DNA of 64,000 bases from Candidatus Poribacteria bacterium (lineage in GTDB: Bacteria; Poribacteria; WGA-4E; PCPOR2b). A program made the position numbers and the translations under genes. Below the pieces are notes generated by a model. The model made no database searches. It worked only from the letters and a program-made list of their open reading frames with translations, and was not told the DNA's origin. Shown piece by piece: positions 1 through 64,000 of the stretch. The stretch spans positions 2,720,001 through 2,784,000 of the forward strand of contig OZ242351.1 in assembly GCA_965208675.1 (NCBI GenBank), in the 5' to 3' direction. Numbering within the stretch: the stretch's first letter is position 1; every line of letters begins with the position of its first letter.

Positions 1-2
1 AC

Positions 3-3000
3 ATCAACACCAACGAGTTCTTCAAAACGGCTATCGCCATCGGGGACGCGAAAGCGTGGTCACGCAATCTAGACCGGAAAGCACAGGGACGGGGCGACCC
101 GTTCACCAATCAAAATCCCAGCTATCAGATTGACTACTATCTCCGATCCGCGGATAAAGACTGGGGCATCCTGACTAACGGCAGGCAGTGGCGGCTCTAT
201 CAGCGTCAGACCAGTTACCGGCTCGACAGTTTTTATGAGGTAGATCTCGCCGCGCTGCTCTCCGATAACGGAAACCTAGAGACCTTCCGCTATTTCTACT
301 GCCTGTTTCGGCGCGACGCATTCATCTCCAATGTGAGCGGGGCATCCTTTCTCGACCGGGTATTAAATGAGAGCCAACAGCACACAATCGCTATTTCCGA
401 TGACCTGAAGAACCGCGTCTACGATGCCCTACGCCTGCTCATCGGCGGCTTTCTGAATTTTTCGGGAAACGGTTTCGACAGCGCGAATCCGCCACTCGAC
501 CAAATTCACAGCAACTGCCTGATTCTGCTGTACCGCCTGCTGTTTATCCTCTACGCCGAAAGCCGCGACCTGCTGCCGTTAAAAAACCGCGATTATGCGA
601 TGCTATACAGCCTTGACCAAATGGCGACCGACATTCACGAAAAAGTGGACAGCGGAATTGCCTACGCTCCGGGGGCGAACCTTTATTGGACGGGGTTGCG
701 GCAATTATTTACGCTGGTGAATGACGGTTGGGAAAACCACATCCCCCAGTATAACGGCGGGCTATTCAATCCGCAACAACACACGTTTCTTGAAGAATAC
801 GAAATCGGCGACGCGGCACTAGCGCAGGCAATTGAACTGTTGACACGGACGGAACAGGGCGAACGAATCACCTACCGCGACCTCGACGTGCGCCATCTCG
901 GAAACATCTACGAGGGTTTGCTCGAATATCAACCGCAAATCGCGACCGAAAATTTGGTCATCGTTTTAAAGAAGAAGCGTGAATCGGTTGCGCCCAAATC
1001 TGACACCAATCAGGAGATTGCCTATCGCAAAGGGGAGGTTTTTCTGCTGACCGACAAGGGCGAACGGAAAGCGACCGGCAGTTATTACACGCCCGATTAC
1101 ATCGTACGCTATATCGTCGAAAACACGCTGGCGCCGCTCTGTAAGGACAAAACAGTTGAGGAGATTCTGAAGCTCAAAATTTTGGATCCCGCCACGGGGA
1201 GCGGGCATTTCCTCGTCGGCGTTGTCGATTATCTCGCCGAAGAACTAATAACGCACCCGGACGCGCCGCACATGACCGAAACGGGGAGCGAAGAGTCGGA
1301 ACTCGCCTACTGGCGCCGGCGCGTTGTAGAGTCCTGCGTTTACGGGGTTGACCTCAACCCGATGGCGGTGGAGTTGGCGAAACTCTCCCTCTGGCTGCAC
1401 ACCGTTGCAAAGGGCGAGCCGCTTTCGTTTCTCGACCATCACATTCGCTGCGGCAACGCCCTTATCGGGGCGAAGATTGCGAACCTTCCGAACCTACCGC
1501 AACTGAAAAAGAGCCGCCGCAAAACCGGTCAGACTCAGACGGAGATTTCGATGGCGTACCCTTTCACCGATACGGTTGCAACCGCCATCGGACACTACCT
1601 GTTAATTGAGGAGATGGAGAGCCGCAGCGCCGACCAGATCCACGCGAAGGAACACCAATTGGACATTGCGCAGACGATGCTCCGTTTTCACAAAGGTGTG
1701 GCGAATCTTTGGACGAGTCTCTATTTCGAAAACAGTGTTTCTCGTGCGGAATATCACGACGCTGTTGATGCGCTGCGCGACAAAAAAATGGCGAAACTAG
1801 ACGCGATGTCTTCCTATCGACACGCGCAGGAGATTGCGGCGGAGAAACGGTTCTTTCATTGGGAGATTGAGTACCCGGAAGTGTTTCGTGACGAGTACGG
1901 ACGTGAGAAGGATAATCCAGGGTTTGACGCGGTGATAGGGAATCCGCCGTATGGGGCGAATTTTGATGAATTGGATAAGAGGTATTTAAAGGTTAACTTG
2001 CCGGTAGCGGATAATGCGGCAGATTCATTTGGCGTCTTTACTGAAAGGGGGCTTTTGGAGTTAGCACACCAGGGACGGATCGGGTTTATCGTGCCAAGCG
2101 GTTGGTTGACCGCAAGAACGTACCGCAGCTTACGTGAGTGGTTACATTCAGTGTGTGCAATTCAATATATAGTTCACTTACCCTATGACGTGTTTCCCGA
2201 TGCCTACATTGACACAATTATTTTTGTTTCTCAAAAATCTCGTGCTGTATCTAGCCGCGTACAAATCAAACGCTTTGGAATACGAGAATCAGCGGAAGAA
2301 TTGGCATCAAAAACTCAAGAATACAATGAGGTGAACTCCGCTATTTGGCGGAAGGATTCGCATCATCGCTTCCTGACGTTACTTTCTCCATCTGTTATTT
2401 CTATACACAACAAAGTTAAACAATTCGGCACAAAGGCGGAGAGATTTCTGGATGTGGCTCGTGGCATGACTCCGTTTTCCGATGCAGTTCAGGAAAGCCG
2501 AGAAGCTATGAAAGGATTCTGGGGTACTGTTGACCGATACAATCTGCAGCGAGAAAAAATGGGACATGTGAGCATGCGAGATTTGAAAGAATGCCCTTCG
2601 GATGATTTCTTCGCGGGGGAGAGACTGATTATCCGTCGAATCATCAGTCGTCAGCATCGGATACATGCGACCTATGTTGATACAGATTTTGCTATTAACA
2701 AATCGTACATACTTGCAATTGGCAAAGATTCCGCTATTTCCTTGTTATATCTGCTTGCTCTCATAAACTCTAGGTTGTTTTCACAGATATTTATTTGGTT
2801 TTCCGAAGTTGCCAAGCGAGATGATTTTCCTCAGCTTGATATAGCAACAGTTCGCGAGTTTCCAATCCGCCGCATCAACTTCATCACGCCTGCCGATGAA
2901 CGCAACCATCAACTCGAAAAAGCCAAGACCCTTTATCAATTCTGCCTCGACAGAGGTAGCGTAGACTGCGTTCTCGGCTTCGTGAAGCACCATCTTGCTG

Positions 3001-3413
3001 CCGAGCCGGAGCGTTCGGATGTCATCCACGACCTGCTCGGCTATCTCGCGGAGGACATGGTTGGGATGAACAAGGAGAAAGGGCAGGAAATTCGGGACTT
3101 TCACCGCTGGCTGGAACGCGAAATCGGGGTCGAAATTGAGGCACTCCAGAACAAGACGGCGATTCGAAGTTATTTTGAATTGACGTTTGACCGTCTACTG
3201 GAGATTTTGAGGAAAAACCGACGGGTCATCCCCGTTGATGAATCAAGCCGAACTTTTCAAGAATCGCTGGAGCGCGAGTTTAATCATAGCCTCGCTAAAC
3301 TCAAGCCCCTGCTCGCCCGTATCCAGTACACCGACGCGCTGATTGATCAGGTGGTCTATCAGCTCTACGGCTTGACGGATGTGGAGATTGCGGTTGTGGA
3401 GGGTGAAAATTGA
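3..3413 (+). CDS. Type IIG (Eco57I-like) fused restriction endonuclease/N6-adenine methyltransferase, 5'-truncated by the window edge
   Basis: Frame is open from position 3 (…GDAKAW…WGILTNGRQWRLY, nuclease-type N-terminus); GSYYTP, motif I DPATGSGHF, motif IV NPPY, C-terminal TRD and 'IDQVVYQLYGLT' tail. Confidence 0.92.
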   Translation: MNTNEFFKTAIAIGDAKAWSRNLDRKAQGRGDPFTNQNPSYQIDYYLRSADKDWGILTNGRQWRLYQRQTSYRLDSFYEVDLAALLSDNGNLETFRYFYCLFRRDAFISNVSGASFLDRVLNESQQHTIAISDDLKNRVYDALRLLIGGFLNFSGNGFDSANPPLDQIHSNCLILLYRLLFILYAESRDLLPLKNRDYAMLYSLDQMATDIHEKVDSGIAYAPGANLYWTGLRQLFTLVNDGWENHIPQYNGGLFNPQQHTFLEEYEIGDAALAQAIELLTRTEQGERITYRDLDVRHLGNIYEGLLEYQPQIATENLVIVLKKKRESVAPKSDTNQEIAYRKGEVFLLTDKGERKATGSYYTPDYIVRYIVENTLAPLCKDKTVEEILKLKILDPATGSGHFLVGVVDYLAEELITHPDAPHMTETGSEESELAYWRRRVVESCVYGVDLNPMAVELAKLSLWLHTVAKGEPLSFLDHHIRCGNALIGAKIANLPNLPQLKKSRRKTGQTQTEISMAYPFTDTVATAIGHYLLIEEMESRSADQIHAKEHQLDIAQTMLRFHKGVANLWTSLYFENSVSRAEYHDAVDALRDKKMAKLDAMSSYRHAQEIAAEKRFFHWEIEYPEVFRDEYGREKDNPGFDAVIGNPPYGANFDELDKRYLKVNLPVADNAADSFGVFTERGLLELAHQGRIGFIVPSGWLTARTYRSLREWLHSVCAIQYIVHLPYDVFPDAYIDTIIFVSQKSRAVSSRVQIKRFGIRESAEELASKTQEYNEVNSAIWRKDSHHRFLTLLSPSVISIHNKVKQFGTKAERFLDVARGMTPFSDAVQESREAMKGFWGTVDRYNLQREKMGHVSMRDLKECPSDDFFAGERLIIRRIISRQHRIHATYVDTDFAINKSYILAIGKDSAISLLYLLALINSRLFSQIFIWFSEVAKRDDFPQLDIATVREFPIRRINFITPADERNHQLEKAKTLYQFCLDRGSVDCVLGFVKHHLAAEPERSDVIHDLLGYLAEDMVGMNKEKGQEIRDFHRWLEREIGVEIEALQNKTAIRSYFELTFDRLLEILRKNRRVIPVDESSRTFQESLEREFNHSLAKLKPLLARIQYTDALIDQVVYQLYGLTDVEIAVVEGEN

Positions 3414-3624
3414 TTGAAGTGCAATGGGAGGAAATGACAACGATTTTGGGTAATTGGGACGTGTATTGTTGCAGAGTGCCGGTACGGTGCTAAGAAAAGC
3501 GTTGGGTTCGCTACGCGCATGTTGTTATTAAGCTTGATTGGTGATTGGAGGGTAAATTCTCAATTCAAATGCATTCGGGGCAATCCGCTTAACCCAACCT
3601 ACAAAAACTAAAAGGAGATTTATT

Positions 3625-3891
3625 ATGACTTTGGATTTGGAAATGGTGTTAGGTAGTGCGGTGGTCATAATTGTAGCGATAGTGGGCGGCGTATGGTCTA
3701 TGGTAAAATTCACATCTTCACATTACGAAAAACGTTTCAATAGTCTTGAATCCAACCTAAATAAACGAGTGGATGATGTTAGGGATGAGGTTAAGCAACT
3801 ACGTTCGGATATGGATTCAATGCGTGTTGCTGTTATATATGAAACCATTCGTAAAGAGCCAATATCCAAGGAGGCTCAGGATGAAAGTTGA
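3625..3891 (+). CDS. Small membrane-anchored coiled-coil hypothetical protein
   Basis: SD AAGGAG upstream; N-terminal TM then heptad-like segment; AT-rich. Confidence 0.65.
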   Translation: MTLDLEMVLGSAVVIIVAIVGGVWSMVKFTSSHYEKRFNSLESNLNKRVDDVRDEVKQLRSDMDSMRVAVIYETIRKEPISKEAQDES

Positions 3892-4246
3892 AAATATGAA
3901 TGGAAAGGTGTATGATGTTGATGTAACGGGTAAAGGTATAGAACCTCTTTCAGCAGGAGAATTTTTTGCTACACCACCTAAGTATTTTATTGGGCTTTTT
4001 GACAATTTGGATTCTAAAAGTAAAAAATTAACATCAAAAACCAAAACATTGAACCTCATTTTATTGACGGATAGTAAAGAACTTTGGGATTTAGCCCAAT
4101 GTTGGATATTGGAAGCCATTTATGAAGGGGCAGATTCACTTTCAATTCCCAAGAAAAGATATACTAAACAAGGGGTTGTGGTTAACCTTCCGGAATCTAT
4201 TCAAAAAAGTAATTTTAATTTTTATGAGCGCAATAGTGACAATTAA
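3881..4246 (+). CDS. Hypothetical protein (AT-rich), overlapping the upstream ORF
   Basis: ATG at 3881 overlaps the end of 3625-3891; protein-like composition. Confidence 0.55.
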   Translation: MKVENMNGKVYDVDVTGKGIEPLSAGEFFATPPKYFIGLFDNLDSKSKKLTSKTKTLNLILLTDSKELWDLAQCWILEAIYEGADSLSIPKKRYTKQGVVVNLPESIQKSNFNFYERNSDN

Positions 4247-4498
4247 CTGGATTTCCGCTTGGCAAATGCCAAAACCCTCTACCCTTTTTATGACACAGTT
4301 GGCTATGTATACGTCAATCTACAATGGTTTCAGGCCTGCTTCTGTTAATTAGCAAAAGTTTTTTAGGTTAGGTTAAGCGATTAACCAAGGATATGTTGTG
4401 ATTCGGAGATTGCTCCTTCAGGGCGAATTCTAGTAGGAGGGAATTCCGATTCCCGACGGTAGATTTTTTGCCGCTAGGTTCTACCATTAAGAACCAAG

Positions 4499-4548
4499 AC
4501 TATCGTACTCACTATTCGGTCGCTTGATCCTTCGCTATTCGCTCAGGT
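4499..4548 (+). repeat. Directional intergenic repeat ACTATCG…TTGATCC, copy 1 (others at 6698, 10317, 12190, 14150)
   Basis: Five similar ~32-nt units in the same orientation. Confidence 0.75.
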
Positions 4549-4615
4549 ATTGCTGAACCCAACCACCAAATACTACTCGACAGGGCGTTTTTGCGGTAAA
4601 TTCTTAAATGGTGAG

Positions 4616-6556
4616 ATGACGATGAATAGAGAGGGTTGTTCGACTGTTAATTATTCTAAAGGGACCTGGACACTCTTGTTGACGCTAATGATGTTTGTAT
4701 TCAGCCTCCATGGCAGTGTTCAGACAGGTTCAGCGCGCGTAAGGTCGGGGTCAAAACCCTTAGGCGCGATTAGATCGCAAATTTCCAAAGATATTTGGCA
4801 CGAAGATCCGACAATCCGCAGCCGTGCAATCTTGGCTTTAGGAAGAATATATTACTTGGATAGGATGAGGGGGTTCTCGCCAATTGTTGATGCGTTGCGC
4901 CGTGATAAGGACAAAGAAGTTAGATTGGCAGCACTGATCATCTTGGGAGTCATTCCTGGCGGAAAACACGGCGTGACTCGCAGCGCGGTGCGCGCGGTTC
5001 AGGAAGTTGTCGCAACCGAGCGAGACCCTGACTTACGGCGCTTCGCATCCGTAGCCTTGCTGCAATGGGTTAAACTCGACAAACATACAGACAAAATTTG
5101 GAAATACTACTTGGAAATGCTTCAACACCCGGTCCCGCAGTTTCAGAATTACGCGCTTGAGGCGCTTTACAAGCCTACATTACTTTCCGATAAGGAGCGT
5201 ATGGCATACCATAAACTCCACCCAACTGTCATAACGCAACTTGAAGTCATGGCGCGGTCGCCTCAACCGTCCGATGAGTTGGTTAAAGCCGTCAGCCATA
5301 TTTGGACGGGAAATACTACGAAACCGCTGATCGAATGGTTGCACGATGAAGATTACGAACTTCGCAAGACGAGCGCACTGGCTCTTGAGCGGCAATCTCG
5401 CCAGAACAGCGATGCCGTGGTGGAGTTGCTGGATACCTTACGCAGCGATAGTAGCGTGAAGGCGCGCACTGCCGCCGCTAAATCGCTTACAGAGCTCTCC
5501 ACAGGACTCACCACGGGACTGTATTCAGGACACCCACGGTATTCAGCCCGGCTTGAACGACGTAAGTTCCCTCCGAAGATGCAGCAGAAAATTTGGAACG
5601 CACTCGTGGAAGCCGCGCAACATGATGCGCCCGAAGTTCGGGCTTCAGCGCTGTTGTCATTGGCAAATCTGAAGGAAGGCGAACCCTCTGCCTGGCGCAT
5701 TTTTACCGATGCGATAGTGGACAAAGAAACATCGGTCCGACAAAAGGACGAACGGGTAAAAACTGCTGCCATAAGAGGACTTGGACAAGCAATCTATATT
5801 TCGTTCAACGAAAGCATCGAAGCCGTTTTATTGCACACCATTGAAAACCGCGATGAGAGTTATCTCGTTCGATTTCATGCAGTTGAGAGTTTATTATTAT
5901 TCGATTATTGGGACGACCTGCTGCATGATGTAATGGTGGATCTCTTGTCAGATGAAAAACTCCGATTGAGTGTCACGGAACTTTGGGGAGAGTATTCGCG
6001 GGAAAACGCCCGTGCCAGTCGAAAGTTGCGGGTGGCATTTCGGCAGAATTCCAATCCGCAGATACGGTTGTATCTGGCGATGGCACTACTTAAGAGCGGT
6101 CAAGTGGATCGGGACGCAATCGAGATTCTAGTTTATCAAGGATTAAAGGATTCGGAATGCACCTGGCTTTGCGTTGATTTGCTGGGTCGTTCAGGATATT
6201 CGGAACCGTTTGTAATTGAAGGGTTGTTAGAGACGTTGCGCGACAGTCTAGATGCCATAGGTCCTGTTAAGGGGTCGTTCATTGAATCGCTAACAAGAAA
6301 CAAGAAGATTGATATATTGAGTTATGGAGGCGACATGAAAGGCAGCGGGGTTGTTATGGCATGTGTAGAAGCGTTGTTGGCATTGGATAAATACAACAAT
6401 GAGTTGCAGACGCTGCTGCCGAAAGTCATGTATTATCAGAGCGGGACGGTACAATCCATTTACTCCACATATGCACATCGATTCCAATTTCGTGCCAAAG
6501 TAGACGATGCTACAATACGAAGCCTTATTAGACAGGAACGTCGAAAGAACCGGTGA
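4616..6556 (+). CDS. HEAT-repeat protein, probably secreted
   Basis: Repeated 'D.D..VR..A...L' HEAT/PBS units; hydrophobic N-terminal segment; start uncertain (4616/4622). Confidence 0.8.
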   Translation: MTMNREGCSTVNYSKGTWTLLLTLMMFVFSLHGSVQTGSARVRSGSKPLGAIRSQISKDIWHEDPTIRSRAILALGRIYYLDRMRGFSPIVDALRRDKDKEVRLAALIILGVIPGGKHGVTRSAVRAVQEVVATERDPDLRRFASVALLQWVKLDKHTDKIWKYYLEMLQHPVPQFQNYALEALYKPTLLSDKERMAYHKLHPTVITQLEVMARSPQPSDELVKAVSHIWTGNTTKPLIEWLHDEDYELRKTSALALERQSRQNSDAVVELLDTLRSDSSVKARTAAAKSLTELSTGLTTGLYSGHPRYSARLERRKFPPKMQQKIWNALVEAAQHDAPEVRASALLSLANLKEGEPSAWRIFTDAIVDKETSVRQKDERVKTAAIRGLGQAIYISFNESIEAVLLHTIENRDESYLVRFHAVESLLLFDYWDDLLHDVMVDLLSDEKLRLSVTELWGEYSRENARASRKLRVAFRQNSNPQIRLYLAMALLKSGQVDRDAIEILVYQGLKDSECTWLCVDLLGRSGYSEPFVIEGLLETLRDSLDAIGPVKGSFIESLTRNKKIDILSYGGDMKGSGVVMACVEALLALDKYNNELQTLLPKVMYYQSGTVQSIYSTYAHRFQFRAKVDDATIRSLIRQERRKNR

Positions 6557-6686
6557 CGCGGTCTTCGTAGAGGCGATGATGGATTGGAAGGAGGGAGGAG
6601 TCACTAGCTGGTCGCTGAAGTTTTCTACGGATTTTCTAGGTTGGGATCAGCGCTAGGCGGATCTCACCCAACGAAAATCGCGGATG

Positions 6687-6759
6687 AAGACTTGAAAACT
6701 ATCGCCCTCGTTATTCACTCGGTTGATTCCTCCTTACCAAGGAGGGGCTAGGGGAGGTT
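6687..6759. repeat. Directional repeat copy 2 fused to a REP-like palindrome CCTCCTT-ACC-AAGGAGGGGCTAGGGGAGG
   Basis: Same palindrome recurs in reverse at 12081-12112 and at 14203-14222. Confidence 0.7.
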
Positions 6760-7121
6760 TATAAACACAAAGGTTCGGCTGAACGAAATAAATGAACAAT
6801 CCATGCCGCGAATCGGAGATTGCTGCTGCACAACCTGCCGGAATTGTCTGAACTGTGATTTGTGTGATTGAAGGATGGGCATTGATTGAGAGAGGACATG
6901 AGCATACGGTGTTGGAATGGAAGGTGATTGGCTGTTGGCGAAGCGGCAGGCATTATCGTCTAAACATTGGTGGTAAGCTTACGCGTCCTATTTAGGAGAG
7001 CGTAGAGTTATGATTTTATTTCGTGTTTTTAACGGATGGAGGATATATTGTTGTGAAAGTAGAAGATGAGTTTATCCGAGATGCAGCTGTTTATTTGGGT
7101 TCTTTGAAACACGGGAAAGCG

Positions 7122-8333
7122 ATGATACGATTAACGACGGTTTTGTTATTTACTCTTTGCCTCGCACTTACAGCAATCGTCGTCGGTTGCGGCGAGGACA
7201 AGGAAAACATAGAGGATGATAAGGATGAAATGATTACAGACGTTCCCCCAGATCGACCGGTTGACATCCCCGACCCGACTCTCCGCGAAAGCGTTGAAGC
7301 GCACCTGCGAATTTTCGACCGAGATTACCAGAGCGGCACCGTCATAACCGCCGGGGAAATAGGGCAGCTCGGAACGTTAGAGGTCTTTAGTCAAGACGTA
7401 GTTAAAGATTTGACAGGGCTTGAATATGCCTCCGGCTTGCAGATTCTAAAACTTGGCGGGCCGCATGAAGACGACGATAGACAAACGCTAGATCTCACGC
7501 CCTTAGCCAAATTAACCAACTTGAGAGTGCTGGAGGTGGAACGGTATGACATTACAGATCTCACGCCGTTGGCGGGATTAACTCAATTAGAGGAACTACA
7601 CCTTAACAAGATTACACTTGAGGAAGCGCCGGCACCAGATCTCACACCCTTGGCGGGATTAACCAACTTGACAACGCTATGGATAGGCGACTGTTTCATT
7701 ACAGACCTCACGCCGTTGGCGGGATTAACCGGACTAGGGTTTCTAATCCTACACGAAAATTGGATTGAGGACATCACGCCGTTGGCGGGGTTGACCAACT
7801 TGTACTACCTAACTCTATCAAACAACAAAATTGAAGACTTCACGCCCTTAGCGGGATTAACCAACTTGAGAACGCTGCATCTAGACAACACATGGATTGC
7901 GGACATCACGACGTTGGCAGGATTAACCAAACTAGAGACACTAGACCTATCAGGCAATCCGATTCCGGACATCACGACGTTAGCGGGATTAACCAAACTA
8001 GGGGTTCTAAACCTATCAGGCAATTGGCAGATTGTGGACATCACGCCGTTGGCGAACCTGGCCGACTTAACGACCCTAACCCTATCTTTCAACCAGGGTA
8101 TGGATGTTTCGCCGGTGTTGGAATTAACCAAACTAAGAACCCTAACCCTACATTTCGAGGTTAACGTGGATGTTTCGCTGCTGGTGGCATTAAACAATCT
8201 ACCGCACCTGCACTTAACGATTTGGGGATTGGGTTATATTCAGGATCCGCAGCCGCTCTGTGATCTCAAGGTCGAGAGCGCTGAATCCAATTTCCGACCG
8301 CTCAGACCCCAGCTCGATTGTGATGAGTGGTAA
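7122..8333 (+). CDS. Internalin-like leucine-rich-repeat lipoprotein
   Basis: Lipobox VVGC; 'IPDPTLR' cap; about 11 22-aa repeats 'ITDLTPLAGLTNL..L.L..N'. Confidence 0.92.
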   Translation: MIRLTTVLLFTLCLALTAIVVGCGEDKENIEDDKDEMITDVPPDRPVDIPDPTLRESVEAHLRIFDRDYQSGTVITAGEIGQLGTLEVFSQDVVKDLTGLEYASGLQILKLGGPHEDDDRQTLDLTPLAKLTNLRVLEVERYDITDLTPLAGLTQLEELHLNKITLEEAPAPDLTPLAGLTNLTTLWIGDCFITDLTPLAGLTGLGFLILHENWIEDITPLAGLTNLYYLTLSNNKIEDFTPLAGLTNLRTLHLDNTWIADITTLAGLTKLETLDLSGNPIPDITTLAGLTKLGVLNLSGNWQIVDITPLANLADLTTLTLSFNQGMDVSPVLELTKLRTLTLHFEVNVDVSLLVALNNLPHLHLTIWGLGYIQDPQPLCDLKVESAESNFRPLRPQLDCDEW

Positions 8334-8701
8334 TTTCAATATCTTCGGCGCCGCCTTATGCGGGCGCCTCTGAAAATAGGAGAACTAATCCCATGATAAG
8401 GCACAGTTTTTTCCGAGCCGCCTGCGCCAGCTTGGTCGTAGTTGCCTTGATTGCCGGTACAATTAGTGAAATCACCCCCAAATACTAGACAGTCCATTAA
8501 GGTGGGTTTGGGGCTGGTTAAACGCGCTTTCACGAGCCGTTTTGGCGTTTGTTTTGGCGTGACTTGCCGTGGGGTTATCCAGAGACTCAAAAACGTTGGG
8601 TTACGCTCTGCGCGTTTTTGCCATGTCATCGCAGAGGGCATTGGACGATTCATGGGGGCAGAAACGGTGTTGGAATTTTCCGCTCAACCCAACCTAAAAA
8701 A

Positions 8702-9289
8702 CTAATCAAGGACTTTTAACTGTCCGTTTTTGTCCTTGGTAAAGACAAACCCGCCGCCTTCATTCGCACCAATTTGTACGCTAGACATATTACCCTTATC
8801 GGCAAAATGAAGTCCCTTATTATCGGAAGAAAGTTCGAGTTTGCTAAGTGCATGTTTGTTATTGACTTTAATAAGCCCGCCTTTTAAACCGACGCTAAGC
8901 TTTGCCATCGCTGGAATAGCCATGTCGTCAGGCAGCTCGGCACGGTGATAAAAATCATTCCCATTGACGCTGACAAAGCCGCCGATGGTATTGTTACCGA
9001 GATGCACGGTCGGAATGGCATCCGTACTCTCAAAACTATCATAGAGTTGGACGGAACCCCCACCAAATTTGCTGCCAATAATTTTTACAATTCCTGGGTT
9101 GTGTATATCATGGTAATCGGTAGTTAGTATAATTCTTGCTATACCCGCTTCATCCACCACCGTTAAACTCCGACACTCGATCGCGCCAAACTTATCTCTT
9201 TGCGCTGTGACTGGTGAAACCAACAAGGCCGTCAATACACTCCCGATTATCCCGCCAATAATACCGCTTAGTATGACATAATGCTTCAT
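8702..9289 (-). CDS. Secreted hypothetical protein ('KFGxIEC' family), paralog of the adjacent gene
   Basis: SD GGAGG before ATG 9289; signal peptide then AQRDKFGAIECRSL; C-terminal GGFVFTKDKNG. Confidence 0.75.
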   Translation of the reverse strand: MKHYVILSGIIGGIIGSVLTALLVSPVTAQRDKFGAIECRSLTVVDEAGIARIILTTDYHDIHNPGIVKIIGSKFGGGSVQLYDSFESTDAIPTVHLGNNTIGGFVSVNGNDFYHRAELPDDMAIPAMAKLSVGLKGGLIKVNNKHALSKLELSSDNKGLHFADKGNMSSVQIGANEGGGFVFTKDKNGQLKVLD

Positions 9290-9314
9290 CGCAAATCCTC
9301 CATGCCGTTTAGGG

Positions 9315-9743
9315 TTACTGCCGATAGCCGTTTTTGTCATAGGTAGTTACGGCGCCATTGCCCTTTTCGTTGATGCCCATGATGGCATAACCTTTCGATC
9401 TTCCGCTGGTTTTTACAAAACCACCATGTTCATCAATACCGATGTTCAGTAGTTGATTATTATCGGCGTCGTACATCCGTACCCCTGAGAAGTTGATAGC
9501 CGTCCACCCTTTCTTATTCTCAGCACTGCTGAGGATTACGGCGCCCGCAACATAGTCTCCCAATGGAGTCTCCATCGGGTTGACCCCCAAAAGCCTACAT
9601 TCAATGTGCCCATTGACCTTCAAACTTTCGCATTCGATTTCTCCGAATTTATCTTTCTGAGCGTTAAGAGGTGAGATAATCATACCGGTGGCAACGAGTA
9701 AGCCGCCGATGGCGATGTATGCGAGCTTCTGTTTTGTGTTCAT
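9315..9743 (-). CDS. Secreted hypothetical protein ('KFGxIEC' family)
   Basis: SD AAGGAG; signal peptide then AQKDKFGEIECESL; C-terminal GAVTTYDKNG. Confidence 0.78.
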   Translation of the reverse strand: MNTKQKLAYIAIGGLLVATGMIISPLNAQKDKFGEIECESLKVNGHIECRLLGVNPMETPLGDYVAGAVILSSAENKKGWTAINFSGVRMYDADNNQLLNIGIDEHGGFVKTSGRSKGYAIMGINEKGNGAVTTYDKNGYRQ

Positions 9744-9885
9744 TGCAATTTCTCCTTAATTTGGAAGCAGTGCCCGGTGGCTAGTGGCCAGTGGCCAGCA
9801 AAAGCTGGTCACAGTTTTTGTTGGTAGGGTTTCACTTTGTAAAACCCAACATACAATCTAATTACTATACACATATTCACTTAAT

Positions 9886-9914
9886 ATATTACGAGAAAAA
9901 CGGCTGTATGTCAA
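9886..9914 (-). promoter_or_regulatory. Putative sigma70 promoter for the 9743/9289 genes
   Basis: TTGACA-N17-TAATAT on minus strand. Confidence 0.5.
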
Positions 9915-10700
9915 CCGCAAATTTTAAAATCATTTAGGCGAAAATGGGCAAGAGAAAGTACGTGTCGCGATTCGGAAATCGATCCTACGGGGGCGAACTC
10001 TTGACACCCGACGACACGATCGTCCGCCAAATCTAATGTACATGAACTCTTGTTTATCGACATTCCCAAAAAGTCCCGCATGTAGAGAGGTCTTTGTCTT
10101 TGATGTCGCCATTGTCTTCCGTCATTGCAAATAATGCTAAATTTTCATAGTTAACTCGGCAGTCACTTTGACACTAACTTCCCGAAGATCAGTGGTAGAC
10201 TGTGTTCACGCCCTTTTTGGACTTAATCAATCTCTCACGATACATCCGAAAACTATGAAAACTATGAAATTTTTGCAGCTTGATTGTTCGGTAATGCTGG
10301 AGGTAAAGACTTGAAAACTATCGCAGTCGCTATTCGCTCAGTCGATCCTATTTGGTCGGTTGATCCCAACCTATAACCTCCCCTAACACTTCCGTATTAA
10401 GGAGGCGAATGCAGATTGAATGGAGCGAAATTGGGAGGTGCACGAAATAGTACATTCGTCCGCTCAAACTGCACTGTTTGGTGCAAGCGGCGATTAGCTG
10501 AAGGAAAAATCTCCGACTGCACTCGTGGCTTGATACATCAGGATTTTCCGTCTAACGATGAGGATGGAATATCTCTTGGCGCAGAATTTGCAATCATAAC
10601 CGTATACACAGCCTAAATCGGCGACGATAGTGTTGAAGAATGTTAGGTGATGGGTGTTACAAATTTCAATTAAGCCTACTTCTGTACGAGGAGGCGTATC

Positions 10701-11678
10701 ATGAAAATCCTTGTTGTTGTTTTGATTTTACTATTGGTTATGAGTTGCAGCGATTCTGAACCGCCGACACGGGTGATTGAACCGCCCGAACCCGCGGAGC
10801 CCGAAATGGTGGAATCTGAACGCGTGCCGCCGGAACGCGCACAGTATGAAATCCCGGAAGGTATTCCACAAGGGTTAGCCGAACATTTCATTGATTTACA
10901 AGAACACATGACGGAATTTGAATGGCATTTGTTCCTCGGCGAAATGAAAAAGACGTGTGACGGGCGGACTCCGCGCTCATATTTTCAAGCATATTTGAAA
11001 GATGATTTATCCGAAAATGCACTTAATGTTATTAGGCGATTAGATAAAGACGGCAAACTTCTGCCAAGCGAACTAAATACCAAACGGGGTCGAATTCGCG
11101 CAGCGGGTTTAGTAATGCCTGAGGTGCGGACGGTAGAGTTTGTCCTAACAAGAAGGTATGAAATTAAAGTTGTCTATCTAAAGCATGACTATACAATATT
11201 TATAGACTTGTTTGGCACGGTTGACAAATCGGGTGTGGGGGCGGGCAGATCTGGATCGTGGTATAGTGCGGCAAATGAGTTTAACGCTCTCGATGAGGAT
11301 GGAGTTCATCGCACAAGTGAACTTTTAAGTGAGGCTTGGGAAGACCAATGGTTCGAAGAGTACATTCCCCGATGGCTAGCAGGCGAGTTTGCTGATGTGG
11401 AACCACCAGAAAGGGAACGTGTACGGGGTATCGCCATTCCTACGGACGCTGAATTGGAACGAGTACGAGAGTTTTTTGAAAACAAGTTTATGCCGCCCGA
11501 TATTCCTAAAGATTTGGACTTATTGGTCATCTATTGGGATCAGGCAGGCAATCTAATAAGCCCAAAAGACGCGGCTGAATTGATTGTTGATTACGATGAT
11601 GCACCTCAAGCGACGGATGAACAGCTCGAAGCGTATAATCATATTCATAGTCCTGATGCTTATGATTGTGTTGAGTAA
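10701..11678 (+). CDS. Hypothetical lipoprotein
   Basis: SD GAGGAGG; lipobox VMSC; Pro/Glu-rich linker. Confidence 0.8.
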   Translation: MKILVVVLILLLVMSCSDSEPPTRVIEPPEPAEPEMVESERVPPERAQYEIPEGIPQGLAEHFIDLQEHMTEFEWHLFLGEMKKTCDGRTPRSYFQAYLKDDLSENALNVIRRLDKDGKLLPSELNTKRGRIRAAGLVMPEVRTVEFVLTRRYEIKVVYLKHDYTIFIDLFGTVDKSGVGAGRSGSWYSAANEFNALDEDGVHRTSELLSEAWEDQWFEEYIPRWLAGEFADVEPPERERVRGIAIPTDAELERVREFFENKFMPPDIPKDLDLLVIYWDQAGNLISPKDAAELIVDYDDAPQATDEQLEAYNHIHSPDAYDCVE

Positions 11679-11994
11679 CATTCAAGGCGCCGGGCAGGTC
11701 GACAAAAACCCTTAGACGGTGAATTTACACTGAACGTATCGTCCGCCTTTCGGCGGCATTGGACCTTCTCTAGCTCCCCCCTTGTAAAGCTCACTATTAT
11801 CCACAAGTCCGCAAAGCCGGATTGTGTACAGGTTTTCTCCCCTCATTGTTGACGTAACCATGCTGTGAAGCCCCTGTGGGAAGGGCTTCCTAGCCCTGAT
11901 TATCGGGACAGGGATGTCCCTCCCACAGTTTACACCATACCGAAATGAACAATCGTTCTTGGCCCCAACATAGACGGTGTCTACCTCCAGAGAA

Positions 11995-12027
11995 TTGTGG
12001 GTAATAGTAAGCCTTGTCAAGGGGGAG
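11995..12027. repeat. Direct repeat of the udg 3' end region (partner 14304-14335)
   Basis: TTGTGGGTAATAGTAAGC…AAGGGGGAG in both copies. Confidence 0.75.
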
Positions 12028-12246
12028 CACTACTTTGCCCTTGTGGGTTGGGTTGAACCAGCGGAGAAATGCAAATGATAACCTCCCCTAGCCCCTCCTT
12101 AGTAAGGAGGGGAATAAAGATTGTATTAGCCGCTATCGTATCGCTTATACGGTCAGTTGTAAGTTGGGTTTAACAAAAGAGTAGCGAGGACTATCGCCCT
12201 CACTAATCGTTCGCTTGATCCCAACCTACAAGAAATTAGGGGTTTC

Positions 12247-14076
12247 TTAAGGGTCGGTATTGAAACTCTTCCCTGAAAAGTTGCCGTGTGAATCGATAAC
12301 TTGAAGCCGCACCTCGCCGCTCTTGTTCAGCGTTGATTTGGGGATTGCAAATTCTACGGTGCAATTCGTACCATTCAAGGATTGGCAAGCTATTAAACCA
12401 CCTGCATCGTCAATTTCCGGTGTAAGCAGTTGCGCTTGATGGAGCCCGTCCGGATCGTGAACGTCAAACCGGAGTCGAATCGCATCGGGAGGAACTTCAA
12501 AGGACGGACGCATCTCAAATGTTGCGGGCAGGTTGAAAAACGGACGCCTTGTGTTGAAATACCGGTGCGCATCCAACCATTCAGCAGCGCAACTAGAGGT
12601 CGACATCGGATCGCCGCTGTACAATACAATCCACGGCTTCAAATCGTTGCGGAAATCGTGTTGCAATCCAAAGGCGTGGCCAAGCTCATGTACCACTACA
12701 TCATGGTCAAAACAGTCGCCGGAGGCCGGAACAATCACAGTCCCGCCAAAAGCCCCATCGGGCCCGCCACGGCCGCATACTTTACTGCCACTGCCGCCAA
12801 TCCTTTGGCTGCCGATATCTATCGCCGCAACGTAGATATTTATCGAGCGGTCAAAGTGCTCGTCTACTTCGTCCAAGACTCTGTTCCAAGTATCAATATG
12901 ATAATGCCCATCATTGAACTTACCCTCCAGACGATGCACTACCGTCTTGCCGGCTTCATCGGTTTCCAACCGGAAGGTCTTATAGCCGAACCCGTAATAG
13001 TCCATCTGCCCGGCATAAGCCTTTTGGACATCCCTTATTAACTTATCAAAGTTGCCGTTTATACCGCGCTGAGGTGAGCGATCGCTGGGAAGGAAATAGA
13101 TTAGGCGAACTACATACCGCGGCCCTTGTCGCGCCAAAAGGGTTTTGATATTCCGGACGCGGACCGCGCCATCTCTCCCGCCACTGGCAAGTATTGAACC
13201 GTCGGGAGAGAAGGCTACCGCCCTAATCCAATCCGAGCCTTCAGCCAGCGTTGCAAGCTTTTCGCCGTTCTTAATGGACCAGTGGCTGACCTCCCATCCC
13301 GATGCAGCGAGCGCATCTTCATCCGGAGAAAAATCAACCGAATAGACGGCGCCATTGTTCGGAATTGTTCCGAGGCGTTCCCAGTTCGACACATCCCACA
13401 AATTGATGAGATCGTCGTTTCCGCCGCTCACCAGCGTTCGGCTATCCGGAGAAAATTTGAGAGATCCGACCGCCGCTGAATGGCCTTCTAGTTGAGCGAC
13501 AATTCGCCGCTCTTGGACATTCCAAATCCGCACGATTCCGTTATGGTCTCCAGAGGCGAGAAGTCGTCCGTCGGGGGAGAACGCTGCCGACCAAATCCAT
13601 GCGCCGTGCGGAAGGGTGGCAATCTCAGTTTGATATACGGCATCAATCAGAATTACATGCTGACCGGCGGCGGCGATTAGCTGCCCATCGGGCGCGAAGG
13701 TTACTTCAGTTACGGGAAAAGGCACTTGGAATGACACGGGTTCATGGGACGCGATCTCTTGCCAACCTGAAATTTCCCATGCCTTGACGGTGGAATCATC
13801 GCTGCCACTCACAAGGGTTTTGCCGTCCGGTGAAAATGCCACTGAATTGACCGTGCCTTCGTGGTTACCGAGAGTTTTCACGCTATTCTGCCGCAAATTC
13901 CACAGCTTAATAGTGTTATCCGCACCGGCACTGGCAATTATGGACGAATCCCGCGGGGAAAACGCTACCGAGTGGACGGTATCGCCGTGATTGAGAATCG
14001 TGGGTTCCTGCGCAAAACTGGACGGCAAAAAACAGAGGAGGGCTAACGACAGAAAAGATGCAAATGTGATTTTCAT
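12247..14076 (-). CDS. Secreted WD40 beta-propeller fused to a zinc metallopeptidase-like domain
   Basis: Signal peptide; 7 WD40 repeats; HELGHAFGLQH metzincin-type motif. Confidence 0.9.
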   Translation of the reverse strand: MKITFASFLSLALLCFLPSSFAQEPTILNHGDTVHSVAFSPRDSSIIASAGADNTIKLWNLRQNSVKTLGNHEGTVNSVAFSPDGKTLVSGSDDSTVKAWEISGWQEIASHEPVSFQVPFPVTEVTFAPDGQLIAAAGQHVILIDAVYQTEIATLPHGAWIWSAAFSPDGRLLASGDHNGIVRIWNVQERRIVAQLEGHSAAVGSLKFSPDSRTLVSGGNDDLINLWDVSNWERLGTIPNNGAVYSVDFSPDEDALAASGWEVSHWSIKNGEKLATLAEGSDWIRAVAFSPDGSILASGGRDGAVRVRNIKTLLARQGPRYVVRLIYFLPSDRSPQRGINGNFDKLIRDVQKAYAGQMDYYGFGYKTFRLETDEAGKTVVHRLEGKFNDGHYHIDTWNRVLDEVDEHFDRSINIYVAAIDIGSQRIGGSGSKVCGRGGPDGAFGGTVIVPASGDCFDHDVVVHELGHAFGLQHDFRNDLKPWIVLYSGDPMSTSSCAAEWLDAHRYFNTRRPFFNLPATFEMRPSFEVPPDAIRLRFDVHDPDGLHQAQLLTPEIDDAGGLIACQSLNGTNCTVEFAIPKSTLNKSGEVRLQVIDSHGNFSGKSFNTDP

Positions 14077-14324
14077 CGGGAAGATTCTCTTATGAAGGCT
14101 TTGCCTAAAGCGGGTGTAGGTTTAGATTGAGCTGGCGGTTTCGGAGAAGACTATCGCAGTCGCTGTTCGCTCCTTTGATCCCTCGTTATTCACTCGGTTG
14201 ATCCCTCCTTGCCAAGGAGGGGAATGAAGATTGGATGGACCGAAATCGGAACGGTATGTATCTGCGGTTATCCCGAGTGTCTACTCCGCACGACTTTTAA
14301 CACTTGTGGGTAATAGTAAGCTTA

Positions 14325-15023
14325 CTAAGGGGGAGAATCTTTCAGCGCACCGTCCTTTTTGAGTTCGGCGATTACCATCTTCATGTCGTCCCAAACATCT
14401 CGTTTGGCGTTCGGGTTTCGGAGGAGGAATGCGGGGTGGTAGGTCGGCATGACTTTTACGCCGCGGTAATCGTGAAATTTCCCTTTCAGTGATGAAATTT
14501 TTTGATCGGTACGGAGTAGGGTCTGTGCGGCAAAGCTGCCAAGCGCACAGATAACTTTGGGTTGGATGAGTTCAATCTGTTTCAGGAGAAACGGTTCGCA
14601 GGTTTCGACCTCAACGGGTTTTGGGTTCCGATTTCCGGGCGGACGGCATTTGATGACGTTCGCAATGTAGACCTGCTCGCGCGCATATCCCACGGCTTCA
14701 ATAATCTTGGTCAAGAGTTGTCCGGCTCGACCGACAAAGGGTTCGCCCTGCCGGTCTTCATCGGCGCCGGGGGCTTCGCCGACAAACATGAGTTCGGCGT
14801 TTTCATCTCCTGTCCCAAAAACGACAGTGTTACGGTTTTGATGCAATTCGCAGCGCGTGCAGTCCGCCGCTTCCTCACGCAGCCGTTTCAGGTCAAAATC
14901 GCCGGTCTGTTTTTTGGGTTCATGGTGCTCCGTAAAGCCGAGCTGCATCTGTTCTTCCACGTACTCCCTCACGGTTGCAACGATATCCAGATATTCTTGA
15001 ACAATTTCTCTTGAATCTGACAT
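14325..15023 (-). CDS. udg: Family 4 uracil-DNA glycosylase
   Basis: CTRCELH Fe-S cysteines, [16 protein letters not shown] motif. Confidence 0.95.
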
Positions 15024-15141
15024 TTTGGATAGTGAATAGGGTCGGGTTAAAAATTCGTGCTAATTTGCTTAGAAGAAACCGAGTTTTGGGGAAAAAACTC
15101 GGTTTCAAGTCTTGGGGCAAAACTCGGTTATGCCATATGCT

Positions 15142-16215
15142 TCAACCCATTTGCAAACGCCGTTTGAGCTCCTGGATCCGAACAACCGGAGTTGGGTCTT
15201 GGGCGTACGAGACGGCAAGATATAAGCTGGTCCAGTCGCCTACCGCGATTAGCGAAAGGAGGCGCGCCAACAGCGATTCGCCTTGCGAATGGACCTGCGC
15301 GATACCCGCGGTGTGCCTTTCAATAAGTTCGGCGGTGATTTCCATTCGCCGCTGCGTACGGTTGTGCGCGGCATCGTCACGCAGCATCACGACAAAGCAG
15401 CATCGCGTTAAATCGGATGGAAACTTCCAACCTTCGATTTCATTGTGGTTCATCTCAGGCAGAAGGTTGTGATACGCCAGCGATTTTGCGTTCTCATTAA
15501 TCTGCGCTGTCCATCGGATTGCAACGGCGCCGAGTGATTGCGGCGCATAAATGATTGGCAGTTTCCCGCACATCTGGCGGGCAAGCTGTTTTGGGCGGTT
15601 GTCTTCGACATCAGGATGAAAGCCGTTTACCAACCGCGACAGCAGATGGATTGCCTCTTGTGTATCGCCCCGGAAATCGAATCCCTGCGCAAATCCAAGT
15701 CGGTCAAGGATCGCTAGAACGGGTAAATAGAGATATCCGAGCGCGGATCTGGGTTGGCCGCGGGCAGGAATAGTGAGGCAGGGAATGCCGCGCTGTACGG
15801 CAAATTCCGCGAGTTTGCCGCCGCCAGTGATGGCAATTAACTCCGCTCCACGCTCATACGCCGTTTCCACGGACATCAGCGTTTCTTCGGTGTTACCGGA
15901 GAAGCTGACGGCGATAAAAAGTGTCCCCTGCCCAACGAACGCGGGCAGCGAATAGTCGCGATGGACAGCAACAGGAATTGGGCAGTTATCGGCAACCACC
16001 GCTTTCACCAAATCGCCCCCGATACCGGACCCGCCCATTCCGGCGATGACAATGTTACGAATCTCAAGTTCAGTATACCCGTCGAGTTGGAAACCCTCGA
16101 CAAGTTTTACCGCACCCGCGCACTGATCGGGAAAGCCTATCAGTTGGTCAAGCATGTTTTCTGGATCGTGGCGCCGAACCCGTATTGAATCGAGCATGGT
16201 AGGTAGTGTTGCCAA
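15142..16215 (-). CDS. Bifunctional phosphoglucose/phosphomannose isomerase
   Basis: GMGGSG, SFSGNTEET, INENAK, PEMNHNE motifs. Confidence 0.93.
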   Translation of the reverse strand: MATLPTMLDSIRVRRHDPENMLDQLIGFPDQCAGAVKLVEGFQLDGYTELEIRNIVIAGMGGSGIGGDLVKAVVADNCPIPVAVHRDYSLPAFVGQGTLFIAVSFSGNTEETLMSVETAYERGAELIAITGGGKLAEFAVQRGIPCLTIPARGQPRSALGYLYLPVLAILDRLGFAQGFDFRGDTQEAIHLLSRLVNGFHPDVEDNRPKQLARQMCGKLPIIYAPQSLGAVAIRWTAQINENAKSLAYHNLLPEMNHNEIEGWKFPSDLTRCCFVVMLRDDAAHNRTQRRMEITAELIERHTAGIAQVHSQGESLLARLLSLIAVGDWTSLYLAVSYAQDPTPVVRIQELKRRLQMG

Positions 16216-16403
16216 TGCAAATTAAATATTACACAAATCGATCCATTCAAATTGGAGTGCGAGTGCCCAAATCAAGTGAAAACCTGAAATCTATAGTCTT
16301 AGGTATTCTTTCGCTTAATCCTTTGTCAGAGCAGTATAAGTAGGTCAGTCCAGATTACCCGGTCAATCGCTAAAGAACGCCGTAACTATGATAGAACCAA
16401 AAT

Positions 16404-18215
16404 TTATCCGCCGAGAAACTTGAGGAAGCGGTCAACGGGCTCAAGGCCCAGAATGTCATACCATGAGATATATAAGAACAGCCCAATGATAAAGACGACG
16501 CTAATTTTCAGCACAAGCATCTGCTTATGAACGCTCAACGGTTTACCACGAATTTTTTCAAGCGCAAAGAATAGGATTTGACCGCCGTCCGCGATTGGAA
16601 TCGGCAGCAGATTCACAATGCCCAAGTTGATGCTTATGAAGGCGACAATGTAAAGGAGGCCGCGCAGACCTGCACGCGCAGTTTCAGCAGTTGCCGTCAC
16701 AATACCGATCGGCCCTGCGAGCAGCTTTGGAGAGACATCGAAGCTAAGGAGGCCGCCCAAGAGTGAAAACACGTTTGAAACAATAGTCCAGCTCTCTCCG
16801 AACCCGCGGCCCCAGGCGGTAATGATGTTATATTTTTCAACGCGGCCCGGTTCGGCGAGTTGAAGGCCGCTGACCGACTCGCCGAACGTTAACCCCCAAC
16901 CCTCAAATAGATTGCTAGCGTAGTCCGGCGGGACTGCCACACCAAGCGCTACATCGCCGCGGCGAAATGCAAGCTGAATGGGCTGATTGGGATTTGCGCC
17001 GGCTAGTAGTTCTTGCAACTCCTCGCGGGAATTAATCGTGTACGCGGATTCACCGTTCACCGAAACAAATTCATCTCCGGGCTGCACACCCGACTTTTCG
17101 GCTTCGCTCCCCTCCTGAACGCCGGCAACAATAAACTGCCGGTAGATGCGCAAACTCATCTCTAGCGGCGCGCCGTCATGTTCGTAGATGTTTAACTTTT
17201 GCGCGTCCGCTCTAAGTACATATGTTATATCGCTATCAGAGAGCAGCCAACTCTCACCCGCCGATATTGTCGAGACTACCGGCGCATGAGACAGTCGGAC
17301 ACCGTTATCGCGAAGTGCACGTTTCAAAGCAGCCGGAATTTCGCCACTGTCCAGTTCGATTTGGGATTGAAGGTCGACCGCAAAAATAAATCCTCGTTTA
17401 ATACTGAGGGCGACTTCCTCACCATGGTGTTGTGTGGCAGCGGCATAAAAGTCAAGATGTGAATAGACAGGTTCTCCATTGATTGCACCGATTTGGTCGC
17501 CAACTTGGATTCCGGCGGCTGACGCCGCGCTGCCGTCCCAGACGCGATAGACCTCCGCGTCCATTTTTGGCGTAACGCCAATGCGCCCGATTTCGCGCGC
17601 CCGAATTTTCTCGGTTTCCGGCACAACGGTTAGCGTCTGTTTTTGACCATCGCGAATTATTTCAATTTCGAGTTCTTTGCCGGGTTTTGTGAGGATTTTT
17701 GTGTTCAAATCTTGCCACCCCTGCAATCGGTTTCCGCTGATAGAAACAATTCGGTCACCCGGACGGATTCCGGCAACCTCTGCGGGGCTGTCTTTGACAA
17801 CGTACCCAATCTGGGTAGTTTCGGTTGAACTCCGTACATAATTACCTGCGACCAGATATATCAGCGAAAAGACAATTATCCCGAACGCAAAGTTCATCGC
17901 AGGACCGGCAATGGCAACGAATATACGGTGTTCCACGGGGGCAGAGGAAAATTCGCCCGGCGCACCGGTACGTTCTTCAGGGTTCTCCCCCGGCATCTTC
18001 ACGAATCCGCCAAACGGCAACACTGAGATGCAGTATTCGGTTTCTCCTTTCGTGAAGCCGACGAGTTTGGGTCCAAATCCGATAGAGAACTTCTCAACTC
18101 GAATGCCGCATCGCTTTGCAGCGAGGAAATGCCCAAGTTCATGAATAAAGATAAGGAAGCCGAGCGCAAGCACGGCAATAATGAATTCGTCGATTGACTG
18201 AAACATAAATTTCAC
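16404..18215 (-). CDS. rseP: Site-2 intramembrane metalloprotease RseP with three PDZ domains and an extra insert
   Basis: HELGH, FSIGFG, AGPAMN, NLLPIPIADGG; three PDZ-like 'S.A..AG..PGD' units. Confidence 0.95.
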   Translation of the reverse strand: MKFMFQSIDEFIIAVLALGFLIFIHELGHFLAAKRCGIRVEKFSIGFGPKLVGFTKGETEYCISVLPFGGFVKMPGENPEERTGAPGEFSSAPVEHRIFVAIAGPAMNFAFGIIVFSLIYLVAGNYVRSSTETTQIGYVVKDSPAEVAGIRPGDRIVSISGNRLQGWQDLNTKILTKPGKELEIEIIRDGQKQTLTVVPETEKIRAREIGRIGVTPKMDAEVYRVWDGSAASAAGIQVGDQIGAINGEPVYSHLDFYAAATQHHGEEVALSIKRGFIFAVDLQSQIELDSGEIPAALKRALRDNGVRLSHAPVVSTISAGESWLLSDSDITYVLRADAQKLNIYEHDGAPLEMSLRIYRQFIVAGVQEGSEAEKSGVQPGDEFVSVNGESAYTINSREELQELLAGANPNQPIQLAFRRGDVALGVAVPPDYASNLFEGWGLTFGESVSGLQLAEPGRVEKYNIITAWGRGFGESWTIVSNVFSLLGGLLSFDVSPKLLAGPIGIVTATAETARAGLRGLLYIVAFISINLGIVNLLPIPIADGGQILFFALEKIRGKPLSVHKQMLVLKISVVFIIGLFLYISWYDILGLEPVDRFLKFLGG

Positions 18216-18249
18216 CTTTTATTGAGTAATAAATTGTAAACGGAAGCGA

Positions 18250-19605
18250 CTACGTGTACCGCGCATTACGATATTTAGGTTGATAAAATTCCGGAAGCAG
18301 TTGGTCGACCTGCAGTAACCCCTTTCGCGTCAGCGAAATTTCATTGCTAGAATAGGTCAGCATACCCTCATCTCTCAGTTTTTTGTAAGTTGAACCAAAC
18401 AGTTCCGAAATGTCCGCCCCGAATTTTTCTCGAAAATAGCCGGTTTCGATTTTCCCTAATTTTAGCTGAAGTATCATTTCTCTTATCAACTGTTCTCTTG
18501 AGGTCGTGGGAAATGCGCGGTCGTGCGGCAACTTATTCTGGTTAAGCAACCGGATATAATCGTCCCACACGGACGCGTTTTGGAAATGCACACCGCCGAC
18601 GTGGGAAAACGACGCCACGCCGGCGCCAATCATGTCACAGCCGTGCCAAACCGCGTCCCGGTAGACGAAATTTATTGGGCTGCCTTTTTTTACCATGGTG
18701 TAAGCGCTGGAGGCCTCATACCCAGCAGCGGCGAACTGTTCAAACGCATGTTGATGCCATTCGCGCTTCGTCTTCCAATTCGCCACAGATAAGCCCGTCC
18801 CGCCGCCGAGAATGTCGTTTGAGTAAACGGTGTTAAACGGGAGTTCCATCTGATAAACGGTGATGCTGTCCAAATCCAAGTCGATGGTTTTCTTTACGGT
18901 ATCACGCCAACTCGCCCACGTTTCGCCGACCATGCCCGCAATGAGATCTACGTTGACTTGCTCGAATTCGAGGTCTTTTATCCACGGCACAACTGCATAG
19001 ACCTCTTTGGACAGATGGGCTCTACCGTTTTCGTTTAGAATAGCATCGTTTAAATTTTCAACTCCGAGGCTCAAGCGCGTGACACCGATCTCTTTGATGG
19101 CGGTTAGTTTCGACTGCGTCAAAGTGCCGGGTTCACACTCGAAAGCGATTTCTTCGGCGTCATCCCAAGGCATCGACGCTTTGAGGCGGTTGACAAGCGT
19201 CTTCAGATGCTTAACGCTGATGTAAGAAGGGGTGCCGCCGCCAAAATAAACGAACGTCAAGGGACGTCCAAGAATTCTTGGCAGTTTGCTGTAAAGCGAA
19301 ACCTCTCTTGTCAACGCTTCAAGATAGGTTTGAATCTCCGAGCTATTTTTGTCGGTGTAAACGCGGAAATAACAGAATTTACAGCGTTTGCGGCAGAACG
19401 GAATATGGAGGTAGAGTCCTAACGGCGTTTCAATCGGAGAATTTGTCGAGGAATTCAGGACATCCATTAACACCGGCATGTTGTCTTTGCGCCAAAATGA
19501 ATACGGCGGATAATTTGAAACGAAGACACTTCCGACTTGTGTTTCTTTTGAATCTTTCCGCGCTGTCGCCGGTTCGGGTTTTATCGTTTCCGTTTGTTTA
19601 CTCAT
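18250..19605 (-). CDS. HemN-like radical SAM protein (coproporphyrinogen III oxidase family)
   Basis: YLHIPFCRKRCKFCYF, YFGGGTPS; likely start MSKQ at 19605 overlapping the upstream stop. Confidence 0.9.
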   Translation of the reverse strand: MSKQTETIKPEPATARKDSKETQVGSVFVSNYPPYSFWRKDNMPVLMDVLNSSTNSPIETPLGLYLHIPFCRKRCKFCYFRVYTDKNSSEIQTYLEALTREVSLYSKLPRILGRPLTFVYFGGGTPSYISVKHLKTLVNRLKASMPWDDAEEIAFECEPGTLTQSKLTAIKEIGVTRLSLGVENLNDAILNENGRAHLSKEVYAVVPWIKDLEFEQVNVDLIAGMVGETWASWRDTVKKTIDLDLDSITVYQMELPFNTVYSNDILGGGTGLSVANWKTKREWHQHAFEQFAAAGYEASSAYTMVKKGSPINFVYRDAVWHGCDMIGAGVASFSHVGGVHFQNASVWDDYIRLLNQNKLPHDRAFPTTSREQLIREMILQLKLGKIETGYFREKFGADISELFGSTYKKLRDEGMLTYSSNEISLTRKGLLQVDQLLPEFYQPKYRNARYT

Positions 19606-20884
19606 TGCTCCGTGTTCCTCCGCCAAAGCAGTACAAAACTCCATCGTCCGAGCCGATTACAAGATTCCCGCCTGCAACGCATGGAGAGGCAACAATAGAC
19701 GACCCTGTAACGAACTGCCAAACTGGTTCCCCCGTATTGATATTAAGTGCGTAAATGACACCGCCCACAGTTCCAAAGAGAACTCGGTTGCCGATGATTA
19801 CGGGCGAGGAATCGACCCGCGCTTTGGTTGGATATATCCACAGGGGTTCGCCCGTTTGCGGTTTGAGCGCATGGATTCGCTTATCCCTGCCGCCAACGAT
19901 TACCGCGTCGTTCGTCACAGCGGCTGACGCATAGAATGGAAACCCGCCCTTTGCAGGCTCGTAATTCCAGAGGATTTCGGCATGATTTAGGTCAACGCCT
20001 AACACTTGATTGCCAAATGTTCCGACAAAAGCCCGCGTCTTTAGAACAGCAGGGCTCGCCGCAACGTAATCTCCCAGCGGTATTTTGTTGTTCTCCTCGC
20101 CGTTGAGTACGTTTATGACGCGCAGATAACCGTCACAGCCCGTCGTAACCACAACATCATTCGGGTACGGCAAGCTGCCGCTGCTCCGAACGTCCACTAC
20201 CGTCGGCGTGCCGTGAACGTATCCTTCGGTCTCAAACTTCCAGATTAACGCCCCGGTCTCCGCTGAAACGCTATACAGATACTGGTCATAGGAGCCAAAC
20301 AGAACAGAATCGCCCGCAAAATTTGCGGATGAAATTATACCACCATCGGTCTGAAAAATCCATCTTTGTTGACCGGTTTCGGCATCCACGGCATGAAAAA
20401 CTCCCATCTCGTCACCAAAGTATACAGTTTTCCTAAACACGGCTGGCGACGATTTAATCTCATCGGATGCACTATATTTCCATTTCAACGAACCGCTTTC
20501 AAGGTTAATGGCGTAAAGGTTTCCATCTAATGCCCCCACATAAACCGTGCCCGCAGCAATGGCAGCCGTAGACTCGATGCCCTCGCCCGCCTCGAACGTC
20601 CAGAGCAGTTGAGGGTTATCCGGGAAATCACCCGCAGCTACCCCTGTTAGTTGAGGATTTCCGCGGAAACTTACCCAGTCTCCGGCATCGGCTCGGCTTT
20701 GTGTGTTAAGTATGAGAATCGCACTTACAATGAAAGCCGAAAACCGGTAACGTCTGTTCGTATCGGCGTTTGATATATGGGTGTCGTTCATCAATTTGCG
20801 AATTAAAGGCGGGAATTTTTGGGGTTTCACTTCCATACCGGCCGGATACAGACACCGGGTATACAAGAATAAACGCCGTTTCAA
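19598..20884 (-). CDS. PQQ-like/BamB-like beta-propeller protein, secreted
   Basis: 'W.SFRGN' start and repeated 'SSP.V….VY.G..DG.LYA….G…W' blades; true start probably about 20791. Confidence 0.88.
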   Translation of the reverse strand: MKRRLFLYTRCLYPAGMEVKPQKFPPLIRKLMNDTHISNADTNRRYRFSAFIVSAILILNTQSRADAGDWVSFRGNPQLTGVAAGDFPDNPQLLWTFEAGEGIESTAAIAAGTVYVGALDGNLYAINLESGSLKWKYSASDEIKSSPAVFRKTVYFGDEMGVFHAVDAETGQQRWIFQTDGGIISSANFAGDSVLFGSYDQYLYSVSAETGALIWKFETEGYVHGTPTVVDVRSSGSLPYPNDVVVTTGCDGYLRVINVLNGEENNKIPLGDYVAASPAVLKTRAFVGTFGNQVLGVDLNHAEILWNYEPAKGGFPFYASAAVTNDAVIVGGRDKRIHALKPQTGEPLWIYPTKARVDSSPVIIGNRVLFGTVGGVIYALNINTGEPVWQFVTGSSIVASPCVAGGNLVIGSDDGVLYCFGGGTRSNE

Positions 20885-20902
20885 GTCTCATAGTGCTCTG
20901 AA

Positions 20903-22021
20903 TCAGTACGCCGCCTCATACAGTTCCAGCAATTCGACTTCCCCGACTTGCCGTGGATTAAACCCGCCCGTCCATTGCGCCGCGGCTTCCTTTGCCAAAT
21001 TGGGCAAATCCACTCTGTCAATATTGAAATCTCTCAGCCGCACCGGCAACCGTGCGGCGGTAATCAATTCGAAAATGCGTTCATCTAACGGTGAAGGATA
21101 CAACTCGCGGTAAAGCGCGCCGACCGCCTGTCGGTTGAATCCCACAACGTGGGGCAGCATTAATCCCACCGCAACGCCGTGAATTACACCATATCGACTT
21201 GTCAAAGGATTGGCGCAGGCATGCGCTGCGCCGAGCATGGAGTTTTCTATCGCAGCACCAGCGAGATGCGCCCCCAGCAGCATTCGTCCTTGGGCGTCAA
21301 CATTCTCGAGATTGCGTAGAACAGTTTCGAAATTCCCCTCAAGCAGCCGCCACGCCTCTCTGGCAAACGCCTGCGAGATGGGATTCCGTTTCGTCGAAAC
21401 ATAACTTTCCACAGCGTGGGCGATTGCATCAATGCCCGCCGCCGCCGCCACGTGGTTCGGGACGGTTGCCGTCAACACCGGATCGAGAATTACGGTTCGG
21501 AATCGGGCTTTTTTGTCGCCGCAGGCCATCTTTTGGCGGGAAACCTCTTGGGTGATTAACGCAAAAGACTGGGCTTCGCTGCCCGTGCCCGCGGTGGTCG
21601 GAACGCCGATGGAGGGGAGCATCGGTTTGGAGGCTTTGCCTTCGCCCCAATAATCCGCCATAGCGCCGCCGTTCGTGAGGAGGAAGTTGATTCCTTTAGC
21701 GCAGTCCATTGCGCTGCCGCCGCCTAAACCGACGATTAGGTCAATCTTTCCTTGTGATGCCGCAAACCGAACACCGGATTCAACGTGCCGAGTTGTCGGA
21801 TTTTCTTCTACACCGTCAAAAACAGAGACCGCTAACGATTCCTTCCTCAAGGATTTGAGCGCGTTTTCCACAATTCCGGCGCTGACGACGCCCGAATCGG
21901 ACACAACCAGAACGCGCGTGCCGCCTAATTCCTTTGTCAAAGCCCCCAACTGAACGAGTGTATTCTCGCCGAATATGACGCGCGTACTCGGTTGAAAATC
22001 GAAAGGTTGCATTGCCCTCAA
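20903..22021 (-). CDS. Iron-containing alcohol dehydrogenase
   Basis: GGGSAMDCAK, PTTAGTGSE, DAIAHAVES, HACANPL…HG. Confidence 0.95.
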   Translation of the reverse strand: MRAMQPFDFQPSTRVIFGENTLVQLGALTKELGGTRVLVVSDSGVVSAGIVENALKSLRKESLAVSVFDGVEENPTTRHVESGVRFAASQGKIDLIVGLGGGSAMDCAKGINFLLTNGGAMADYWGEGKASKPMLPSIGVPTTAGTGSEAQSFALITQEVSRQKMACGDKKARFRTVILDPVLTATVPNHVAAAAGIDAIAHAVESYVSTKRNPISQAFAREAWRLLEGNFETVLRNLENVDAQGRMLLGAHLAGAAIENSMLGAAHACANPLTSRYGVIHGVAVGLMLPHVVGFNRQAVGALYRELYPSPLDERIFELITAARLPVRLRDFNIDRVDLPNLAKEAAAQWTGGFNPRQVGEVELLELYEAAY

Positions 22022-23460
22022 TTTTTACGGCGCGTACTGGTCATCTGAAATGCCCGTTGCCGATACAGGTGCTCAAACAGATTGCCTTCGTGCGGCTGAT
22101 CCCAAGCGATTTGATTGGTGCTAATCGCACCTAAATTAAGGCGTTCCACATCTGGGGAGCCAAGTAACTCATTGATAAAAGCTTCGTCTTCGGTGAAAGC
22201 GCTGACCACCAAGGTTGAGCCGATACGTTCCAAAATCTCTGGTTGCGGCACTTCTACCACACTGACGAAGGGAAACAGGTATTCTGTGTTCGCCAGTGGA
22301 TGTTCCGGGCTTTCACACCAGATGACGGTTGGGAGAAGATAGGTGCAACCGGCTTTTTCAACTAGCCTTCCGCCCCCTCGAACTTCGGCTGTCACATCGC
22401 TAGCACCGGGTGTTTTCAGTTGATCGTCAATGAGACTTGAAAGCTGACGGGCGAACTTTGGATTCGAAAATGCGGCGATTTGTGCCTGCGGATCGTCCAG
22501 CGGCAGCGCGTCAATTTGCGCCAACCTTTTTGCTAAAGCCCCCGCGATTTCGCGGCTATGGGCGGGCGCCCAGATTCCGGAGGCGTTAATGCAGGACCTT
22601 CCACCGTTATCGACGATGGATGCGATCATGACATCCAGATATATTTCCCAATCTGAAATCTCGTCATTCGCGATGACAATCTTGCTACGGCCCGGCCCGT
22701 GAATCTGCACACGTGGATCGGTTTTCCATGGCGTCACGGTTGATTCGCCGCCGAACAGCATTGAGCGGCCGCTGCGAAGTAAAATTTCAGCGGCGCCTGT
22801 GTAGTCCGTTGGATAAAAGCCGAACGCCGCTGGAGGACAGTCCGATGCAATCAAAGCTTGCGCGATGCGGTAAGGCGTCCAAGGCTCTTCGCCTCCCGGT
22901 TTGAGAATCAGCGGGGTTTTCATCGGAATGGCAGGCAGCCAGAGCGAATGCACGCCTGGGGAGTTACTGGGCAGCACCGCCCCTAACACATTCGTTTGAC
23001 GTACGTAGCTCAAGGGACGTTTATCTTGCACGCCCCAACCGTCGTCGAGTATGGAGAGATTCAGTCCGCGCGTCAACCCTCCCAGAACCGCTTCCATTTC
23101 ATCCAGAACCGTCCGGATTTTGTTCATGTTGTTTCGGCAGAGACTTTCCGGCATGCCTGTCGTCGCAGAAAGCTGTCGAATGTAGTCGCCGGGCGATTGC
23201 GATTCGGCGCCCAAGGGAAGAACCGAATCAGTAAAACAATGGGCGGCTTTCTTACAAATTGCAACCAGTTCCGATACGGAAAGCGATTCAAGGGCGCGTT
23301 TGTGATGCGCGGCTGTGGTTAAGTCCTTGGCAATTAACCCCCGATTCGACTGACTCACCTCAGCGATTGGTTCGCCTGTCTGGACGTGCCGCACGCGGTG
23401 GATATTTAGGCTGCGATAAGGGCATCCAGCTCGTAGAATCGGAATGTGTATCATTGTCAA
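22018..23460 (-). CDS. Aldehyde dehydrogenase / acyl-CoA reductase-like protein
   Basis: LPSNSPG, LKP, HGPGRS, catalytic GRSCINAS, EYLFPF. Confidence 0.85.
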   Translation of the reverse strand: MTMIHIPILRAGCPYRSLNIHRVRHVQTGEPIAEVSQSNRGLIAKDLTTAAHHKRALESLSVSELVAICKKAAHCFTDSVLPLGAESQSPGDYIRQLSATTGMPESLCRNNMNKIRTVLDEMEAVLGGLTRGLNLSILDDGWGVQDKRPLSYVRQTNVLGAVLPSNSPGVHSLWLPAIPMKTPLILKPGGEEPWTPYRIAQALIASDCPPAAFGFYPTDYTGAAEILLRSGRSMLFGGESTVTPWKTDPRVQIHGPGRSKIVIANDEISDWEIYLDVMIASIVDNGGRSCINASGIWAPAHSREIAGALAKRLAQIDALPLDDPQAQIAAFSNPKFARQLSSLIDDQLKTPGASDVTAEVRGGGRLVEKAGCTYLLPTVIWCESPEHPLANTEYLFPFVSVVEVPQPEILERIGSTLVVSAFTEDEAFINELLGSPDVERLNLGAISTNQIAWDQPHEGNLFEHLYRQRAFQMTSTRRKN

Positions 23461-23520
23461 TGCGCTCTCGTTCTAGATGAAAAAATGGGTCGATAATCCT
23501 TGTCAAATGCGAGTTTCATT

Positions 23521-24297
23521 CTACGATCTCTTTTTCTTGCCGCCCTTCTTTCGACTTACGCCCAGCGCTTCAATTTCTTCCCATAGATTTTGATAGGACT
23601 TTGCGGCGGGGGACTTGGGCGCAAAGACCGAGACCGGCTCTCGTTGGATTCCCATTCTTTCGACATGGGACAGATAAGGAATAGCGGTCTGCAGAACACC
23701 GTTGAAAACGCGTAACGACTCTTGCATCAGTTCACGGTGGATTTTTTTCCGCCTATCAACCATCGAAAAAAAGGTGTACAGGTTGCCCGAATCATAACCG
23801 CTTTTATCAAGGAAATCGATTAACTGCTTGTGTGTACGCACGGACAGCGTGGTTGGAATTAGCGGAACGAGGAGGGAGTCCGCAGCGTCGAAAATATTCT
23901 CCGCAAGCAGATCAATGGTACACGGACAGTCCAAAGTGATTAAGTCGTATTCATCCCGAAGCGGCTCTAGAATTCGTTTTAACCGACGTCTCGAACGCTT
24001 CAATTGATGAAAAGTGACCGCCAAATTTCGATGCGTAAAATCCGATGGCAGCAGATCCAAATTGTCAAAATCCGTGCCTTTGATATTTCGTTCGATTCGC
24101 TTGCCGCCTTTAACGAACCCCTTTGTCCTTGATTTGAGTTTGGGTTTGACTCGAAGGTAATATGTCGCAGAACTTTGCGCATCCAGATCGCAGATAAGGG
24201 TTTTTAGCCCCGCTTGAGCCGCTAAATATGACAGGTTAACGGTTGTAGCAGTCTTTCCGACGCCGCCTTTATTACTGTAGATTGCCAGTGTTTTCAT
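23521..24297 (-). CDS. ParA/Soj-family ATPase
   Basis: Deviant Walker A KGGVGKT, DLDAQ, LDCP. Confidence 0.93.
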   Translation of the reverse strand: MKTLAIYSNKGGVGKTATTVNLSYLAAQAGLKTLICDLDAQSSATYYLRVKPKLKSRTKGFVKGGKRIERNIKGTDFDNLDLLPSDFTHRNLAVTFHQLKRSRRRLKRILEPLRDEYDLITLDCPCTIDLLAENIFDAADSLLVPLIPTTLSVRTHKQLIDFLDKSGYDSGNLYTFFSMVDRRKKIHRELMQESLRVFNGVLQTAIPYLSHVERMGIQREPVSVFAPKSPAAKSYQNLWEEIEALGVSRKKGGKKKRS

Positions 24298-24314
24298 TCA
24301 ACAAACTCGCGCAA

Positions 24315-25862
24315 TTACGAAGCGAAAAGTTCCCGGAACAACTTTCTGTTTGAAGAGGAAGCAAAATCGTTGAAAATATTGGAAAATGAGTTTTTAACGG
24401 TCTGTTTTTTTTGACTCAACGCCCCGATTAAACTGCCTATTGCGAGAATTGTCCTTTTGGACTGCGAATTCGCTATAGGCAGTTCACCAGTAATCGTCTG
24501 AAGATATTCGTCCTGAATGCACACATCCTGAAAATCCCCAAGATTATCTTGCAAATTTTTCAACTGGTTTATTAAAATACTAATTTTTGGATAGGGAAAC
24601 AGACTGGAAAAGAACTCCATCAAATACCGCAGTTTTTTGCATTCAATCCTGAGTTGATGCAACAGCTCATCTCCGGTATTCTCAAAGCTCAGGCGTCCAA
24701 GTTTAACGACATTCCGGTACCTCCTGTAGATTCGGTTCCGCGCAAGAAAAATTATTGGAACACCTGCGTTAAGTGCCGGTGAAGTGTTTTTCGACGGTTC
24801 GTCAAGAAAGGCTTCCCAATCCTTCAGCATCCGCGAGAGCCGTTTGGAGTTTAAATTGCCAACAACTTCCTTTAACGCTTCCGATCGTTTCACACGTAAA
24901 TGGTCAAACAGCGGCTCAATGTCAACTTGAAATACATTCGGAAGCATCGCCTTGTAGTTTCTTTCGTTAAGGAGATAAACATCCAAATCCCGCAGCGGAT
25001 TCGAGAGTTTGCCCAATGCGGCGAACTCCCGCCTAAACCGGTCGATTGCATCCTCCGGGAACACAGACTTAATCTGGCTTAAAGCGGAACGTGTCCGGCG
25101 GATAGCAACGCGAAAATCGTGCAAAAATTCAGTGTCAAGGTCCGCCTTGATGCCCTCCACATTGCGATTGATGACTTTCAGTAGAAGCCGCAGCACAATT
25201 TTAGTCGCCTCATCAGCACGCATATCCGGGTCGAGTTTTAATTTCAATTTTGTAGAATAATCTCCCGGGTACTGATTTACCGCTCCCAAGATGTTGCGAT
25301 AGATATCTTCCTCCCCAACTGTTGGAAATCCCAAATCGTGGAATTGGTTGGCCAACGTTCGAAAGTATGCCGGATATCCTCGAACCTGCTCTAAGGTCAG
25401 ATGAGTTGACATCGCGGGCGCGTCAGGTTTAAGCCTGAACGCTTCGTAAACGAAGCGCGCCACTGTTTTTTCGTCGGGGTTCAAAATGCGGTAGGAATTT
25501 GAATGGGAGACGATTTCAGCGCGCTTCAAAAGCGCGCGTACCTTTATAATCGGCGACAGCAGGTCTTTCAATCGGCTGTCAGGAAAATCCCATATGAAGA
25601 CGGGTTGAGCGCGGATGCGGGCGCGCTCCATCAACGTGTTTTGAGAAAGGTGATGCAGTACAAAGTGACTTCCAGTTCCGTACAAAGCAAGTGAATTATT
25701 GAATAAACGCCAGTCGAAGGTGTCGTAAATTGTAAAACGCTCTGTGGCGGACTGCTCTTCTTTGGTGGAGTACGATGCATCAGCCGATTCACGAATCAAA
25801 CGCTCTTGACTATACCCGGCAGGTAGCTTAAATTTCAGATAATTATGCAAGTCTGCCTCCAC
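24315..25862 (-). CDS. CHAD-domain (polyphosphate-binding) protein
   Basis: EFLHDFRVAIRRTRS, RDLDV, LHQLRIECKKLRY, LQDNLGDFQD; N-terminal YDTFDWRL. Confidence 0.93.
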   Translation of the reverse strand: MEADLHNYLKFKLPAGYSQERLIRESADASYSTKEEQSATERFTIYDTFDWRLFNNSLALYGTGSHFVLHHLSQNTLMERARIRAQPVFIWDFPDSRLKDLLSPIIKVRALLKRAEIVSHSNSYRILNPDEKTVARFVYEAFRLKPDAPAMSTHLTLEQVRGYPAYFRTLANQFHDLGFPTVGEEDIYRNILGAVNQYPGDYSTKLKLKLDPDMRADEATKIVLRLLLKVINRNVEGIKADLDTEFLHDFRVAIRRTRSALSQIKSVFPEDAIDRFRREFAALGKLSNPLRDLDVYLLNERNYKAMLPNVFQVDIEPLFDHLRVKRSEALKEVVGNLNSKRLSRMLKDWEAFLDEPSKNTSPALNAGVPIIFLARNRIYRRYRNVVKLGRLSFENTGDELLHQLRIECKKLRYLMEFFSSLFPYPKISILINQLKNLQDNLGDFQDVCIQDEYLQTITGELPIANSQSKRTILAIGSLIGALSQKKQTVKNSFSNIFNDFASSSNRKLFRELFAS

Positions 25863-25976
25863 AGCGTTGTCTTCGCACCGTCATTGATTTCGCCATCGCA
25901 TTTCACAAGTTTCATTGTATCAGAACCGCTGTATTTCATCAATAAGAATACCGCTGTGTCAGCAGACGCAGCGTTC

Positions 25977-26004
25977 ATTATAGCATGATTGGGATCAGTG
26001 TCAA
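25977..26004 (-). promoter_or_regulatory. Sigma70 promoter for the CHAD-ParA pair
   Basis: TTGACA-N16-TATAAT with extended TG on minus strand. Confidence 0.65.
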
Positions 26005-26107
26005 TCATATTCAACTGCTTCATCCGTGAGGAGATAGTGCACCACATTCAGCGTGAGGCATTGGAGTGAAGAAACCCCAAATGCGTATTGTCACGGGTTC
26101 AAAATTA

Positions 26108-26136
26108 TTGACACGCATTGCGTCGGGTGGTAGAAT
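26108..26136 (+). promoter_or_regulatory. Sigma70 promoter for rarA
   Basis: TTGACA-N17-TAGAAT. Confidence 0.65.
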
Positions 26137-26210
26137 GCATCCCGCGGTAGGTTGGGTGATCGGGCGGTCTATCTCAACCTGAACCGCCAGAATTTAGCGG
26201 AGGTCATCCA

Positions 26211-27563
26211 GTGAATGAGTCAGGAACCCCCACCAATCTGTTCGACTCTCAGCCGACGTCCGGCAAAAGCGCGGGACCTCTGGCGCACCGGGTTCGCCCC
26301 AATTCACTCGACGGATTCGTCGGACAAGAGCATCTGCTGGACAAGGGACAGCCTCTTCGTCGTGCAATCGAAGGCGACGTGTTGATGTCCTGCATCTTTT
26401 GGGGTCCGCCGGGGTGCGGCAAGACTACGCTGGCGCACATTATCGCCCAGTATTCAAAAGCGCACTTCGAGCCTATCAACGCGAGCACAACAGGCGTTCC
26501 GGAATTGCGTAAACGAATCGCCGCTGCTCAAGAACGCTTAAAAATCCAAAATCAACCTACCATCCTGTTCTTGGACGAAATCCACCGCTTTAACAAAGCG
26601 CAGCAGGATTTTCTGCTGTCCTTCGTGGAAAACGGCACAATTGTGCTGATTGGTGCGACTACCGAAAACCCTTCCTTTGAGGTGAATACCCCGCTCCTCT
26701 CTCGCATGCAGGTTTACCCGTTCCACCCGCTAGAAACACGCCACATCCAGCAGATAGTGGATACGGCAATCTGCGATATTGAACGGGGACTTGGCAAGTA
26801 TCGAGTCACACTTTCGGATGCGGCTATGGAAGCGCTCGTTCGGATTGCGGACGGCGATGTGCGGCTAGCACTTAATGCGTTGGAACTCGCGGTGCAAACG
26901 TGCAAGCCCAATTCGCAGCAAATCCGTCACTTGGATGCGGAGAGCGTCCGCCGCGCCGCACAGAAACGGATGCTGCGCCACGATAAAGCTGGCGATGAAC
27001 ATTACAACCTAATTTCGGCCTTTATCAAGAGTATGCGTGCGTCCGATGCAGACGCTGCCATCTATTGGCTGGCGAGGCTCCTTGAAGCCGGAGAGGACGC
27101 GCGTTTCATTGCACGGAGAATGGTAATCTTGGCGTCTGAGGATGTCGGAAACGCCGACCCACAAGCGTTGTTGATTGCGGACGCGGCGGCACGCGCCGTG
27201 GAATTTGTCGGGCTTCCGGAGGCGCAACTCAATTTGGCTCAGGCTGCCACCTACCTCGCGTGCGCACCGAAAAGTAATGCCTCATATCTGGCTTTACTAG
27301 CGGCTCAGAAAGATGTACGCCAAAAATCCGCCTACCCGGTACCGCTCCACCTGCGGAACGCACCCACGCAACTGATGCGAGAACTCGGGTACGGAAAGGG
27401 ATACCAGTACGCTCACGATTTCGAAGAACACATCGCCGACATGGAATGCCTCCCCGAACCTCTACACGGGCAACGCTACTATAAACCGACGGATATCGGA
27501 TATGAAGCGGTCATCCGCGAATATCTGGAAAAAGTTAAAAACAAAATAGGGCGAACTGATTGA
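26211..27563 (+). CDS. rarA: Replication-associated recombination protein A (AAA+ ATPase)
   Basis: [49 protein letters not shown]. Confidence 0.97.
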
Positions 27564-27595
27564 GTCTAGCGGAGCGAAGGGCGAGCAAATTTGAT

Positions 27596-27668
27596 CTCAC
27601 AATAGCGTACTCTCTATACGATAAATTCGCCGCTCTCCATCCTCTCTTCGCATCTCAAGAACGCACCC
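27596..27668 (-). pseudogene. Remnant of the 3' end of an ECF-array gene
   Basis: Minus strand reads VLEMRREDGERRIY, matching VLKMRKVDGEWRIY of 35226-36710. Confidence 0.7.
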
Positions 27669-28535
27669 AATTTTCAAGTGCGTATCTCATTACGCGCGGT
27701 GTGCGTTCGGCCGATCGAGTTTGCGGCCTCATTTGGTGTCAAAGTTGCAACCAAAACCTATCTTCTCAGGAGAATTTTCCGAGCGTTTTTGCCCTACATT
27801 TTAGTTGACACAGCATCTGAAACTCTGATAGGATGTATTCAATTGAATCCGTGCATAAGGTAGGTATTTCTCTGGCGGGCTAAACGCTTGGGTACAACAG
27901 CGATGAATCTGCTTGCTTCTATCACAAATAAAATCCCCTGTAACCCGTCCCGCAACCGCATTTCCCCGGAGGACAGGATTGATACTCCGACTATTATGGG
28001 ATTATATTGGTCCGGATTCACCGAGAAACTTCATACGCAATTATTTTTTCTTGCCAAGCGTCTTTGAAGAGGCAGGTTAGTTTGCCTCTCTGGAGGCGCT
28101 TTTTTGTTTGTGGAGCGTAACGATTTCTATAAGCCGATTCAATGGCTAAAATAGCAGTTTGCGGGAGCTTGAGTTGATATGCCAATCGGATTGAGGCAAT
28201 GCTGACACAAGCTGGATCGTAATCCGAAGGCGAAGCGATTTGTGGCCGCAGGCGAAAACCGAAGAAAGAGCTGTTTCTGGTCGGATTTTCCGCCTTCGGC
28301 GGTGTCTTCTTGTGGCTCATTGGCTGTACCCGGTACCATAAATTAACCATGTTAGCGTGGGGTGGTTCATTTGTCCGCGCTCAAACGAAAACCGCGAAGG
28401 ATCCCTTTGGGAGGAATGCGCTTAAAGTAAAACCAACTCTAGCGATTGAGCTTATAGATTCGTTTTGACTCTTTCTTCATTCTTTAGAGATGAGGTTTTC
28501 CAACATGGCAACCATTCAAGAAAGGACAATATCTC

Positions 28536-29357
28536 ATGAAAAAGACAGTTGTACGATTGACCTTTTTCTGCGTTGGCTTGGTCTTCGCCGGTTTGGTGTT
28601 GACGAGTATCAGTGATGCCGAAATTGACATGACAGGCGCGAGGGCTATTTGGCTCTTTGACGAAGGGGAAGGTGATACAACTAGCGATATTTCTGGCAAT
28701 GATTTTCACGCAACCCTCGCAAATGGTGCGGCATGGACGGACGGCAAGTTCGGAGCAGGTGTGAGTTTCGATGGAGCGGATGATTATGTGGAAGCGAATG
28801 CCCCAGTCGTTGTCGAAACAGTCGATTTCACAATGGGTCTTTGGCTAAATCCAGGCGAGACTCAATCCCAGTGGGCTAATGTCCTCTCCAGTCATGGCAG
28901 CGATCCAGGACCTCCGGAAATTTGCCGGGGAATGTCCATTGAACAGGTTAGCGACTCCGCAAATCTGTTCTACTTTATCGCGGGTGGCGGGGAAAACGGT
29001 TGTTGGCTTGGTCAAGCGGCGCAAACCCAACTGGCAGCCGGTGTTTGGCAGCATTTCGTCATTGTACGGCAGGGGGCTACATTGACACATTACCTGAACG
29101 GCGAGGTATCCGCGGAGGGACGCGCTCAAAGAGATACACCCTACGCACCTGCCACACTTAATTTCCGCATCGGAAACTGGAGCGTCTTTGAGGGCAGGGG
29201 GTACAATGGCACAGTTGACGACGCTTTTATTTTCGATAGAGCACTGAGCCACGATGAAATTACCAGCCTTATGGACGATGGCTTTGATGTTGAAATCGCC
29301 GTTTCCCCGGCAAGGAAAATTTCTGCGGTCTGGGGAGGGATAAAAACACTATTTTAA
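28536..29357 (+). CDS. Secreted LamG-like jellyroll protein
   Basis: Signal peptide; 'W.FDEG.G', 'GKFG….FDG.DDYV', 'WQHFV'; C-terminal AVSPARKISAVWGGIK. Confidence 0.92.
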   Translation: MKKTVVRLTFFCVGLVFAGLVLTSISDAEIDMTGARAIWLFDEGEGDTTSDISGNDFHATLANGAAWTDGKFGAGVSFDGADDYVEANAPVVVETVDFTMGLWLNPGETQSQWANVLSSHGSDPGPPEICRGMSIEQVSDSANLFYFIAGGGENGCWLGQAAQTQLAAGVWQHFVIVRQGATLTHYLNGEVSAEGRAQRDTPYAPATLNFRIGNWSVFEGRGYNGTVDDAFIFDRALSHDEITSLMDDGFDVEIAVSPARKISAVWGGIKTLF

Positions 29358-29841
29358 TCTGAAATACGTCTTATCCTCGTGCAGAGGCAGGCGTGCCCGT
29401 GCTTACGCTATCATGTGGATTGTGATGGCTAGGAATCCAAGTTCCCGTCTTCGATACGGCTTTGAACCCTTCAGTGGTTTAACCTTCAAATCCATTCTAC
29501 GTTAAGCACGCAAACGTTGAGTGCCAGCTGATATTCTTGTTCAATCTGAAACCGGATGTAGAATTGCAAGCCCTCTTGTGCGAACTGTAAGCGGCTAAGC
29601 TTTGATTAGTACCTAATATAGCAAAGAATAATCCGTAATGAGTAATACGTGAGAAGAAGGTTAAATCTTATTGTGTTTACACGTGACGCGTGACTTCATT
29701 CTAATGAGAAATGGATTCCTCGATTAAAAACCCTGGACGAATCGAGATTGTGGCGTTAAATTGTCGGTCGGGATTCTAACACGGAGATTTCCTTGTCGAT
29801 TTCGAAAACTCGACCGGCAAATTTTATAAGGAGATTGTCTT

Positions 29842-30672
29842 ATGAAGAGCACATCTGTCAGATTAACCGTCTTTTGTATCGGTCTGATCATCATCAGTCT
29901 GGTGTTAACAGGTAAAACCGACGCCCAACTTGACATTGAAGGCGCTGTAGCGATATGGCTTTTTGACGAAGGTAGAGGCGATAAAGTAGCCGATGCCTCC
30001 GGCAATGGTAATGATGGAGAGTTTGTAAATAATCCAGAATGGGTCGAAGGAAAATTTGGCGACGCTTTGGATTTCGATGGAATTGTTGACTATGTACAGA
30101 TAAATGTCCCAGTCGTTGTGGAAACCGATGACTTCACAATGGGCTGTTGGGTGAATCCAGGAAAAGTCCAAAAACAGTGGGCAAATATTCTCTCTAGCCA
30201 TGGCGGCGATCCAGGTCCTCCGATAAATTGTGAGGGAATGTCCTTTGAACAGAATAGCGACACTCCAAATCGGTTCTACTTTATCGGGGGAGGTGCGCCG
30301 CGGCAATGTTGGCTTGGCCAAGCGGCGCAAACTCAACTGAAGAGCGGTGTTTGGCAGCATTTCGTCGTTGTACGCAAGGATGGTAAACTGACACATTATC
30401 TGGACGGTGAGGTGTCCGCGGAGGTAGGCCTTCCACAAGACCTCGCGGTTGCCACAGATAGGTTTCGCATCGCTAACTGGAGTCGCCACGGGAACCGGGA
30501 ATTCCAGGGGAAGGTTGACGAAGCCATGGTTTTCAGTCGAGCACTAAGCCACGATGAAATTACCACGGCCATGAATGAAGGTATTGCCGAGATATTGCCA
30601 GTTGCCCCAGTGGACAAAGCGCTCACTACGACGTGGGGGACATTAAAATGGATGAATCGGAGAAGAGAATAA
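29842..30672 (+). CDS. Secreted LamG-like jellyroll protein, tandem paralog
   Basis: Shares long identical blocks with 28536-29357; C-terminal PVDKALTTTWGTLK. Confidence 0.92.
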   Translation: MKSTSVRLTVFCIGLIIISLVLTGKTDAQLDIEGAVAIWLFDEGRGDKVADASGNGNDGEFVNNPEWVEGKFGDALDFDGIVDYVQINVPVVVETDDFTMGCWVNPGKVQKQWANILSSHGGDPGPPINCEGMSFEQNSDTPNRFYFIGGGAPRQCWLGQAAQTQLKSGVWQHFVVVRKDGKLTHYLDGEVSAEVGLPQDLAVATDRFRIANWSRHGNREFQGKVDEAMVFSRALSHDEITTAMNEGIAEILPVAPVDKALTTTWGTLKWMNRRRE

Positions 30673-31181
30673 CGACCGGTTCATCTACTACCAAGTGGGC
30701 GATTTGGTAGAAGTCTTGTCGACACTTGAGACAAGCGTTGTTTAATTCAAGGATTGAATCAAACAGTAAGGTCCCAAGGTATTCTAAGTGTTTCATCGTC
30801 TGAAACTAAGGTCCTGCCTCACTATTATTCAGTTTTCTTACCCTGCGCACTAGAGCAACTTCCGCTCCTTGCTGCTGTGGTGCGTCCATCCAACCTGTAA
30901 TTATTCGGCGTTTTTGACCGCACAAGCCCGTTGAATTAGTGTAAAATTCTGTCAAAAGAAATTCCAGAATTTACTGTTCTATTCCCACACTGATACCGTC
31001 TAGCACATCGTTGGAAGAACAGTGATGCAGCAACGCCCCAAGAAAACTCCACGACCAAATGCGATCGAAAATTCCATTGAAACACGATTCCCTCCGGTGG
31101 AATCTCGAAAGCCGTTCTGTTTCTGACCCAATCTCGATTCTCTAATAGTAGGACTCTTTTCGTTTTCTGCAAAAGGCAATC

Positions 31182-33146
31182 ATGCCCGTAATTAGCAGAC
31201 CGCCGCTCAGAAGATTTTTCAGTTGTAAGGTTTCGGCTCTGGCTTTGGTTATCCTGCTGGGGCTTAGCCGGGCGGCGCCAAGCCAGGCACCTGAAGGGTT
31301 CGAATTCGCCGATGTCGTGGAGAAATACCAGAAGGCTGTGGATGAATATCCGGCGTCGATAGAGGCGTATATGAATCTAGGCTTCGCGTATCTAGCGGTG
31401 GATGCGATGGAGCAAGCCAAGGAGATGTTCCGCGAGGTGCTCCGATTGGACGCGGAGTCTCCTGAAGGACACTATTGGCTAGGGCGAATCGACAATCTCC
31501 AGGGCAATTTTGAGAAATCAATTTTTTCTTTTCAGAGTGCTGTCCGTTTGCTTCCAAACTGGAGCGACGCGTATTCGGAGTTGGGATTGTGCTATTTTCG
31601 GACATACAAATATGATGAGGCTGAAGCCGCTTTCAAGAAGGCGCTTTCGCTGATGGCAATGTCGAAAACCCATCGCCCTCGATTTGCACCACCGCCCATC
31701 TTCGAAAAAGAAAACCAAGAATGGATAAATAAAGTGGCACCGATGCTAAAAAGCGGTATTGTTTATTATCTTAGCCTTATCGCATTCGAACGTCGACTTT
31801 TTGACGAGACTGCCGAATACTGCCGTCAAGTTATCCGGATAGAACCCCAATTTGCGGAGGCGTATTTTCAGCTTGGGATGGTTCATGTTCAAAAAAAAGA
31901 GTGGGAAGCGGCAGAGAAAGCATTCGGCCAGGCAATTCACATTAGACCTCAAATGGGGCACGCCCACTACCAGTTGGGGTTATTGTATTTCAGACAAGGC
32001 AAACAGGCAGAAGCCGCCAACGCGATAGCGCAATCTCAACAACTTAACAATTCTTTGGAACAACTCCGGAAGCAGCAATTATCCCTGATGTTGAACACAG
32101 ACAAAGCCCCCGTCCTATCAAACCTCGGTTGGCAATATTTAAATGAGAAGAATTACGAAGCGGCTGTTCGGGAGTACAAAAAAGCACTCTGGCACAGCCC
32201 AAATCTCGCGGAAGCACACAACGGAATCGGTTATGCATATACGATGCAAGGCCAACTTGAGAAAGCAATCCAAGCTCAACAGATGGCGATCCGATTGAAA
32301 CCTCAGATGGCTGAAGCATACGCGGGCATGGGACTCATTCGGCTAAAGCGTGCAGAAGTTTCTCAAAGCGAAGGAGATTATGAATTAGCCCTTTCGGCGT
32401 ATCGCAAGGCAACAGAATTGAAGCCGGAATTCCCGGAAGCCCTCCTGAACCTTGGCAATATTGCCAATAAACTTTCTCGTCTTGAGGAAGCTGAAAAGGC
32501 TTATATAACATTGTTAACACTTCGGTCGAATCACGCGCATACCCAACTTGGCGAAATTCCGATAAGCCGGATTCATCTGAATCTGGGCAAAATTTATTTG
32601 CGTCAAGAGAAATTCCCACAGGCAAATCGGCATTATCAGGAAGCACTGAAGCAAAATCCGGATCTCGCCGAAGCGTTTTATGACTTGGGATTCATAGCAT
32701 TTAAAGATGGCCGGGCAGATGACGCCGTCGACAACTATAAGACTGCGCTAAAAATCCAACCCGATATGGCTGAAGCGCATTACTTCCTTGGAAAAATATA
32801 CGTTGAACAGAATCAGTTTGAGCCGGCGGAGAAAGCATTTCAGAGGGTTATCGAGATTCAGCCCTCCTTCCACAGAGCCTATGAACGGTTAGCACACCTA
32901 TACGGACAGACGGGCAGGTACACAAACAAGGCTGTGGCACTCGCCGAGAAAGCCGTAGAACTTCAACCCAATTCGGCGGCTTACCTCAATACCCTGTCAT
33001 GGTTGTATTACATCAACAAAGATTATGTGCAGGCGGAAAGCGCCATAAAAAAAGCACTCGTGTTGCAACCCGATAATCGGCTCTACCAACGAGGACTCAA
33101 AGCCGTTCAACAAGCCACGGGCGTTGATGGATCGGCGAGGAATTGA
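31182..33146 (+). CDS. Secreted multi-TPR protein
   Basis: More than a dozen 34-aa TPR units 'P..AEAY..LG'. Confidence 0.93.
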   Translation: MPVISRPPLRRFFSCKVSALALVILLGLSRAAPSQAPEGFEFADVVEKYQKAVDEYPASIEAYMNLGFAYLAVDAMEQAKEMFREVLRLDAESPEGHYWLGRIDNLQGNFEKSIFSFQSAVRLLPNWSDAYSELGLCYFRTYKYDEAEAAFKKALSLMAMSKTHRPRFAPPPIFEKENQEWINKVAPMLKSGIVYYLSLIAFERRLFDETAEYCRQVIRIEPQFAEAYFQLGMVHVQKKEWEAAEKAFGQAIHIRPQMGHAHYQLGLLYFRQGKQAEAANAIAQSQQLNNSLEQLRKQQLSLMLNTDKAPVLSNLGWQYLNEKNYEAAVREYKKALWHSPNLAEAHNGIGYAYTMQGQLEKAIQAQQMAIRLKPQMAEAYAGMGLIRLKRAEVSQSEGDYELALSAYRKATELKPEFPEALLNLGNIANKLSRLEEAEKAYITLLTLRSNHAHTQLGEIPISRIHLNLGKIYLRQEKFPQANRHYQEALKQNPDLAEAFYDLGFIAFKDGRADDAVDNYKTALKIQPDMAEAHYFLGKIYVEQNQFEPAEKAFQRVIEIQPSFHRAYERLAHLYGQTGRYTNKAVALAEKAVELQPNSAAYLNTLSWLYYINKDYVQAESAIKKALVLQPDNRLYQRGLKAVQQATGVDGSARN

Positions 33147-34921
33147 GTGAGGGAATGGGGAAAGCGAAGGGGACTCGGAAGTTAATCCGTTCAGGATTCA
33201 TATTCCCCGCATTCGGTTTTCTAGTCTTCTGGCTTTCTGGCTTGCCGGTGAACGCCCAATTCCACTTCACCGAAGTCCCCGCTCAAGTTACGGCTGCGGC
33301 ATCCGTGTTCCGCGGGACCGGCATCCACTTTCAGCACTCAGACGGCCGCAGCGGTGAGCGGTATTTTGTTGAGACGCTTGGCTCCGGCGCCGCGTGGTTT
33401 GATTATGACGAAGATGGAGATTTGGACATCTATTTCGTCAACGGCGCGGATTTGCCGAAGATGCGCTCGGATGTTCCGCCGACTAACGCACTTTACCGCA
33501 ATAACGGCGACGGCACCTTCACCGATGTGACATCTGATGCTGGCGTGGGCGATACGGGATATGGTTTTGGTTGCTGCGTAGGCGATTACGATAACGACGG
33601 TTACTCAGACCTTTATGTCACGAATTTCGGCCCAAATCTTCTGTATCACAATAACGGCGACGGCACCTTCACCGACATGACGCATGAAGCAGGTGTTGGA
33701 GATGAGCGGTGGGGAGCTTCCGCTGCTTTCGCCGATTATGACAACGATGGCGACATAGATTTATTTGTCGCCAACTATGTGACGTATCAATTAGAGAATA
33801 ATCAGGATTGCTATGAGAGAGGCATCCGCGCCTATTGTCCGCCGGCAGATTTCGCGGGGGCGCTGGATGTGCTTTATCGAAACGACGGCAATGGCACGTT
33901 TACAGACATCACACAGAATGCGGGATTCATGAACTCAAACGGCAAGGGGCTGGGCGTCGTTTGGGGGGACTATGACAACGACGGCTATGCTGACCTTTCC
34001 GTGGCGAATGATACGACGCCTGACACACTTTATTGGAACAAGGGCGATGGCACTTTTATGGAGGTGGGGACTTTCGTTGGGGTTGCCTTTAGCGGCAGAG
34101 GCACTGCCTTAAGCGGGATGGGCATCAGTTTCGGCGATTATGACAACGACGGCTGGTTAGATCGGGTTGTGACGAACTTCCAGGATGAACCAAACACTCT
34201 CCATCACAACGACGGGATTGGGGAAAATACAGGGCTTCCCCCTGTTTTCGCCGATACGACTTTTTCAGCCGGCCTTGGAAGGCCAAGCCTTCCGTATCTC
34301 GCCTGGGGTGTGGATTTCGTAGATCTCGACAACGATGGGCATCTGGACATCTTCGCGGCGAATGGGCATGTACACGACAAGGCCGAAGAAATTAACAGAG
34401 ATGTCAATCAGAGCAGTACGTACGCCCAGCGAAACCAGGTCTTCAGAAATCGAGGCGATGGCGGTTTCTATGAGATTTCCGAGGGCATCGGCACCGGATT
34501 GCACATAAAGAAAGTAAGCCGCGGCGCCGCATTCGGCGATTATGACAACGATGGCGACGTTGACATCTTGATTACCAATTCCAATCAGGCGCCGGACCTC
34601 ATTCGGAACGACAGCGTAAATTCAAACCACTGGCTGATGCTGGAGACCATCGGCACGCAGAGTAATCGGGACGGGATTGGTGCCCGTGTGAAAGTGACCG
34701 CAGGAGGATTCTCACAAATCCGGGAAGTAAAAAGCGGCTCCAGTTACCTTTGTCAGAGCGATATGCGGTTACATTTTGGACTTGGCGAGGCATCAGAAGC
34801 CGATTCGGTGGAGATTCGATGGCCCAGCGGGTTGGTGGAGCGTTTTGAAGGCGTCAAAGCCAATCAGTTTGTGAAGGTGATAGAGGGGGAAGGACAGCTC
34901 CTGTCACAACCGTCTGAATGA
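33143..34921 (+). CDS. CRTAC1 / FG-GAP repeat protein with ASPIC-UnbV C-terminal domain
   Basis: Repeated DYDNDG.DL motifs; 'NRDGIGARV…SYLCQSD.RLHFGLG…IRWPSG'. Confidence 0.93.
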   Translation: MSEGMGKAKGTRKLIRSGFIFPAFGFLVFWLSGLPVNAQFHFTEVPAQVTAAASVFRGTGIHFQHSDGRSGERYFVETLGSGAAWFDYDEDGDLDIYFVNGADLPKMRSDVPPTNALYRNNGDGTFTDVTSDAGVGDTGYGFGCCVGDYDNDGYSDLYVTNFGPNLLYHNNGDGTFTDMTHEAGVGDERWGASAAFADYDNDGDIDLFVANYVTYQLENNQDCYERGIRAYCPPADFAGALDVLYRNDGNGTFTDITQNAGFMNSNGKGLGVVWGDYDNDGYADLSVANDTTPDTLYWNKGDGTFMEVGTFVGVAFSGRGTALSGMGISFGDYDNDGWLDRVVTNFQDEPNTLHHNDGIGENTGLPPVFADTTFSAGLGRPSLPYLAWGVDFVDLDNDGHLDIFAANGHVHDKAEEINRDVNQSSTYAQRNQVFRNRGDGGFYEISEGIGTGLHIKKVSRGAAFGDYDNDGDVDILITNSNQAPDLIRNDSVNSNHWLMLETIGTQSNRDGIGARVKVTAGGFSQIREVKSGSSYLCQSDMRLHFGLGEASEADSVEIRWPSGLVERFEGVKANQFVKVIEGEGQLLSQPSE

Positions 34922-34928
34922 ACTTTGG

Positions 34929-35206
34929 AAAATCCGCTTTACCCGGTGCGGCCCCATCTTCGAAACGCACTGGCGCAACAGATACGGGCACTCGGTTTCG
35001 GGAAATGGTGCCAGTACATTCACGATTTTGAAGAACACATCGCCTCCATGGAATATCTTCCCGACGCTCTTCACAGATAACGCTCCTAAGAGCCGGTCGA
35101 CATCGTACATGAAGCGGTCATCCGTGAATATCTGGAAAAAGTGACAAAACAAAAAAGGGCGAATCAATTGAACCATGTTCGTCTGATGAAGTCTAGCGGA
35201 GCGAAG
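34929..35206 (+). pseudogene. rarA: Degenerate duplicate of the rarA 3' end
   Basis: Aligns with 27322-27579 (…HDFEEHIA…[11 protein letters not shown]…GTCTAGCGGAGCGAAG) with stops and substitutions. Confidence 0.88.
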
Positions 35207-35225
35207 TCAGAATTAGTCTAATGCA

Positions 35226-36710
35226 TCAGTATATTACCCTTTCCTCCCTAAATAATTCGCCCATCATTATATTACCCTTCCCATCATAAATTCGCCACTC
35301 CCCATCCACTTTTCGCATTTTAAGAACGAATCCAGTGTTCCTGGGGCTATCCGACGTTGGCGCTTCTAATCGGAAATGAAATTCATCGCCGACATATTCA
35401 CTACTCACAATCTCTATCTGACTATAACCCTCCCGCATCTTCGACTGTCCTTCCGGAGTTTGAATTGCATCCAGTCCCTTCAGTATAGACTGAATCACAG
35501 ATTCTCTCGTCTTTTCTACTAACGCTTCTGGCACCCCTTCTGGAAAATTATCTTCAATTGCATTTAAGGTTTCATTTACAAATTCTTCTGGAAACTCCCC
35601 TCCGAGGAAACGTAAACTAGTTTCAATATGATCTCTGTAAGCTCCTGTCACAAAGGGGAGAGTTTCCTCTAAATCCACATTCTTAAGTGCTTCCACATAA
35701 GCGTTCATCACCTCTTCGGCGGATAAGATTGTGCCTTCTGATGCAACGGATGAATCGGTTTCGCCTGATTCGGAATCCTGATTAGATGCCCCGTCCGTTG
35801 CTAGTTGCGACGCCTGCGTTTCCGATTGTTCGTCGGCACCTTCTAGATGATCGAAGAAGTCCTCAATTTGCAGCATCTCTTCTGCGGAGATTTGCGGCTT
35901 ATTTTCGGGTAAAGGTGCGCTGACCGCGCCTTTACGAGCGGTGTCCGTTTGAGCGACCGAGGTTTCAGACTCAGTTGGCGTCGAAGCTACAATCTCAACC
36001 GATGGAGACGAATCTTCTTTCGACGATATGAACTGGCGCGTTCCGATGAAGGCGAGTACAATGATGGCTACCGCCCCGGCGGTGATTTTGGGTACTGTTC
36101 CAACTTTCATGACCGTTAATCCTCCTGAGTAGATTTGTTTGAGTGTGGGCATCGGAGAAACAAACACACCAGTAAGCAGATGACCCAATCGTTTGGCGAG
36201 TTTCTGCTTGGCGCGCGAGAGCCGAAACGAAATCGCCTTGTATGACAACCCATGCGTCCGAATCAGTTCGTCGTAGCCTGCGCCTTCAAGATAGTACGAG
36301 CGAGCGATTTCCCTATCTTTTTGCGGCAACGTTTCAATCGCGCGGCGAATCAGTTCCCTCTGTTCGCGGCGTATCAACTGTTCGTCGGGTGCGTCCGGGG
36401 TTAGGAGTGTGTGTGCGCTCGCTTCATCAATGGAAACAGTATTGACACGCTGTTTTCGCAACCAATCTCGTGCACTGTTTCGGGCAATCTCTGCCAGCCA
36501 GTATTTGAATTTTTCCCGATCCTCATACTGCACCAAGCCACGGTAGGCGTTGAGAAAGGTGTCTTGCACAATCTCTTCGGCATCGTTCGGATTGTTTACA
36601 AATCCGATTACAACCGCATAAACAAAGGCGTAATGCACCCGCATTAACTCCGTGAATGCACCTTCGTCCCCCGCTTGAACGCGGTAAATCAGATCTTTAG
36701 TGTTAGCCAC
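35226..36710 (-). CDS. ECF sigma factor with TM anchor and extracytoplasmic NTF2-like C-terminal domain (array copy 1)
   Basis: sigma2 DAEEIVQDTF…WLAEIARN; sigma4 LPQKDRE…SYKAISFRLSRAK; TM AGAVAIIVLAFIG; VGDEFHFRL…KMRK..G.WRIY. Confidence 0.93.
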   Translation of the reverse strand: MANTKDLIYRVQAGDEGAFTELMRVHYAFVYAVVIGFVNNPNDAEEIVQDTFLNAYRGLVQYEDREKFKYWLAEIARNSARDWLRKQRVNTVSIDEASAHTLLTPDAPDEQLIRREQRELIRRAIETLPQKDREIARSYYLEGAGYDELIRTHGLSYKAISFRLSRAKQKLAKRLGHLLTGVFVSPMPTLKQIYSGGLTVMKVGTVPKITAGAVAIIVLAFIGTRQFISSKEDSSPSVEIVASTPTESETSVAQTDTARKGAVSAPLPENKPQISAEEMLQIEDFFDHLEGADEQSETQASQLATDGASNQDSESGETDSSVASEGTILSAEEVMNAYVEALKNVDLEETLPFVTGAYRDHIETSLRFLGGEFPEEFVNETLNAIEDNFPEGVPEALVEKTRESVIQSILKGLDAIQTPEGQSKMREGYSQIEIVSSEYVGDEFHFRLEAPTSDSPRNTGFVLKMRKVDGEWRIYDGKGNIMMGELFREERVIY

Positions 36711-36746
36711 TGTTCTTCATTCCTCCTTATACCCCTTAATCAAACA

Positions 36747-36774
36747 TAACGACGTTCTGCGATTTTTTCTAGCA
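36747..36774 (-). promoter_or_regulatory. Putative ECF autopromoter GCTAGAA-N15-CGTT
   Basis: TAGAA-N15-YGTY conserved with exact spacing upstream of all five paralogs. Confidence 0.7.
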
Positions 36775-36789
36775 CTTTTTTTGAAGATG

Positions 36790-36900
36790 TAACTGTCTGA
36801 ATCAGGATTTACCGGATTAAAGGATTCCCAGGATATCAGATTAGTCGCGGGTTGAAAATAAAAAAGGCGAATGGGTTGTACCATTCGCCACGTGAAGTCT
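36790..36900. repeat. Array spacer repeat (TGTCTGAATCAGGATTTACCGGATTAAAGGATT… plus hairpin), copy A
   Basis: Similar copies at about 38470, 41453, 43061, 47886, 51348 (split) and 56061. Confidence 0.92.
36856..36889 (-). terminator. Intrinsic terminator GGCGAATGG-loop-CCATTCGCC-T-tract
   Basis: 9-bp GC-rich stem followed by TTTTTTATTTT on minus strand; repeated in each spacer. Confidence 0.85.
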
Positions 36901-36927
36901 TTGGGAATAGAGTTGGGAGTTTGTTGA

Positions 36928-38397
36928 TTATTCCCTTGCATAAATTATCCACACTCCATCAACATTCCGCATCTTAACGAGGCGCATTATGCTTTCTGGT
37001 GGCTTTGGAAACCCTGGAGGAAGCTCTCCCAATCCCGGTAGTTTTGGCATCGGCACGCTCAATCGGAAGTGAAATTCATCACCGACATATTCGCTCCTCA
37101 CAATCTCCATCTCCCCATACATTTCCTGTGCCATTTGCCGTATCTTCGCCTGCACTTTTGAATTCTGGTTAATCTCCAACATCATTTGCTGCAGACTATC
37201 CATCTGTTTTTCTGACATCGCTTCTTTTTCTTTCGACATCTCGTCGGAAATACGATCTGCTACGTCTTCTGAAAACCCATCACTGAAGATGTGCAAAGTA
37301 GTTTCAATGTGATTTCTGGCGGTCCCATCTACGTACGGGAGCAATGCCTCAAAGTCAAAAGTCCTATATGCATCGAGATAAGTATCCATCAACTCTTCGG
37401 CGGCAAAACTAGCGCTTTCGGCTTCAAAAGATGAATCAGTGACATTGCCTTTTTGAAAATCTTGATTGGTTGTCTCGTGCGTTGCTAGTTGTGAGATAGC
37501 GGCCTCCGATTGCGCGTCTGACTCATCAAGGTGAGCGAAAAAGTTTTCGATTTGCTGCATCTCCTCTGCAGAGATTTGCGGTTTGTCTTCAGGCACAGAC
37601 GCGACGACTGCGCTTTTACGAGCGGCGTCCGTTTGAGCGACCGAGGTTTCAGGCTCAGTTGGCGTTGAAGCAACAATCTCTTCCGATGGCGACGAATCTT
37701 CTTTCGACGATAGGAACTGGCGCGTTCCGATGAAGGCGAGTACAATGATGGCTACGGCCCCGGCGGTGATTTTGGGTACTGTTCCAACTTTCATGACCGT
37801 TAATCCTCCTGAATAGATTTGTTTGAGTGTGGTTATCGGAGAAACGAATACACCAGAAAGCAGATGACCCAACCGCTTGGCGAGTTTCTGTTTGGCGCGT
37901 GAGAGTCGAAACGAAATTGCCTTGTATGACAACCCGTGCGTCCGAATCAGTTCGTCGTAGCTTGCGCCTTCAAGATAGTACGAACGCGCGATGTCCCTAT
38001 CTTTTTGCGGCAAGGTTTCCATCGCGCGGCGAATCAGTTCTCTCTGTTCGCGGCGTATCAACTCTTCGTCAGGTGAATCCGCGGTTTGAAGCGTACCTTC
38101 GCTCACCTCGTTGATGGATACGGCGTCGATTCGTTGTTGTTCTCGCAACCAGTTTAAGGCTCGATTTCGCGCAATTTTTGCGAGCCAGCCTTTGAATCTT
38201 TTCGTATCCTCAAGTTGTGGCAAACCGCGGTAAGCGTTAAGGAAGATTTCTTGGACAACTTCCTCGGCGTCGTTGGGATTGTTTACGATTCCGATTACAA
38301 TCGCATAAACGAAGGCATAATACGCCTGCATTAACTCAGTGAACGCACCTTCGTCCCATGTTTGGGCGCGAGAAATGAGGGCGTTGTCGTTATCCAC
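36928..38397 (-). CDS. ECF sigma factor-TM-NTF2-like fusion (array copy 2)
   Basis: Same architecture as copy 1; GTG start, SD GGAGG. Confidence 0.93.
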   Translation of the reverse strand: MDNDNALISRAQTWDEGAFTELMQAYYAFVYAIVIGIVNNPNDAEEVVQEIFLNAYRGLPQLEDTKRFKGWLAKIARNRALNWLREQQRIDAVSINEVSEGTLQTADSPDEELIRREQRELIRRAMETLPQKDRDIARSYYLEGASYDELIRTHGLSYKAISFRLSRAKQKLAKRLGHLLSGVFVSPITTLKQIYSGGLTVMKVGTVPKITAGAVAIIVLAFIGTRQFLSSKEDSSPSEEIVASTPTEPETSVAQTDAARKSAVVASVPEDKPQISAEEMQQIENFFAHLDESDAQSEAAISQLATHETTNQDFQKGNVTDSSFEAESASFAAEELMDTYLDAYRTFDFEALLPYVDGTARNHIETTLHIFSDGFSEDVADRISDEMSKEKEAMSEKQMDSLQQMMLEINQNSKVQAKIRQMAQEMYGEMEIVRSEYVGDEFHFRLSVPMPKLPGLGELPPGFPKPPESIMRLVKMRNVDGVWIIYARE

Positions 38398-38427
38398 AGT
38401 TTTTCGTTCCTCCGTTGCATTATATTA

Positions 38428-38590
38428 AGACACTGTTCTGCGATTTTTTCTAGCACTTTTTTGTGATGTAACTGTCTGACTCAGGATTTACCGGATTAAA
38501 GGATTCTCAGGATATCAGATTTTTCGCGGGCAGAAAATAAAAAAAGGCGAATGGGTTGAACCATTCGCCTTGTGAAATCTTGGGGAATAC
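38428..38590. repeat. Array spacer copy B (promoter GCTAGAA-N15-TGTC, repeat, terminator)
   Basis: Near-identical to copy A. Confidence 0.9.
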
Positions 38591-38618
38591 GGTTGTGGGT
38601 TTGTTAAGAGTTCCGCTT

Positions 38619-41360
38619 TTAATACAAATAATTAACTTCGTAAATTTGCCATGCACCGTTCTCTTTTCGCATCTTAACAGACGTACCCGGCATCTCTAGG
38701 TGCTCGGGCATCTCCGGCAGCTCTATCCCCTGTAATTCGGGCATCTCCGATATGTCCGGTATCTCTATTTTCGGCATGGCTATTTTCAATTGGAAGTGGA
38801 ATTCATCGTCGACATATTTACTGGTCACAATCTCAACCTGACTGAACATTGATCGCACCATCGGATTCTGCATCGTATCGTTTAACATCTGAATCATACC
38901 GTCCGCCATTTCTTCTGATAACCCAATGTCATTATAATATATATCAACAAGCTCATCCGGAAGCTCACCGTTAAACATGCCTATAAGACCCGTTACCACT
39001 GGTCGGGCAGTGCCTGTCACATACGGCAGCATCGTCTCAAGTTCAAGCTTTCTATACGCCTCTATATAGGCATTCATCAACTCTTCGGCGGATGCATTCG
39101 CGTCGGTTGTGCTGGACTCGGTTTCAGATTCAGACGGTAGTTGGGAGGTGTCCACTTCCGGTTCTTCGATTTGACCGAGGGAGTCCTTGCCAACGATGAC
39201 GGTGGCGCGCTTGTTTCGAGGGAATACACTCGCCGCCAGGTGCTGCATGTCTGCATCGGTAACGCGCTGGATGGCATCACGCAATTCGTTGCCATCCAGT
39301 TTCAGTTGATACCGACGACCGGTGCTGAAAGCTAAACCGTAAAGGTTTTGCGCCCACATGGCATCCGGCACCTCAACTGTGCCCAACATTGCCATTGAGT
39401 TAAGCGTTCGCTGTTTGTCCTCCGGTGTAAGTTTTGTCGCCAACGCCGTGTTTAGGCGTTCGTCGAGTTGAATCAGTGCAATATGGTCGTCTGTGTCAGA
39501 TTGTAGGTCGGTTTGGAGCACAAGTGTGGTATCATCCTCCAGCGGTGTGAAGTACACACGCGGTGTTTTACCCGGCTGAAAGACGAACTGTGCGCTTGCC
39601 CACAAACGCGAGACAACTATCAGGAACGGCGCGTACTCCTTACTCCCGGGTCGGGGTGCAGCATATCCAATCGCTGCGACGCCGGTCGTATCGTCGTTCA
39701 CAGGTTCTGCAGTAAGCAACCGCAGCCCGCCGGTCAATGCTATAGACTTGCGCGGTTTAATAGGGGGCGACACGCTGGGCGAAATGTGACCGAAGTTTTG
39801 GTGAATCAACTGCCGCGCTTCGGCAACGTCAAACCCGCCTGCGATGGCAAGAATGGCGTTGTTCGGTTTGTAGTAATTCTGCCAAAATTGCTGGAGCTCG
39901 TCGAGCGTCATAGTCTCGATGTGCTCGGGCGCGACGCCGACGCGTCCGCCTTCGAGAATCGTGTGCAAGTGAGCTCGAACACTGTTTAAACCGACCAGCG
40001 ACGGGACGCCACTATACATGTTCCTCAACTCCGCCATCACGCGAGGCACCTCACGATTCAGATCGGCTTGGGTAATGCGTAGGTCATTCATGCGGGTAGC
40101 CGCGTCCTTCAATTCGGACGCGAATTGTTTTGCTTCGACGACCCCGGCAAAAACGGTGTAGTCAAATCCCGTGTGCGAGTTCCAGCCTGCAACATAGCGT
40201 GCCTGAAGCTGTATGGCGCCGCGCGCTGGGGAGTCGCCGGCTGCAGCGGTATAATACAGGTGTTCAAGCAGGTGTGCTCTGCCGGACTTTCCGATCGGGT
40301 CGTGGTCTCCGCCCAAATTGAACAGCACTACAACCGCCACTTGGCTTGACGTGGGAACAGGGCGTAGAATGACTGTCAGCCCATTTTCCAGTTTGTACGG
40401 CGCCCGTATCTCGGTCTTTGAAATTTTAACCTCGGCGACGGAGTTGATCGGACTCGGTTGCTCGGGCGAATTACCGACAATCCCCGTGCCGTGTTCACCA
40501 AGAACCGTTGGCGGTTTGGCCCCCTCGGCCACGAGTTCCACCGGAATCTCTGCAAACATTGTCATCTGGATTTCGCTGGGAAGCGGTGAACTGGCCAGAT
40601 CGCCGGGCGTAGCAACTGGTCGGAGAAATTGATTGAAAAGCATAAAGGTAAGTACTATCCCGACGGTCGCTGAACCGATGAATGGAAGCAACGGCTTCGT
40701 TGAAATCGGTTGCACTTTGGTTGACTTAATGGCTTCGACGATTCGGAACGTAAAGCCTGACTGTAATTTTTTCTCTGCAAATGTGGTGTCTATCATCGAA
40801 ATCAACTCCTCCTTCAGTTTGGTTCTGGCTCGCATCAACCGTTGGTTCACGGTGTTGACAGAAGTCCCCAAAAACCGCGCAATCTCCTTGCTACTCAGAC
40901 CGCCAAGATAGTAGAGCGTCAACGTCTGTCGATAGATTTCCGGCAATTGATCAATCGCCTCACGGATGGATTCGGCTGCGGCTTCGCTTCGATAGGCATC
41001 AATTGACGGTGTGTCCAAGAGCGCCGTGTCTTGGTCCTCGATGTAGTCTCCATCTGGACGGCGTAATCGGGATGTGAGAAAATTTGTGCACGAATTAACC
41101 GTAATTGAGAACAGCCACGCTAAGAAGTTATCCCGTCGCTTGAGGGTAGGAAGTTTCTGATAGGCTTTAATAAAGACTTCTTGGGTGATGTCCTCAGCAT
41201 CGTGGAAGTTTCTAAGCTTTGTGTAAGCTAGGGCATAGACGCTCGACTTGTATTTATCAACGAGCAAGCCAAACGCCGCCGATTCTCCATTAAGGCATTT
41301 TCCGATGATGTATCCATCTTCTGTGTACACGGTTCTATTCCTCTCACCAAATGGCTTCAT
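38619..41360 (-). CDS. ECF sigma factor-TM-M16 (insulinase-family) peptidase-NTF2-like fusion
   Basis: sigma2 DAEDITQEVF, sigma4 LPEIYR…EIARFLG; TM; YKLENGL…AHLLEH inverted Zn motif; YYKPNNAIL; shared C-terminal domain. Confidence 0.9.
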   Translation of the reverse strand: MKPFGERNRTVYTEDGYIIGKCLNGESAAFGLLVDKYKSSVYALAYTKLRNFHDAEDITQEVFIKAYQKLPTLKRRDNFLAWLFSITVNSCTNFLTSRLRRPDGDYIEDQDTALLDTPSIDAYRSEAAAESIREAIDQLPEIYRQTLTLYYLGGLSSKEIARFLGTSVNTVNQRLMRARTKLKEELISMIDTTFAEKKLQSGFTFRIVEAIKSTKVQPISTKPLLPFIGSATVGIVLTFMLFNQFLRPVATPGDLASSPLPSEIQMTMFAEIPVELVAEGAKPPTVLGEHGTGIVGNSPEQPSPINSVAEVKISKTEIRAPYKLENGLTVILRPVPTSSQVAVVVLFNLGGDHDPIGKSGRAHLLEHLYYTAAAGDSPARGAIQLQARYVAGWNSHTGFDYTVFAGVVEAKQFASELKDAATRMNDLRITQADLNREVPRVMAELRNMYSGVPSLVGLNSVRAHLHTILEGGRVGVAPEHIETMTLDELQQFWQNYYKPNNAILAIAGGFDVAEARQLIHQNFGHISPSVSPPIKPRKSIALTGGLRLLTAEPVNDDTTGVAAIGYAAPRPGSKEYAPFLIVVSRLWASAQFVFQPGKTPRVYFTPLEDDTTLVLQTDLQSDTDDHIALIQLDERLNTALATKLTPEDKQRTLNSMAMLGTVEVPDAMWAQNLYGLAFSTGRRYQLKLDGNELRDAIQRVTDADMQHLAASVFPRNKRATVIVGKDSLGQIEEPEVDTSQLPSESETESSTTDANASAEELMNAYIEAYRKLELETMLPYVTGTARPVVTGLIGMFNGELPDELVDIYYNDIGLSEEMADGMIQMLNDTMQNPMVRSMFSQVEIVTSKYVDDEFHFQLKIAMPKIEIPDISEMPELQGIELPEMPEHLEMPGTSVKMRKENGAWQIYEVNYLY

Positions 41361-41367
41361 TTAGTAT

Positions 41368-41394
41368 GACAATGCAAAAGACCGAAATATTACA
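41368..41394 (-). promoter_or_regulatory. Putative ECF autopromoter TGTAAT-N17-TGTC, 7 nt before the ATG (leaderless)
   Basis: Same motif and spacing at 47800-47826; no SD before either ATG. Confidence 0.6.
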
Positions 41395-41452
41395 CGGGCA
41401 GACAATTTTTCGGTTGAAAGAGAGGATAAGTGACAGGGTGTATCTGTTACCG

Positions 41453-41580
41453 AACTGTCTGACTCAGGATTTACCGGATTAAAGGATTCTCAGGATAACA
41501 AATTTTTCGCGGGTTGAAAATAAAAAAGGCGAATGGGTTGAACCATCCGCCTTGCGAAGTCTTGTGGGATTGAGTTGCCG
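41453..41580. repeat. Array spacer copy C (repeat + terminator)
   Basis: Matches copy A. Confidence 0.9.
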
Positions 41581-41597
41581 GTTGCTTTAACGTCTGA

Positions 41598-42986
41598 CTA
41601 TTCATAAATTCGCCATGCCCCGTCCTCCTTTCGCATCTTAACAACGTTTTCTACGCTCTCCGGCAACTCTGGCATCTCGTCCAGTAGTTCCGCCCGTAGT
41701 TCTTCCGGCGTATCCCGCATCAGCGGTTCTATCAGTGCTCCAAATTGTGGTAAAGTTGTTCTCACTCGAAAATGGAATTCATCGCCAACATATTCGCTGC
41801 TTACAACCTCGGACCCGCCAAGCACCGGGCCGAACGTCAACTCAATCATCTGCTTGAGCTCTGGATTTTCCTCCATAAAATCTTTCATGTCCGGCAAAAC
41901 ACTTTCCAGCTCTTCTTTAGCAGCCCCTGTCAATAACGGGAGCATTGCCTAAAAGTCTAAATTCTTGGATGCCTCGATATAGGCGTTCATTACCTCTTCA
42001 GCGGATTGTTCCGTGTCTTCAACAACCGCATCGGTACTGATTGAGACATGCTGATCGAAGTCTTGCTGATGTGCGGCTTCTGCGTGTTGTGTTTTGTCCG
42101 ATTGTGCGTCCGCTTCATCGAGTTGAGCGAAGAAGTTTTCAATTTGCTGCATCTCCTCTGCAGAGATTTGTGGTTTGTCTTCAGGCACAGGCGCGACGAC
42201 TGCGCTTTTACGAGCGGCGTCCGTTTGAGCGGCGGAGGTTTCAGCCTCAGTTGGCGTTGAAGCAACAATCTCTACCGTTGGAGTCGAATCTTCTTTCGAC
42301 GAAATGAACTGGCGTGTCCCGATGAAGGCGAGTGCGATGATGGCAACTGCCCCGGCGGTGATTTTGGGAACGGTTCCAACTTTCATGACCGTTAATCCTC
42401 CTGAGTAGATTTGTTTGAGTGTCAACGCGGGAAAGGCGAATACACCAGTGAGTAGATGGCTCAACCGCTTGGCGAGTTTCTGCTTGGCACGCGAAAGCCG
42501 AAACGAAATCGCCTTGTATGACAACCCATGCGTCCGAATCAGTTCGTCGTAGCTGGCGCCTTCAAGAAAGTAGGAGTGAGCGATGTCCCTATCTTTTTGC
42601 GGCAGCGATTCCATGGCACGTCGAATTAGTTCTCTCTGCTCGTCGCGAATCAAGCTTTCGTCAGCAGACTCTGACAACTGAACTGCCCGCTCATCCACTT
42701 CATCAATAGATACGGTGTCCAACCGCTGTTCGCGTAACCAGTTTAAGGCTCGATTTCGCGCAATTTTTGCCAGCCAACTCTTGAGTTTGGTCTGCTCCTC
42801 ATACTGCGCTAAGGCGCAGTAGGCGTTGAGAAAGGTGTCTTGCACAATCTCTTCGGCGTCGTTGGGATTGTTCACGATTCCGATTACAACCGCATAAACG
42901 AAGGCATAATGCGCCCGCATCAATTCAGTGAATGCACCTTCGTCTCCCGCTTGGGCGCGAGAAATGAGCGTATCGTCGTTCCTCAC
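41598..42986 (-). pseudogene. ECF sigma factor-TM-NTF2-like fusion (copy 3) interrupted by an in-frame TAG at 41949-41951
   Basis: LDF*AMLP where paralogs have DFEA; both halves are in the same frame. Confidence 0.85.
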
Positions 42987-43019
42987 CGTAATTCATTCCC
43001 TTCCATCTACGCTATACAG

Positions 43020-43189
43020 AACACAGCTTTTGAGATTTTTCTAGCACTTTTTGGGTATTTAACTGTCTGAATCAGGATTTACCGGATTAAGGGATTCTCA
43101 GGATAACAAAATACACGCGGGTTGAAAATAAAAAAGGCGAATGGGTTGAACCATTCGCCTGGTGAAGTGTTGAGGAATTCGGTTGCGGG
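43020..43189. repeat. Array spacer copy D (promoter GCTAGAA-N15-TGTT, repeat, terminator)
   Basis: Matches copy A. Confidence 0.9.
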
Positions 43190-45073
43190 TCATCGAGAGA
43201 CATCCCATAAAAGCACTGTTCCGTCGTAACTTCCACTCCCCAGCGTGCTCCCATCCGGGTTGAATGCCAGGGTACTAATGTACGACGTATGCCCCTTCAA
43301 GCTTCGTCGCTGCGTCTCCGTCTTGGCATCCCACAGAAGGATGATTGCGTCGGCATCCCCACTCGCAAGCGTTCGTCCATTCGGGCTAAACTCTACCGCG
43401 GTAACATCTGCCGAGTGACCGTTTAGCGTTCTACGGTGCGTCCCCGTGGCAGCATTCCAAAGCTGGACGGAATGGTCGCCGCTCCCACTGGCTATCTTGT
43501 TTCCGTCTGAGCTAAAGGCGACGCTCGTGATGTCCGCGGTATGACCCTTTAGTGTTCGGCGGTGCGCGCCCGTGGCGACATCCCAAAGTCGGATGGTTGC
43601 GTCGGTGCACCCGCTTGCCAACGTCGCGCCGTCTGGGCTGAACGCAAGCGTCGAGCGAGCCGGCCTGTAAACGCGAGGAACGGTGTCCGACGCCTCCCAG
43701 TGCAGGTTATGCAGTTGCGCACCCGTCTCGGCATTCCACAGGCGGATAGTTGTTTCGCCGTTCCAACTTGCTACCGCTGAGCCATCCGGGCTGAACGCTA
43801 TGCTGTGGTCTACGCCGTCATCGTTTCGTAATGTCCGCAGATATGCACCTGTCTTTACATTCCAAAGGCAGACGGAATGATGCCCATTTCCACCTGCTAA
43901 CGTTAGCCCATCCGGGCTAAATGCTATGCTATGGGCCTCTGATAAATACCGGTCCAGTGACCGCTTGTGCTCGCCTGTCACAGCATCCCATAAACGAATG
44001 GGATTCAACCGGCTCGCACTTGCCAACGCCGCACCGTTCGGGTTGAACGCTATGCTAATGACGGGTTTTATATGTCCATCCAGCGTCCCTAAGTGCGTAT
44101 CCGTCACCGGATTCCACAGGCGAATTGTCCCGTCGTCACTCCCGCTTACCAACGTTGCACTATCCGGGCTGAAGACGACATGAGTGACCCAACCCGTATG
44201 TCCTTCTAGCTCCCGCAGCCGTGTTCCTGCCGCGACATTCCACAATCCGATGGTCGTGCCAGGCCCACCACTTGCCAAGATACTGCCATCCGGGCTGAAC
44301 GCGACGCTCGAGACCATAGGTATGCGTTCTTCCAGTTGCCAAAGGTGTACTCCGGTCTTAGCGTTCCAAAGTCGGATGCTATCGCCCCAACCGCCGCTTG
44401 CCAGTACGCTGCCATCTGGGCTGAACGCGACCGCGGTGGCATACTCCGTGTGACCTTCCAGAGTTCGTACAGGTACGCCTGTCTCCACATCCCACAGACG
44501 AATAGTCTTGTCATAACTTGCGCCTGCCAACGTCGAGAAATCCGGGCTGAACGCGGCGGTACCAACGGAATATGTATCTCCCTGCGGAGTACGCAGTTCC
44601 AGTGACCGCGTATGTGTTTTAGTCTCGACATCCCACAGATGAACGGTCGTCTGCGACACACCTGCTAGTGTGCTGCCATCCGGGCTGAAAACCACGTTCA
44701 AGGTGCCCTCTGATTTTGCCTCCAGTGTATGTAGGTGTAAACCCGTCACGGCATCCCACAGACGAACGGTATTGTCCGAACTTCCACTCGCTAGCATGCT
44801 GCCATCCGGGCTGAACACTACGCTCGCCACAATTCCCGAATGTCCGGTGAGCAGAGCTATCTCTTGATGGGTCGTTGTATCGTAGAGCCAGATACCGATT
44901 CCGCTGCCGACTGCAAGCCGAGCGCCATCGGGGGAATACTGTATTTGACCTATCGCCCCCTTTCCGATCCGCGCTACAACCCCTTCAGGCAAACCCCACT
45001 GCGAGGCATCTTGCGAAAAGGCGTTGCACAAGGTCAAGGAGAACAGTATATGCAAGGATAAAACTGTTTTCAT
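43190..45073 (-). CDS. Secreted WD40-repeat protein (about 14 blades)
   Basis: Signal peptide, 'WGLPEG..ARIGKG' leader, GH…FSPDG..LASGS.D.TIRLWD repeats. Confidence 0.95.
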   Translation of the reverse strand: MKTVLSLHILFSLTLCNAFSQDASQWGLPEGVVARIGKGAIGQIQYSPDGARLAVGSGIGIWLYDTTTHQEIALLTGHSGIVASVVFSPDGSMLASGSSDNTVRLWDAVTGLHLHTLEAKSEGTLNVVFSPDGSTLAGVSQTTVHLWDVETKTHTRSLELRTPQGDTYSVGTAAFSPDFSTLAGASYDKTIRLWDVETGVPVRTLEGHTEYATAVAFSPDGSVLASGGWGDSIRLWNAKTGVHLWQLEERIPMVSSVAFSPDGSILASGGPGTTIGLWNVAAGTRLRELEGHTGWVTHVVFSPDSATLVSGSDDGTIRLWNPVTDTHLGTLDGHIKPVISIAFNPNGAALASASRLNPIRLWDAVTGEHKRSLDRYLSEAHSIAFSPDGLTLAGGNGHHSVCLWNVKTGAYLRTLRNDDGVDHSIAFSPDGSAVASWNGETTIRLWNAETGAQLHNLHWEASDTVPRVYRPARSTLAFSPDGATLASGCTDATIRLWDVATGAHRRTLKGHTADITSVAFSSDGNKIASGSGDHSVQLWNAATGTHRRTLNGHSADVTAVEFSPNGRTLASGDADAIILLWDAKTETQRRSLKGHTSYISTLAFNPDGSTLGSGSYDGTVLLWDVSR

Positions 45074-45313
45074 TTGAAGACTCCTTTACAACTAAAATCA
45101 TTGCAATCAACGTTACAGAAAAAACCAATCGCAACATTTCGTCAATTCTACTACGAGTAGAACATGCTATTGGTGGGGTCAATCGTTTTCTTACCGCAAA
45201 AGAATTGTTGCGAACATGGAAGATGGATTCAACAATCAAGTCATAGAGGCATGTTACGGCTTACACAATTTTCGACTGCACTTCAGACCATGGTTCTACA
45301 AGCCCGCTAACAA

Positions 45314-47449
45314 TTACTGATAATCAATGTCATAAATTCGCCATTCATCAGCCTCTTTTCGCATCTTATAAGTCATATCCGGAATTTCCAGGTGGTCGGG
45401 CATCTCCGACAGTTCCATCCCCTCCGGCATTTCTATCCCTTGTAGTTCGGGCATTTCCGATACGTCCGGCATCTCTATTTTCGGTATCGGTATTCTCAAT
45501 TTGAAATGAAATTCATTGCCGACAAATTCACTGCTTACAACCGTTAACTGACTGTATATTGAGCGCAAGCCTGCTTGCACCATGGGATTGTTCATAGAAT
45601 CCTCCATCATCTGAACCGTGCCGTCCGGCATGGAATCTATAAGCTCTTCTGGAAACTCACCGCTAAACACGTCCATGGTACTTTTTACCTCTTCTAGGGC
45701 GGTGCCTGACAAATACGGGAGCATCGTATCAAGGTCAAGATTTTTATGTGCCTCTACAAAGGCGTTCATCACCTCTTCGGCGGATACGCCTGCGCTATCA
45801 ACGCTTAATCGTGCATCCGATTCTTCAGAAGAGAGCAGAGAAGCGCCGCCAACGATGACGGTGTCGCGTTTCTCTGGCGAGAATACATTCGCTGCCAGGT
45901 GCTGCATATCTACATCGGTTACACGCTGGATGGCATCGCGCAGATCCCCGCCATTTAGTTTCAGTTGATACCGGCGGCCAATGCTGAACGCTAATCCGTA
46001 CGGATTTTGCGCCCACATGGCATCCGGTACATCAACTGTGCCCATCATTGCCATTGAGTTTATCGTTAGCTGTTTGTCCGCCGGCGTGAGTTTCGGCGTC
46101 AATGCCGTGTTTAGGCGTTGGTCGAGTTGATCGAGCGCTGACTCAATGTCCGCCTCAATTTGCACGTCGGTCTGGAGCACAAGCGTGGTGCCATCGTCCA
46201 ATGGTGTAAAGTACACAGGCGGTGTTTTGCCCGGCTGAAATGCAGCCTGCGCGCCTGCCCACAAACGTGAGACAACTATCAGGAACGGCGCGTATTCCTT
46301 GCTCCCGGGTCGGGGTGCAGCATATCCAATCGCTGCGACGCCGGTCGTAACGTCGTTCACAGGTTCCGCGGTGATGAAGCGAATTGCCCCGGTCTTCGCT
46401 GCAGGCTTGGGCGGCTTTGCAGGCGGAGGCATACCGGACGGAATCAGGCTGAAGTTTTGGTCAATCAAATGCCGCGCTTCGGCAACGTCAAACCCGCCTG
46501 CGATGACAAGAACGGCGTTGTTCGGCTTGTAGTAATCCTGCCATAACTGCTGCAGTTCACCGAGAGTCATTGTCTCAATGTGCTCGGGCGCACCGCCGAC
46601 CCGTCCGCTTTCGGGGATGGGGTGCACCTGAGCTCGCACACGGTTTATGCCGACCAGCGACGGCACGCCGCTGTACATGTTACTCAATTCTGTCATCACG
46701 CGAGGCACCTCGCGGATTAGATCAGCTAAGGTGATTTGCAAATCGTTCATGCGCGCAGCCGCATCCTTCAACTCCAACGCGAATTGCCCTGCTTCGACGA
46801 CACCTGCAAAAACAGTGTAGTCGAACCCTGTTTGCGCGTTCCAGCCTGCAACATAGCGTTCTTGAAGCTTCATGGCGTCGCGCGCTGGGGTGTCACCGGC
46901 TGCAGCGGTGCAATACAGGTGTTCAAGCAGGTGTGCTCTGCCGGACTTTCCGATCGGGTCGTGGTCTCCGCCCAAATTGAACAGCACTACAACCGCCACT
47001 TGGCTTGACGTGGGAACAGGACGTAGAATGACTGTCAGCCCATTGTCCAGTTTGTACGGGGTTGGTATCTCAGAATTCGAAATTGTAGCGGCGGCGTTCA
47101 TCGAACTCGGTTGACCGGGCGAATTGCCGACAACCCCCGTTCCGGGCTCACCGGCAACCGTCGGCGGTTTGGAGGCATCAGCAACGAGTTCAACCGGAAT
47201 CTCTCCAATCATTGTCATCTGGATATCGCTGGGGTACGGTGAACTGGCCAGATCGCCGCGCGCAGCGGCTGGACGGAGCAATTGACTGAAAAACATAAAG
47301 GTAAGCACAATCCCGACTGCTGCTGAACCGATGAACGCAGGCAACGGCTTTGTTGAAATTGGTTGCACTTTGGTTGACTTAATAGCTTCCACGATTCGGA
47401 ACGTAAAGCCTGACTGTAATTTTCTCTCTGTAAATGTGGTGTCTATCAT
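45314..47449 (-). CDS. Sigma-less TM-M16 peptidase-NTF2-like protein, the intact remainder of an ECF-M16 gene
   Basis: Open from internal SD AAGGAGGAG-N9-ATG (47449); AHLLEH intact; closely similar to 38619-40796. Confidence 0.75.
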   Translation of the reverse strand: MIDTTFTERKLQSGFTFRIVEAIKSTKVQPISTKPLPAFIGSAAVGIVLTFMFFSQLLRPAAARGDLASSPYPSDIQMTMIGEIPVELVADASKPPTVAGEPGTGVVGNSPGQPSSMNAAATISNSEIPTPYKLDNGLTVILRPVPTSSQVAVVVLFNLGGDHDPIGKSGRAHLLEHLYCTAAAGDTPARDAMKLQERYVAGWNAQTGFDYTVFAGVVEAGQFALELKDAAARMNDLQITLADLIREVPRVMTELSNMYSGVPSLVGINRVRAQVHPIPESGRVGGAPEHIETMTLGELQQLWQDYYKPNNAVLVIAGGFDVAEARHLIDQNFSLIPSGMPPPAKPPKPAAKTGAIRFITAEPVNDVTTGVAAIGYAAPRPGSKEYAPFLIVVSRLWAGAQAAFQPGKTPPVYFTPLDDGTTLVLQTDVQIEADIESALDQLDQRLNTALTPKLTPADKQLTINSMAMMGTVDVPDAMWAQNPYGLAFSIGRRYQLKLNGGDLRDAIQRVTDVDMQHLAANVFSPEKRDTVIVGGASLLSSEESDARLSVDSAGVSAEEVMNAFVEAHKNLDLDTMLPYLSGTALEEVKSTMDVFSGEFPEELIDSMPDGTVQMMEDSMNNPMVQAGLRSIYSQLTVVSSEFVGNEFHFKLRIPIPKIEMPDVSEMPELQGIEMPEGMELSEMPDHLEIPDMTYKMRKEADEWRIYDIDYQ

Positions 47450-47792
47450 TGCAATTGACTCCTCCTTCAGTTTGGTTCTGGCTCGCATCAGCCAGTCGTT
47501 GACGGTATTGACGGAACGCTCAAACACTGCGCAATCTCTTTAGTAAATAGCCCCCTAGTATTTAACCCTTTGCTACGGGTAGAGAGATTCTGATACACTT
47601 AAAAAACATTACGTGCGCGGCATCCTCATCATTAATTAAGTTACTCAGCTTTGCGTAAGCGAGAGCGTAGACGCTCGACTTGTATTTATCAAAGAGCAAG
47701 GCAAATGCCGCCGATTCTCTATTAAGGCATTTTCCGATGATGTATCCATCTTCCGTGTACACGCTGCTGCTCCTCTCACTGAACGACTTCAT
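47450..47792 (-). pseudogene. Decayed ECF sigma moiety of the second ECF-M16 gene
   Basis: MKSFSERSSSVYTEDGYIIGKCL… then frameshifts/stops; about 220 nt shorter than the intact paralog. Confidence 0.85.
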
Positions 47793-47885
47793 TTTGTAAG
47801 ACAATGCAAAAGACTGAAAAATTACAAGGGTGGACAATTTCTGGGCGGAAAGAGAGGATAATTATTGAGGTGAATCTGTTGCCAA

Positions 47886-47990
47886 ACTGTCTGAATCCGT
47901 ATTTACTGGAATAAAGGATTCTTAGGATAACAGATTTGTCGCGGGTTGGAAATAAAAAAGGCGAATGGGTTGAACCATTCGCCTGGTGTA
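47886..47990. repeat. Array spacer copy E
   Basis: Matches copy A. Confidence 0.88.
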
Positions 47991-48058
47991 TCGGGGCAAG
48001 GAAACTCCTCATACCAATGTCTACAGTACTCATCCGACAGTTAATCGGTACTATGGAA

Positions 48059-48940
48059 TTATTCAGGGGAAGCCGAGTCGAAAGTGAAGCGCGTCTTCTG
48101 TGTATTTAGGGTCCCCTGGCGTTCGAGAAACTCGGCTAAAGGTTTAATATCTTCAATTGCGGTTTCTAAATTTTCAATCTCCTTGGCATGTTTTTCAGGG
48201 GAATGGTCTTTTAGCATCTGCTTTTTTAATTCGAGAAACCGAATAATCTCTGGAATCGTGCCTTCTTTCTCACGAGAAAGACGAAAAAAGAGTTCCTCCC
48301 ATTCTTTTGTGAGAGGGTGTCCATGAAACGCGAGCGCGCTGAATGAGACAAGTTCCGCCCTTGCAGCTTTCGGGTCCGTCTGGAGCAGTTCATGAAATGC
48401 ATGCAAATGCTCTTGCCCGACCTTGGTGTCCAAGATCGCCCCTGTTTTTGACGGCTCCTTCTGTTCATCCTGTTCCCGCGTTTCAAGAGTTGGCTCTGAA
48501 CGTTCCCACATTTTTTTCAACTCATCGTAGTGTTCCAGCATTTTGCGGTGGTGTTGTATCTGTCTGGCAAACTCCCGGGCATTGATGTGTGTCAACATTC
48601 GGATTTCCAATTCGGACACCCGTTTGAGATCCGAAAGATGTTCAGTACCTTCTCGGCTAAGGCGAAAGTAGAGGGGCACCCATTCTTCAGCGAGTGCGTG
48701 TCCGCCAAACATTTTTTTTGCAACGTTTTGGAGTTCTGAGCGGGCTGCTGCAGGGTCGGTGGGCAGGCGTTTCTTAAATGTGTCGAGGTGCTCTGTCCAA
48801 AGTGTGCAGTCTATACGATACGGTTGAGAACGTGCAGGCCTCAGGTGTGGGGGTTCTGTGGGTTCACCTGAATGACCAAAAGAAAGAGATCCAATGCTGC
48901 AAAAAGTTAAGTAAAGCAAGCAAGTGATTATATACCTCAT
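48059..48940 (-). CDS. Secreted helical hypothetical protein with an internal duplication
   Basis: Signal peptide; two copies of EHL..F…L.TDP.AAR.EL…F.GH.L..EW..L.FRLSRE. Confidence 0.8.
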   Translation of the reverse strand: MRYIITCLLYLTFCSIGSLSFGHSGEPTEPPHLRPARSQPYRIDCTLWTEHLDTFKKRLPTDPAAARSELQNVAKKMFGGHALAEEWVPLYFRLSREGTEHLSDLKRVSELEIRMLTHINAREFARQIQHHRKMLEHYDELKKMWERSEPTLETREQDEQKEPSKTGAILDTKVGQEHLHAFHELLQTDPKAARAELVSFSALAFHGHPLTKEWEELFFRLSREKEGTIPEIIRFLELKKQMLKDHSPEKHAKEIENLETAIEDIKPLAEFLERQGTLNTQKTRFTFDSASPE

Positions 48941-49047
48941 GATTCACTCCTTTTGAGGAAGGTGTTTTGCTCTCAGTATAACGGTGACGAAAGTAGTGTA
49001 GGTACGATAGGTTTGAACTTTCTGATACTGTCGGATAGAGTTGCGAG

Positions 49048-49551
49048 CTAGTCTAATGTTTCACTGTCATAAATTCGCCACACGCCATTCTCTTTTCGCA
49101 TCTTGATAATCTAATTCGAGGCGGTCACTTTTGAGATTGCCATTCCTGATATCTCCGGCATCTCGGGCGGCGGTCCGCCCATTTTGAAGTGGAATTCATC
49201 CCCAACATATTTGCTACTCACAACTCCTAACCGACTAAAATACTCAAGTACAGTTTGTTCAACCATCTGACGCATCTCAGCCGGCATTTCCGGTACAATT
49301 TCCGGATCCATGAGCGGGAAGCCCATTACCGCAGCCTTTTCAAACTCCTCTTTGGCAGTCCCTGTCATTAGCGAACCCATCGCCTCAAAGTCCATATTCT
49401 TAAACGCCTTCACGAAAGTATTCATCACATCTTCAGCAGATTGAGACGTGCTCCCTGACGGCATTTCCACATCTTTTTTCTCCGATACACTCAATGAACA
49501 GCCGTTAACAAACAAAGGCAAACAGACAAGGCTCACAATCAAAAATCGCAT
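49048..49551 (-). pseudogene. Stand-alone NTF2-like array domain as a lipoprotein, in-frame TAG at 49111-49113
   Basis: SD AAGGAG, lipobox VNGC; SAEDVMN…VGDEFHF; frame continues *IIKMRKENGVWRIYDSETLD*. Confidence 0.8.
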
Positions 49552-49768
49552 TTTCTCTCCTTTGTGGTAGTAGCGATTGGTAGACAAACCGTGTATGGCA
49601 TTAGCGACAGGTTGCTTATCGCGGGAAGCTAGGAATGATTTGAGCATGCATCCACGTACATGTAATGACATTGACTACAACAAATTTTTGACCGCCACTC
49701 AGAAAAATGAAGTTGTCGTGAGGAGGCAAGAGTTCAGCCACAAGCCGATTATTCACCATCGGCTGCGT

Positions 49769-51271
49769 TCAATCGGATACTGATTCGCGCGAGTCCAATA
49801 TCTCACTCTCATAAACCCGCCACGCGCCATTCCCTTTCCGCATCTTGAAAAGTGTATTTGGCACAATGACGTCTGAGATTTCTATCCATGTAATCTCCGA
49901 CTTATCCGGCGCTGGTCCTCCCAATACAAAGTGAAATTCATCGCCGACATATTCGTTACGCACCACATCTAGCTGACTGAGAGATTTCAGCCACACGTTT
50001 CGCATCTTCCGCTCAAATGCCCCACTTCTTATCTCTTGTTCAATACTCCGCATCTGCTGTTCAGCCATCTGACGCATCTCAACCGGCAAATCCGACAAAT
50101 CTTTTAGCCTATCTAGCAGTTTAGCTAGTTCAGCCGGGTCTAGGATTGGGAAGTTGCCTGTCGCCGCCATGGCCCACTCTCCTTTGATGCGTCCTGTGGA
50201 TAGAGAGTGTACCGCTTCAAAGTCAAGATTCTGAAACCCTTTCACATAAGCGTTCATCACTTCTTCTGCGGATAAGTCCGTGTCTTCTGCTACAACAGGT
50301 GAATCGGTGTCGCCTAATTCGGAATCCTGATTAGATGCTTCATCTGTTGCTAGTTGTGGCGAATCTGCCTCCGATTGTGCGTCTGCACCCTCAAGTTGAG
50401 CGAAGAAGTCCTCAATCTGCCCCATCTCCTCCGCTGAAATTTGCGGCTTACCCTCACGCGAGGGTGCGGCGAACGTACCTTTACGCGTGGCGTCCGTTTG
50501 TGAGGCTAGGTTTGCAGACTCAGTTGATGTTACAATCTCGACCGTAGGGGAGTTATCCTCTTTCGACGATATGAACTGGCGTGTCCCGATGAAAGCGAGT
50601 ACAATGATGGCTACCGCACCGGCAGTGATTTTGGCAACTGTTCCAACTTTCATGACCGTTAATCCTCCTGAATAGAAATTTTTGAGTGAGGTTATCGGAG
50701 AAACGAACACACCGCTGAGCAGATGCTCCAACCGTTTGGCAAGTTTCTGTTTGGCGCGCGAAAGTCGAACCGAAATCGCTTTGTAAGACAGTCCGTGCGT
50801 ACTCATTAGTTCGTCATAGTCCGCACCGTCAAGGTAATAAGAGTGAACAATCTCCCGCTCTTTTGGAGAAAGCGTTCCAAGTGCGCGTCGAATCAGCTCC
50901 CTCTGTTCACTGAGAATCAACTGTTCGTCTGGCAATTCTTGCGTCTTGACGGTGGATTTACCGATTTCATCAAACAGGCTTAATTCGTCTATAGGAACAG
51001 TATCAATCCGTTGTTTTCTCAGCCAACTTCGTGCGCGATTTCGAGCAATCTCTGCGAGCCAAGTTTTGAATTTTGACCTCTCCTCATACTGCGCCAAACC
51101 ACGGTAGACGTTGAGAAAGGTGTCCTGGACAATCTCTTCGGCGTCTTGGGGGTTGTTCACCATATCGATGACGATTGCATAAACGAAAGAGTGATATGCC
51201 CGTATCAGATCGACAAATGCACCTTCATCCCCAGCTCGCGCGCGACAAATGAGTGCGCTGTCATTATCCAC
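49769..51271 (-). CDS. ECF sigma factor-TM-NTF2-like fusion (copy 4)
   Basis: Same architecture; upstream promoter AGTAGAA-N15-CGTT. Confidence 0.93.
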   Translation of the reverse strand: MDNDSALICRARAGDEGAFVDLIRAYHSFVYAIVIDMVNNPQDAEEIVQDTFLNVYRGLAQYEERSKFKTWLAEIARNRARSWLRKQRIDTVPIDELSLFDEIGKSTVKTQELPDEQLILSEQRELIRRALGTLSPKEREIVHSYYLDGADYDELMSTHGLSYKAISVRLSRAKQKLAKRLEHLLSGVFVSPITSLKNFYSGGLTVMKVGTVAKITAGAVAIIVLAFIGTRQFISSKEDNSPTVEIVTSTESANLASQTDATRKGTFAAPSREGKPQISAEEMGQIEDFFAQLEGADAQSEADSPQLATDEASNQDSELGDTDSPVVAEDTDLSAEEVMNAYVKGFQNLDFEAVHSLSTGRIKGEWAMAATGNFPILDPAELAKLLDRLKDLSDLPVEMRQMAEQQMRSIEQEIRSGAFERKMRNVWLKSLSQLDVVRNEYVGDEFHFVLGGPAPDKSEITWIEISDVIVPNTLFKMRKGNGAWRVYESEILDSRESVSD

Positions 51272-51304
51272 TGTGCTTCGTTCCTCTCTTGTACCTTAAC
51301 CAAA

Positions 51305-51600
51305 ACGCCGTTCTGCGATTTTTTCTACTACTTTTTTGGGTATTTTCTGTCTGAATCAGGATTTACTGGAGTAAGGATTTACACAGCTGAACACCCAAAG
51401 GTTCGTAGTAGGACAATTTAATGCCCGTTTTTACTTAAAAATATGTCAGGTCAAGGGTGTGAAGGACATACCGGACGCGCAATAAATTACGCTACTACAA
51501 GCTGAACTGCCTATGTCCTAGGAATACAGGCTTTTCAGGATAAAAAAATTTTCACGGGTTGAAAATGAAACAGGCGAATGGGTAAAAATAATTGCCTAGC
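51305..51600. repeat. Array spacer copy F, split by a REP-like insertion (about 51385-51525)
   Basis: First half 51348-51382, second half about 51527-51597; insert has GTAGTAGGACAATTTA…TAAATTACGCTACTAC arms. Confidence 0.75.
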
Positions 51601-51629
51601 GAGGGGCTGGGGTGAGAGACGTTGGTTGT

Positions 51630-52439
51630 TTAACTTTTCATCCGATAGATGCGCCATTCCCCGTCTACTTTTCACATGCTAACGACTAGTCCAAAATTGC
51701 TGTATGCATCGGCCATCGGCACGGTCAATCGGAATTGGAATTCATCGCCGACATATTCACTACCCACGATTGTCGTCTGACGGAAAATTCGACGCCATTT
51801 CGCTAGGTTTTCCGGAGATCGAATTGAATCCATTGCTTTGTAAGCCGACTCAACTGCCTCGTCTATTTCAGTTTCGGACATACCATCGTCGATTGAAGTC
51901 AGGTAGTCATTCAGCATTTTTTCCGGCATCACCCCACCGAGAACACTCAAAAGGTTTTCAATAGGTTTCCTGGCATTCTCAGTAGTGAATGGGAGAACCG
52001 TCTCCAAATCGAAATCCCTAAACGCATCCACGAACTTATTCATCACTTGTTCAGCGGGATGCTCTAGATTTGCACCCGAGTCTTCGGAGAAGTGTTCAGC
52101 GCTATCCTGTATTATCTCTGCGTTTAGTGATGATTTCGGTTCATCCAACTCTGGTTGTTCAGCCATGTCTTCGAGTTGGGCGAAAAAGTCCTCAATTTGC
52201 TGCAGCTCTGCGGCAGAGATTCGCAGCGTGTCTTCTGGCAAAGCGCTATCGATTTCGGCATTTCGCGCCGTACGCGTTTGAGCGGCCGAATCTGAAAACT
52301 CCTTTGGCGATGATATTACAATCTCAACCTCTCGATCCGAATCCTCTTCAGCCGAAATGAACCAGAGTGTTATAATCGTGCCGACTAAAATGAGGGCTAC
52401 TGCACCGGCTACGGTTTTGTGAAGCGTTCCAAATTTCAT
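51630..52439 (-). pseudogene. Sigma-less TM-NTF2-like protein (anti-sigma-like module alone), in-frame TGA at 51672-51674
   Basis: Starts MKFGTLHKTVAGAVAL, homologous to internal MKVGTVPKITAGAVAI; frame continues M*KVDGEWRIY. Confidence 0.8.
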
Positions 52440-52492
52440 AATTTCTCCTGTATAGCGTTTTCGCGTGTGGGTATCGGAAACAGGAACCGTTT

Positions 52493-53230
52493 CTAGCTTT
52501 CTCTAACATTGTGCCGGTCTTTACATTCATCGCGCGGAAAACGCTCCAGCAGCAGGTCAGCGGGTGTGTAATGCCATGCGGCGCAGTAGCGCGTTCGATT
52601 GCTGCGATTATCGTGGCTGCCGTGCAGCAGGTTTGCTGAGAATATCACAACCGAACCTGCCGGCACTTCGACATCAACCGCTTTCGATTCATCGATTTGA
52701 ACCCAACTGCCATACGTGTTGGGGTTTCTGTGATGTTTTGCGATAACTTTCGATTTATGGCTATTGGGAACCACCCGCAAGCAGCCGTTTTCCCGGTCCG
52801 CGTCTTGAAGGTAAATCGCGCAGCTTACAACCCGCCCCGTGTTCGTCCCGAAGTAGAAGTTATCCTGATGCCAGAAGACAGATGTTCCGCCGCCGGGGAG
52901 TTTTGGGAAGAACTTTGTCCCAAACACGTCAATGTCCGGTCCGATTAGCGGCGCAACGCGGTCAAGGATTTCCGGTTCTTTAGCCAGGGCAACGATGCGC
53001 GGCTCAAGAACGCAGACGCCTTGAATTTTGTGCAAAAAGCCCGGAATCTGCTGACCGTTTTTGTCAATTTCGAATGACCAGTGCGGCGTATCGACAGGGA
53101 CATGTGCGCTTCGCTTAACCAATTCATCGAAGACCGCTACATAATGGGCAAGTTTCTCGCGGGAAATAAGCCTTTCAAAAACGACGTACCCTTCTTCATG
53201 AAACCGGATTTCCGCTTTCTCGCTTAACAT
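52493..53230 (-). CDS. Phytanoyl-CoA dioxygenase (PhyH) family 2OG-Fe(II) oxygenase
   Basis: WHQD, DADRENGCLRVVPNSH, LLHGS..N.S..R. Confidence 0.93.
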   Translation of the reverse strand: MLSEKAEIRFHEEGYVVFERLISREKLAHYVAVFDELVKRSAHVPVDTPHWSFEIDKNGQQIPGFLHKIQGVCVLEPRIVALAKEPEILDRVAPLIGPDIDVFGTKFFPKLPGGGTSVFWHQDNFYFGTNTGRVVSCAIYLQDADRENGCLRVVPNSHKSKVIAKHHRNPNTYGSWVQIDESKAVDVEVPAGSVVIFSANLLHGSHDNRSNRTRYCAAWHYTPADLLLERFPRDECKDRHNVRES

Positions 53231-53292
53231 CGTAATGACTCATTTCTGCTGCATTTAGACCAAAATCTTATTCCGCCCGCGGCCCCATTCCG

Positions 53293-54090
53293 CTACAATC
53301 CCTTTAGCAATTCCACAAATCGCTTCCAGGCTTTTTCAACCGTTGCCTTTTCGGCATTACTCGCATCATCAGCCATCCCGTGTCTGAGGAATCCGTGGCC
53401 AACGCCGGAATAAATTACCGGTTCATAGCTCACGCCTGCTGCGTCAGCGGCGGCTTTGGTGCGTTCAATTGTGGCATTAACTCGATTATCGTTCTCGCCA
53501 TAAAATCCGTAGACAGGGCATTTAATATCACGGATGGCTTCGCCGCTTGGCGGAGGACCATAGAAGACAAACGCCCCGGCAATTGTGTCGTCGTTCGCCG
53601 CGAACCGAAATGTCTGTCCGCCGCCCCAGCAGAACCCACTCACAGCAACCTTGTCCGTTGTTGAGGGCAGGTCTCGAAGGTATTTCGCTGTCGCTTTCAA
53701 ATCGGCTGTAATTTGACCGGCGTCGAGATTCCGAATGGCTCTGCGAACATCGTCGCCGGACTCGAAACTCTCTGTGCCGCCGCCGTCCATACCTGAAAGC
53801 ATGTCGGGGCAGATGGCTACAAAACCTGCTTCAGCGAGTCTGTCGCCGACGAGCCTTACCCAATCGGTCAGTCCGAAAATCTCGTGGATGACAATCACCG
53901 AAGTCGCCTGCTCTTTAATCTCAGGAAAAACAATAAAGGCATTCACGCTCCGCCCTTTAGTCGACGGGATTTTCACCCATTCGCCGTGCCGCGGCGAATT
54001 TTCAAGCTGCTCCTTCGCACTCGCAGCCGCTGCATCGGATCCGAGTATCAAAGCGAGGCAAATTGTACATATGAAGTTCGGTACTTTCAT
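53293..54090 (-). CDS. Secreted dienelactone hydrolase family protein
   Basis: HEIFGL, GFCWGG nucleophile elbow, GHGF. Confidence 0.93.
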   Translation of the reverse strand: MKVPNFICTICLALILGSDAAAASAKEQLENSPRHGEWVKIPSTKGRSVNAFIVFPEIKEQATSVIVIHEIFGLTDWVRLVGDRLAEAGFVAICPDMLSGMDGGGTESFESGDDVRRAIRNLDAGQITADLKATAKYLRDLPSTTDKVAVSGFCWGGGQTFRFAANDDTIAGAFVFYGPPPSGEAIRDIKCPVYGFYGENDNRVNATIERTKAAADAAGVSYEPVIYSGVGHGFLRHGMADDASNAEKATVEKAWKRFVELLKGL

Positions 54091-54275
54091 AATTCTGTTC
54101 TCCCTACTGTGAATGGTTCGATTTACGTGCCGGCAGGCGGTTCAGACCGCGTGCGTTTTCGTTCGATTTTAGGGACTACCCGATTAAAGAATTTTTAGGA
54201 TAGCAGATTCTCCGATGAGGTGATACCCAAAGTGAAGAATTAGCTAGTTTAATACCCGTGCAGGAGGTTTTTCCT

Positions 54276-55949
54276 CTAAAAACGGTAAAACCACGTTGTA
54301 GCGAATTCGATTCCGCGTCCGGATTCAAGGGGTTTGAAAAAGTTCATTCTGGAAATAGGGCTGTCCTCCGAGAACTGTAAACCGATACCGACATCTGTCT
54401 TTGGATCAAAGCGGTACGGTTTATCAGATATACTCCAAACTTGCCCTTCATTAAGGGACAACACGATGAACCACTCATTCAGAAACCCCCAATGGTACAG
54501 ATTTGAGAGACGGTATAAATATTCTATATTGAGCAGGGCGCCGTGATCTCCTGAAAATGCGTAGAGTGGATATCCGTTCAAGAGACCAGGCCCCCCAATA
54601 AAGAATTGGCGTTGAATCGGCAGTTCATCCGTAGCAAAGCCCAACATCAGCCGCGTTTGGACAATGTTATTTCCTTTCCCTACTGCATATCGCAGGTGCA
54701 ACTGAAACCGCGTAAAATCAAAATCGGAATCAACGGCAGGACTGCTGTGCTCGACGAGAAGGGTATTGTGCCAACCGAGGTTTTTGTTTTTCCTAGTGTT
54801 CAGGTCGTACGTAAATTCGACACTCCGCAGCCGCCCGGGGTCTATCCGTGGATTTTCTCTCGCTTTTGGAACTGAATCCCAATTGTAAAGATGCCAATCC
54901 GTAGATTTACGCAGGCTTTCGTGTGATTCGGCGCGCATCGTGAATTTGAGCGAATGCGTGAACTCCCGCGGTTCCCATCGAATCGACATCTCAACCCCTT
55001 CTCTTAAATAGTAGTTATGTAGCTGAGTCAGCCCCAGAACGCTACACCAGACGTACCATCCATCCTCGTAGGACGGGAAAAGATCCGGAGAGACGACAGC
55101 GGTGGTGCGATGGATTTGAGCCGTGACGCCCAAATTCCAGATGTTGGGTTGCCCCTGGATAGCTTCTCCACCCACTCTGTAATTGAGATACTTATTTCCA
55201 AATCCGTAGCCAATCTCTCCAAATAATTTTGGCAGATGCGCTCTAGCCGAGCTAGGGATGTCCCACATCCAGAGCGGTCCCATCTGCCACCGTTTTCCCA
55301 GTTCGAGGCGAGTAGCCAGCAACCATCCGGTGACACGATTAAACCGAATGAGCGGAACTGGACCGAGATAATAGTTTGAAGAGAGCGCTTTTTCGGCGAC
55401 GGTAATTATCGCAACGAGCTTTGTGCCGTCATTCGTATACTCTAAGGTGACCCGACTAAAATAGGGTAAGAAATCCTTTAAGGTGTCAACTGCTTTGTTG
55501 AGGTCTTCAGGTCCGTATTCAAGGCCGCCTCGAATCTCCGCCTCGGAAACTTTCTGATTTCCTCGAATCCGAATTTCATGAATTGGGTGTCCCGCGGCAG
55601 TCCGAAACCGCGTCGTTGGTGGAGTTGGCGAACTCTGCCTATCCGGCTGCGTTACAACGATAATTGTTGCTACACGCCTCGAACCGTCATGCTTAATTTC
55701 CAAGATGGCCCTATTCAAATCGGGCAAAGGCAAGGTTGTAATCGCTTTTGTGATATCCTCAGGTGCGTTTTCAAGGGCGCTTCGAATTTGTGCTTCGCTG
55801 ATTTGCTGATTTCCTTGAATCCGGACTTCATGAATCGGTTCGCCTTCGGCAGTCCGAAACCGCGTGGAATCGTTTTGCGGATGTGCGCTCGCCGCAACAC
55901 CAATCTCTACCGTCAAAAATGAAATGACGAGGAGCATTACGCGGTTCAT
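54276..55949 (-). CDS. Omp85/BamA-TamA-like outer-membrane protein with two POTRA-like repeats
   Basis: Two 'IHE.RI.GNQ..SEA.IR' units; FFIGGPGLLNGY (variant of VRGY loop); C-terminal Phe. Confidence 0.75.
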   Translation of the reverse strand: MNRVMLLVISFLTVEIGVAASAHPQNDSTRFRTAEGEPIHEVRIQGNQQISEAQIRSALENAPEDITKAITTLPLPDLNRAILEIKHDGSRRVATIIVVTQPDRQSSPTPPTTRFRTAAGHPIHEIRIRGNQKVSEAEIRGGLEYGPEDLNKAVDTLKDFLPYFSRVTLEYTNDGTKLVAIITVAEKALSSNYYLGPVPLIRFNRVTGWLLATRLELGKRWQMGPLWMWDIPSSARAHLPKLFGEIGYGFGNKYLNYRVGGEAIQGQPNIWNLGVTAQIHRTTAVVSPDLFPSYEDGWYVWCSVLGLTQLHNYYLREGVEMSIRWEPREFTHSLKFTMRAESHESLRKSTDWHLYNWDSVPKARENPRIDPGRLRSVEFTYDLNTRKNKNLGWHNTLLVEHSSPAVDSDFDFTRFQLHLRYAVGKGNNIVQTRLMLGFATDELPIQRQFFIGGPGLLNGYPLYAFSGDHGALLNIEYLYRLSNLYHWGFLNEWFIVLSLNEGQVWSISDKPYRFDPKTDVGIGLQFSEDSPISRMNFFKPLESGRGIEFATTWFYRF

Positions 55950-56060
55950 CTGGCACCTCCTTTAGGTACAATCCGTATGCTTCCCGTTGTGAAATCGGAA
56001 CTTCGGCCATATTCAACTACAAAATCCAGATAAATTTCTTGCCACTTTTATCGGGTGATA

Positions 56061-56170
56061 AACAGTCTGAATCAGGATTTACTGGATCAAAGGATTCTCA
56101 GAATAGCAGATTTTTAGCGGTATGAAAAGAAAAAAGGCGAATGGATTGAACCATTCGCCTTGTGTAGTTT
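56061..56170. repeat. Array spacer copy G
   Basis: Matches copy A. Confidence 0.88.
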
Positions 56171-56194
56171 TTGGACTAGGAATTCAGGTTAGTG

Positions 56195-56320
56195 ATGGTA
56201 CACCTCATCTTCAATTTCATGAATGTGCCATGTTCCACCGACGCTGGCACACCAAACGTTCTCCAGCGGAAGTGCAATTCATCGCCGACATGCACACTGC
56301 TCAAAATCCCGACCCAATAA
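56195..56320 (-). pseudogene. Degraded remnant of the array C-terminal domain
   Basis: Minus strand reads ILSSVHVGDELHFRW and, shifted, GGTWHIHE; sits just upstream of the spacer G terminator. Confidence 0.65.
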
Positions 56321-56658
56321 GGCTCTGTAGATATTTCACCTAACTAGACGACCGAATTAACGAAACCGAGAAACCCAAGATGGCATTCGGCAAGGCACTC
56401 AGACCAAGAAAAGATTCGCCGATAGTGCTTGGTTATGTTTTTAAACTATCCATTAGAGTCTTTCATGACAAAGACAGGCATTATAGCATTTAAGTGACGG
56501 CTTTTGGCACGCGGGAAACAACCGGCATTGCACCCCAGTAGGTTAAACTATACGAATGAATCATGTTCATTGGTGAAACCCTGAACTAACGACCCAACAC
56601 AGATGATTCGTGGCGCTGTCCCGCGCTTAGCGTGTAGCGTAATGGATTGCTCAAACCA

Positions 56659-57042
56659 TCAGCCGTGATACGGTATTGTGAGATTCTGATTCAGTTGTTT
56701 TCGATTGTTCTCTGATTTCCAAGAGGGAGAAGGTGCCGACAAAGAATTAAAATTATTAGTTGCTGAATTCCTCTCGCTAACCTCAGCTTTGTACGATTTT
56801 ATTAGATTGACTGTTGCCCACACAAACAACGCGATCGCAACCACCACAAACACAAACATAACCGGTCTTAGTTTTTCACTCCATGGTGTCCGTTTTCCCC
56901 AAGCCGCCGCTGCCGCGGAAAAGAGAAGCAACCCCGTCATGAATAACGTCTCTGTAGTAACACCCGTAACCGTGATTTGAATTAGTATAATAATCAATCC
57001 TATTACGAGGGTAACCAAGGCAATTCGTTTTTTGCGATTCAT
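56659..57042 (-). CDS. Small three-TM membrane protein
   Basis: Three hydrophobic helices after MNRKKRIAL. Confidence 0.6.
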   Translation of the reverse strand: MNRKKRIALVTLVIGLIIILIQITVTGVTTETLFMTGLLLFSAAAAAWGKRTPWSEKLRPVMFVFVVVAIALFVWATVNLIKSYKAEVSERNSATNNFNSLSAPSPSWKSENNRKQLNQNLTIPYHG

Positions 57043-57762
57043 AAAAACCCTTCCATAAATGAGCATATAGTCATGGCACAATTATAACGGCAGTTTCCAT
57101 TGTTATGCCGTTTAGCAATCGGTGTTTTTTCTTAGCCTCTCGAATTTGCTGTGAGATGGAACATTCCTCCACTCGTTGAAACACCTCATAATGATCATGT
57201 TTAACGAACTCGTAACCTTTTTGCAAGTCACGCTGCAGACGCACGCGCATTCATCATTCGAATACAAGATGTCCTCGTTCTTCAAACATATCGGCGAGGT
57301 GAATCCCTATAGAAACTGAAAATTTGCCATCTTCAGTTGTGTGTATAGCCATGAATTTATCAATGTCGCTACCTTCAACTGACGCAAGAGTGCCTAATCA
57401 TAGGGCAATCCGGAGATTCTCCTTATGTATCTCAAGGGCATTTAGGTGAGTTTTACGTGTTTGCCTGAAAGATTCACAAGCATGATCGATTCTCCTTATC
57501 AAGTGTACGTGATGCTGCTAGACATTGGTTTCTTTTACAGAAAGCTGTGTCACTATGGCATTCGGCGAGTCAAACTGAGCAAAGAACCAGTTTGTCACAT
57601 CTTCGACCGTTTTACACAAGCGTAACAATTCCGCCTCAGTGTCGTAACAATACACGGATTTTTACGGACGTAATCTGTGGTGTAAGCAACGGAACTGGAG
57701 CAAGGTGTTCCTTGATGAGAACTCATGGGGCGGGTTGCGAGTTATTGTGAAACTTCTCTCTA

Positions 57763-59196
57763 CTATTCATAAATCTGCCATGTACCGTTCTCTTTTCGCA
57801 TCTTATGAAGAAAGTCGGGCATTTCCGGCATCTCAGGCATCTGAAATGTCTCGGGAATCTCTGAAATGTCCTGCCCAAACCTTCCTAGCATCTCTGACAT
57901 TTCCGGCAACTGGCTCCTTAATCGAAAGTGGAATTCCTCGCCGACAAACTCACTGCTCACAATCTCTGCTTGACTAAACATCTGTTTAAGGATTGGTTGC
58001 ATCATTCCTTGTATCATCTGAAGTGTCTCATCTGCCTCGTCTTCTGGCAAACCACTATCATAAAAAATTTCCTCAATCTCTTGTGGTAACCCTCCTAAAG
58101 GCAAACTACTTTCAAACTCTTCTTTGGCTGCACCTGTCAGAAATGAGAGCATCGCGCCAGCGTCAAAATTCCGGAACGCCTTCAGATAAGCGTTCATTAC
58201 ATCTTCAGCGGATTGAGTGGTGTCTTCTGGCGTCGCCCATGAGTCGGTGGCATCGCCCGCATCGGCGTTCTTATCTAAGGCTTCGTCCGTTACTTGTTGC
58301 GACGTATCCGTCGCCGAATGCGAGTCTGCCTCGTCAAGTTGAGCGAAGAAGTCCTCAATCTGCTGCATCTCTTCTGCGGAGATTCGCGGTTTATCTTCAC
58401 GCGGGGGTGCGGTGACTGCATTACTTCGTATGGCATCCGTTTGGATGGCCGGTTGCGCGGACTCTGTTGAAGTCACAATCTCAACCGACGAGGACGTATC
58501 CTCTTCTGACGAAATGAACTGGCGCGTCCCGATGTAGGCTAGTATGACGACGGCTACTACCCCCGCGGTGATTTTGGGTATTGTTCCAACTTTCATGACC
58601 GTTAATCCTCCTGAATAGATTTTTTTGAGTGTCGACGCGGGAATAGCGAACACCCCAGTGAGCAGATGACCCAACCGCTTGGAGAGTTTCTGTTTGGCAC
58701 GCGAAAGCCGTACCGAAACCGCTTTGTACGACAACCCATGCGTCCTCGTCAACTCGTCGTAGCTTGCGCCTTCAATATAGTACGACCGGGCAATCTCCCG
58801 CTCACCTGGCGAAAGCGTCTCTATCGCACGGCGAATGAGTTCGCTCTGTTCACGGTGTATCAACTCGTCGTCCGGTGCATCCGAGGGCGATAGTGTGTGC
58901 TCCCCCACCTCATTGATGGACACGGTATCAATCCGCTGTTCTCGCTGCCAGTTGAGCGCACGATTTCGCGCAATTTTTGCCAGCCAGTTTTTAAACTTTT
59001 TCGCATCCTCGAGGTCTGGCAGGCCGCGATAAGCGTTGAGAAAAGAATCTTGCACGACCTCTTCGGCGTCTTGGGGATTTTTCACGATTCCGATAACAAT
59101 CGCATAGACATAACCATAATGCACCCGCAATAGATCGACGAATGCACCTTCGTCCCCGGATTGTGCGCGAGCAATTGTGTCCTCGTTAATAATCAC
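57763..59196 (-). CDS. ECF sigma factor-TM-NTF2-like fusion (copy 5)
   Basis: Same architecture; upstream promoter AGTAGAA-N15-TGTC. Confidence 0.93.
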   Translation of the reverse strand: MIINEDTIARAQSGDEGAFVDLLRVHYGYVYAIVIGIVKNPQDAEEVVQDSFLNAYRGLPDLEDAKKFKNWLAKIARNRALNWQREQRIDTVSINEVGEHTLSPSDAPDDELIHREQSELIRRAIETLSPGEREIARSYYIEGASYDELTRTHGLSYKAVSVRLSRAKQKLSKRLGHLLTGVFAIPASTLKKIYSGGLTVMKVGTIPKITAGVVAVVILAYIGTRQFISSEEDTSSSVEIVTSTESAQPAIQTDAIRSNAVTAPPREDKPRISAEEMQQIEDFFAQLDEADSHSATDTSQQVTDEALDKNADAGDATDSWATPEDTTQSAEDVMNAYLKAFRNFDAGAMLSFLTGAAKEEFESSLPLGGLPQEIEEIFYDSGLPEDEADETLQMIQGMMQPILKQMFSQAEIVSSEFVGEEFHFRLRSQLPEMSEMLGRFGQDISEIPETFQMPEMPEMPDFLHKMRKENGTWQIYE

Positions 59197-59444
59197 TGTG
59201 AGTTGTTCCTCTCTTTAACCTAATAAAGACACGGTTTTACGACTTTTTCTACTTCTTTTTTGCTTTCGTTCTCCTGTTGTTGCTATTTCCTTTCAAAACT
59301 GGGGGACGAACCATGCTGCGATTAGTGATTGCGGAACCAACTGACGCCGTGCTAAAATTGAAATTTGATTCCCTAATTCTTTCGCCGCTAGATGCCACCA
59401 TCGCGCATCATCCGACATAATACTCCGCTTGTCAGTTTGACACT

Positions 59445-60491
59445 ATGAACATTCGGCATAGCGTCACAAACCTTCAGCTTGTCCATCCATTCAAAATCTC
59501 AAGGCGGGATGCCGATCAATATCGACAGGTTATCTACGTCGAGATTGATGGCGGTATTGGCGAAGCTGCGCCGGCTCGGTTCTACGGCGAAACTGTCGCG
59601 ACGGTTCAGGGTGCTCTAGAAATTTTCGATTCGAATCTAGATGAGAATCTAGATGAGAATCTAGATGCCATTCAAGCCGTGATGGATAGGTTGGAATGTA
59701 CGCTACCAGGGAATTACGCGGCGAAGTGCGCAGTTGATATGGCGTTGCATGATCGGCTCGGCAAGCGGTTAGGCGTGCCGCTTTACCGGTTGTGGGGACT
59801 CAATCCCAATAAAACCCCGCGCACCGCATTCACAATTGGGTTGGACGAACCGGAGATTATGGGTCGTAAAGCGCGCGAGGCGCGAGATTACCCAATCCTA
59901 AAGGTTAAACTCGGCACGCCTCACGACCTCCAGATAATCCGCGCAATCCGCCGTACAACGGATAAACCGATTTATGTCGATGCAAACACATCGTGGACGC
60001 CCAAAGAGGCGGTACGTAAAATCGAAGACCTAGTCCCTTACAGGATTGAACTCATCGAGCAGCCAACGAGCGCTGACGATTTGGAGGGGCTAAGATATAT
60101 CAAAGAACACGTGGATGTCCCCATTATCGCCGATGAAAGTGTCAAACGCGCCGTGGATATCCCCCCGCTTCTGGGTTGTGTTGACGGAATAAACATTAAG
60201 TTGACCAAATGCGGCGGCCTCCTCGAAGCCGTGCGGATGATTCACGCCGCGCGCACCCACGGTCTACAGGTCATGATCGGCTGCATGATAGAAAGTTCGC
60301 TTGGCATCACGGCGGCTGCCCACCTCACGCCGTTTGTGGATTACGCCGATCTTGATGGGCATCTTCTCATTGTTAACGATCCGCATGTCGGCGTTACGCT
60401 TGAGGCGGGGAAAATCATCCTCCCCGATCGGCCCGGGATTGGCGTTGTCCCCCGTGAATGCCGCCGCACGCCGCCATCAGATACGCTTTGA
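59445..60491 (+). CDS. Dipeptide epimerase (L-Ala-D/L-Glu epimerase, enolase superfamily)
   Basis: PFKIS, KVK, VDAN, EQP, ADES, NIKLTK, GCMIES, DLDG. Confidence 0.93.
   Translation: MNIRHSVTNLQLVHPFKISRRDADQYRQVIYVEIDGGIGEAAPARFYGETVATVQGALEIFDSNLDENLDENLDAIQAVMDRLECTLPGNYAAKCAVDMALHDRLGKRLGVPLYRLWGLNPNKTPRTAFTIGLDEPEIMGRKAREARDYPILKVKLGTPHDLQIIRAIRRTTDKPIYVDANTSWTPKEAVRKIEDLVPYRIELIEQPTSADDLEGLRYIKEHVDVPIIADESVKRAVDIPPLLGCVDGINIKLTKCGGLLEAVRMIHAARTHGLQVMIGCMIESSLGITAAAHLTPFVDYADLDGHLLIVNDPHVGVTLEAGKIILPDRPGIGVVPRECRRTPPSDTL
59633..59667 (+). repeat. In-frame 12-bp tandem repeat (GAATCTAGATGA x about 3)
   Basis: Encodes NLDENLDENLD. Confidence 0.85.
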
Positions 60492-60520
60492 AGCCGTGCG
60501 AGATGGTTCGGCATCGCAAT

Positions 60521-61252
60521 TCAATCGAGTTCAACCGGCACGCCGTCCAGCAAACCATTTTCGTGCATATCCACCCATTCGTCCATGAAGATTTTGTTCC
60601 ATTGGTCGGTCAGCGGGTGCTCCAGCATATCACGATACACCGTCCACATGGTGACCAGCTCGTCGGCGCCGTCACGGAATGCCGCGTGCGCCGTCTCTAC
60701 TGAACGCACGAGCGCCGCCATTATAAATGGCCGCTCCTCCCATCCGCTGAACATCTGTACACACTCACGTATCAGTTGTGTCGGATTGCCGCCCACGGAT
60801 TTGACCGGATCGCAGAACGGCAAGACGTGGTCGACACCAGCCTGCGCGACAGCGGCGGCTTGGGTCAAGGAGAAGACAGTCGTACAAAACGTCTCAATCC
60901 CGTCCTTCTTGAGCGCGCTGAACGCCTTAAGCCCGTTTGCCGAGCATGGGATTTTCAGGATAATCTGACCCGACAGGTCGGTAAAAACCTTCCCAACCGA
61001 GAGCAGTTCCTCGACCGTATGACCATCGATTTCCACAACTACGGGTTTGTCCGTGATGTTGAGATATTCCTTAATCAGTGCAATTACCGAACCGTACGGC
61101 TTGGCGTACTGGTTCAGCACTACGGTGTTGGTCACAATTCCAGCTATTCCCAGCGGCATCCACGGTGCTAAATCGTCGGGGGTACCGGCGAGCCAAATGG
61201 TGGGGCCGCGGCCTTCAGAACGCGCTTTCGGCACAGGTCCGTTTGAAGTCAT
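60521..61252 (-). CDS. Transaldolase/fructose-6-phosphate aldolase family protein (atypical)
   Basis: GIVTN, Schiff-base KIP, TTVFSLTQAAAVAQAG. Confidence 0.82.
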   Translation of the reverse strand: MTSNGPVPKARSEGRGPTIWLAGTPDDLAPWMPLGIAGIVTNTVVLNQYAKPYGSVIALIKEYLNITDKPVVVEIDGHTVEELLSVGKVFTDLSGQIILKIPCSANGLKAFSALKKDGIETFCTTVFSLTQAAAVAQAGVDHVLPFCDPVKSVGGNPTQLIRECVQMFSGWEERPFIMAALVRSVETAHAAFRDGADELVTMWTVYRDMLEHPLTDQWNKIFMDEWVDMHENGLLDGVPVELD

Positions 61253-61566
61253 TACGATGTTCTCCTAGTTTTGGCAAATTCTTGGGTATGTATTTGGAAG
61301 TATAGTCGATTTTGTGAATCAGGTCAATTCGTTTCTCCGCTCGATCGCATCTGTGCGATTCACAACGCCAATGACAGTGAACCGGCTACCGACAACCGCA
61401 TTTTGCGCATTATCAAATCCAAAATTGGTAGCCCTGCGTTGCTGTCGTTGTGGTATAATATTTACATTTCTGAATTGATGTAAACATTGATAAAAGGCAA
61501 ATACTTCGCTGTCGGACCATGAATAAACAATAACTTTTGCAATAACCATTGACCAGGAGGGCTGAT

Positions 61567-62298
61567 ATGCCGAACAGAGGTTTATCCAATGAGGAGATAG
61601 AGCAGCTAAAGCGGTACGACTCGCCTACAGTGTGCAACGTCATCGAGCTATTCGATGTGCGTCCGAGAGACGCGGGGTATATGAACGAACATGTGAAGTG
61701 TTGCTTCCCGGAAATGCCGCCGATGGTAGGATACGCCTCTACGGCGATGCGGCGCTGTGCGAGCGCTCCAAGGACGAGCAGCGAGCAGGTGAGTTTAGAA
61801 GCGCAATTGGAGAGTTTCGAGGCGCTGCCGGGGCCGGCTGTGGTGGTGTACCAGGACCTCGATGAGCCGAAGGTAGCGGCGACGTTCGGCGATATCATGT
61901 GCAAGTCGCTCAAGACTTTCGGCGCTGTGGGAATCGTAACCAGCGGTACCGGGCGGGACCTTGATCAGGTACGGGCGCTGGACTTCCCCGCGTTTACCAA
62001 CGGCGCAATCTCTTCGCACGGTTACGGCTACACCGCTGCCATCGGGATACCCGTTCATGTGGGCGGCATCACCATACACCCAGGCGATCTTCTCTACGGG
62101 GACTGCAACGGCGTGACGACAATACCGAACGAAATTGCCAGTGAAGTGGTTGACTGTTGTGCCGAGTTCGCCGCCGCAGAAGCCGTCGTGCTCAACTATC
62201 TTGACCGTAGCGATGCGACGCCAAAAGGCCTAACGGAGGCTCAGAACGAATGCAAGCGAAGGCTGGCGGAACTAAGTGAGCGCGTACGGACGAAATGA
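61567..62298 (+). CDS. RraA / HMG-aldolase family protein
   Basis: DSPTVCN, MVGYA, FGDIM, GRDLD, PGDLLYGDCNGV; SD AGGAGG before ATG 61567. Confidence 0.9.
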   Translation: MPNRGLSNEEIEQLKRYDSPTVCNVIELFDVRPRDAGYMNEHVKCCFPEMPPMVGYASTAMRRCASAPRTSSEQVSLEAQLESFEALPGPAVVVYQDLDEPKVAATFGDIMCKSLKTFGAVGIVTSGTGRDLDQVRALDFPAFTNGAISSHGYGYTAAIGIPVHVGGITIHPGDLLYGDCNGVTTIPNEIASEVVDCCAEFAAAEAVVLNYLDRSDATPKGLTEAQNECKRRLAELSERVRTK

Positions 62299-62379
62299 AA
62301 TCGCCCTTGGGTGTATTTTTCGGGGTTACCGCAACTGAGTTGAAATGCGCCGACGGATTTGGGAAAGTCCTTACGTATT

Positions 62380-63039
62380 TTATACATCGTAACTGCTGAC
62401 AACAGCGAGTTTTAACGGCTCATCGCCAACGTTTCGATATGCGTGCGTTACGTGTCGGGGAATAAATGCGACGCTCCCCGCACCCAACGCCGCTTCTTCT
62501 TCGCCAATCTTGACAGACGCCTGCCCCGAAATTATGTAGTAGACTTTCTCTCGGTCGGAGTGAGCGTGTGCTTCGACGCCGCCTTGCAATCCGTAGGTCA
62601 CCTCTGCCACACCTAATTTGCTCGGAGGGACATCGTCGAACTGGTAGGTATGGAGATCCAGCAAGGTTAGCAGTTCCTCCCCCGCATTGTGGAACCCGTG
62701 CGGTATGCCCAACGCAATCAAGGCGACGCCTCCTGGTCCGAGCACCGATGTGTCCTCTCCAATCGTAACTGATGCTTGACCCGCGATAATGTAGTAGGCT
62801 TGTTCGTTGTCGTCGTGTACGTGCTTGTCATGGCTTCCACCGGTTGCATAGGTAAGTACAACGAACTGCATCCGGCTGGAACTGATATTTCCGAGGTTGT
62901 ATTCGCCGAATATTTTGTCTGGACCAATCAGCGCCCTGCCGAAGCGGTATTCCTTTGGGGCAAGATTCCCAAATCTTTTTTGCCAAAAGACCGTAATTGG
63001 AAGCAATGGGTCCTCTGGGGTCCGCATATATTTCTTCAT
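62380..63039 (-). CDS. Bicupin-domain protein
   Basis: Two H.H…E..YYII.G…P….H…N.G cupin motifs. Confidence 0.88.
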   Translation of the reverse strand: MKKYMRTPEDPLLPITVFWQKRFGNLAPKEYRFGRALIGPDKIFGEYNLGNISSSRMQFVVLTYATGGSHDKHVHDDNEQAYYIIAGQASVTIGEDTSVLGPGGVALIALGIPHGFHNAGEELLTLLDLHTYQFDDVPPSKLGVAEVTYGLQGGVEAHAHSDREKVYYIISGQASVKIGEEEAALGAGSVAFIPRHVTHAYRNVGDEPLKLAVVSSYDV

Positions 63040-63115
63040 GTGCGCTTTCCATCTCCTGAAATCAAAGACCGGCTAGGGTTACAACCGTTGAGATGTTTAA
63101 AATACAAATCATCCT

Positions 63116-63520
63116 TTATAGTTCGTAACTGCTAATTACCACGACGGTCAACGGTTCATCGCCTGCATTGGCAAATCCGTGCGGCATATTCAGCGGGATA
63201 TATACTACCCCACCCGGGCCGACGATGCCTTCTTCAACACCCACTGTAGCTTTCGCCTGACCGGACACGATGTAATAGGCTTGCTCCTTATCGGGATGGG
63301 TGTGTTCTTCCGTGTAACCGTCCGGCGTGTAGGTATCGACAGAAATTTCCAATCGTTTTGATACCATGTTGCCGAGATTAAACTTGCCGTGAATTACATC
63401 GGGGCCAAGAAACAGCCATGAAGCCAGTTGATCTTTGTGATCGTCCGGATGTAGCTCAGCGATCGAAATTTGTCCAGAGCGCATGTCGTGGTCTGGAGTA
63501 CGTATGTATTTTTGCATCAT
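63116..63520 (-). CDS. Cupin-domain protein, paralog of the downstream gene
   Basis: HTHPDKEQAYYIVSG…PHGFANAG; shares the KY.RTP start and G.FNLGN segment. Confidence 0.88.
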   Translation of the reverse strand: MMQKYIRTPDHDMRSGQISIAELHPDDHKDQLASWLFLGPDVIHGKFNLGNMVSKRLEISVDTYTPDGYTEEHTHPDKEQAYYIVSGQAKATVGVEEGIVGPGGVVYIPLNMPHGFANAGDEPLTVVVISSYEL

Positions 63521-63786
63521 TATTCTCCTTTACCACCTGTCACCCCGGTCACGCGGGCGACAAGTAGCGTTGCGTAGATTGTGAAAAGTGTGAGGTTGAG
63601 TTGTGCCGCAGCAAACCGTAAAATTATACCTAGATTCCAATTTAAATACAAGCGTTATGTCTAGACGGTCAATATCTTGACACTCACGGTGCTGCGTGTT
63701 ACTATTTTGTAGAATACTCTTCGATTGGCCCGCTTTGGAAGCAGCGTGTCTGGGATTGTTGGTGGGAAAATGGAGGAGGAGATAAA

Positions 63787-64000
63787 ATGACACGAATAAC
63801 GGCTTTGTTCATAATCGTGGTATGTTTGATAATCGACACCGGTTGCGCTAATCGATTATCAGACCGGGCGGACGTTGCGGCGGGCGAAGAGAGTAGACTA
63901 CTGCAAACCAACGAGGCTCACTCAGATAATGGTTCTGTTACAATTTACACCAATCCTGCTGCGCATCCGCATTCACGAATCAACAAAAAACGTGCAATTG
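63787..64000 (+). CDS. Probable lipoprotein, 3'-truncated by the window edge
   Basis: TTGACA-N17-TACTAT at 63677-63705, SD GGAGGAG, MTRITALFIIVVCLIIDTGC; open to the end. Confidence 0.6.
   Translation, partial: MTRITALFIIVVCLIIDTGCANRLSDRADVAAGEESRLLQTNEAHSDNGSVTIYTNPAAHPHSRINKKRAI

Follow-up and report, generated by a model that had tools for sequence, protein, structure and literature searches.

ECF sigma factors joined to further domains within one polypeptide are represented by several described systems. In IutY of Pseudomonas putida (ECF243), the passages cited here place an ECF sigma factor, a transmembrane (TM) segment and a periplasmic part in one ORF, with the sigma domain being freed by Prc and RseP proteolysis, and present ECF48, ECF52 and ECF53 as predicted sigma/anti-sigma fusions (PMC8999054, PMC5411451); the review passage on ECF57 ascribes WD40-like C-terminal extensions to that group (PMC8999054). 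Internal translation starts in signalling genes are exemplified by ArcB-C of E. coli, a C-terminal proteoform made from an SD-like sequence and start at a domain boundary, which is conserved among species and, by the cited account, was shown by ribosome profiling (a Ribo-RET study), western blot and start-site mutation (bioRxiv 10.1101/520783). Both internal starts and ECF fusions are known kinds; the Poribacteria junction site described below, in which the genome of a sponge symbiont carries sigma-fusion genes with a Shine-Dalgarno (SD) sequence and start codon at the join, is a new variant.

The window analyzed here is a 64,000-nucleotide stretch of a Candidatus Poribacteria genome (contig OZ242351.1; window coordinates are genome coordinates minus 2,720,000), and its relevant genes all lie on the minus strand. 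Five paralogs, p1 (35226–36710; 494 aa, primary start GTG at 36710), p2 (36928–38397; 489 aa), p3 (41598–42986), p4 (49769–51271; 500 aa) and p5 (57763–59196; 477 aa), are ORFs with Sigma70_r2 and Sigma70_r4_2. As resolved by ORF translation and Pfam for p1, the architecture comprises an ECF sigma factor (regions 2 and 4), a TM helix, an acidic/Ser-Pro linker and a periplasmic C-terminal domain (CTD). The p3 CTD is broken by one in-frame TAG (41951–41949), beyond which the frame is open and at which the database homologue P0017 has Glu. p1 matched PF04542 with 57 bits (cut-off 24) and PF08281 with 28.6 bits (cut-off 25.7); Pfam returned sigma regions 2 and 4 and no other sigma regions, as in ECF (group 4) factors, and sigma, TM and extracytoplasmic parts share one open frame (477–500 aa, or 913 aa in the peptidase fusion discussed below). 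A terminator-like hairpin with a T run separates p2 from p1 (36866–36889, with a second copy at 38544–38571), and the paralogs look to be transcribed as separate units. The window genes resemble IutY and ECF48/52/53, as these are presented in the cited passages, in uniting sigma, TM and periplasmic parts in one ORF, and also in the presence of an RseP-like gene: a site-2 protease (Peptidase_M50, 604-aa frame, approximately 16482–18176, genome 2736482–2738176) is a candidate for freeing a membrane-tethered sigma. They differ in that IutY-type fusions are described with a FecR-like or zinc finger anti-sigma domain before the TM segment, whereas in the window family Pfam found no anti-sigma domain, or any other match beyond the sigma regions, between sigma region 4 and the TM helix; in p1 about 28 residues separate the end of the region 4 match (residue 171) from that helix. 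The second difference is the conserved SD and ATG at the junction, the passages on IutY-type fusions making no mention of an internal start (PMC8999054, PMC5411451).

This junction is marked in all five paralogs by an identical 32-mer, TCAGGAGGATTAACGGTCATGAAAGTTGGAAC, for which an exact scan of the window returned five copies with no mismatches, all on the minus strand (36097–36128, 37781–37812, 42373–42404, 50640–50671 and 58583–58614), against an expectation of none (mean 0.00 and maximum 0 in 100 shuffles), bearing out the first-pass annotation. It encodes S-G-G-L-T-V-M-K-V-G in frame and amounts to an in-frame AGGAGG-N10-ATG (equivalently AGGAGGA-N9-ATG) about 25 residues past sigma region 4. 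The p1 site spans 36108–36126, with AGGAGGA at 36126–36120, 9 nt of spacer and the in-frame ATG at 36110–36108; the corresponding SD and ATG lie at 37810–37804 and 37794–37792 in p2, 42402–42396 and 42386–42384 in p3, 50669–50663 and 50653–50651 in p4, and 58612–58606 and 58596–58594 in p5. In an alignment of the five paralogs the longest invariant run is this 32-nt one and the second longest is 10 nt; the identity extends to synonymous sites, as had been proposed, with invariant amino acids having an identical codon in 9 of 10 cases inside the run as against 51 of 158 elsewhere.

Part of this identity is of local origin. The exact 32-nt match is restricted to the host genome, species of the same genus already differing in the spacer Leu, Thr and Val codons, and gene conversion, evident in the mosaic blocks of p1–p3, inflates it. 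The mosaic paralogs raise the further idea, also put forward in the first-pass annotation, that the 32-mer is a crossover point at which sigma and sensor modules are swapped; C-terminal domains do differ among paralogs with a common sigma, TM and linker (L006–L008), and the paralogs' CTD recurs in the unrelated M16 fusions. We regard such a hotspot as scarcely credible: breakpoint analysis of p1–p3 puts the block boundaries at about nt 720–780 and about 900, leaving the 32-mer (nt 583–614) within a uniform p1=p2 block (301–720), and domains are swapped at the linker/CTD border, around residue 320–350, not at residue 200.

An equivalent site occurs in two genes of a different build. M16a (38619–41360; 913 aa) combines an ECF sigma factor, a TM helix, an M16 peptidase and the paralogs' CTD; its PF04542 and PF08281 matches are stronger than those of p1, PF07638 is matched too, and the peptidase region passes the Pfam cut-offs for the M16 N- and C-terminal domains, with 25.1 bits on PF00675 (against 22.3) and 43.5 bits on PF05193 (against 23). 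Its junction has AAGGAGGAG at 40814–40806, followed after 9 nt by an ATG at 40796–40794. M16b (45314–47790) couples a degraded sigma to a TM-M16-CTD frame, with an ATG at 47449–47447 behind AAGGAGGAG at 47467–47459, so that the AAGGAGGAG-N9-ATG reported earlier for both ECF-M16 genes was recovered. M16b scores 49.2 bits on PF05193 and 21.5 bits, just below the cut-off, on PF00675, and the HxxEH zinc motif of M16 peptidases is present as HLLEH in both translations. The M16b sigma remnant (about 47790–47530) has an internal deletion and stops, while 711 codons downstream are intact; the ortholog in genome G002 is equally sigma-degraded (dS 0.123, dN 0.045, ratio 0.37), and the SD and ATG are identical in G000 and G002, other upstream start candidates not being conserved between the two species. 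A stand-alone TM-linker-CTD gene (51672–52439; 255 aa) begins, as first noted, at the Met homologous to the internal one, with its own SD (AGGAG at 52449–52445, N5 ahead of the start); about 20 codons of the former sigma tail are recognisable upstream in a frame closed by stops, and its G002 ortholog is 82% identical, shares the start and gives a dN/dS of 0.50. On this comparison, the internal SD and ATG appear to be the sole conserved start of both M16b and the stand-alone gene, each of which is intact in two species. The CTD is found once more in a lipoprotein-like protein (49111–49671; 186 aa), where translation and alignment place it after a signal/lipobox-like N-terminus. Compared with DUF4878/NTF2-like families, the shared CTD gave as its best match PF12870 in one of eight members (E = 0.01; 16.6 bits, below the cut-off of 24.1), and DUF3828 and MecA_N fell below threshold in one member each.

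To look beyond the window, we collected 120 distinct homologous junctions of this family (family A) from 24 Candidatus Poribacteria genomes; in 112 of the 120 homologs the frame stays open over at least 185 codons before the junction and 70 after it. The start codon is ATG in 116, GTG in three and ATA in one, and GGAGG is present at 87 of the 120. Codon –5 is GGA in 88, GGC in 4, GGG in 2, GGT in 1, AGA in 12, GAA in 10 and another codon in 3. AGA and GAA are plain transition products of GGA, and were counted against a selected start. When the first Gly is retained it is thus GGA in 88 of 95 cases, while the second is free (GGT 74, GGA 30, GGG 7, GGC 5), as are the codons for the spacer Leu, Thr and Val. 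Across the family, constraint does not extend to the 32-mer as a whole and seems confined to the ATG, the codon of the first Gly and a small number of further sites.

These codon patterns bear on the reading that SGGLTVMKVGT is a juxtamembrane peptide motif, its identity stemming from gene conversion and its likeness to an SD being incidental. The peptide is conserved, including the Lys and Gly after the internal Met, p1–p3 bear the mosaic blocks expected of conversion among tandem paralogs, and the spacer is unconstrained outside the host genome. We nevertheless consider it improbable, as it leaves unexplained why GGA is specific to the first Gly with the second free, why codon –5 tolerates Gly, Arg and Glu and yet stays purine-rich, and why an SD stands 5–11 nt from the Met in junction peptides as unrelated as KGGFL|M, ERRKT|M, KEExxx|M and KQEEP|M.

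Mapped on a tree of 112 homologs, changes at the third position of the SD Gly number 7, as against 23–31 in each of seven other conserved Gly columns. Other single columns match or surpass this constraint for no evident reason: Val column 187, with 2 changes, and the Gly lying three codons past the ATG, with 5. In a sliding synonymous scan the junction does not stand out as unique: windows at columns 200–215 score 0.61–0.71 against a median of 0.98, but columns 49–54 and 2–4 are equally low. Further counter-evidence is that the SD is not recognisable in 18 of 94 scorable family A homologs and only weak in 11.

The pattern recurs in other ECF fusions. Of 29 fused ECF ORFs in the host genome, 27, spanning several unrelated junction types, have an in-frame ATG/GTG directly after sigma region 4, at codon 168–204, with AGGAG(G) 6–12 nt ahead of it; among control codons of the same ORFs, such a site occurs at 2 of 4,060 before the junction and 2 of 4,745 after it (4 in about 8,800). 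A whole-genome search for internal GGAGG-N5-10-ATG includes 13 ECF-fusion junctions among the 89 matches listed. Of the two among the 29 fused ORFs that depart from the pattern, 890720 lacks the Met, and 4160573 keeps it with a decayed SD, so fusions can exist without the internal site. Among relatives, the SD and ATG stand at the junction in 26 of 30 members of family D and 20 of 23 of family E, and in 10 of 14 of a phylum-wide sample that includes other classes; since paralogs and orthologs are not independent, these counts exceed the number of events, an example being an SD and ATG at codon 89, within the sigma domain, common to 8 family E orthologs. Family E (3224950, 3226723) is like ECF57 in fusing an ECF factor to a region that looks WD40-like by eye; its junction, AAAGGAGGAAGAxxATG, is a feature that the cited account of ECF57 does not describe (PMC8999054). 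The junction codon choice is contrary to genome habit: GGA makes up 23.7% of Gly codons in the genome and opens just 13% of its 7,809 Gly-Gly pairs, and AGG-AGR, which makes the family E SD, only 2.7% of 5,438 Arg-Arg pairs.

Unfused ECF operons of the host indicate where such a site might come from. There the anti-sigma gene begins between –11 and +45 nt relative to the sigma stop, and in some examples the SD falls within the sigma 3′ end or immediately past it, as would be expected of the ancestors of the fusions. The suggestion of a fusion scar of a sigma/anti-sigma operon stands as an account of origin. As a neutral relic, in which SD and ATG are leftovers of a former gene without initiation, kept because the fusions are young or the residues needed, the scar seems unlikely. 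It would accommodate the ancestral layout, the two fusions that lost the site and the 18 of 94 homologs with no recognisable SD, but sits poorly with 7 changes at the SD Gly against 23–31 per control column under heavy synonymous turnover, with retention of the feature across multiple unrelated types of junction and in further classes of the phylum, and with the use of codons otherwise avoided in the host genome. Selection on the SD core and start codon is supported by the synonymous site and the unrelated ECF-fusion families, as far as sequence comparison can tell.

The surroundings of the site are compatible with initiation. The host uses SD sequences: its 16S 3′ end carries CCTCC, and across 2,865 long ORFs GGAGG peaks 5–10 nt ahead of the first start (31, 57, 58, 43, 41 and 23 occurrences, as against 1–5 at ≥16 nt); the in-frame internal site, with a spacing of 10, falls on the upper shoulder of the genome's real starts. 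Folding was scanned over the 480 nt before and the 216 nt after the internal ATG, and the 40-nt windows centered 42 to 12 nt upstream of it are the least structured (–2.4 to –4.6 kcal/mol, one –6.9; most others about –5 to –9), at a GC of 0.36–0.46. On the other side, ribosomes translating the sigma part could block access to the site. Ribosomes in elongation might themselves be its target, the SD-like element causing a folding or targeting pause, or a +1 frameshift that releases free sigma. prfB and dnaX are known cases of frameshifting stimulated by an SD, and the 32-mer has TAA and TGA in its +1 frame. This seems very improbable to us: no slippery or hungry codon is conserved, the Leu, Thr and Val codons of the spacer vary, a pause would precede synthesis of the TM segment, no RNA structure was detected (z = +0.72), and neither a pause nor a frameshift requires a Met at fixed distance, yet ATG or GTG is kept in 116 and 3 of 120.

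We therefore favor, with fair though far from full confidence, a selected internal translation start that would yield a sigma-less partner protein beside the full-length fusion. The ancestors would have been sigma/partner operons in which the stop codon between the genes was lost, the ribosome-binding site and start codon of the downstream gene being retained by selection within the fused frame. Each fusion gene would then probably make two products. One would be the full-length membrane-tethered ECF sigma, presumably inactive at the membrane until regulated proteolysis frees it, as for IutY. The other would be the sigma-less partner, for which ribosomes are predicted to initiate at the internal AGGAGG-N10-ATG within intact fusion genes; for the window paralogs it would be a type-II membrane protein consisting of MKVGTVPK, one TM helix, the acidic linker and the periplasmic domain. 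A classical, direct-binding anti-sigma role for this short form, one of the functions first suggested, is unlikely in the main family because almost no cytoplasmic part is left, only about 8 residues (MKVGTVPK) preceding the TM helix, and no Pfam anti-sigma domain is present. We prefer to see in the short product a sigma-free pool of the sensor or partner, which may set stoichiometry or act as a decoy or co-assembly partner.

Such genes would share with ArcB-C, as described in the cited study, an SD and start placed precisely where domains of a signalling protein meet; they differ in that the Poribacteria site is known from sequence comparison, is class-wide among ECF fusions across the phylum, and has a visible origin as a former gene start. 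They are like ordinary ECF sigma/anti-sigma operons in having the SD in or just past the sigma 3′ end and the partner ATG a few nucleotides on, and unlike them in lacking a stop between the two parts, so that a covalent fusion would also be made. Tentatively, and with more doubt than for the internal start itself, the fusions of the phylum Poribacteria, and possibly extended ECFs generally, may be dual-output genes that yield a sigma-tethered sensor and a sigma-free sensor/anti-sigma copy, the ratio of start-site use setting the switch threshold. If true, such genes would amount to a sigma/anti-sigma operon condensed into one gene, a form outside the current classification of ECF 'extensions'.

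Comparative evidence suggests that ECF sigma factor fusion genes of this poribacterium and its relatives are selected to yield, besides the full fusion, a sigma-less partner protein from an internal start just after sigma region 4. The source genome (4.89 Mb, one contig) encodes on the minus strand, between 35.2 and 59.2 kb of the window, five paralogous ORFs of 477–500 aa (hereinafter p1–p5, e.g., p1 at 35226–36710), whose sigma part comprises sigma-70 region 2 and region 4, with no other domain recognized by Pfam. About 28 residues separate the end of the region 4 match from a single hydrophobic helix (KITAGAVAIIVLAFIGTRQF), which is followed by an acidic, Ser/Pro-rich linker of ~120 residues and a C-terminal domain of ~160 residues. 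The same domain closes two fusions of an ECF sigma factor, a TM helix and an M16 peptidase (M16a, 38619–41360; M16b, 45314–47527), a stand-alone TM protein (51672–52439), and a lipoprotein-like protein (49111–49671). Its Pfam matches are sub-threshold and hint at an NTF2-like fold (DUF4878, E = 0.01); a profile search of PDB sequences with it recovered nothing meaningful (top match, a designed repeat protein, E = 0.026), and a complex prediction for two copies, based on a 24-row alignment, scored 0.03 against a mark of 0.42, which counts neither for nor against self-association. The third ORF (p3, 41598–42986) is broken within this domain by a single TAG (41949–41951, minus strand), after which the frame is open to its normal end; a database homolog (P0017) has Glu at this position, and the TAG is probably a recent nonsense mutation. 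Amid the cluster also lies a gene for a secreted WD40-repeat protein of 627 aa (43190–45073, minus strand).

At the junction between the sigma part and its partner, all five paralogs carry the same 32-mer (five occurrences, zero mismatches, zero expected by chance), with internal ATGs at 36110, 37794, 42386, 50653, and 58596, as the first-pass annotation had placed them. It reads TCA GGA GGA TTA ACG GTC ATG AAA GTT GGA, that is, AGGAGG, 10 nt, ATG, and is the longest invariant run of the five-paralog alignment (32 columns, the next longest being 10); where the amino acid is invariant, the codons are identical at 9/10 positions inside it versus 51/158 elsewhere. The proposed analogous site of the two M16 fusions was likewise recovered, as AAGGAGGAG-N9-ATG, with ATGs at 40796 and 47449. 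Three further paralogs elsewhere in the genome keep AGGAGG-N10-ATG with a different Leu codon, and one of these also differs at the second Gly and the Val/Ile codons. Mosaic sequence sharing among the five window paralogs means that gene conversion adds to their identity, which weakens the case: along p1–p3 (window 35226–42986), p1 equals p2 over nt 301–720, p2 equals p3 over 721–900, and p1 equals p2 again over 901–1020, an alignment pattern that indicates conversion among the tandem copies. The breakpoint positions contradict the further suggestion that the 32-mer is itself a crossover point for swapping modules, and we regard a recombination hotspot as hardly credible.

The paralogs belong to a family (family A) present in 24 of 41 genomes (40 relatives plus the window's own) from five genera, often as tandem arrays; with 20 further regions added, we extracted 120 distinct junctions. 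In all, family A numbers more than 1,100 members. The junction Met codon is ATG in 116 of these, GTG in 3, and ATA in 1, and the first Gly position is GGA in 88, GGC in 4, GGG in 2, GGT in 1, AGA in 12, GAA in 10, and something else in 3. The spacer codons for Leu, Thr, and Val are variable, so that the exact 32-mer is not conserved family-wide, but GGAGG (kept at 87/120 junctions) and the start codon are. The first-pass annotation had held that free variation of the Gly codons would speak against its reading: the first Gly is largely fixed as GGA, whereas the second is free in its third base (GGT 74, GGA 30, GGG 7, GGC 5). On a tree of 112 junctions (eight with short flanks were left out), 7 changes map to the third base of the SD Gly codon, versus 23–31 at each of seven other conserved Gly columns. 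Genome-wide, GGA has a 23.7% share of Gly codons, and where two Gly codons adjoin, its share at the first is 13%; this rarity points to a general avoidance of GGAGG within genes. A pure protein motif homogenized by gene conversion would explain the 32-mer of the window paralogs; it leaves the contrast between the first and second Gly unaccounted for, as well as the recurrence of the site in other families, and is in our judgment quite improbable. On synonymous constraint the results are mixed: in a sliding scan, relative synonymous change is low at the junction (0.61–0.71, the median being 0.98), but two stretches of the sigma domain score just as low. Among the 112 homologs, two columns are constrained at least as tightly as the SD Gly, namely column 187 (Val GTT, 18 codons or 54 nt upstream of the internal ATG, window ~36164; 2 synonymous changes) and column 208 (Gly GGA, three codons or 9 nt after it, window ~36099; 5 synonymous changes). 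This weakens the case, as does the absence of a recognizable SD at the junction in 18 of 94 scorable family-A homologs.

The strongest evidence, as far as sequence comparison goes, is the recurrence of the site outside family A. The window's genome holds 29 ECF ORFs running far beyond sigma4, and 27 of them have AGGAG or AGGAGG 6–12 nt before an in-frame ATG (GTG once) at codon 168–204, directly after sigma4; the same scan of their remaining codons finds 2/4,060 before the junction and 2/4,745 after it. Of the two exceptions, one is without a junction Met; in the other the Met persists and the SD is lost through a change of Glu-Glu to Glu-Asp. The junction peptides are mutually unrelated (SGGLTV/MK, K-E-E-x-x-x/M, KGGFL/MQ, ERRKT/MT, and KRRISQ/MQ, the slash preceding the internal start), with the SD spelled by Gly-Gly, Glu-Glu, or Arg-Arg; the last type uses AGG-AGR, which accounts for 2.7% of Arg-Arg pairs genome-wide. 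Across long ORFs, GGAGG stands 5–10 nt before 89 of 19,349 internal in-frame ATGs, and 13 of the 89 are ECF junctions. Among relatives the site occurs in 26/30 fused ORFs of family D (with GTG replacing ATG in one member) and 20/23 of family E, and a phylum-wide sample, other classes included, has it in 10/14 further fused ORFs. These counts include non-independent kin, such as the family-E orthologs of genus g5 (L147–L155), eight of which share a second in-frame GGAGG-N5-ATG at codon 89, in the sigma2/sigma4 linker. In the phylum, ECF matches reach at least 44 per genome, many of the listed frames being 600–1300 aa long. Elsewhere in the window's genome (G000:C1:3224950-3227235), two tandem ECF genes are fused directly, with no TM helix, to a region judged WD40-like by eye, and carry AAAGGAGGAAGAxxATG at the junction.

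An SD-like element within a coding region could also act as a pause or frameshift element, and the +1 frame of the junction does hold TAA and TGA; with no conserved slippery site, and with the Met at a fixed distance left unexplained, this seems very improbable. Internal initiation, in turn, is compatible with the ribosome-binding features of the genome. The 16S rRNA ends in the canonical CCTCC, and a roughly assembled set of 2,865 long ORFs shows GGAGG enriched 5–10 nt ahead of the first start (31, 57, 58, 43, 41, and 23 occurrences), with only 1–5 occurrences at spacings of 16 nt or more; the internal-site spacing of 10 lies on the shoulder of this distribution, well inside its range. Averaged over the 112 homologs, a folding scan reaching 480 nt upstream and 216 nt downstream of the internal ATG shows the 40-nt windows centered 42 to 12 nt before it to be the least structured and most AT-rich, one at −30 (−6.9 kcal/mol) being the exception among these weakly folded windows. 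The p1 junction RNA folds no better than shuffles (z = +0.72), and a scan with the sigma-70 consensus, which may not be that of this phylum, found no internal promoter on the minus strand upstream of the p1 and p2 internal ATGs. The four sequencing runs listed for 35000–41500 of the window, all of one study, are not recorded as RNA.

Two natural sigma-less derivatives bear on the function of the site. In M16b, stops and an internal deletion have destroyed the sigma domain, of which a remnant can still be read at ~47790–47530 (minus strand); G002, a second species, has an ortholog that shares this state, with even more advanced decay upstream. Both copies retain an intact frame of 711 codons after the junction Met (dS 0.123, dN 0.045); the 21 nt holding the SD and ATG are identical, and no other upstream start candidate is common to the two species. 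Similarly, the stand-alone gene (51672–52439) begins, as had been noted, at the homologous Met, behind AGGAG-N5, and upstream of it ~20 codons of a former sigma tail are recognizable, closed by stops. Its G002 ortholog is 82% identical, with the same start and a dN/dS of 0.50; the window copy (end 51672–51674) is 13 residues shorter and without the conserved ...RKxDGxWRIY domain end. By their pattern of decay and maintenance, M16b and the stand-alone gene show that translation of a maintained gene can begin at the junction SD and ATG, and that the partner has a sigma-independent role. Another locus, L157, was considered as a natural split variant and rejected, being disrupted rather than a clean sigma-stop-partner arrangement. 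As to origin, the genome also has unfused ECF genes, and behind them come zinc-finger-type anti-sigma genes whose starts fall −11 to +45 nt relative to the sigma stop; in the displayed examples, the anti-sigma SD is located within the 3′ end of the sigma gene or immediately past it. The fusions look like this layout minus the stop codon. That the junction SD and ATG are nothing but a neutral scar of such a fusion is unlikely, as the synonymous pattern and the depth of conservation contradict it.

A shared terminator hairpin (GGCGAATGG...CCATTCGCC with a T run; minus strand, e.g., 36866–36889, 38544–38571, and ~47970–48005), followed by a conserved ~120-nt block, lies upstream of p1, p2, p3, and the decayed M16b. 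The pair looks like a duplicated regulatory cassette, and each paralog, with hairpin and block ahead of it, looks to be its own transcription unit. The primary start in the window's genus is a GTG 11 nt after GGAGG, AGAGG, or GAAGGG; among 94 scorable homologs of the wider family, 64 start with ATG and 30 with GTG. On the reading that both starts are used, initiation at the primary one would yield a membrane-tethered sigma factor, which, by analogy with the account of IutY in PMC8999054 and PMC5411451, may be inactive until proteolysis frees the sigma; an RseP-like gene is present at ~16.5–18.2 kb of the window. Initiation at the internal site would yield a sigma-less membrane protein. For p1, the expected masses of the two products are ~54 kDa (long form) and ~32 kDa (short form). 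The anti-sigma role first suggested for this short product is unlikely in the window family, where only 8 cytoplasmic residues would remain, too few for a classical sigma-binding anti-sigma factor. Rather, we favor a sigma-free sensor pool; it may be a co-assembly partner, or a decoy that diverts the activating protease or ligand. In other families, 27–37 cytoplasmic residues lie between the Met and the TM helix, and in family E a region WD40-like by eye directly follows the Met; in these families the free protein could have a true regulatory role.

Fused ECF/anti-sigma proteins such as IutY have been described (PMC8999054, PMC5411451), and in-frame internal starts are known, e.g., that of ArcB-C, which likewise lies at a domain boundary (bioRxiv 10.1101/520783). 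A full-text literature search, supplements aside, found no description of internal initiation in an ECF fusion, the sole match for 'internal translation' with ECF concerning mCherry; nor does the combination figure in the sections available of PMC7826278, PMC8999054, PMC5411451, or the 2026 proteoform review PMC13515050. In a sponge metaproteome paper, no more than 6 proteins were assigned to Poribacteria. The combination of an ECF fusion with an internal start thus appears to be new; both ingredients are known. At present, ECF sigma factors that carry a fused C-terminal extension are regarded as single-protein one-component regulators. If the proposed reading is true, models of their silencing and activation would have to accommodate a sigma-free second species, probably the more abundant one; genome annotation would be missing one protein per gene; and the fusions would be a readable record of sigma/partner operons becoming single genes.

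Follow-up and report, generated by a model that had tools for sequence, protein, structure and literature searches.

A natural combinatorial set of promoter bases and sigma residues among eight ECF paralogs of a Candidatus Poribacteria genome

Sigma paralog genes and their putative autopromoters

The window, a 64,000-nucleotide stretch of a Candidatus Poribacteria bacterium genome (GenBank assembly GCA_965208675.1, contig OZ242351.1, positions 2,720,001 to 2,784,000), carries five minus-strand genes whose products each link an ECF sigma factor, through a membrane helix, to an outer domain. Three further close paralogs are located elsewhere in the genome, giving eight in total. The closest DNA matches of this genome are found in sponge metagenomes.

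35226..36710, minus strand: sigma paralog 1, 494 aa (F162, Y62, D82)
36928..38397, minus strand: sigma paralog 2, 489 aa (F162, L62, N82)
41949..42986, minus strand: sigma paralog 3, 345 aa (F162, Y62, N82)
49769..51271, minus strand: sigma paralog 4, 500 aa (V162, Y62, S82)
57763..59196, minus strand: sigma paralog 5, 477 aa (V162, L62, N82)
Outside the window: sixth paralog, promoter GG/TGTT (V162, Y62, N82, K74)
Outside the window: seventh paralog, promoter GC/CGTC (F162, L62, D82, E74)
Outside the window: eighth paralog, promoter GG/CGTC (V162, L62, D82, E74)

Paralog 1 is organized as sigma2-sigma4, a conserved linker of about 30 residues, a single membrane helix, an acidic/Ser-Thr linker and a C-terminal domain of about 165 residues, while paralog 3 is shortened by an in-frame TAG, its frame resuming in the ORF at 41598-41945. 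Two paralogs were scanned against Pfam: Sigma70_r2 was matched with E-values of 1.7e-15 and 2.9e-18, Sigma70_r4_2 with 1.1e-06 and 1.4e-08, and region 3 not at all, so that sigma regions 2 and 4 are the only sigma domains, as is characteristic of group 4 (ECF) factors. The nearest relatives of solved structure are likewise ECF sigmas, RpoE among them (E 5.4e-15). Across the paralogs, the linker and helix are almost invariant and the outer domain is divergent. The C-terminal domain was modeled as six helices followed by four strands (pLDDT 81, pTM 0.71); it had no Pfam match in the two paralogs scanned, and Foldseek returned nothing for its model at E <= 0.001, the hits weaker than that being mostly NTF2/SnoaL-like with TM 0.2-0.38. 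Atlas leads for this domain comprise DUF4878 and DUF3828 at 0.81 and, at 0.91, only unnamed clusters.

A sequence-only reading of this DNA had described the element TAGAA-N15-YGTY, flanked 5' by GC or AG, at exact spacing before five GTG starts. A motif search bears this out: in the form GTG[C/G]TAGAA-N15-YGTY the element lies 30-37 nt upstream of the GTG start in all five window genes, and the five flank and -10 variants (GC/CGTT, GC/TGTC, GC/TGTT, AG/CGTT and AG/TGTC) are exactly those given. TAGAA-N15-YGTY occurs at six sites in the window against a shuffle mean of 1.61, a count of six being reached by one of 100 shuffles. Five of the six are on the minus strand, each with its end 31-37 nt ahead of an ORF of 345-500 aa with a GTG start, and the sixth (47024-47047, plus strand) does not precede a gene of this kind.

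36748..36773, minus strand: autopromoter 1, -35 to -10, GC TAGAA N15 CGTT (-34 C, -13 C, -10 T); TAGAA-N15-YGTY by motif search at 36771-36748
38429..38454, minus strand: autopromoter 2, GC/TGTC (-34 C, -13 T, -10 C); TAGAA-N15-YGTY at 38452-38429
43020..43045, minus strand: autopromoter 3, GC/TGTT (-34 C, -13 T, -10 T); TAGAA-N15-YGTY at 43043-43020
51304..51329, minus strand: autopromoter 4, AG/CGTT (-35 A, -34 G, -13 C, -10 T); TAGAA-N15-YGTY at 51327-51304
59228..59253, minus strand: autopromoter 5, AG/TGTC (-35 A, -34 G, -13 T, -10 C); TAGAA-N15-YGTY at 59251-59228

With a 36-nt weight matrix derived from the family, eight sites in the 4.89 Mb genome score 27.0-59.8 bits, each preceding one of the eight paralogs, and no other site exceeds 13.8. 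When YGTY is counted as -13 to -10, the variable base 5' of TAGAA becomes -34 and the G of TAGAA becomes -31, and the spacing between the -35 and -10 elements is that of E. coli sigmaE. The putative -10 fits the pattern T-13 G-12 T-11 C-10. Unlike in sigmaE, the putative -35 is G[C/G]TA[G/A]AA rather than GGAAC, the canonical AAC core is absent, and the residue at the position of RpoE F175 is S. The motif behaves, as far as sequence can indicate, like the ECF-type autopromoter that had been proposed. A GAAC just 5' of the -10 was considered as the true -35 and rejected: it lacks a conserved -10 located 16-17 nt downstream, and it would put the start site within the ribosome-binding site.

Covariation of promoter bases with sigma residues

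Copies of the family, 2-12 per genome, are carried by 23 of 41 related genomes, and the homolog sample comprises 155 sequences from these 23 genomes. An unbiased scan for mutual information, covering 7,600 base-residue pairs (40 x 190) in the 155 homologs, ranks residue 62 (Y) with the last -10 base first (z = 12.2), residue 162 (F) with -34 second (z = 11.0), residue 82 (D) with -13 and with -12 third and fourth, and K158 and S161 with -31 sixth and seventh. The sequence-only reading had paired the Y/L split in the specificity loop with the final -10 base and the F/V split in sigma4 with the base preceding TAGAA; these are the top two pairs of the scan, and their covariation persists in the larger family. 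The third pairing of that reading, of E/K in LA(E/K)IARN with the first -10 base, fails there, ranking 6,287th of 7,600.

This residue, E/K74 (RpoE R76), was rejected as a determinant: with T at -13, homologs carry E in 86 cases and K in 18, and in the source genome it only hitch-hikes with residue 82, to which it is fully linked there. The true tracker of the first -10 base is residue 82 (D/S/N/Q), eight residues further on the same helix. The protein states SFRL/SVRL, QYE/(Q/D)LE and LAEIARN/LAKIARN are as originally given in all five window genes, and the three base-residue rules hold in all eight paralogs, the E/K74 rule failing beyond this genome.

Counts that leave out the source genome (n = 147 homologs) give T at -10 with Y62 in 37/37 (41/41 with the source genome) and C at -10 with L62 in 98 of the 107 having a base (102/111 with the source genome). 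At -34, G accompanies V162 in 9/9 and C accompanies F162 in 101/105; at -13/-12, CG is found with D82 in 10/10 and with S82 in 13/13, and TG with N82 in 72/74. The upstream block is 1 nt shorter or longer in 56 homologs, in which the -35 register depends on the alignment; in the subset of 96 sequences with unambiguous spacing, the values are 64/65 for F-C, 12/12 for V-G, 29/29 for Y-T and 71/72 for N-TG. Exceptions include nine homologs with L62 and T at -10, every one in TATT promoters, and four cases of L162 with C at -34. The pair of residue 161 with -31 is weaker and is not among the top-ranked pairs on the tree: S161 has G in 64/66, A161 has A in only 60/87 and G in the other 27/87. In a sister subfamily (47-50% identical), the residue-82 rule is kept in three of five and reversed in two.

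Alignment to E. coli RpoE places residue 62 at F64, 82 at N84, 161 at R171 and 162 at S172.

36525..36527, minus strand: codon 62 of paralog 1, Y here and L in others, aligned to RpoE F64 in the specificity loop
36465..36467, minus strand: codon 82 of paralog 1, D here and S or N in others, aligned to RpoE N84
36225..36227, minus strand: codon 162 of paralog 1, F here and V in others, aligned to RpoE S172

RpoE S172 contacts -34 and R171 contacts -31' (Lane and Darst 2006, PMC1540707). In the portions of Todor et al. 2020 (PNAS, PMC7776599) drawn on here, S172/-34, R171/-31 and N84/-13,-12 emerge from mutual information over 41,665 ECFs and are confirmed by mutagenesis; the corresponding pairs rank second, seventh, and third and fourth in the present scan. 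The flipped C-10 of T-13 G-12 T-11 C-10 is described as wrapped by the specificity loop (Fang et al. 2019, PMC6648896; Campagne 2014 via Paget 2015, PMC4598750), and it is the loop residue 62 that tracks this base at rank 1. The loop and sigma4 residues proposed as base readers are hence the equivalents of F64 and S172, known for -10 and -34. As aligned, the top covarying pairs are contacts already set by the structures and by Todor et al. 2020, and the same signal pairs recur here in the same -35/-10 geometry as in these sources (PMC7776599, PMC1540707, PMC6648896, PMC4598750). The data of Todor et al. span many genomes and tens of thousands of ECFs, whereas here a single young family displays the code in single steps within one genome.

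Specificity, insulation and descent

The rules themselves are already known; the new element is that a single genome naturally holds a complete combinatorial set. Base-residue rules taken from the first five paralogs meet 9/9 predictions in the three additional ones, and all 8/8 cells of the three-position binary combinations are filled, with one paralog each. By the present authors' arithmetic, the chance of eight paralogs filling all cells is 8!/8^8 = 0.0024, and that for the three new paralogs given the first five is 3!/8^3 = 0.012. Among the titles listed in a literature search, none described a natural combinatorial ECF paralog set.

Built on the observed anatomy, covariation and structural register, the favored reading is that these are probably eight recent tethered-ECF paralogs, each recognizing its own promoter, with three read-outs setting specificity. 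Each paralog would form its own transcription unit, with an ECF-type promoter recognized by its own product in positive autoregulation; transcription would start at the predicted promoters, and each sigma would be expected to favor its own promoter in vivo. At -34, C would be read by F and G by V or L, all at residue 162 of the sigma4 recognition helix. At -13/-12, the region 2.4 helix would read CG through D or S at residue 82, TG through N and TA or CA through Q, and at -10 the specificity loop would read a flipped T through Y62 and a flipped C through L62. Promoter base and residue would have changed jointly many times after duplication. The sigma domain may be freed from the membrane by proteolysis, the sole, indirect hint being the near-invariance of linker and helix against the divergent outer domain.

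Whether the paralogs act as the insulated, orthogonal switches that the earlier reading envisaged bears on the best-surviving alternative, in which the code is real but discrimination is partial, and the paralogs form a cross-activating network or hierarchy. Any one paralog differs from three others at a single position, no separate regulons in need of insulation were found, and full insulation is not general, because 22 of 155 copies, in other genomes, share a five-position code with another copy in the same genome. Against cross-activation, three tested ECFs are called "exquisitely sensitive" to single base or residue changes in the parts of Todor et al. 2020 (PMC7776599) cited here, and the filling of all eight cells once each is unlikely without pressure to be distinct. 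This alternative is considered unlikely, if one to be taken seriously.

It is very improbable that the upstream block is instead read by one common factor (another sigma or a repressor) with the variable bases neutral. The spacer, the A-tract (directly upstream of autopromoter 1, for instance) and the GAAC before the -10 are indeed also conserved among the paralogs, but neutral bases would not track protein residues in the sigmaE-DNA register, and the full motif is found only before these eight genes.

The sequence-only reading also held that simple descent is insufficient. In a linkage test over 150 informative sites in the eight copies, the Y/L split is seen at codon 62 and the -10 base alone, the F/V split at codon 162, -34 and one other site, and the D,S/N split at codons 74 and 81 and -13. 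Each split occupies 3-4 of the 150 sites and is absent from the DNA between promoter and codon; the copies are grouped differently by the dominant splits. With no linkage block connecting promoter to codon, descent or gene conversion fails to explain the pattern. On the tree, the base changes on the same branch as the residue in 6/6 changes at residue 62, 12/17 at residue 162, and 7/14 and 6/14 at residue 82. Each trait offers only 4-8 phylogenetically independent pairs; 3, about 5 and 4 of the pairs agree in direction, and 0 run the other way. An account without functional coupling, in which shared descent or conversion tracts spanning promoter and codon produced the covariation, draws on the recent and often tandem origin of the paralogs, on raw counts over 155 related sequences that overstate independence and on the fact that no single sign test reaches 0.05, yet it is the least probable account of all against the absent linkage block, the coincident changes and top-ranked pairs that fall on residues known to touch those bases.

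Related systems, output and surroundings

The chimeric ECFs of Rhodius et al. 2013 (PMC3817407), in the sections referred to here, combine -35 and -10 read-outs independently into new orthogonal pairs, as appears here; those chimeras were made in the laboratory by exchanging domains of distant ECF groups, whereas the present set is natural and arose by point changes, with no block exchange seen among the eight paralogs at 150 informative sites. The SigI/RsgI system of Clostridium thermocellum (Li et al. 2023, PMC10575876) similarly comprises several membrane-sensor-linked sigma paralogs per genome, with promoters told apart by few -35 and -12 positions, and the NTF2 domain of its anti-sigma RsgI9 appears among the weak fold matches obtained here. 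It differs in sigma class, in -35 domain and in having separate anti-sigma proteins, and the portions of that paper at hand describe no complete combinatorial set. IutY (ECF243) and ECF48/52/53 (e.g., SCO4117) also place a membrane helix and outer domain after the sigma, with activation described as occurring via regulated proteolysis (PMC8999054). In those proteins, an anti-sigma or zinc-finger domain precedes the membrane, whereas in the present family the helix follows sigma4 after just some 30 residues, with no Pfam domain in between in the two paralogs scanned. Because of this short, domain-free segment, the paralogs resemble tethered sigmas but are not assigned to the sigma/anti-sigma hybrids (IutY, ECF52).

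Across the whole genome (4.89 Mb), neither the extended motif nor the 36-nt matrix matches anything but the eight autopromoters. The minimal form [GA][CG]TAGAA-N15-YGTY has 29 matches, eight of them autopromoters, and shows no detectable excess, as spacers of 12-18 give 22-30; degenerate targets may exist. Because no such promoter was found beyond the eight genes, each tethered sigma may output only itself and its outer domain. It is conceivable, though rather doubtful, that selection for mutual insulation filled the three-position binary code and that the eight private loops serve as self-contained sensor or memory units rather than as regulon regulators. No detected target beyond the sigma genes accounts for the output of the system, a point worth following.

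The promoter-reading rules of ECFs came from huge pooled data and laboratory mutants, of which this genome offers a natural counterpart experiment: eight near-identical proteins in one cell cover all combinations of three residues and three bases, and the same steps recur in over 150 relatives. The route by which duplicated regulators gain insulation, including its intermediates, is now directly testable, and the paralogs constitute ready-made, closely related candidate orthogonal switches.

The neighboring genes (WD40, PhyH, dienelactone hydrolase, Omp85-like and others) are functionally unrelated and therefore offer no regulon clue. A terminator-like hairpin lies just upstream of the paralog 3 promoter.

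43135..43160, minus strand: terminator-like hairpin, AGGCGAATGG-loop-CCATTCGCCT followed by a T-run

Near-identical copies are located at 41526-41553, 47959-47984 and 56134-56161, and, by reading of the sequence, hairpin copies also precede the promoters of paralogs 1 and 2.

Sigma copies in the window and elsewhere in the genome

The window holds six instances of the motif TAGAA-N15-YGTY, where 1.61 would be expected; six were reached in 1 of 100 shuffles. Five of these sites lie on the minus strand, each 31-37 nt 5' of the GTG start of one of paralogs 1-5, with ORFs of 494, 489, 345, 500 and 477 aa, respectively. Paralogs 2-5 share 60-73% protein identity with paralog 1, and a Pfam scan of two of the five proteins returned only the sigma region 2 and 4 domains. 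Sigma4 is followed by a stretch of ~30 residues and a hydrophobic helix, both almost invariant between copies; next come an acidic linker rich in Ser/Thr and a ~165-residue domain that diverges between copies. From this succession of sigma2/sigma4, almost invariant helix, linker and divergent domain, with topology judged by eye from the sequence, we infer that the five proteins would be membrane-tethered sigma factors with an outer domain. Paralog 3 (ORF 41949-42986, minus strand) has an in-frame TAG at 41943-41951 where the other copies have E, and its frame runs on into a 115-aa ORF (41598-41945, minus strand) matching the outer domain, which leaves two readings: a shortened sigma factor without outer domain, or a pseudogene. 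Between the sigma copies lies a WD40 repeat protein of 627 aa whose N-terminus is hydrophobic (43190-45073, minus strand).

The sequence-only reading had assigned each window gene its own combination of TAGAA flank and -10 variant, paired with three protein segments (F/V162, Y/L62 and E/K74), and re-reading of the five genes matched that description exactly. The window is part of one 4.89 Mb contig, in which a search with the sigma domain as query found eight copies at 61-99% identity, the next match standing at 36%. The remaining three, which lie outside the window, also have this motif, 30-31 nt 5' of their GTG starts, and all nine predictions (9/9) that the pairing rules make for these unseen copies hold.

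Copies outside the window (bases 5' of TAGAA/-10 element; residues 162 and 62; residues 74/82)
GG/TGTT; V, Y; K74/N82
GC/CGTC; F, L; E74/D82
GG/CGTC; V, L; E74/D82

Across the three binary positions, each of the 8/8 possible combinations is taken exactly once by the eight copies. By our own arithmetic, with equal and independent states assumed, the probability of such complete filling is 8!/8^8 = 0.0024, and that of three new copies filling the three empty cells, given the five known, is 3!/8^3 = 0.012.

Residue-base covariation across related genomes

Homologs were sought at E <= 1e-40 in 41 genomes (the window's genome and 40 relatives), of which 23 had matches, with 2-12 copies each: 18/24 genomes of the same family, 4/5 of one sister family and 0/11 of two other families. 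From 65 fetched regions, tblastn recovered 162 distinct homologs; five at 47-50% identity, forming a sister subfamily, were set aside and two with an unrelated upstream region were dropped, leaving 155. Mutual information with average-product correction, near-identical sequences being down-weighted, was computed for 40 promoter columns x 190 protein columns, or 7,600 pairs.

Highest-ranking residue-base pairs
Rank 1: Y62 and last -10 base, z 12.2
Rank 2: F162 and base 5' of TAGAA, z 11.0
Rank 3: D82 and first -10 base, z 10.1
Rank 4: D82 and second -10 base, z 9.7
Ranks 6 and 7: K158 and S161 with the G/A of TA[G]AA, z 8.0 and 7.9

Rank 5 joins a spacer base to a linker residue, which we take to be phylogenetic signal. 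Two of the proposed pairs, Y/L62 and F/V162, thus head the scan, and the third fails: E74 with the first -10 base ranks 6,287 of 7,600, and outside the window's genome T at -13 accompanies E in 86 homologs and K in 14 (n=147).

In the same 147 homologs, which exclude the window's genome, Y62 goes with T at the last -10 base in 37/37 and L62 with C in 98/107 having a base, while V162 goes with G 5' of TAGAA in 9/9 and F162 with C in 101/105. CG at -13/-12 accompanies D82 (10/10) and S82 (13/13), TG accompanies N82 (72/74), and the 47 homologs with Q82 have TA (35), CA (10) or TG (2). The rules are equally good in the 96 homologs of unambiguous spacing (F-C 64/65, V-G 12/12, Y-T 29/29), where L162-G (13/17), L62-C (61/66) and N-TG (71/72) were also counted. 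The upstream block is 1 nt shorter in 40 homologs and longer in 16, so that the -35 register there hangs on gap placement; if the spacing is kept fixed, G would be the partner of F in 24/27 of the shorter-block class.

Exceptions comprise nine L62 homologs with T at -10, all with TATT promoters and from one genus, four L162 homologs with C at -34, and A161 with G in 27/87. In the sister subfamily L goes with C in 5/5 and the residue-82 rule fits 3/5, D and N being swapped against the rule in the other two, orthologs from sister species. These five loci (L059, L061, L063, L120, L122) have their own promoter form, GGTAAGA-N15-YGTC or GCAAAAA.

Over the 23 genomes, the five-position code is unique within its own genome for 133/155 copies and not unique for 22. 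In one genus (e.g. loci L071, L096, L103, L112), tandem arrays hold as many as 12 copies per genome; additional letters enter the code (A at -31, A at -12, C/T at -33), spacer classes are 1 nt apart, and at least 20 five-position promoter codes are in use.

Published contacts and the question of descent

In alignment with E. coli RpoE, whose chain numbering there includes three extra residues, Y62 corresponds to F64, E74 to R76, N78 to N80 and D82 to N84, and in sigma4 S161 corresponds to R171, F162 to S172, S165 to F175 and R166 to R176. When YGTY is set as T-13 G-12 T-11 C-10, following the -10 numbering given in Paget 2015 (PMC4598750), the base 5' of TAGAA falls at -34 and the G of TAGAA at -31 without adjustment. 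Lane and Darst 2006 (PMC1540707) describe S172 bonding the -34 base and R171 the -31' base, with G or A at -34 tracked by S or T at position 172. Among the high-mutual-information pairs over 41,665 ECFs reported by Todor et al. 2020 (PMC7776599) are R171/-31, S172/-34 and N84/-13,-12, all three confirmed by saturation mutagenesis. F64 and W73 are named as pocket residues for the flipped bases and N80 as the wedge (Fang et al. 2019, PMC6648896), and the flipped C-10 is described as wrapped by the L3 loop, whose swap switches specificity (Paget 2015). All strong pairs found here are therefore known sigma-DNA contacts, which supports the putative promoter assignment and also means that no new code is involved: the read-out mechanism follows the ECF code already published.

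Combination of -35 and -10 modules into orthogonal pairs has been described in the laboratory (Rhodius et al. 2013, PMC3817407), SigI provides a known case of paralogous sigma sets whose promoters differ slightly (Li et al. 2023, PMC10575876), and a review covers sigma factors with fused membrane extensions (PMC8999054). Unlike canonical ECFs, the present family lacks the AAC core in its -35 and an anti-sigma domain before the membrane helix, and S takes the place of RpoE F175. Among the titles listed by a literature search there was no natural family whose members fill a complete combinatorial code within a single genome; what makes the case strong is a clean natural experiment, not a new mechanism.

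Descent or gene conversion could in principle produce such associations. The sequence-only reading held that simple descent does not explain them, and the alignment of the eight copies over 100 nt upstream and 600 nt of coding sequence bears this out. Its 150 informative biallelic sites show 69 different splits, the commonest of which group the copies unlike any of the three specificity splits. The Y/L split is confined to the -10 base and two positions of codon 62, the F/V split to -34, codon 162 and one further site, and the D,S/N split to -13 and codons 74 and 81 (codon 82, with three alleles, was left out of the count); no tract joining promoter and codon was found among these sites.

In a FastTree for the 155 homologs, computed with the trait columns removed, 6/6 changes at residue 62 are matched by a change of the -10 base, 12/17 at residue 162 by one at -34, and, for residue 82, 7/14 by one at -13 and 6/14 by one at -12. 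With hypervariable columns discounted, residues 62, 162 and 82 are the top or joint-top columns for their bases; the -31 pair is not a top column. Independent pairs on supported branches gave, for Y62, three of five in the same direction, none opposite and two unchanged; for F162, ~4.8 of six and none opposite; for residue 82, four of five at -13 and one of four at -12, none opposite; and for E74, ~0.7 of five. Such strictly independent pairs are few, and no single sign test reaches 0.05.

Promoter surroundings, outer domain and related fusions

A near-identical hairpin with a T-run stands 5' of several sigma promoters and also after neighbouring genes. It consists of GGCGAATGG, a 6-nt loop, CCATTCGCC and the T-run.

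Terminator-like hairpins (minus strand; the element recurs after many genes)
41526-41553
43135-43160
47959-47984
56134-56161
~36860-36889

Given these positions, the sigma copies look like separate transcription units. The same hairpin is present 5' of homologs in related genomes and, on that account, may be a lineage-wide repeated terminator element. The genes after paralog 1 are convergent, and the neighbouring genes of the sigma copies have unrelated functions. A GAAC/AAAC block (TCNCNGAAC) lies directly 5' of the -10, in the spacer of all eight promoters (e.g. 36752-36756, minus strand), and is conserved family-wide; it is like the canonical ECF -35 core, but misplaced.

Across the whole genome, a search with the extended motif and one with a 36-nt matrix returned the eight putative autopromoters only (27-60 bits, the next best site scoring 13.8), and the minimal motif showed no excess over other spacings. 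This whole-genome motif and matrix scan, which degenerate targets would escape, found no targets beyond the eight sigma genes.

The outer domain, modelled from a six-sequence alignment (pLDDT 81), is predicted to comprise helices followed by a four-stranded sheet. Foldseek gave no match at E <= 0.001; among its weak matches NTF2/SnoaL-like folds predominate, one being the NTF2 domain of an anti-SigI factor, and the Atlas leads were weak. An NTF2-like fold is accordingly a possible lead only.

A 913-aa fusion (38619-41360, minus strand) combines a different ECF sigma domain, at 32% identity to the five paralogs, with a membrane helix and an M16 peptidase pair, and its C-terminal domain is that of the five paralogs (43% identity). 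The rest of the genome holds about a dozen more long fusions of a similar kind (860-1250 aa). A degraded copy of the M16 fusion lies at 45314-47861 (minus strand); its 737-aa ORF begins within sigma4 and its N-terminal sigma2 part occupies a separate 99-aa frame (47562-47861, minus strand), so the sigma domain is broken.
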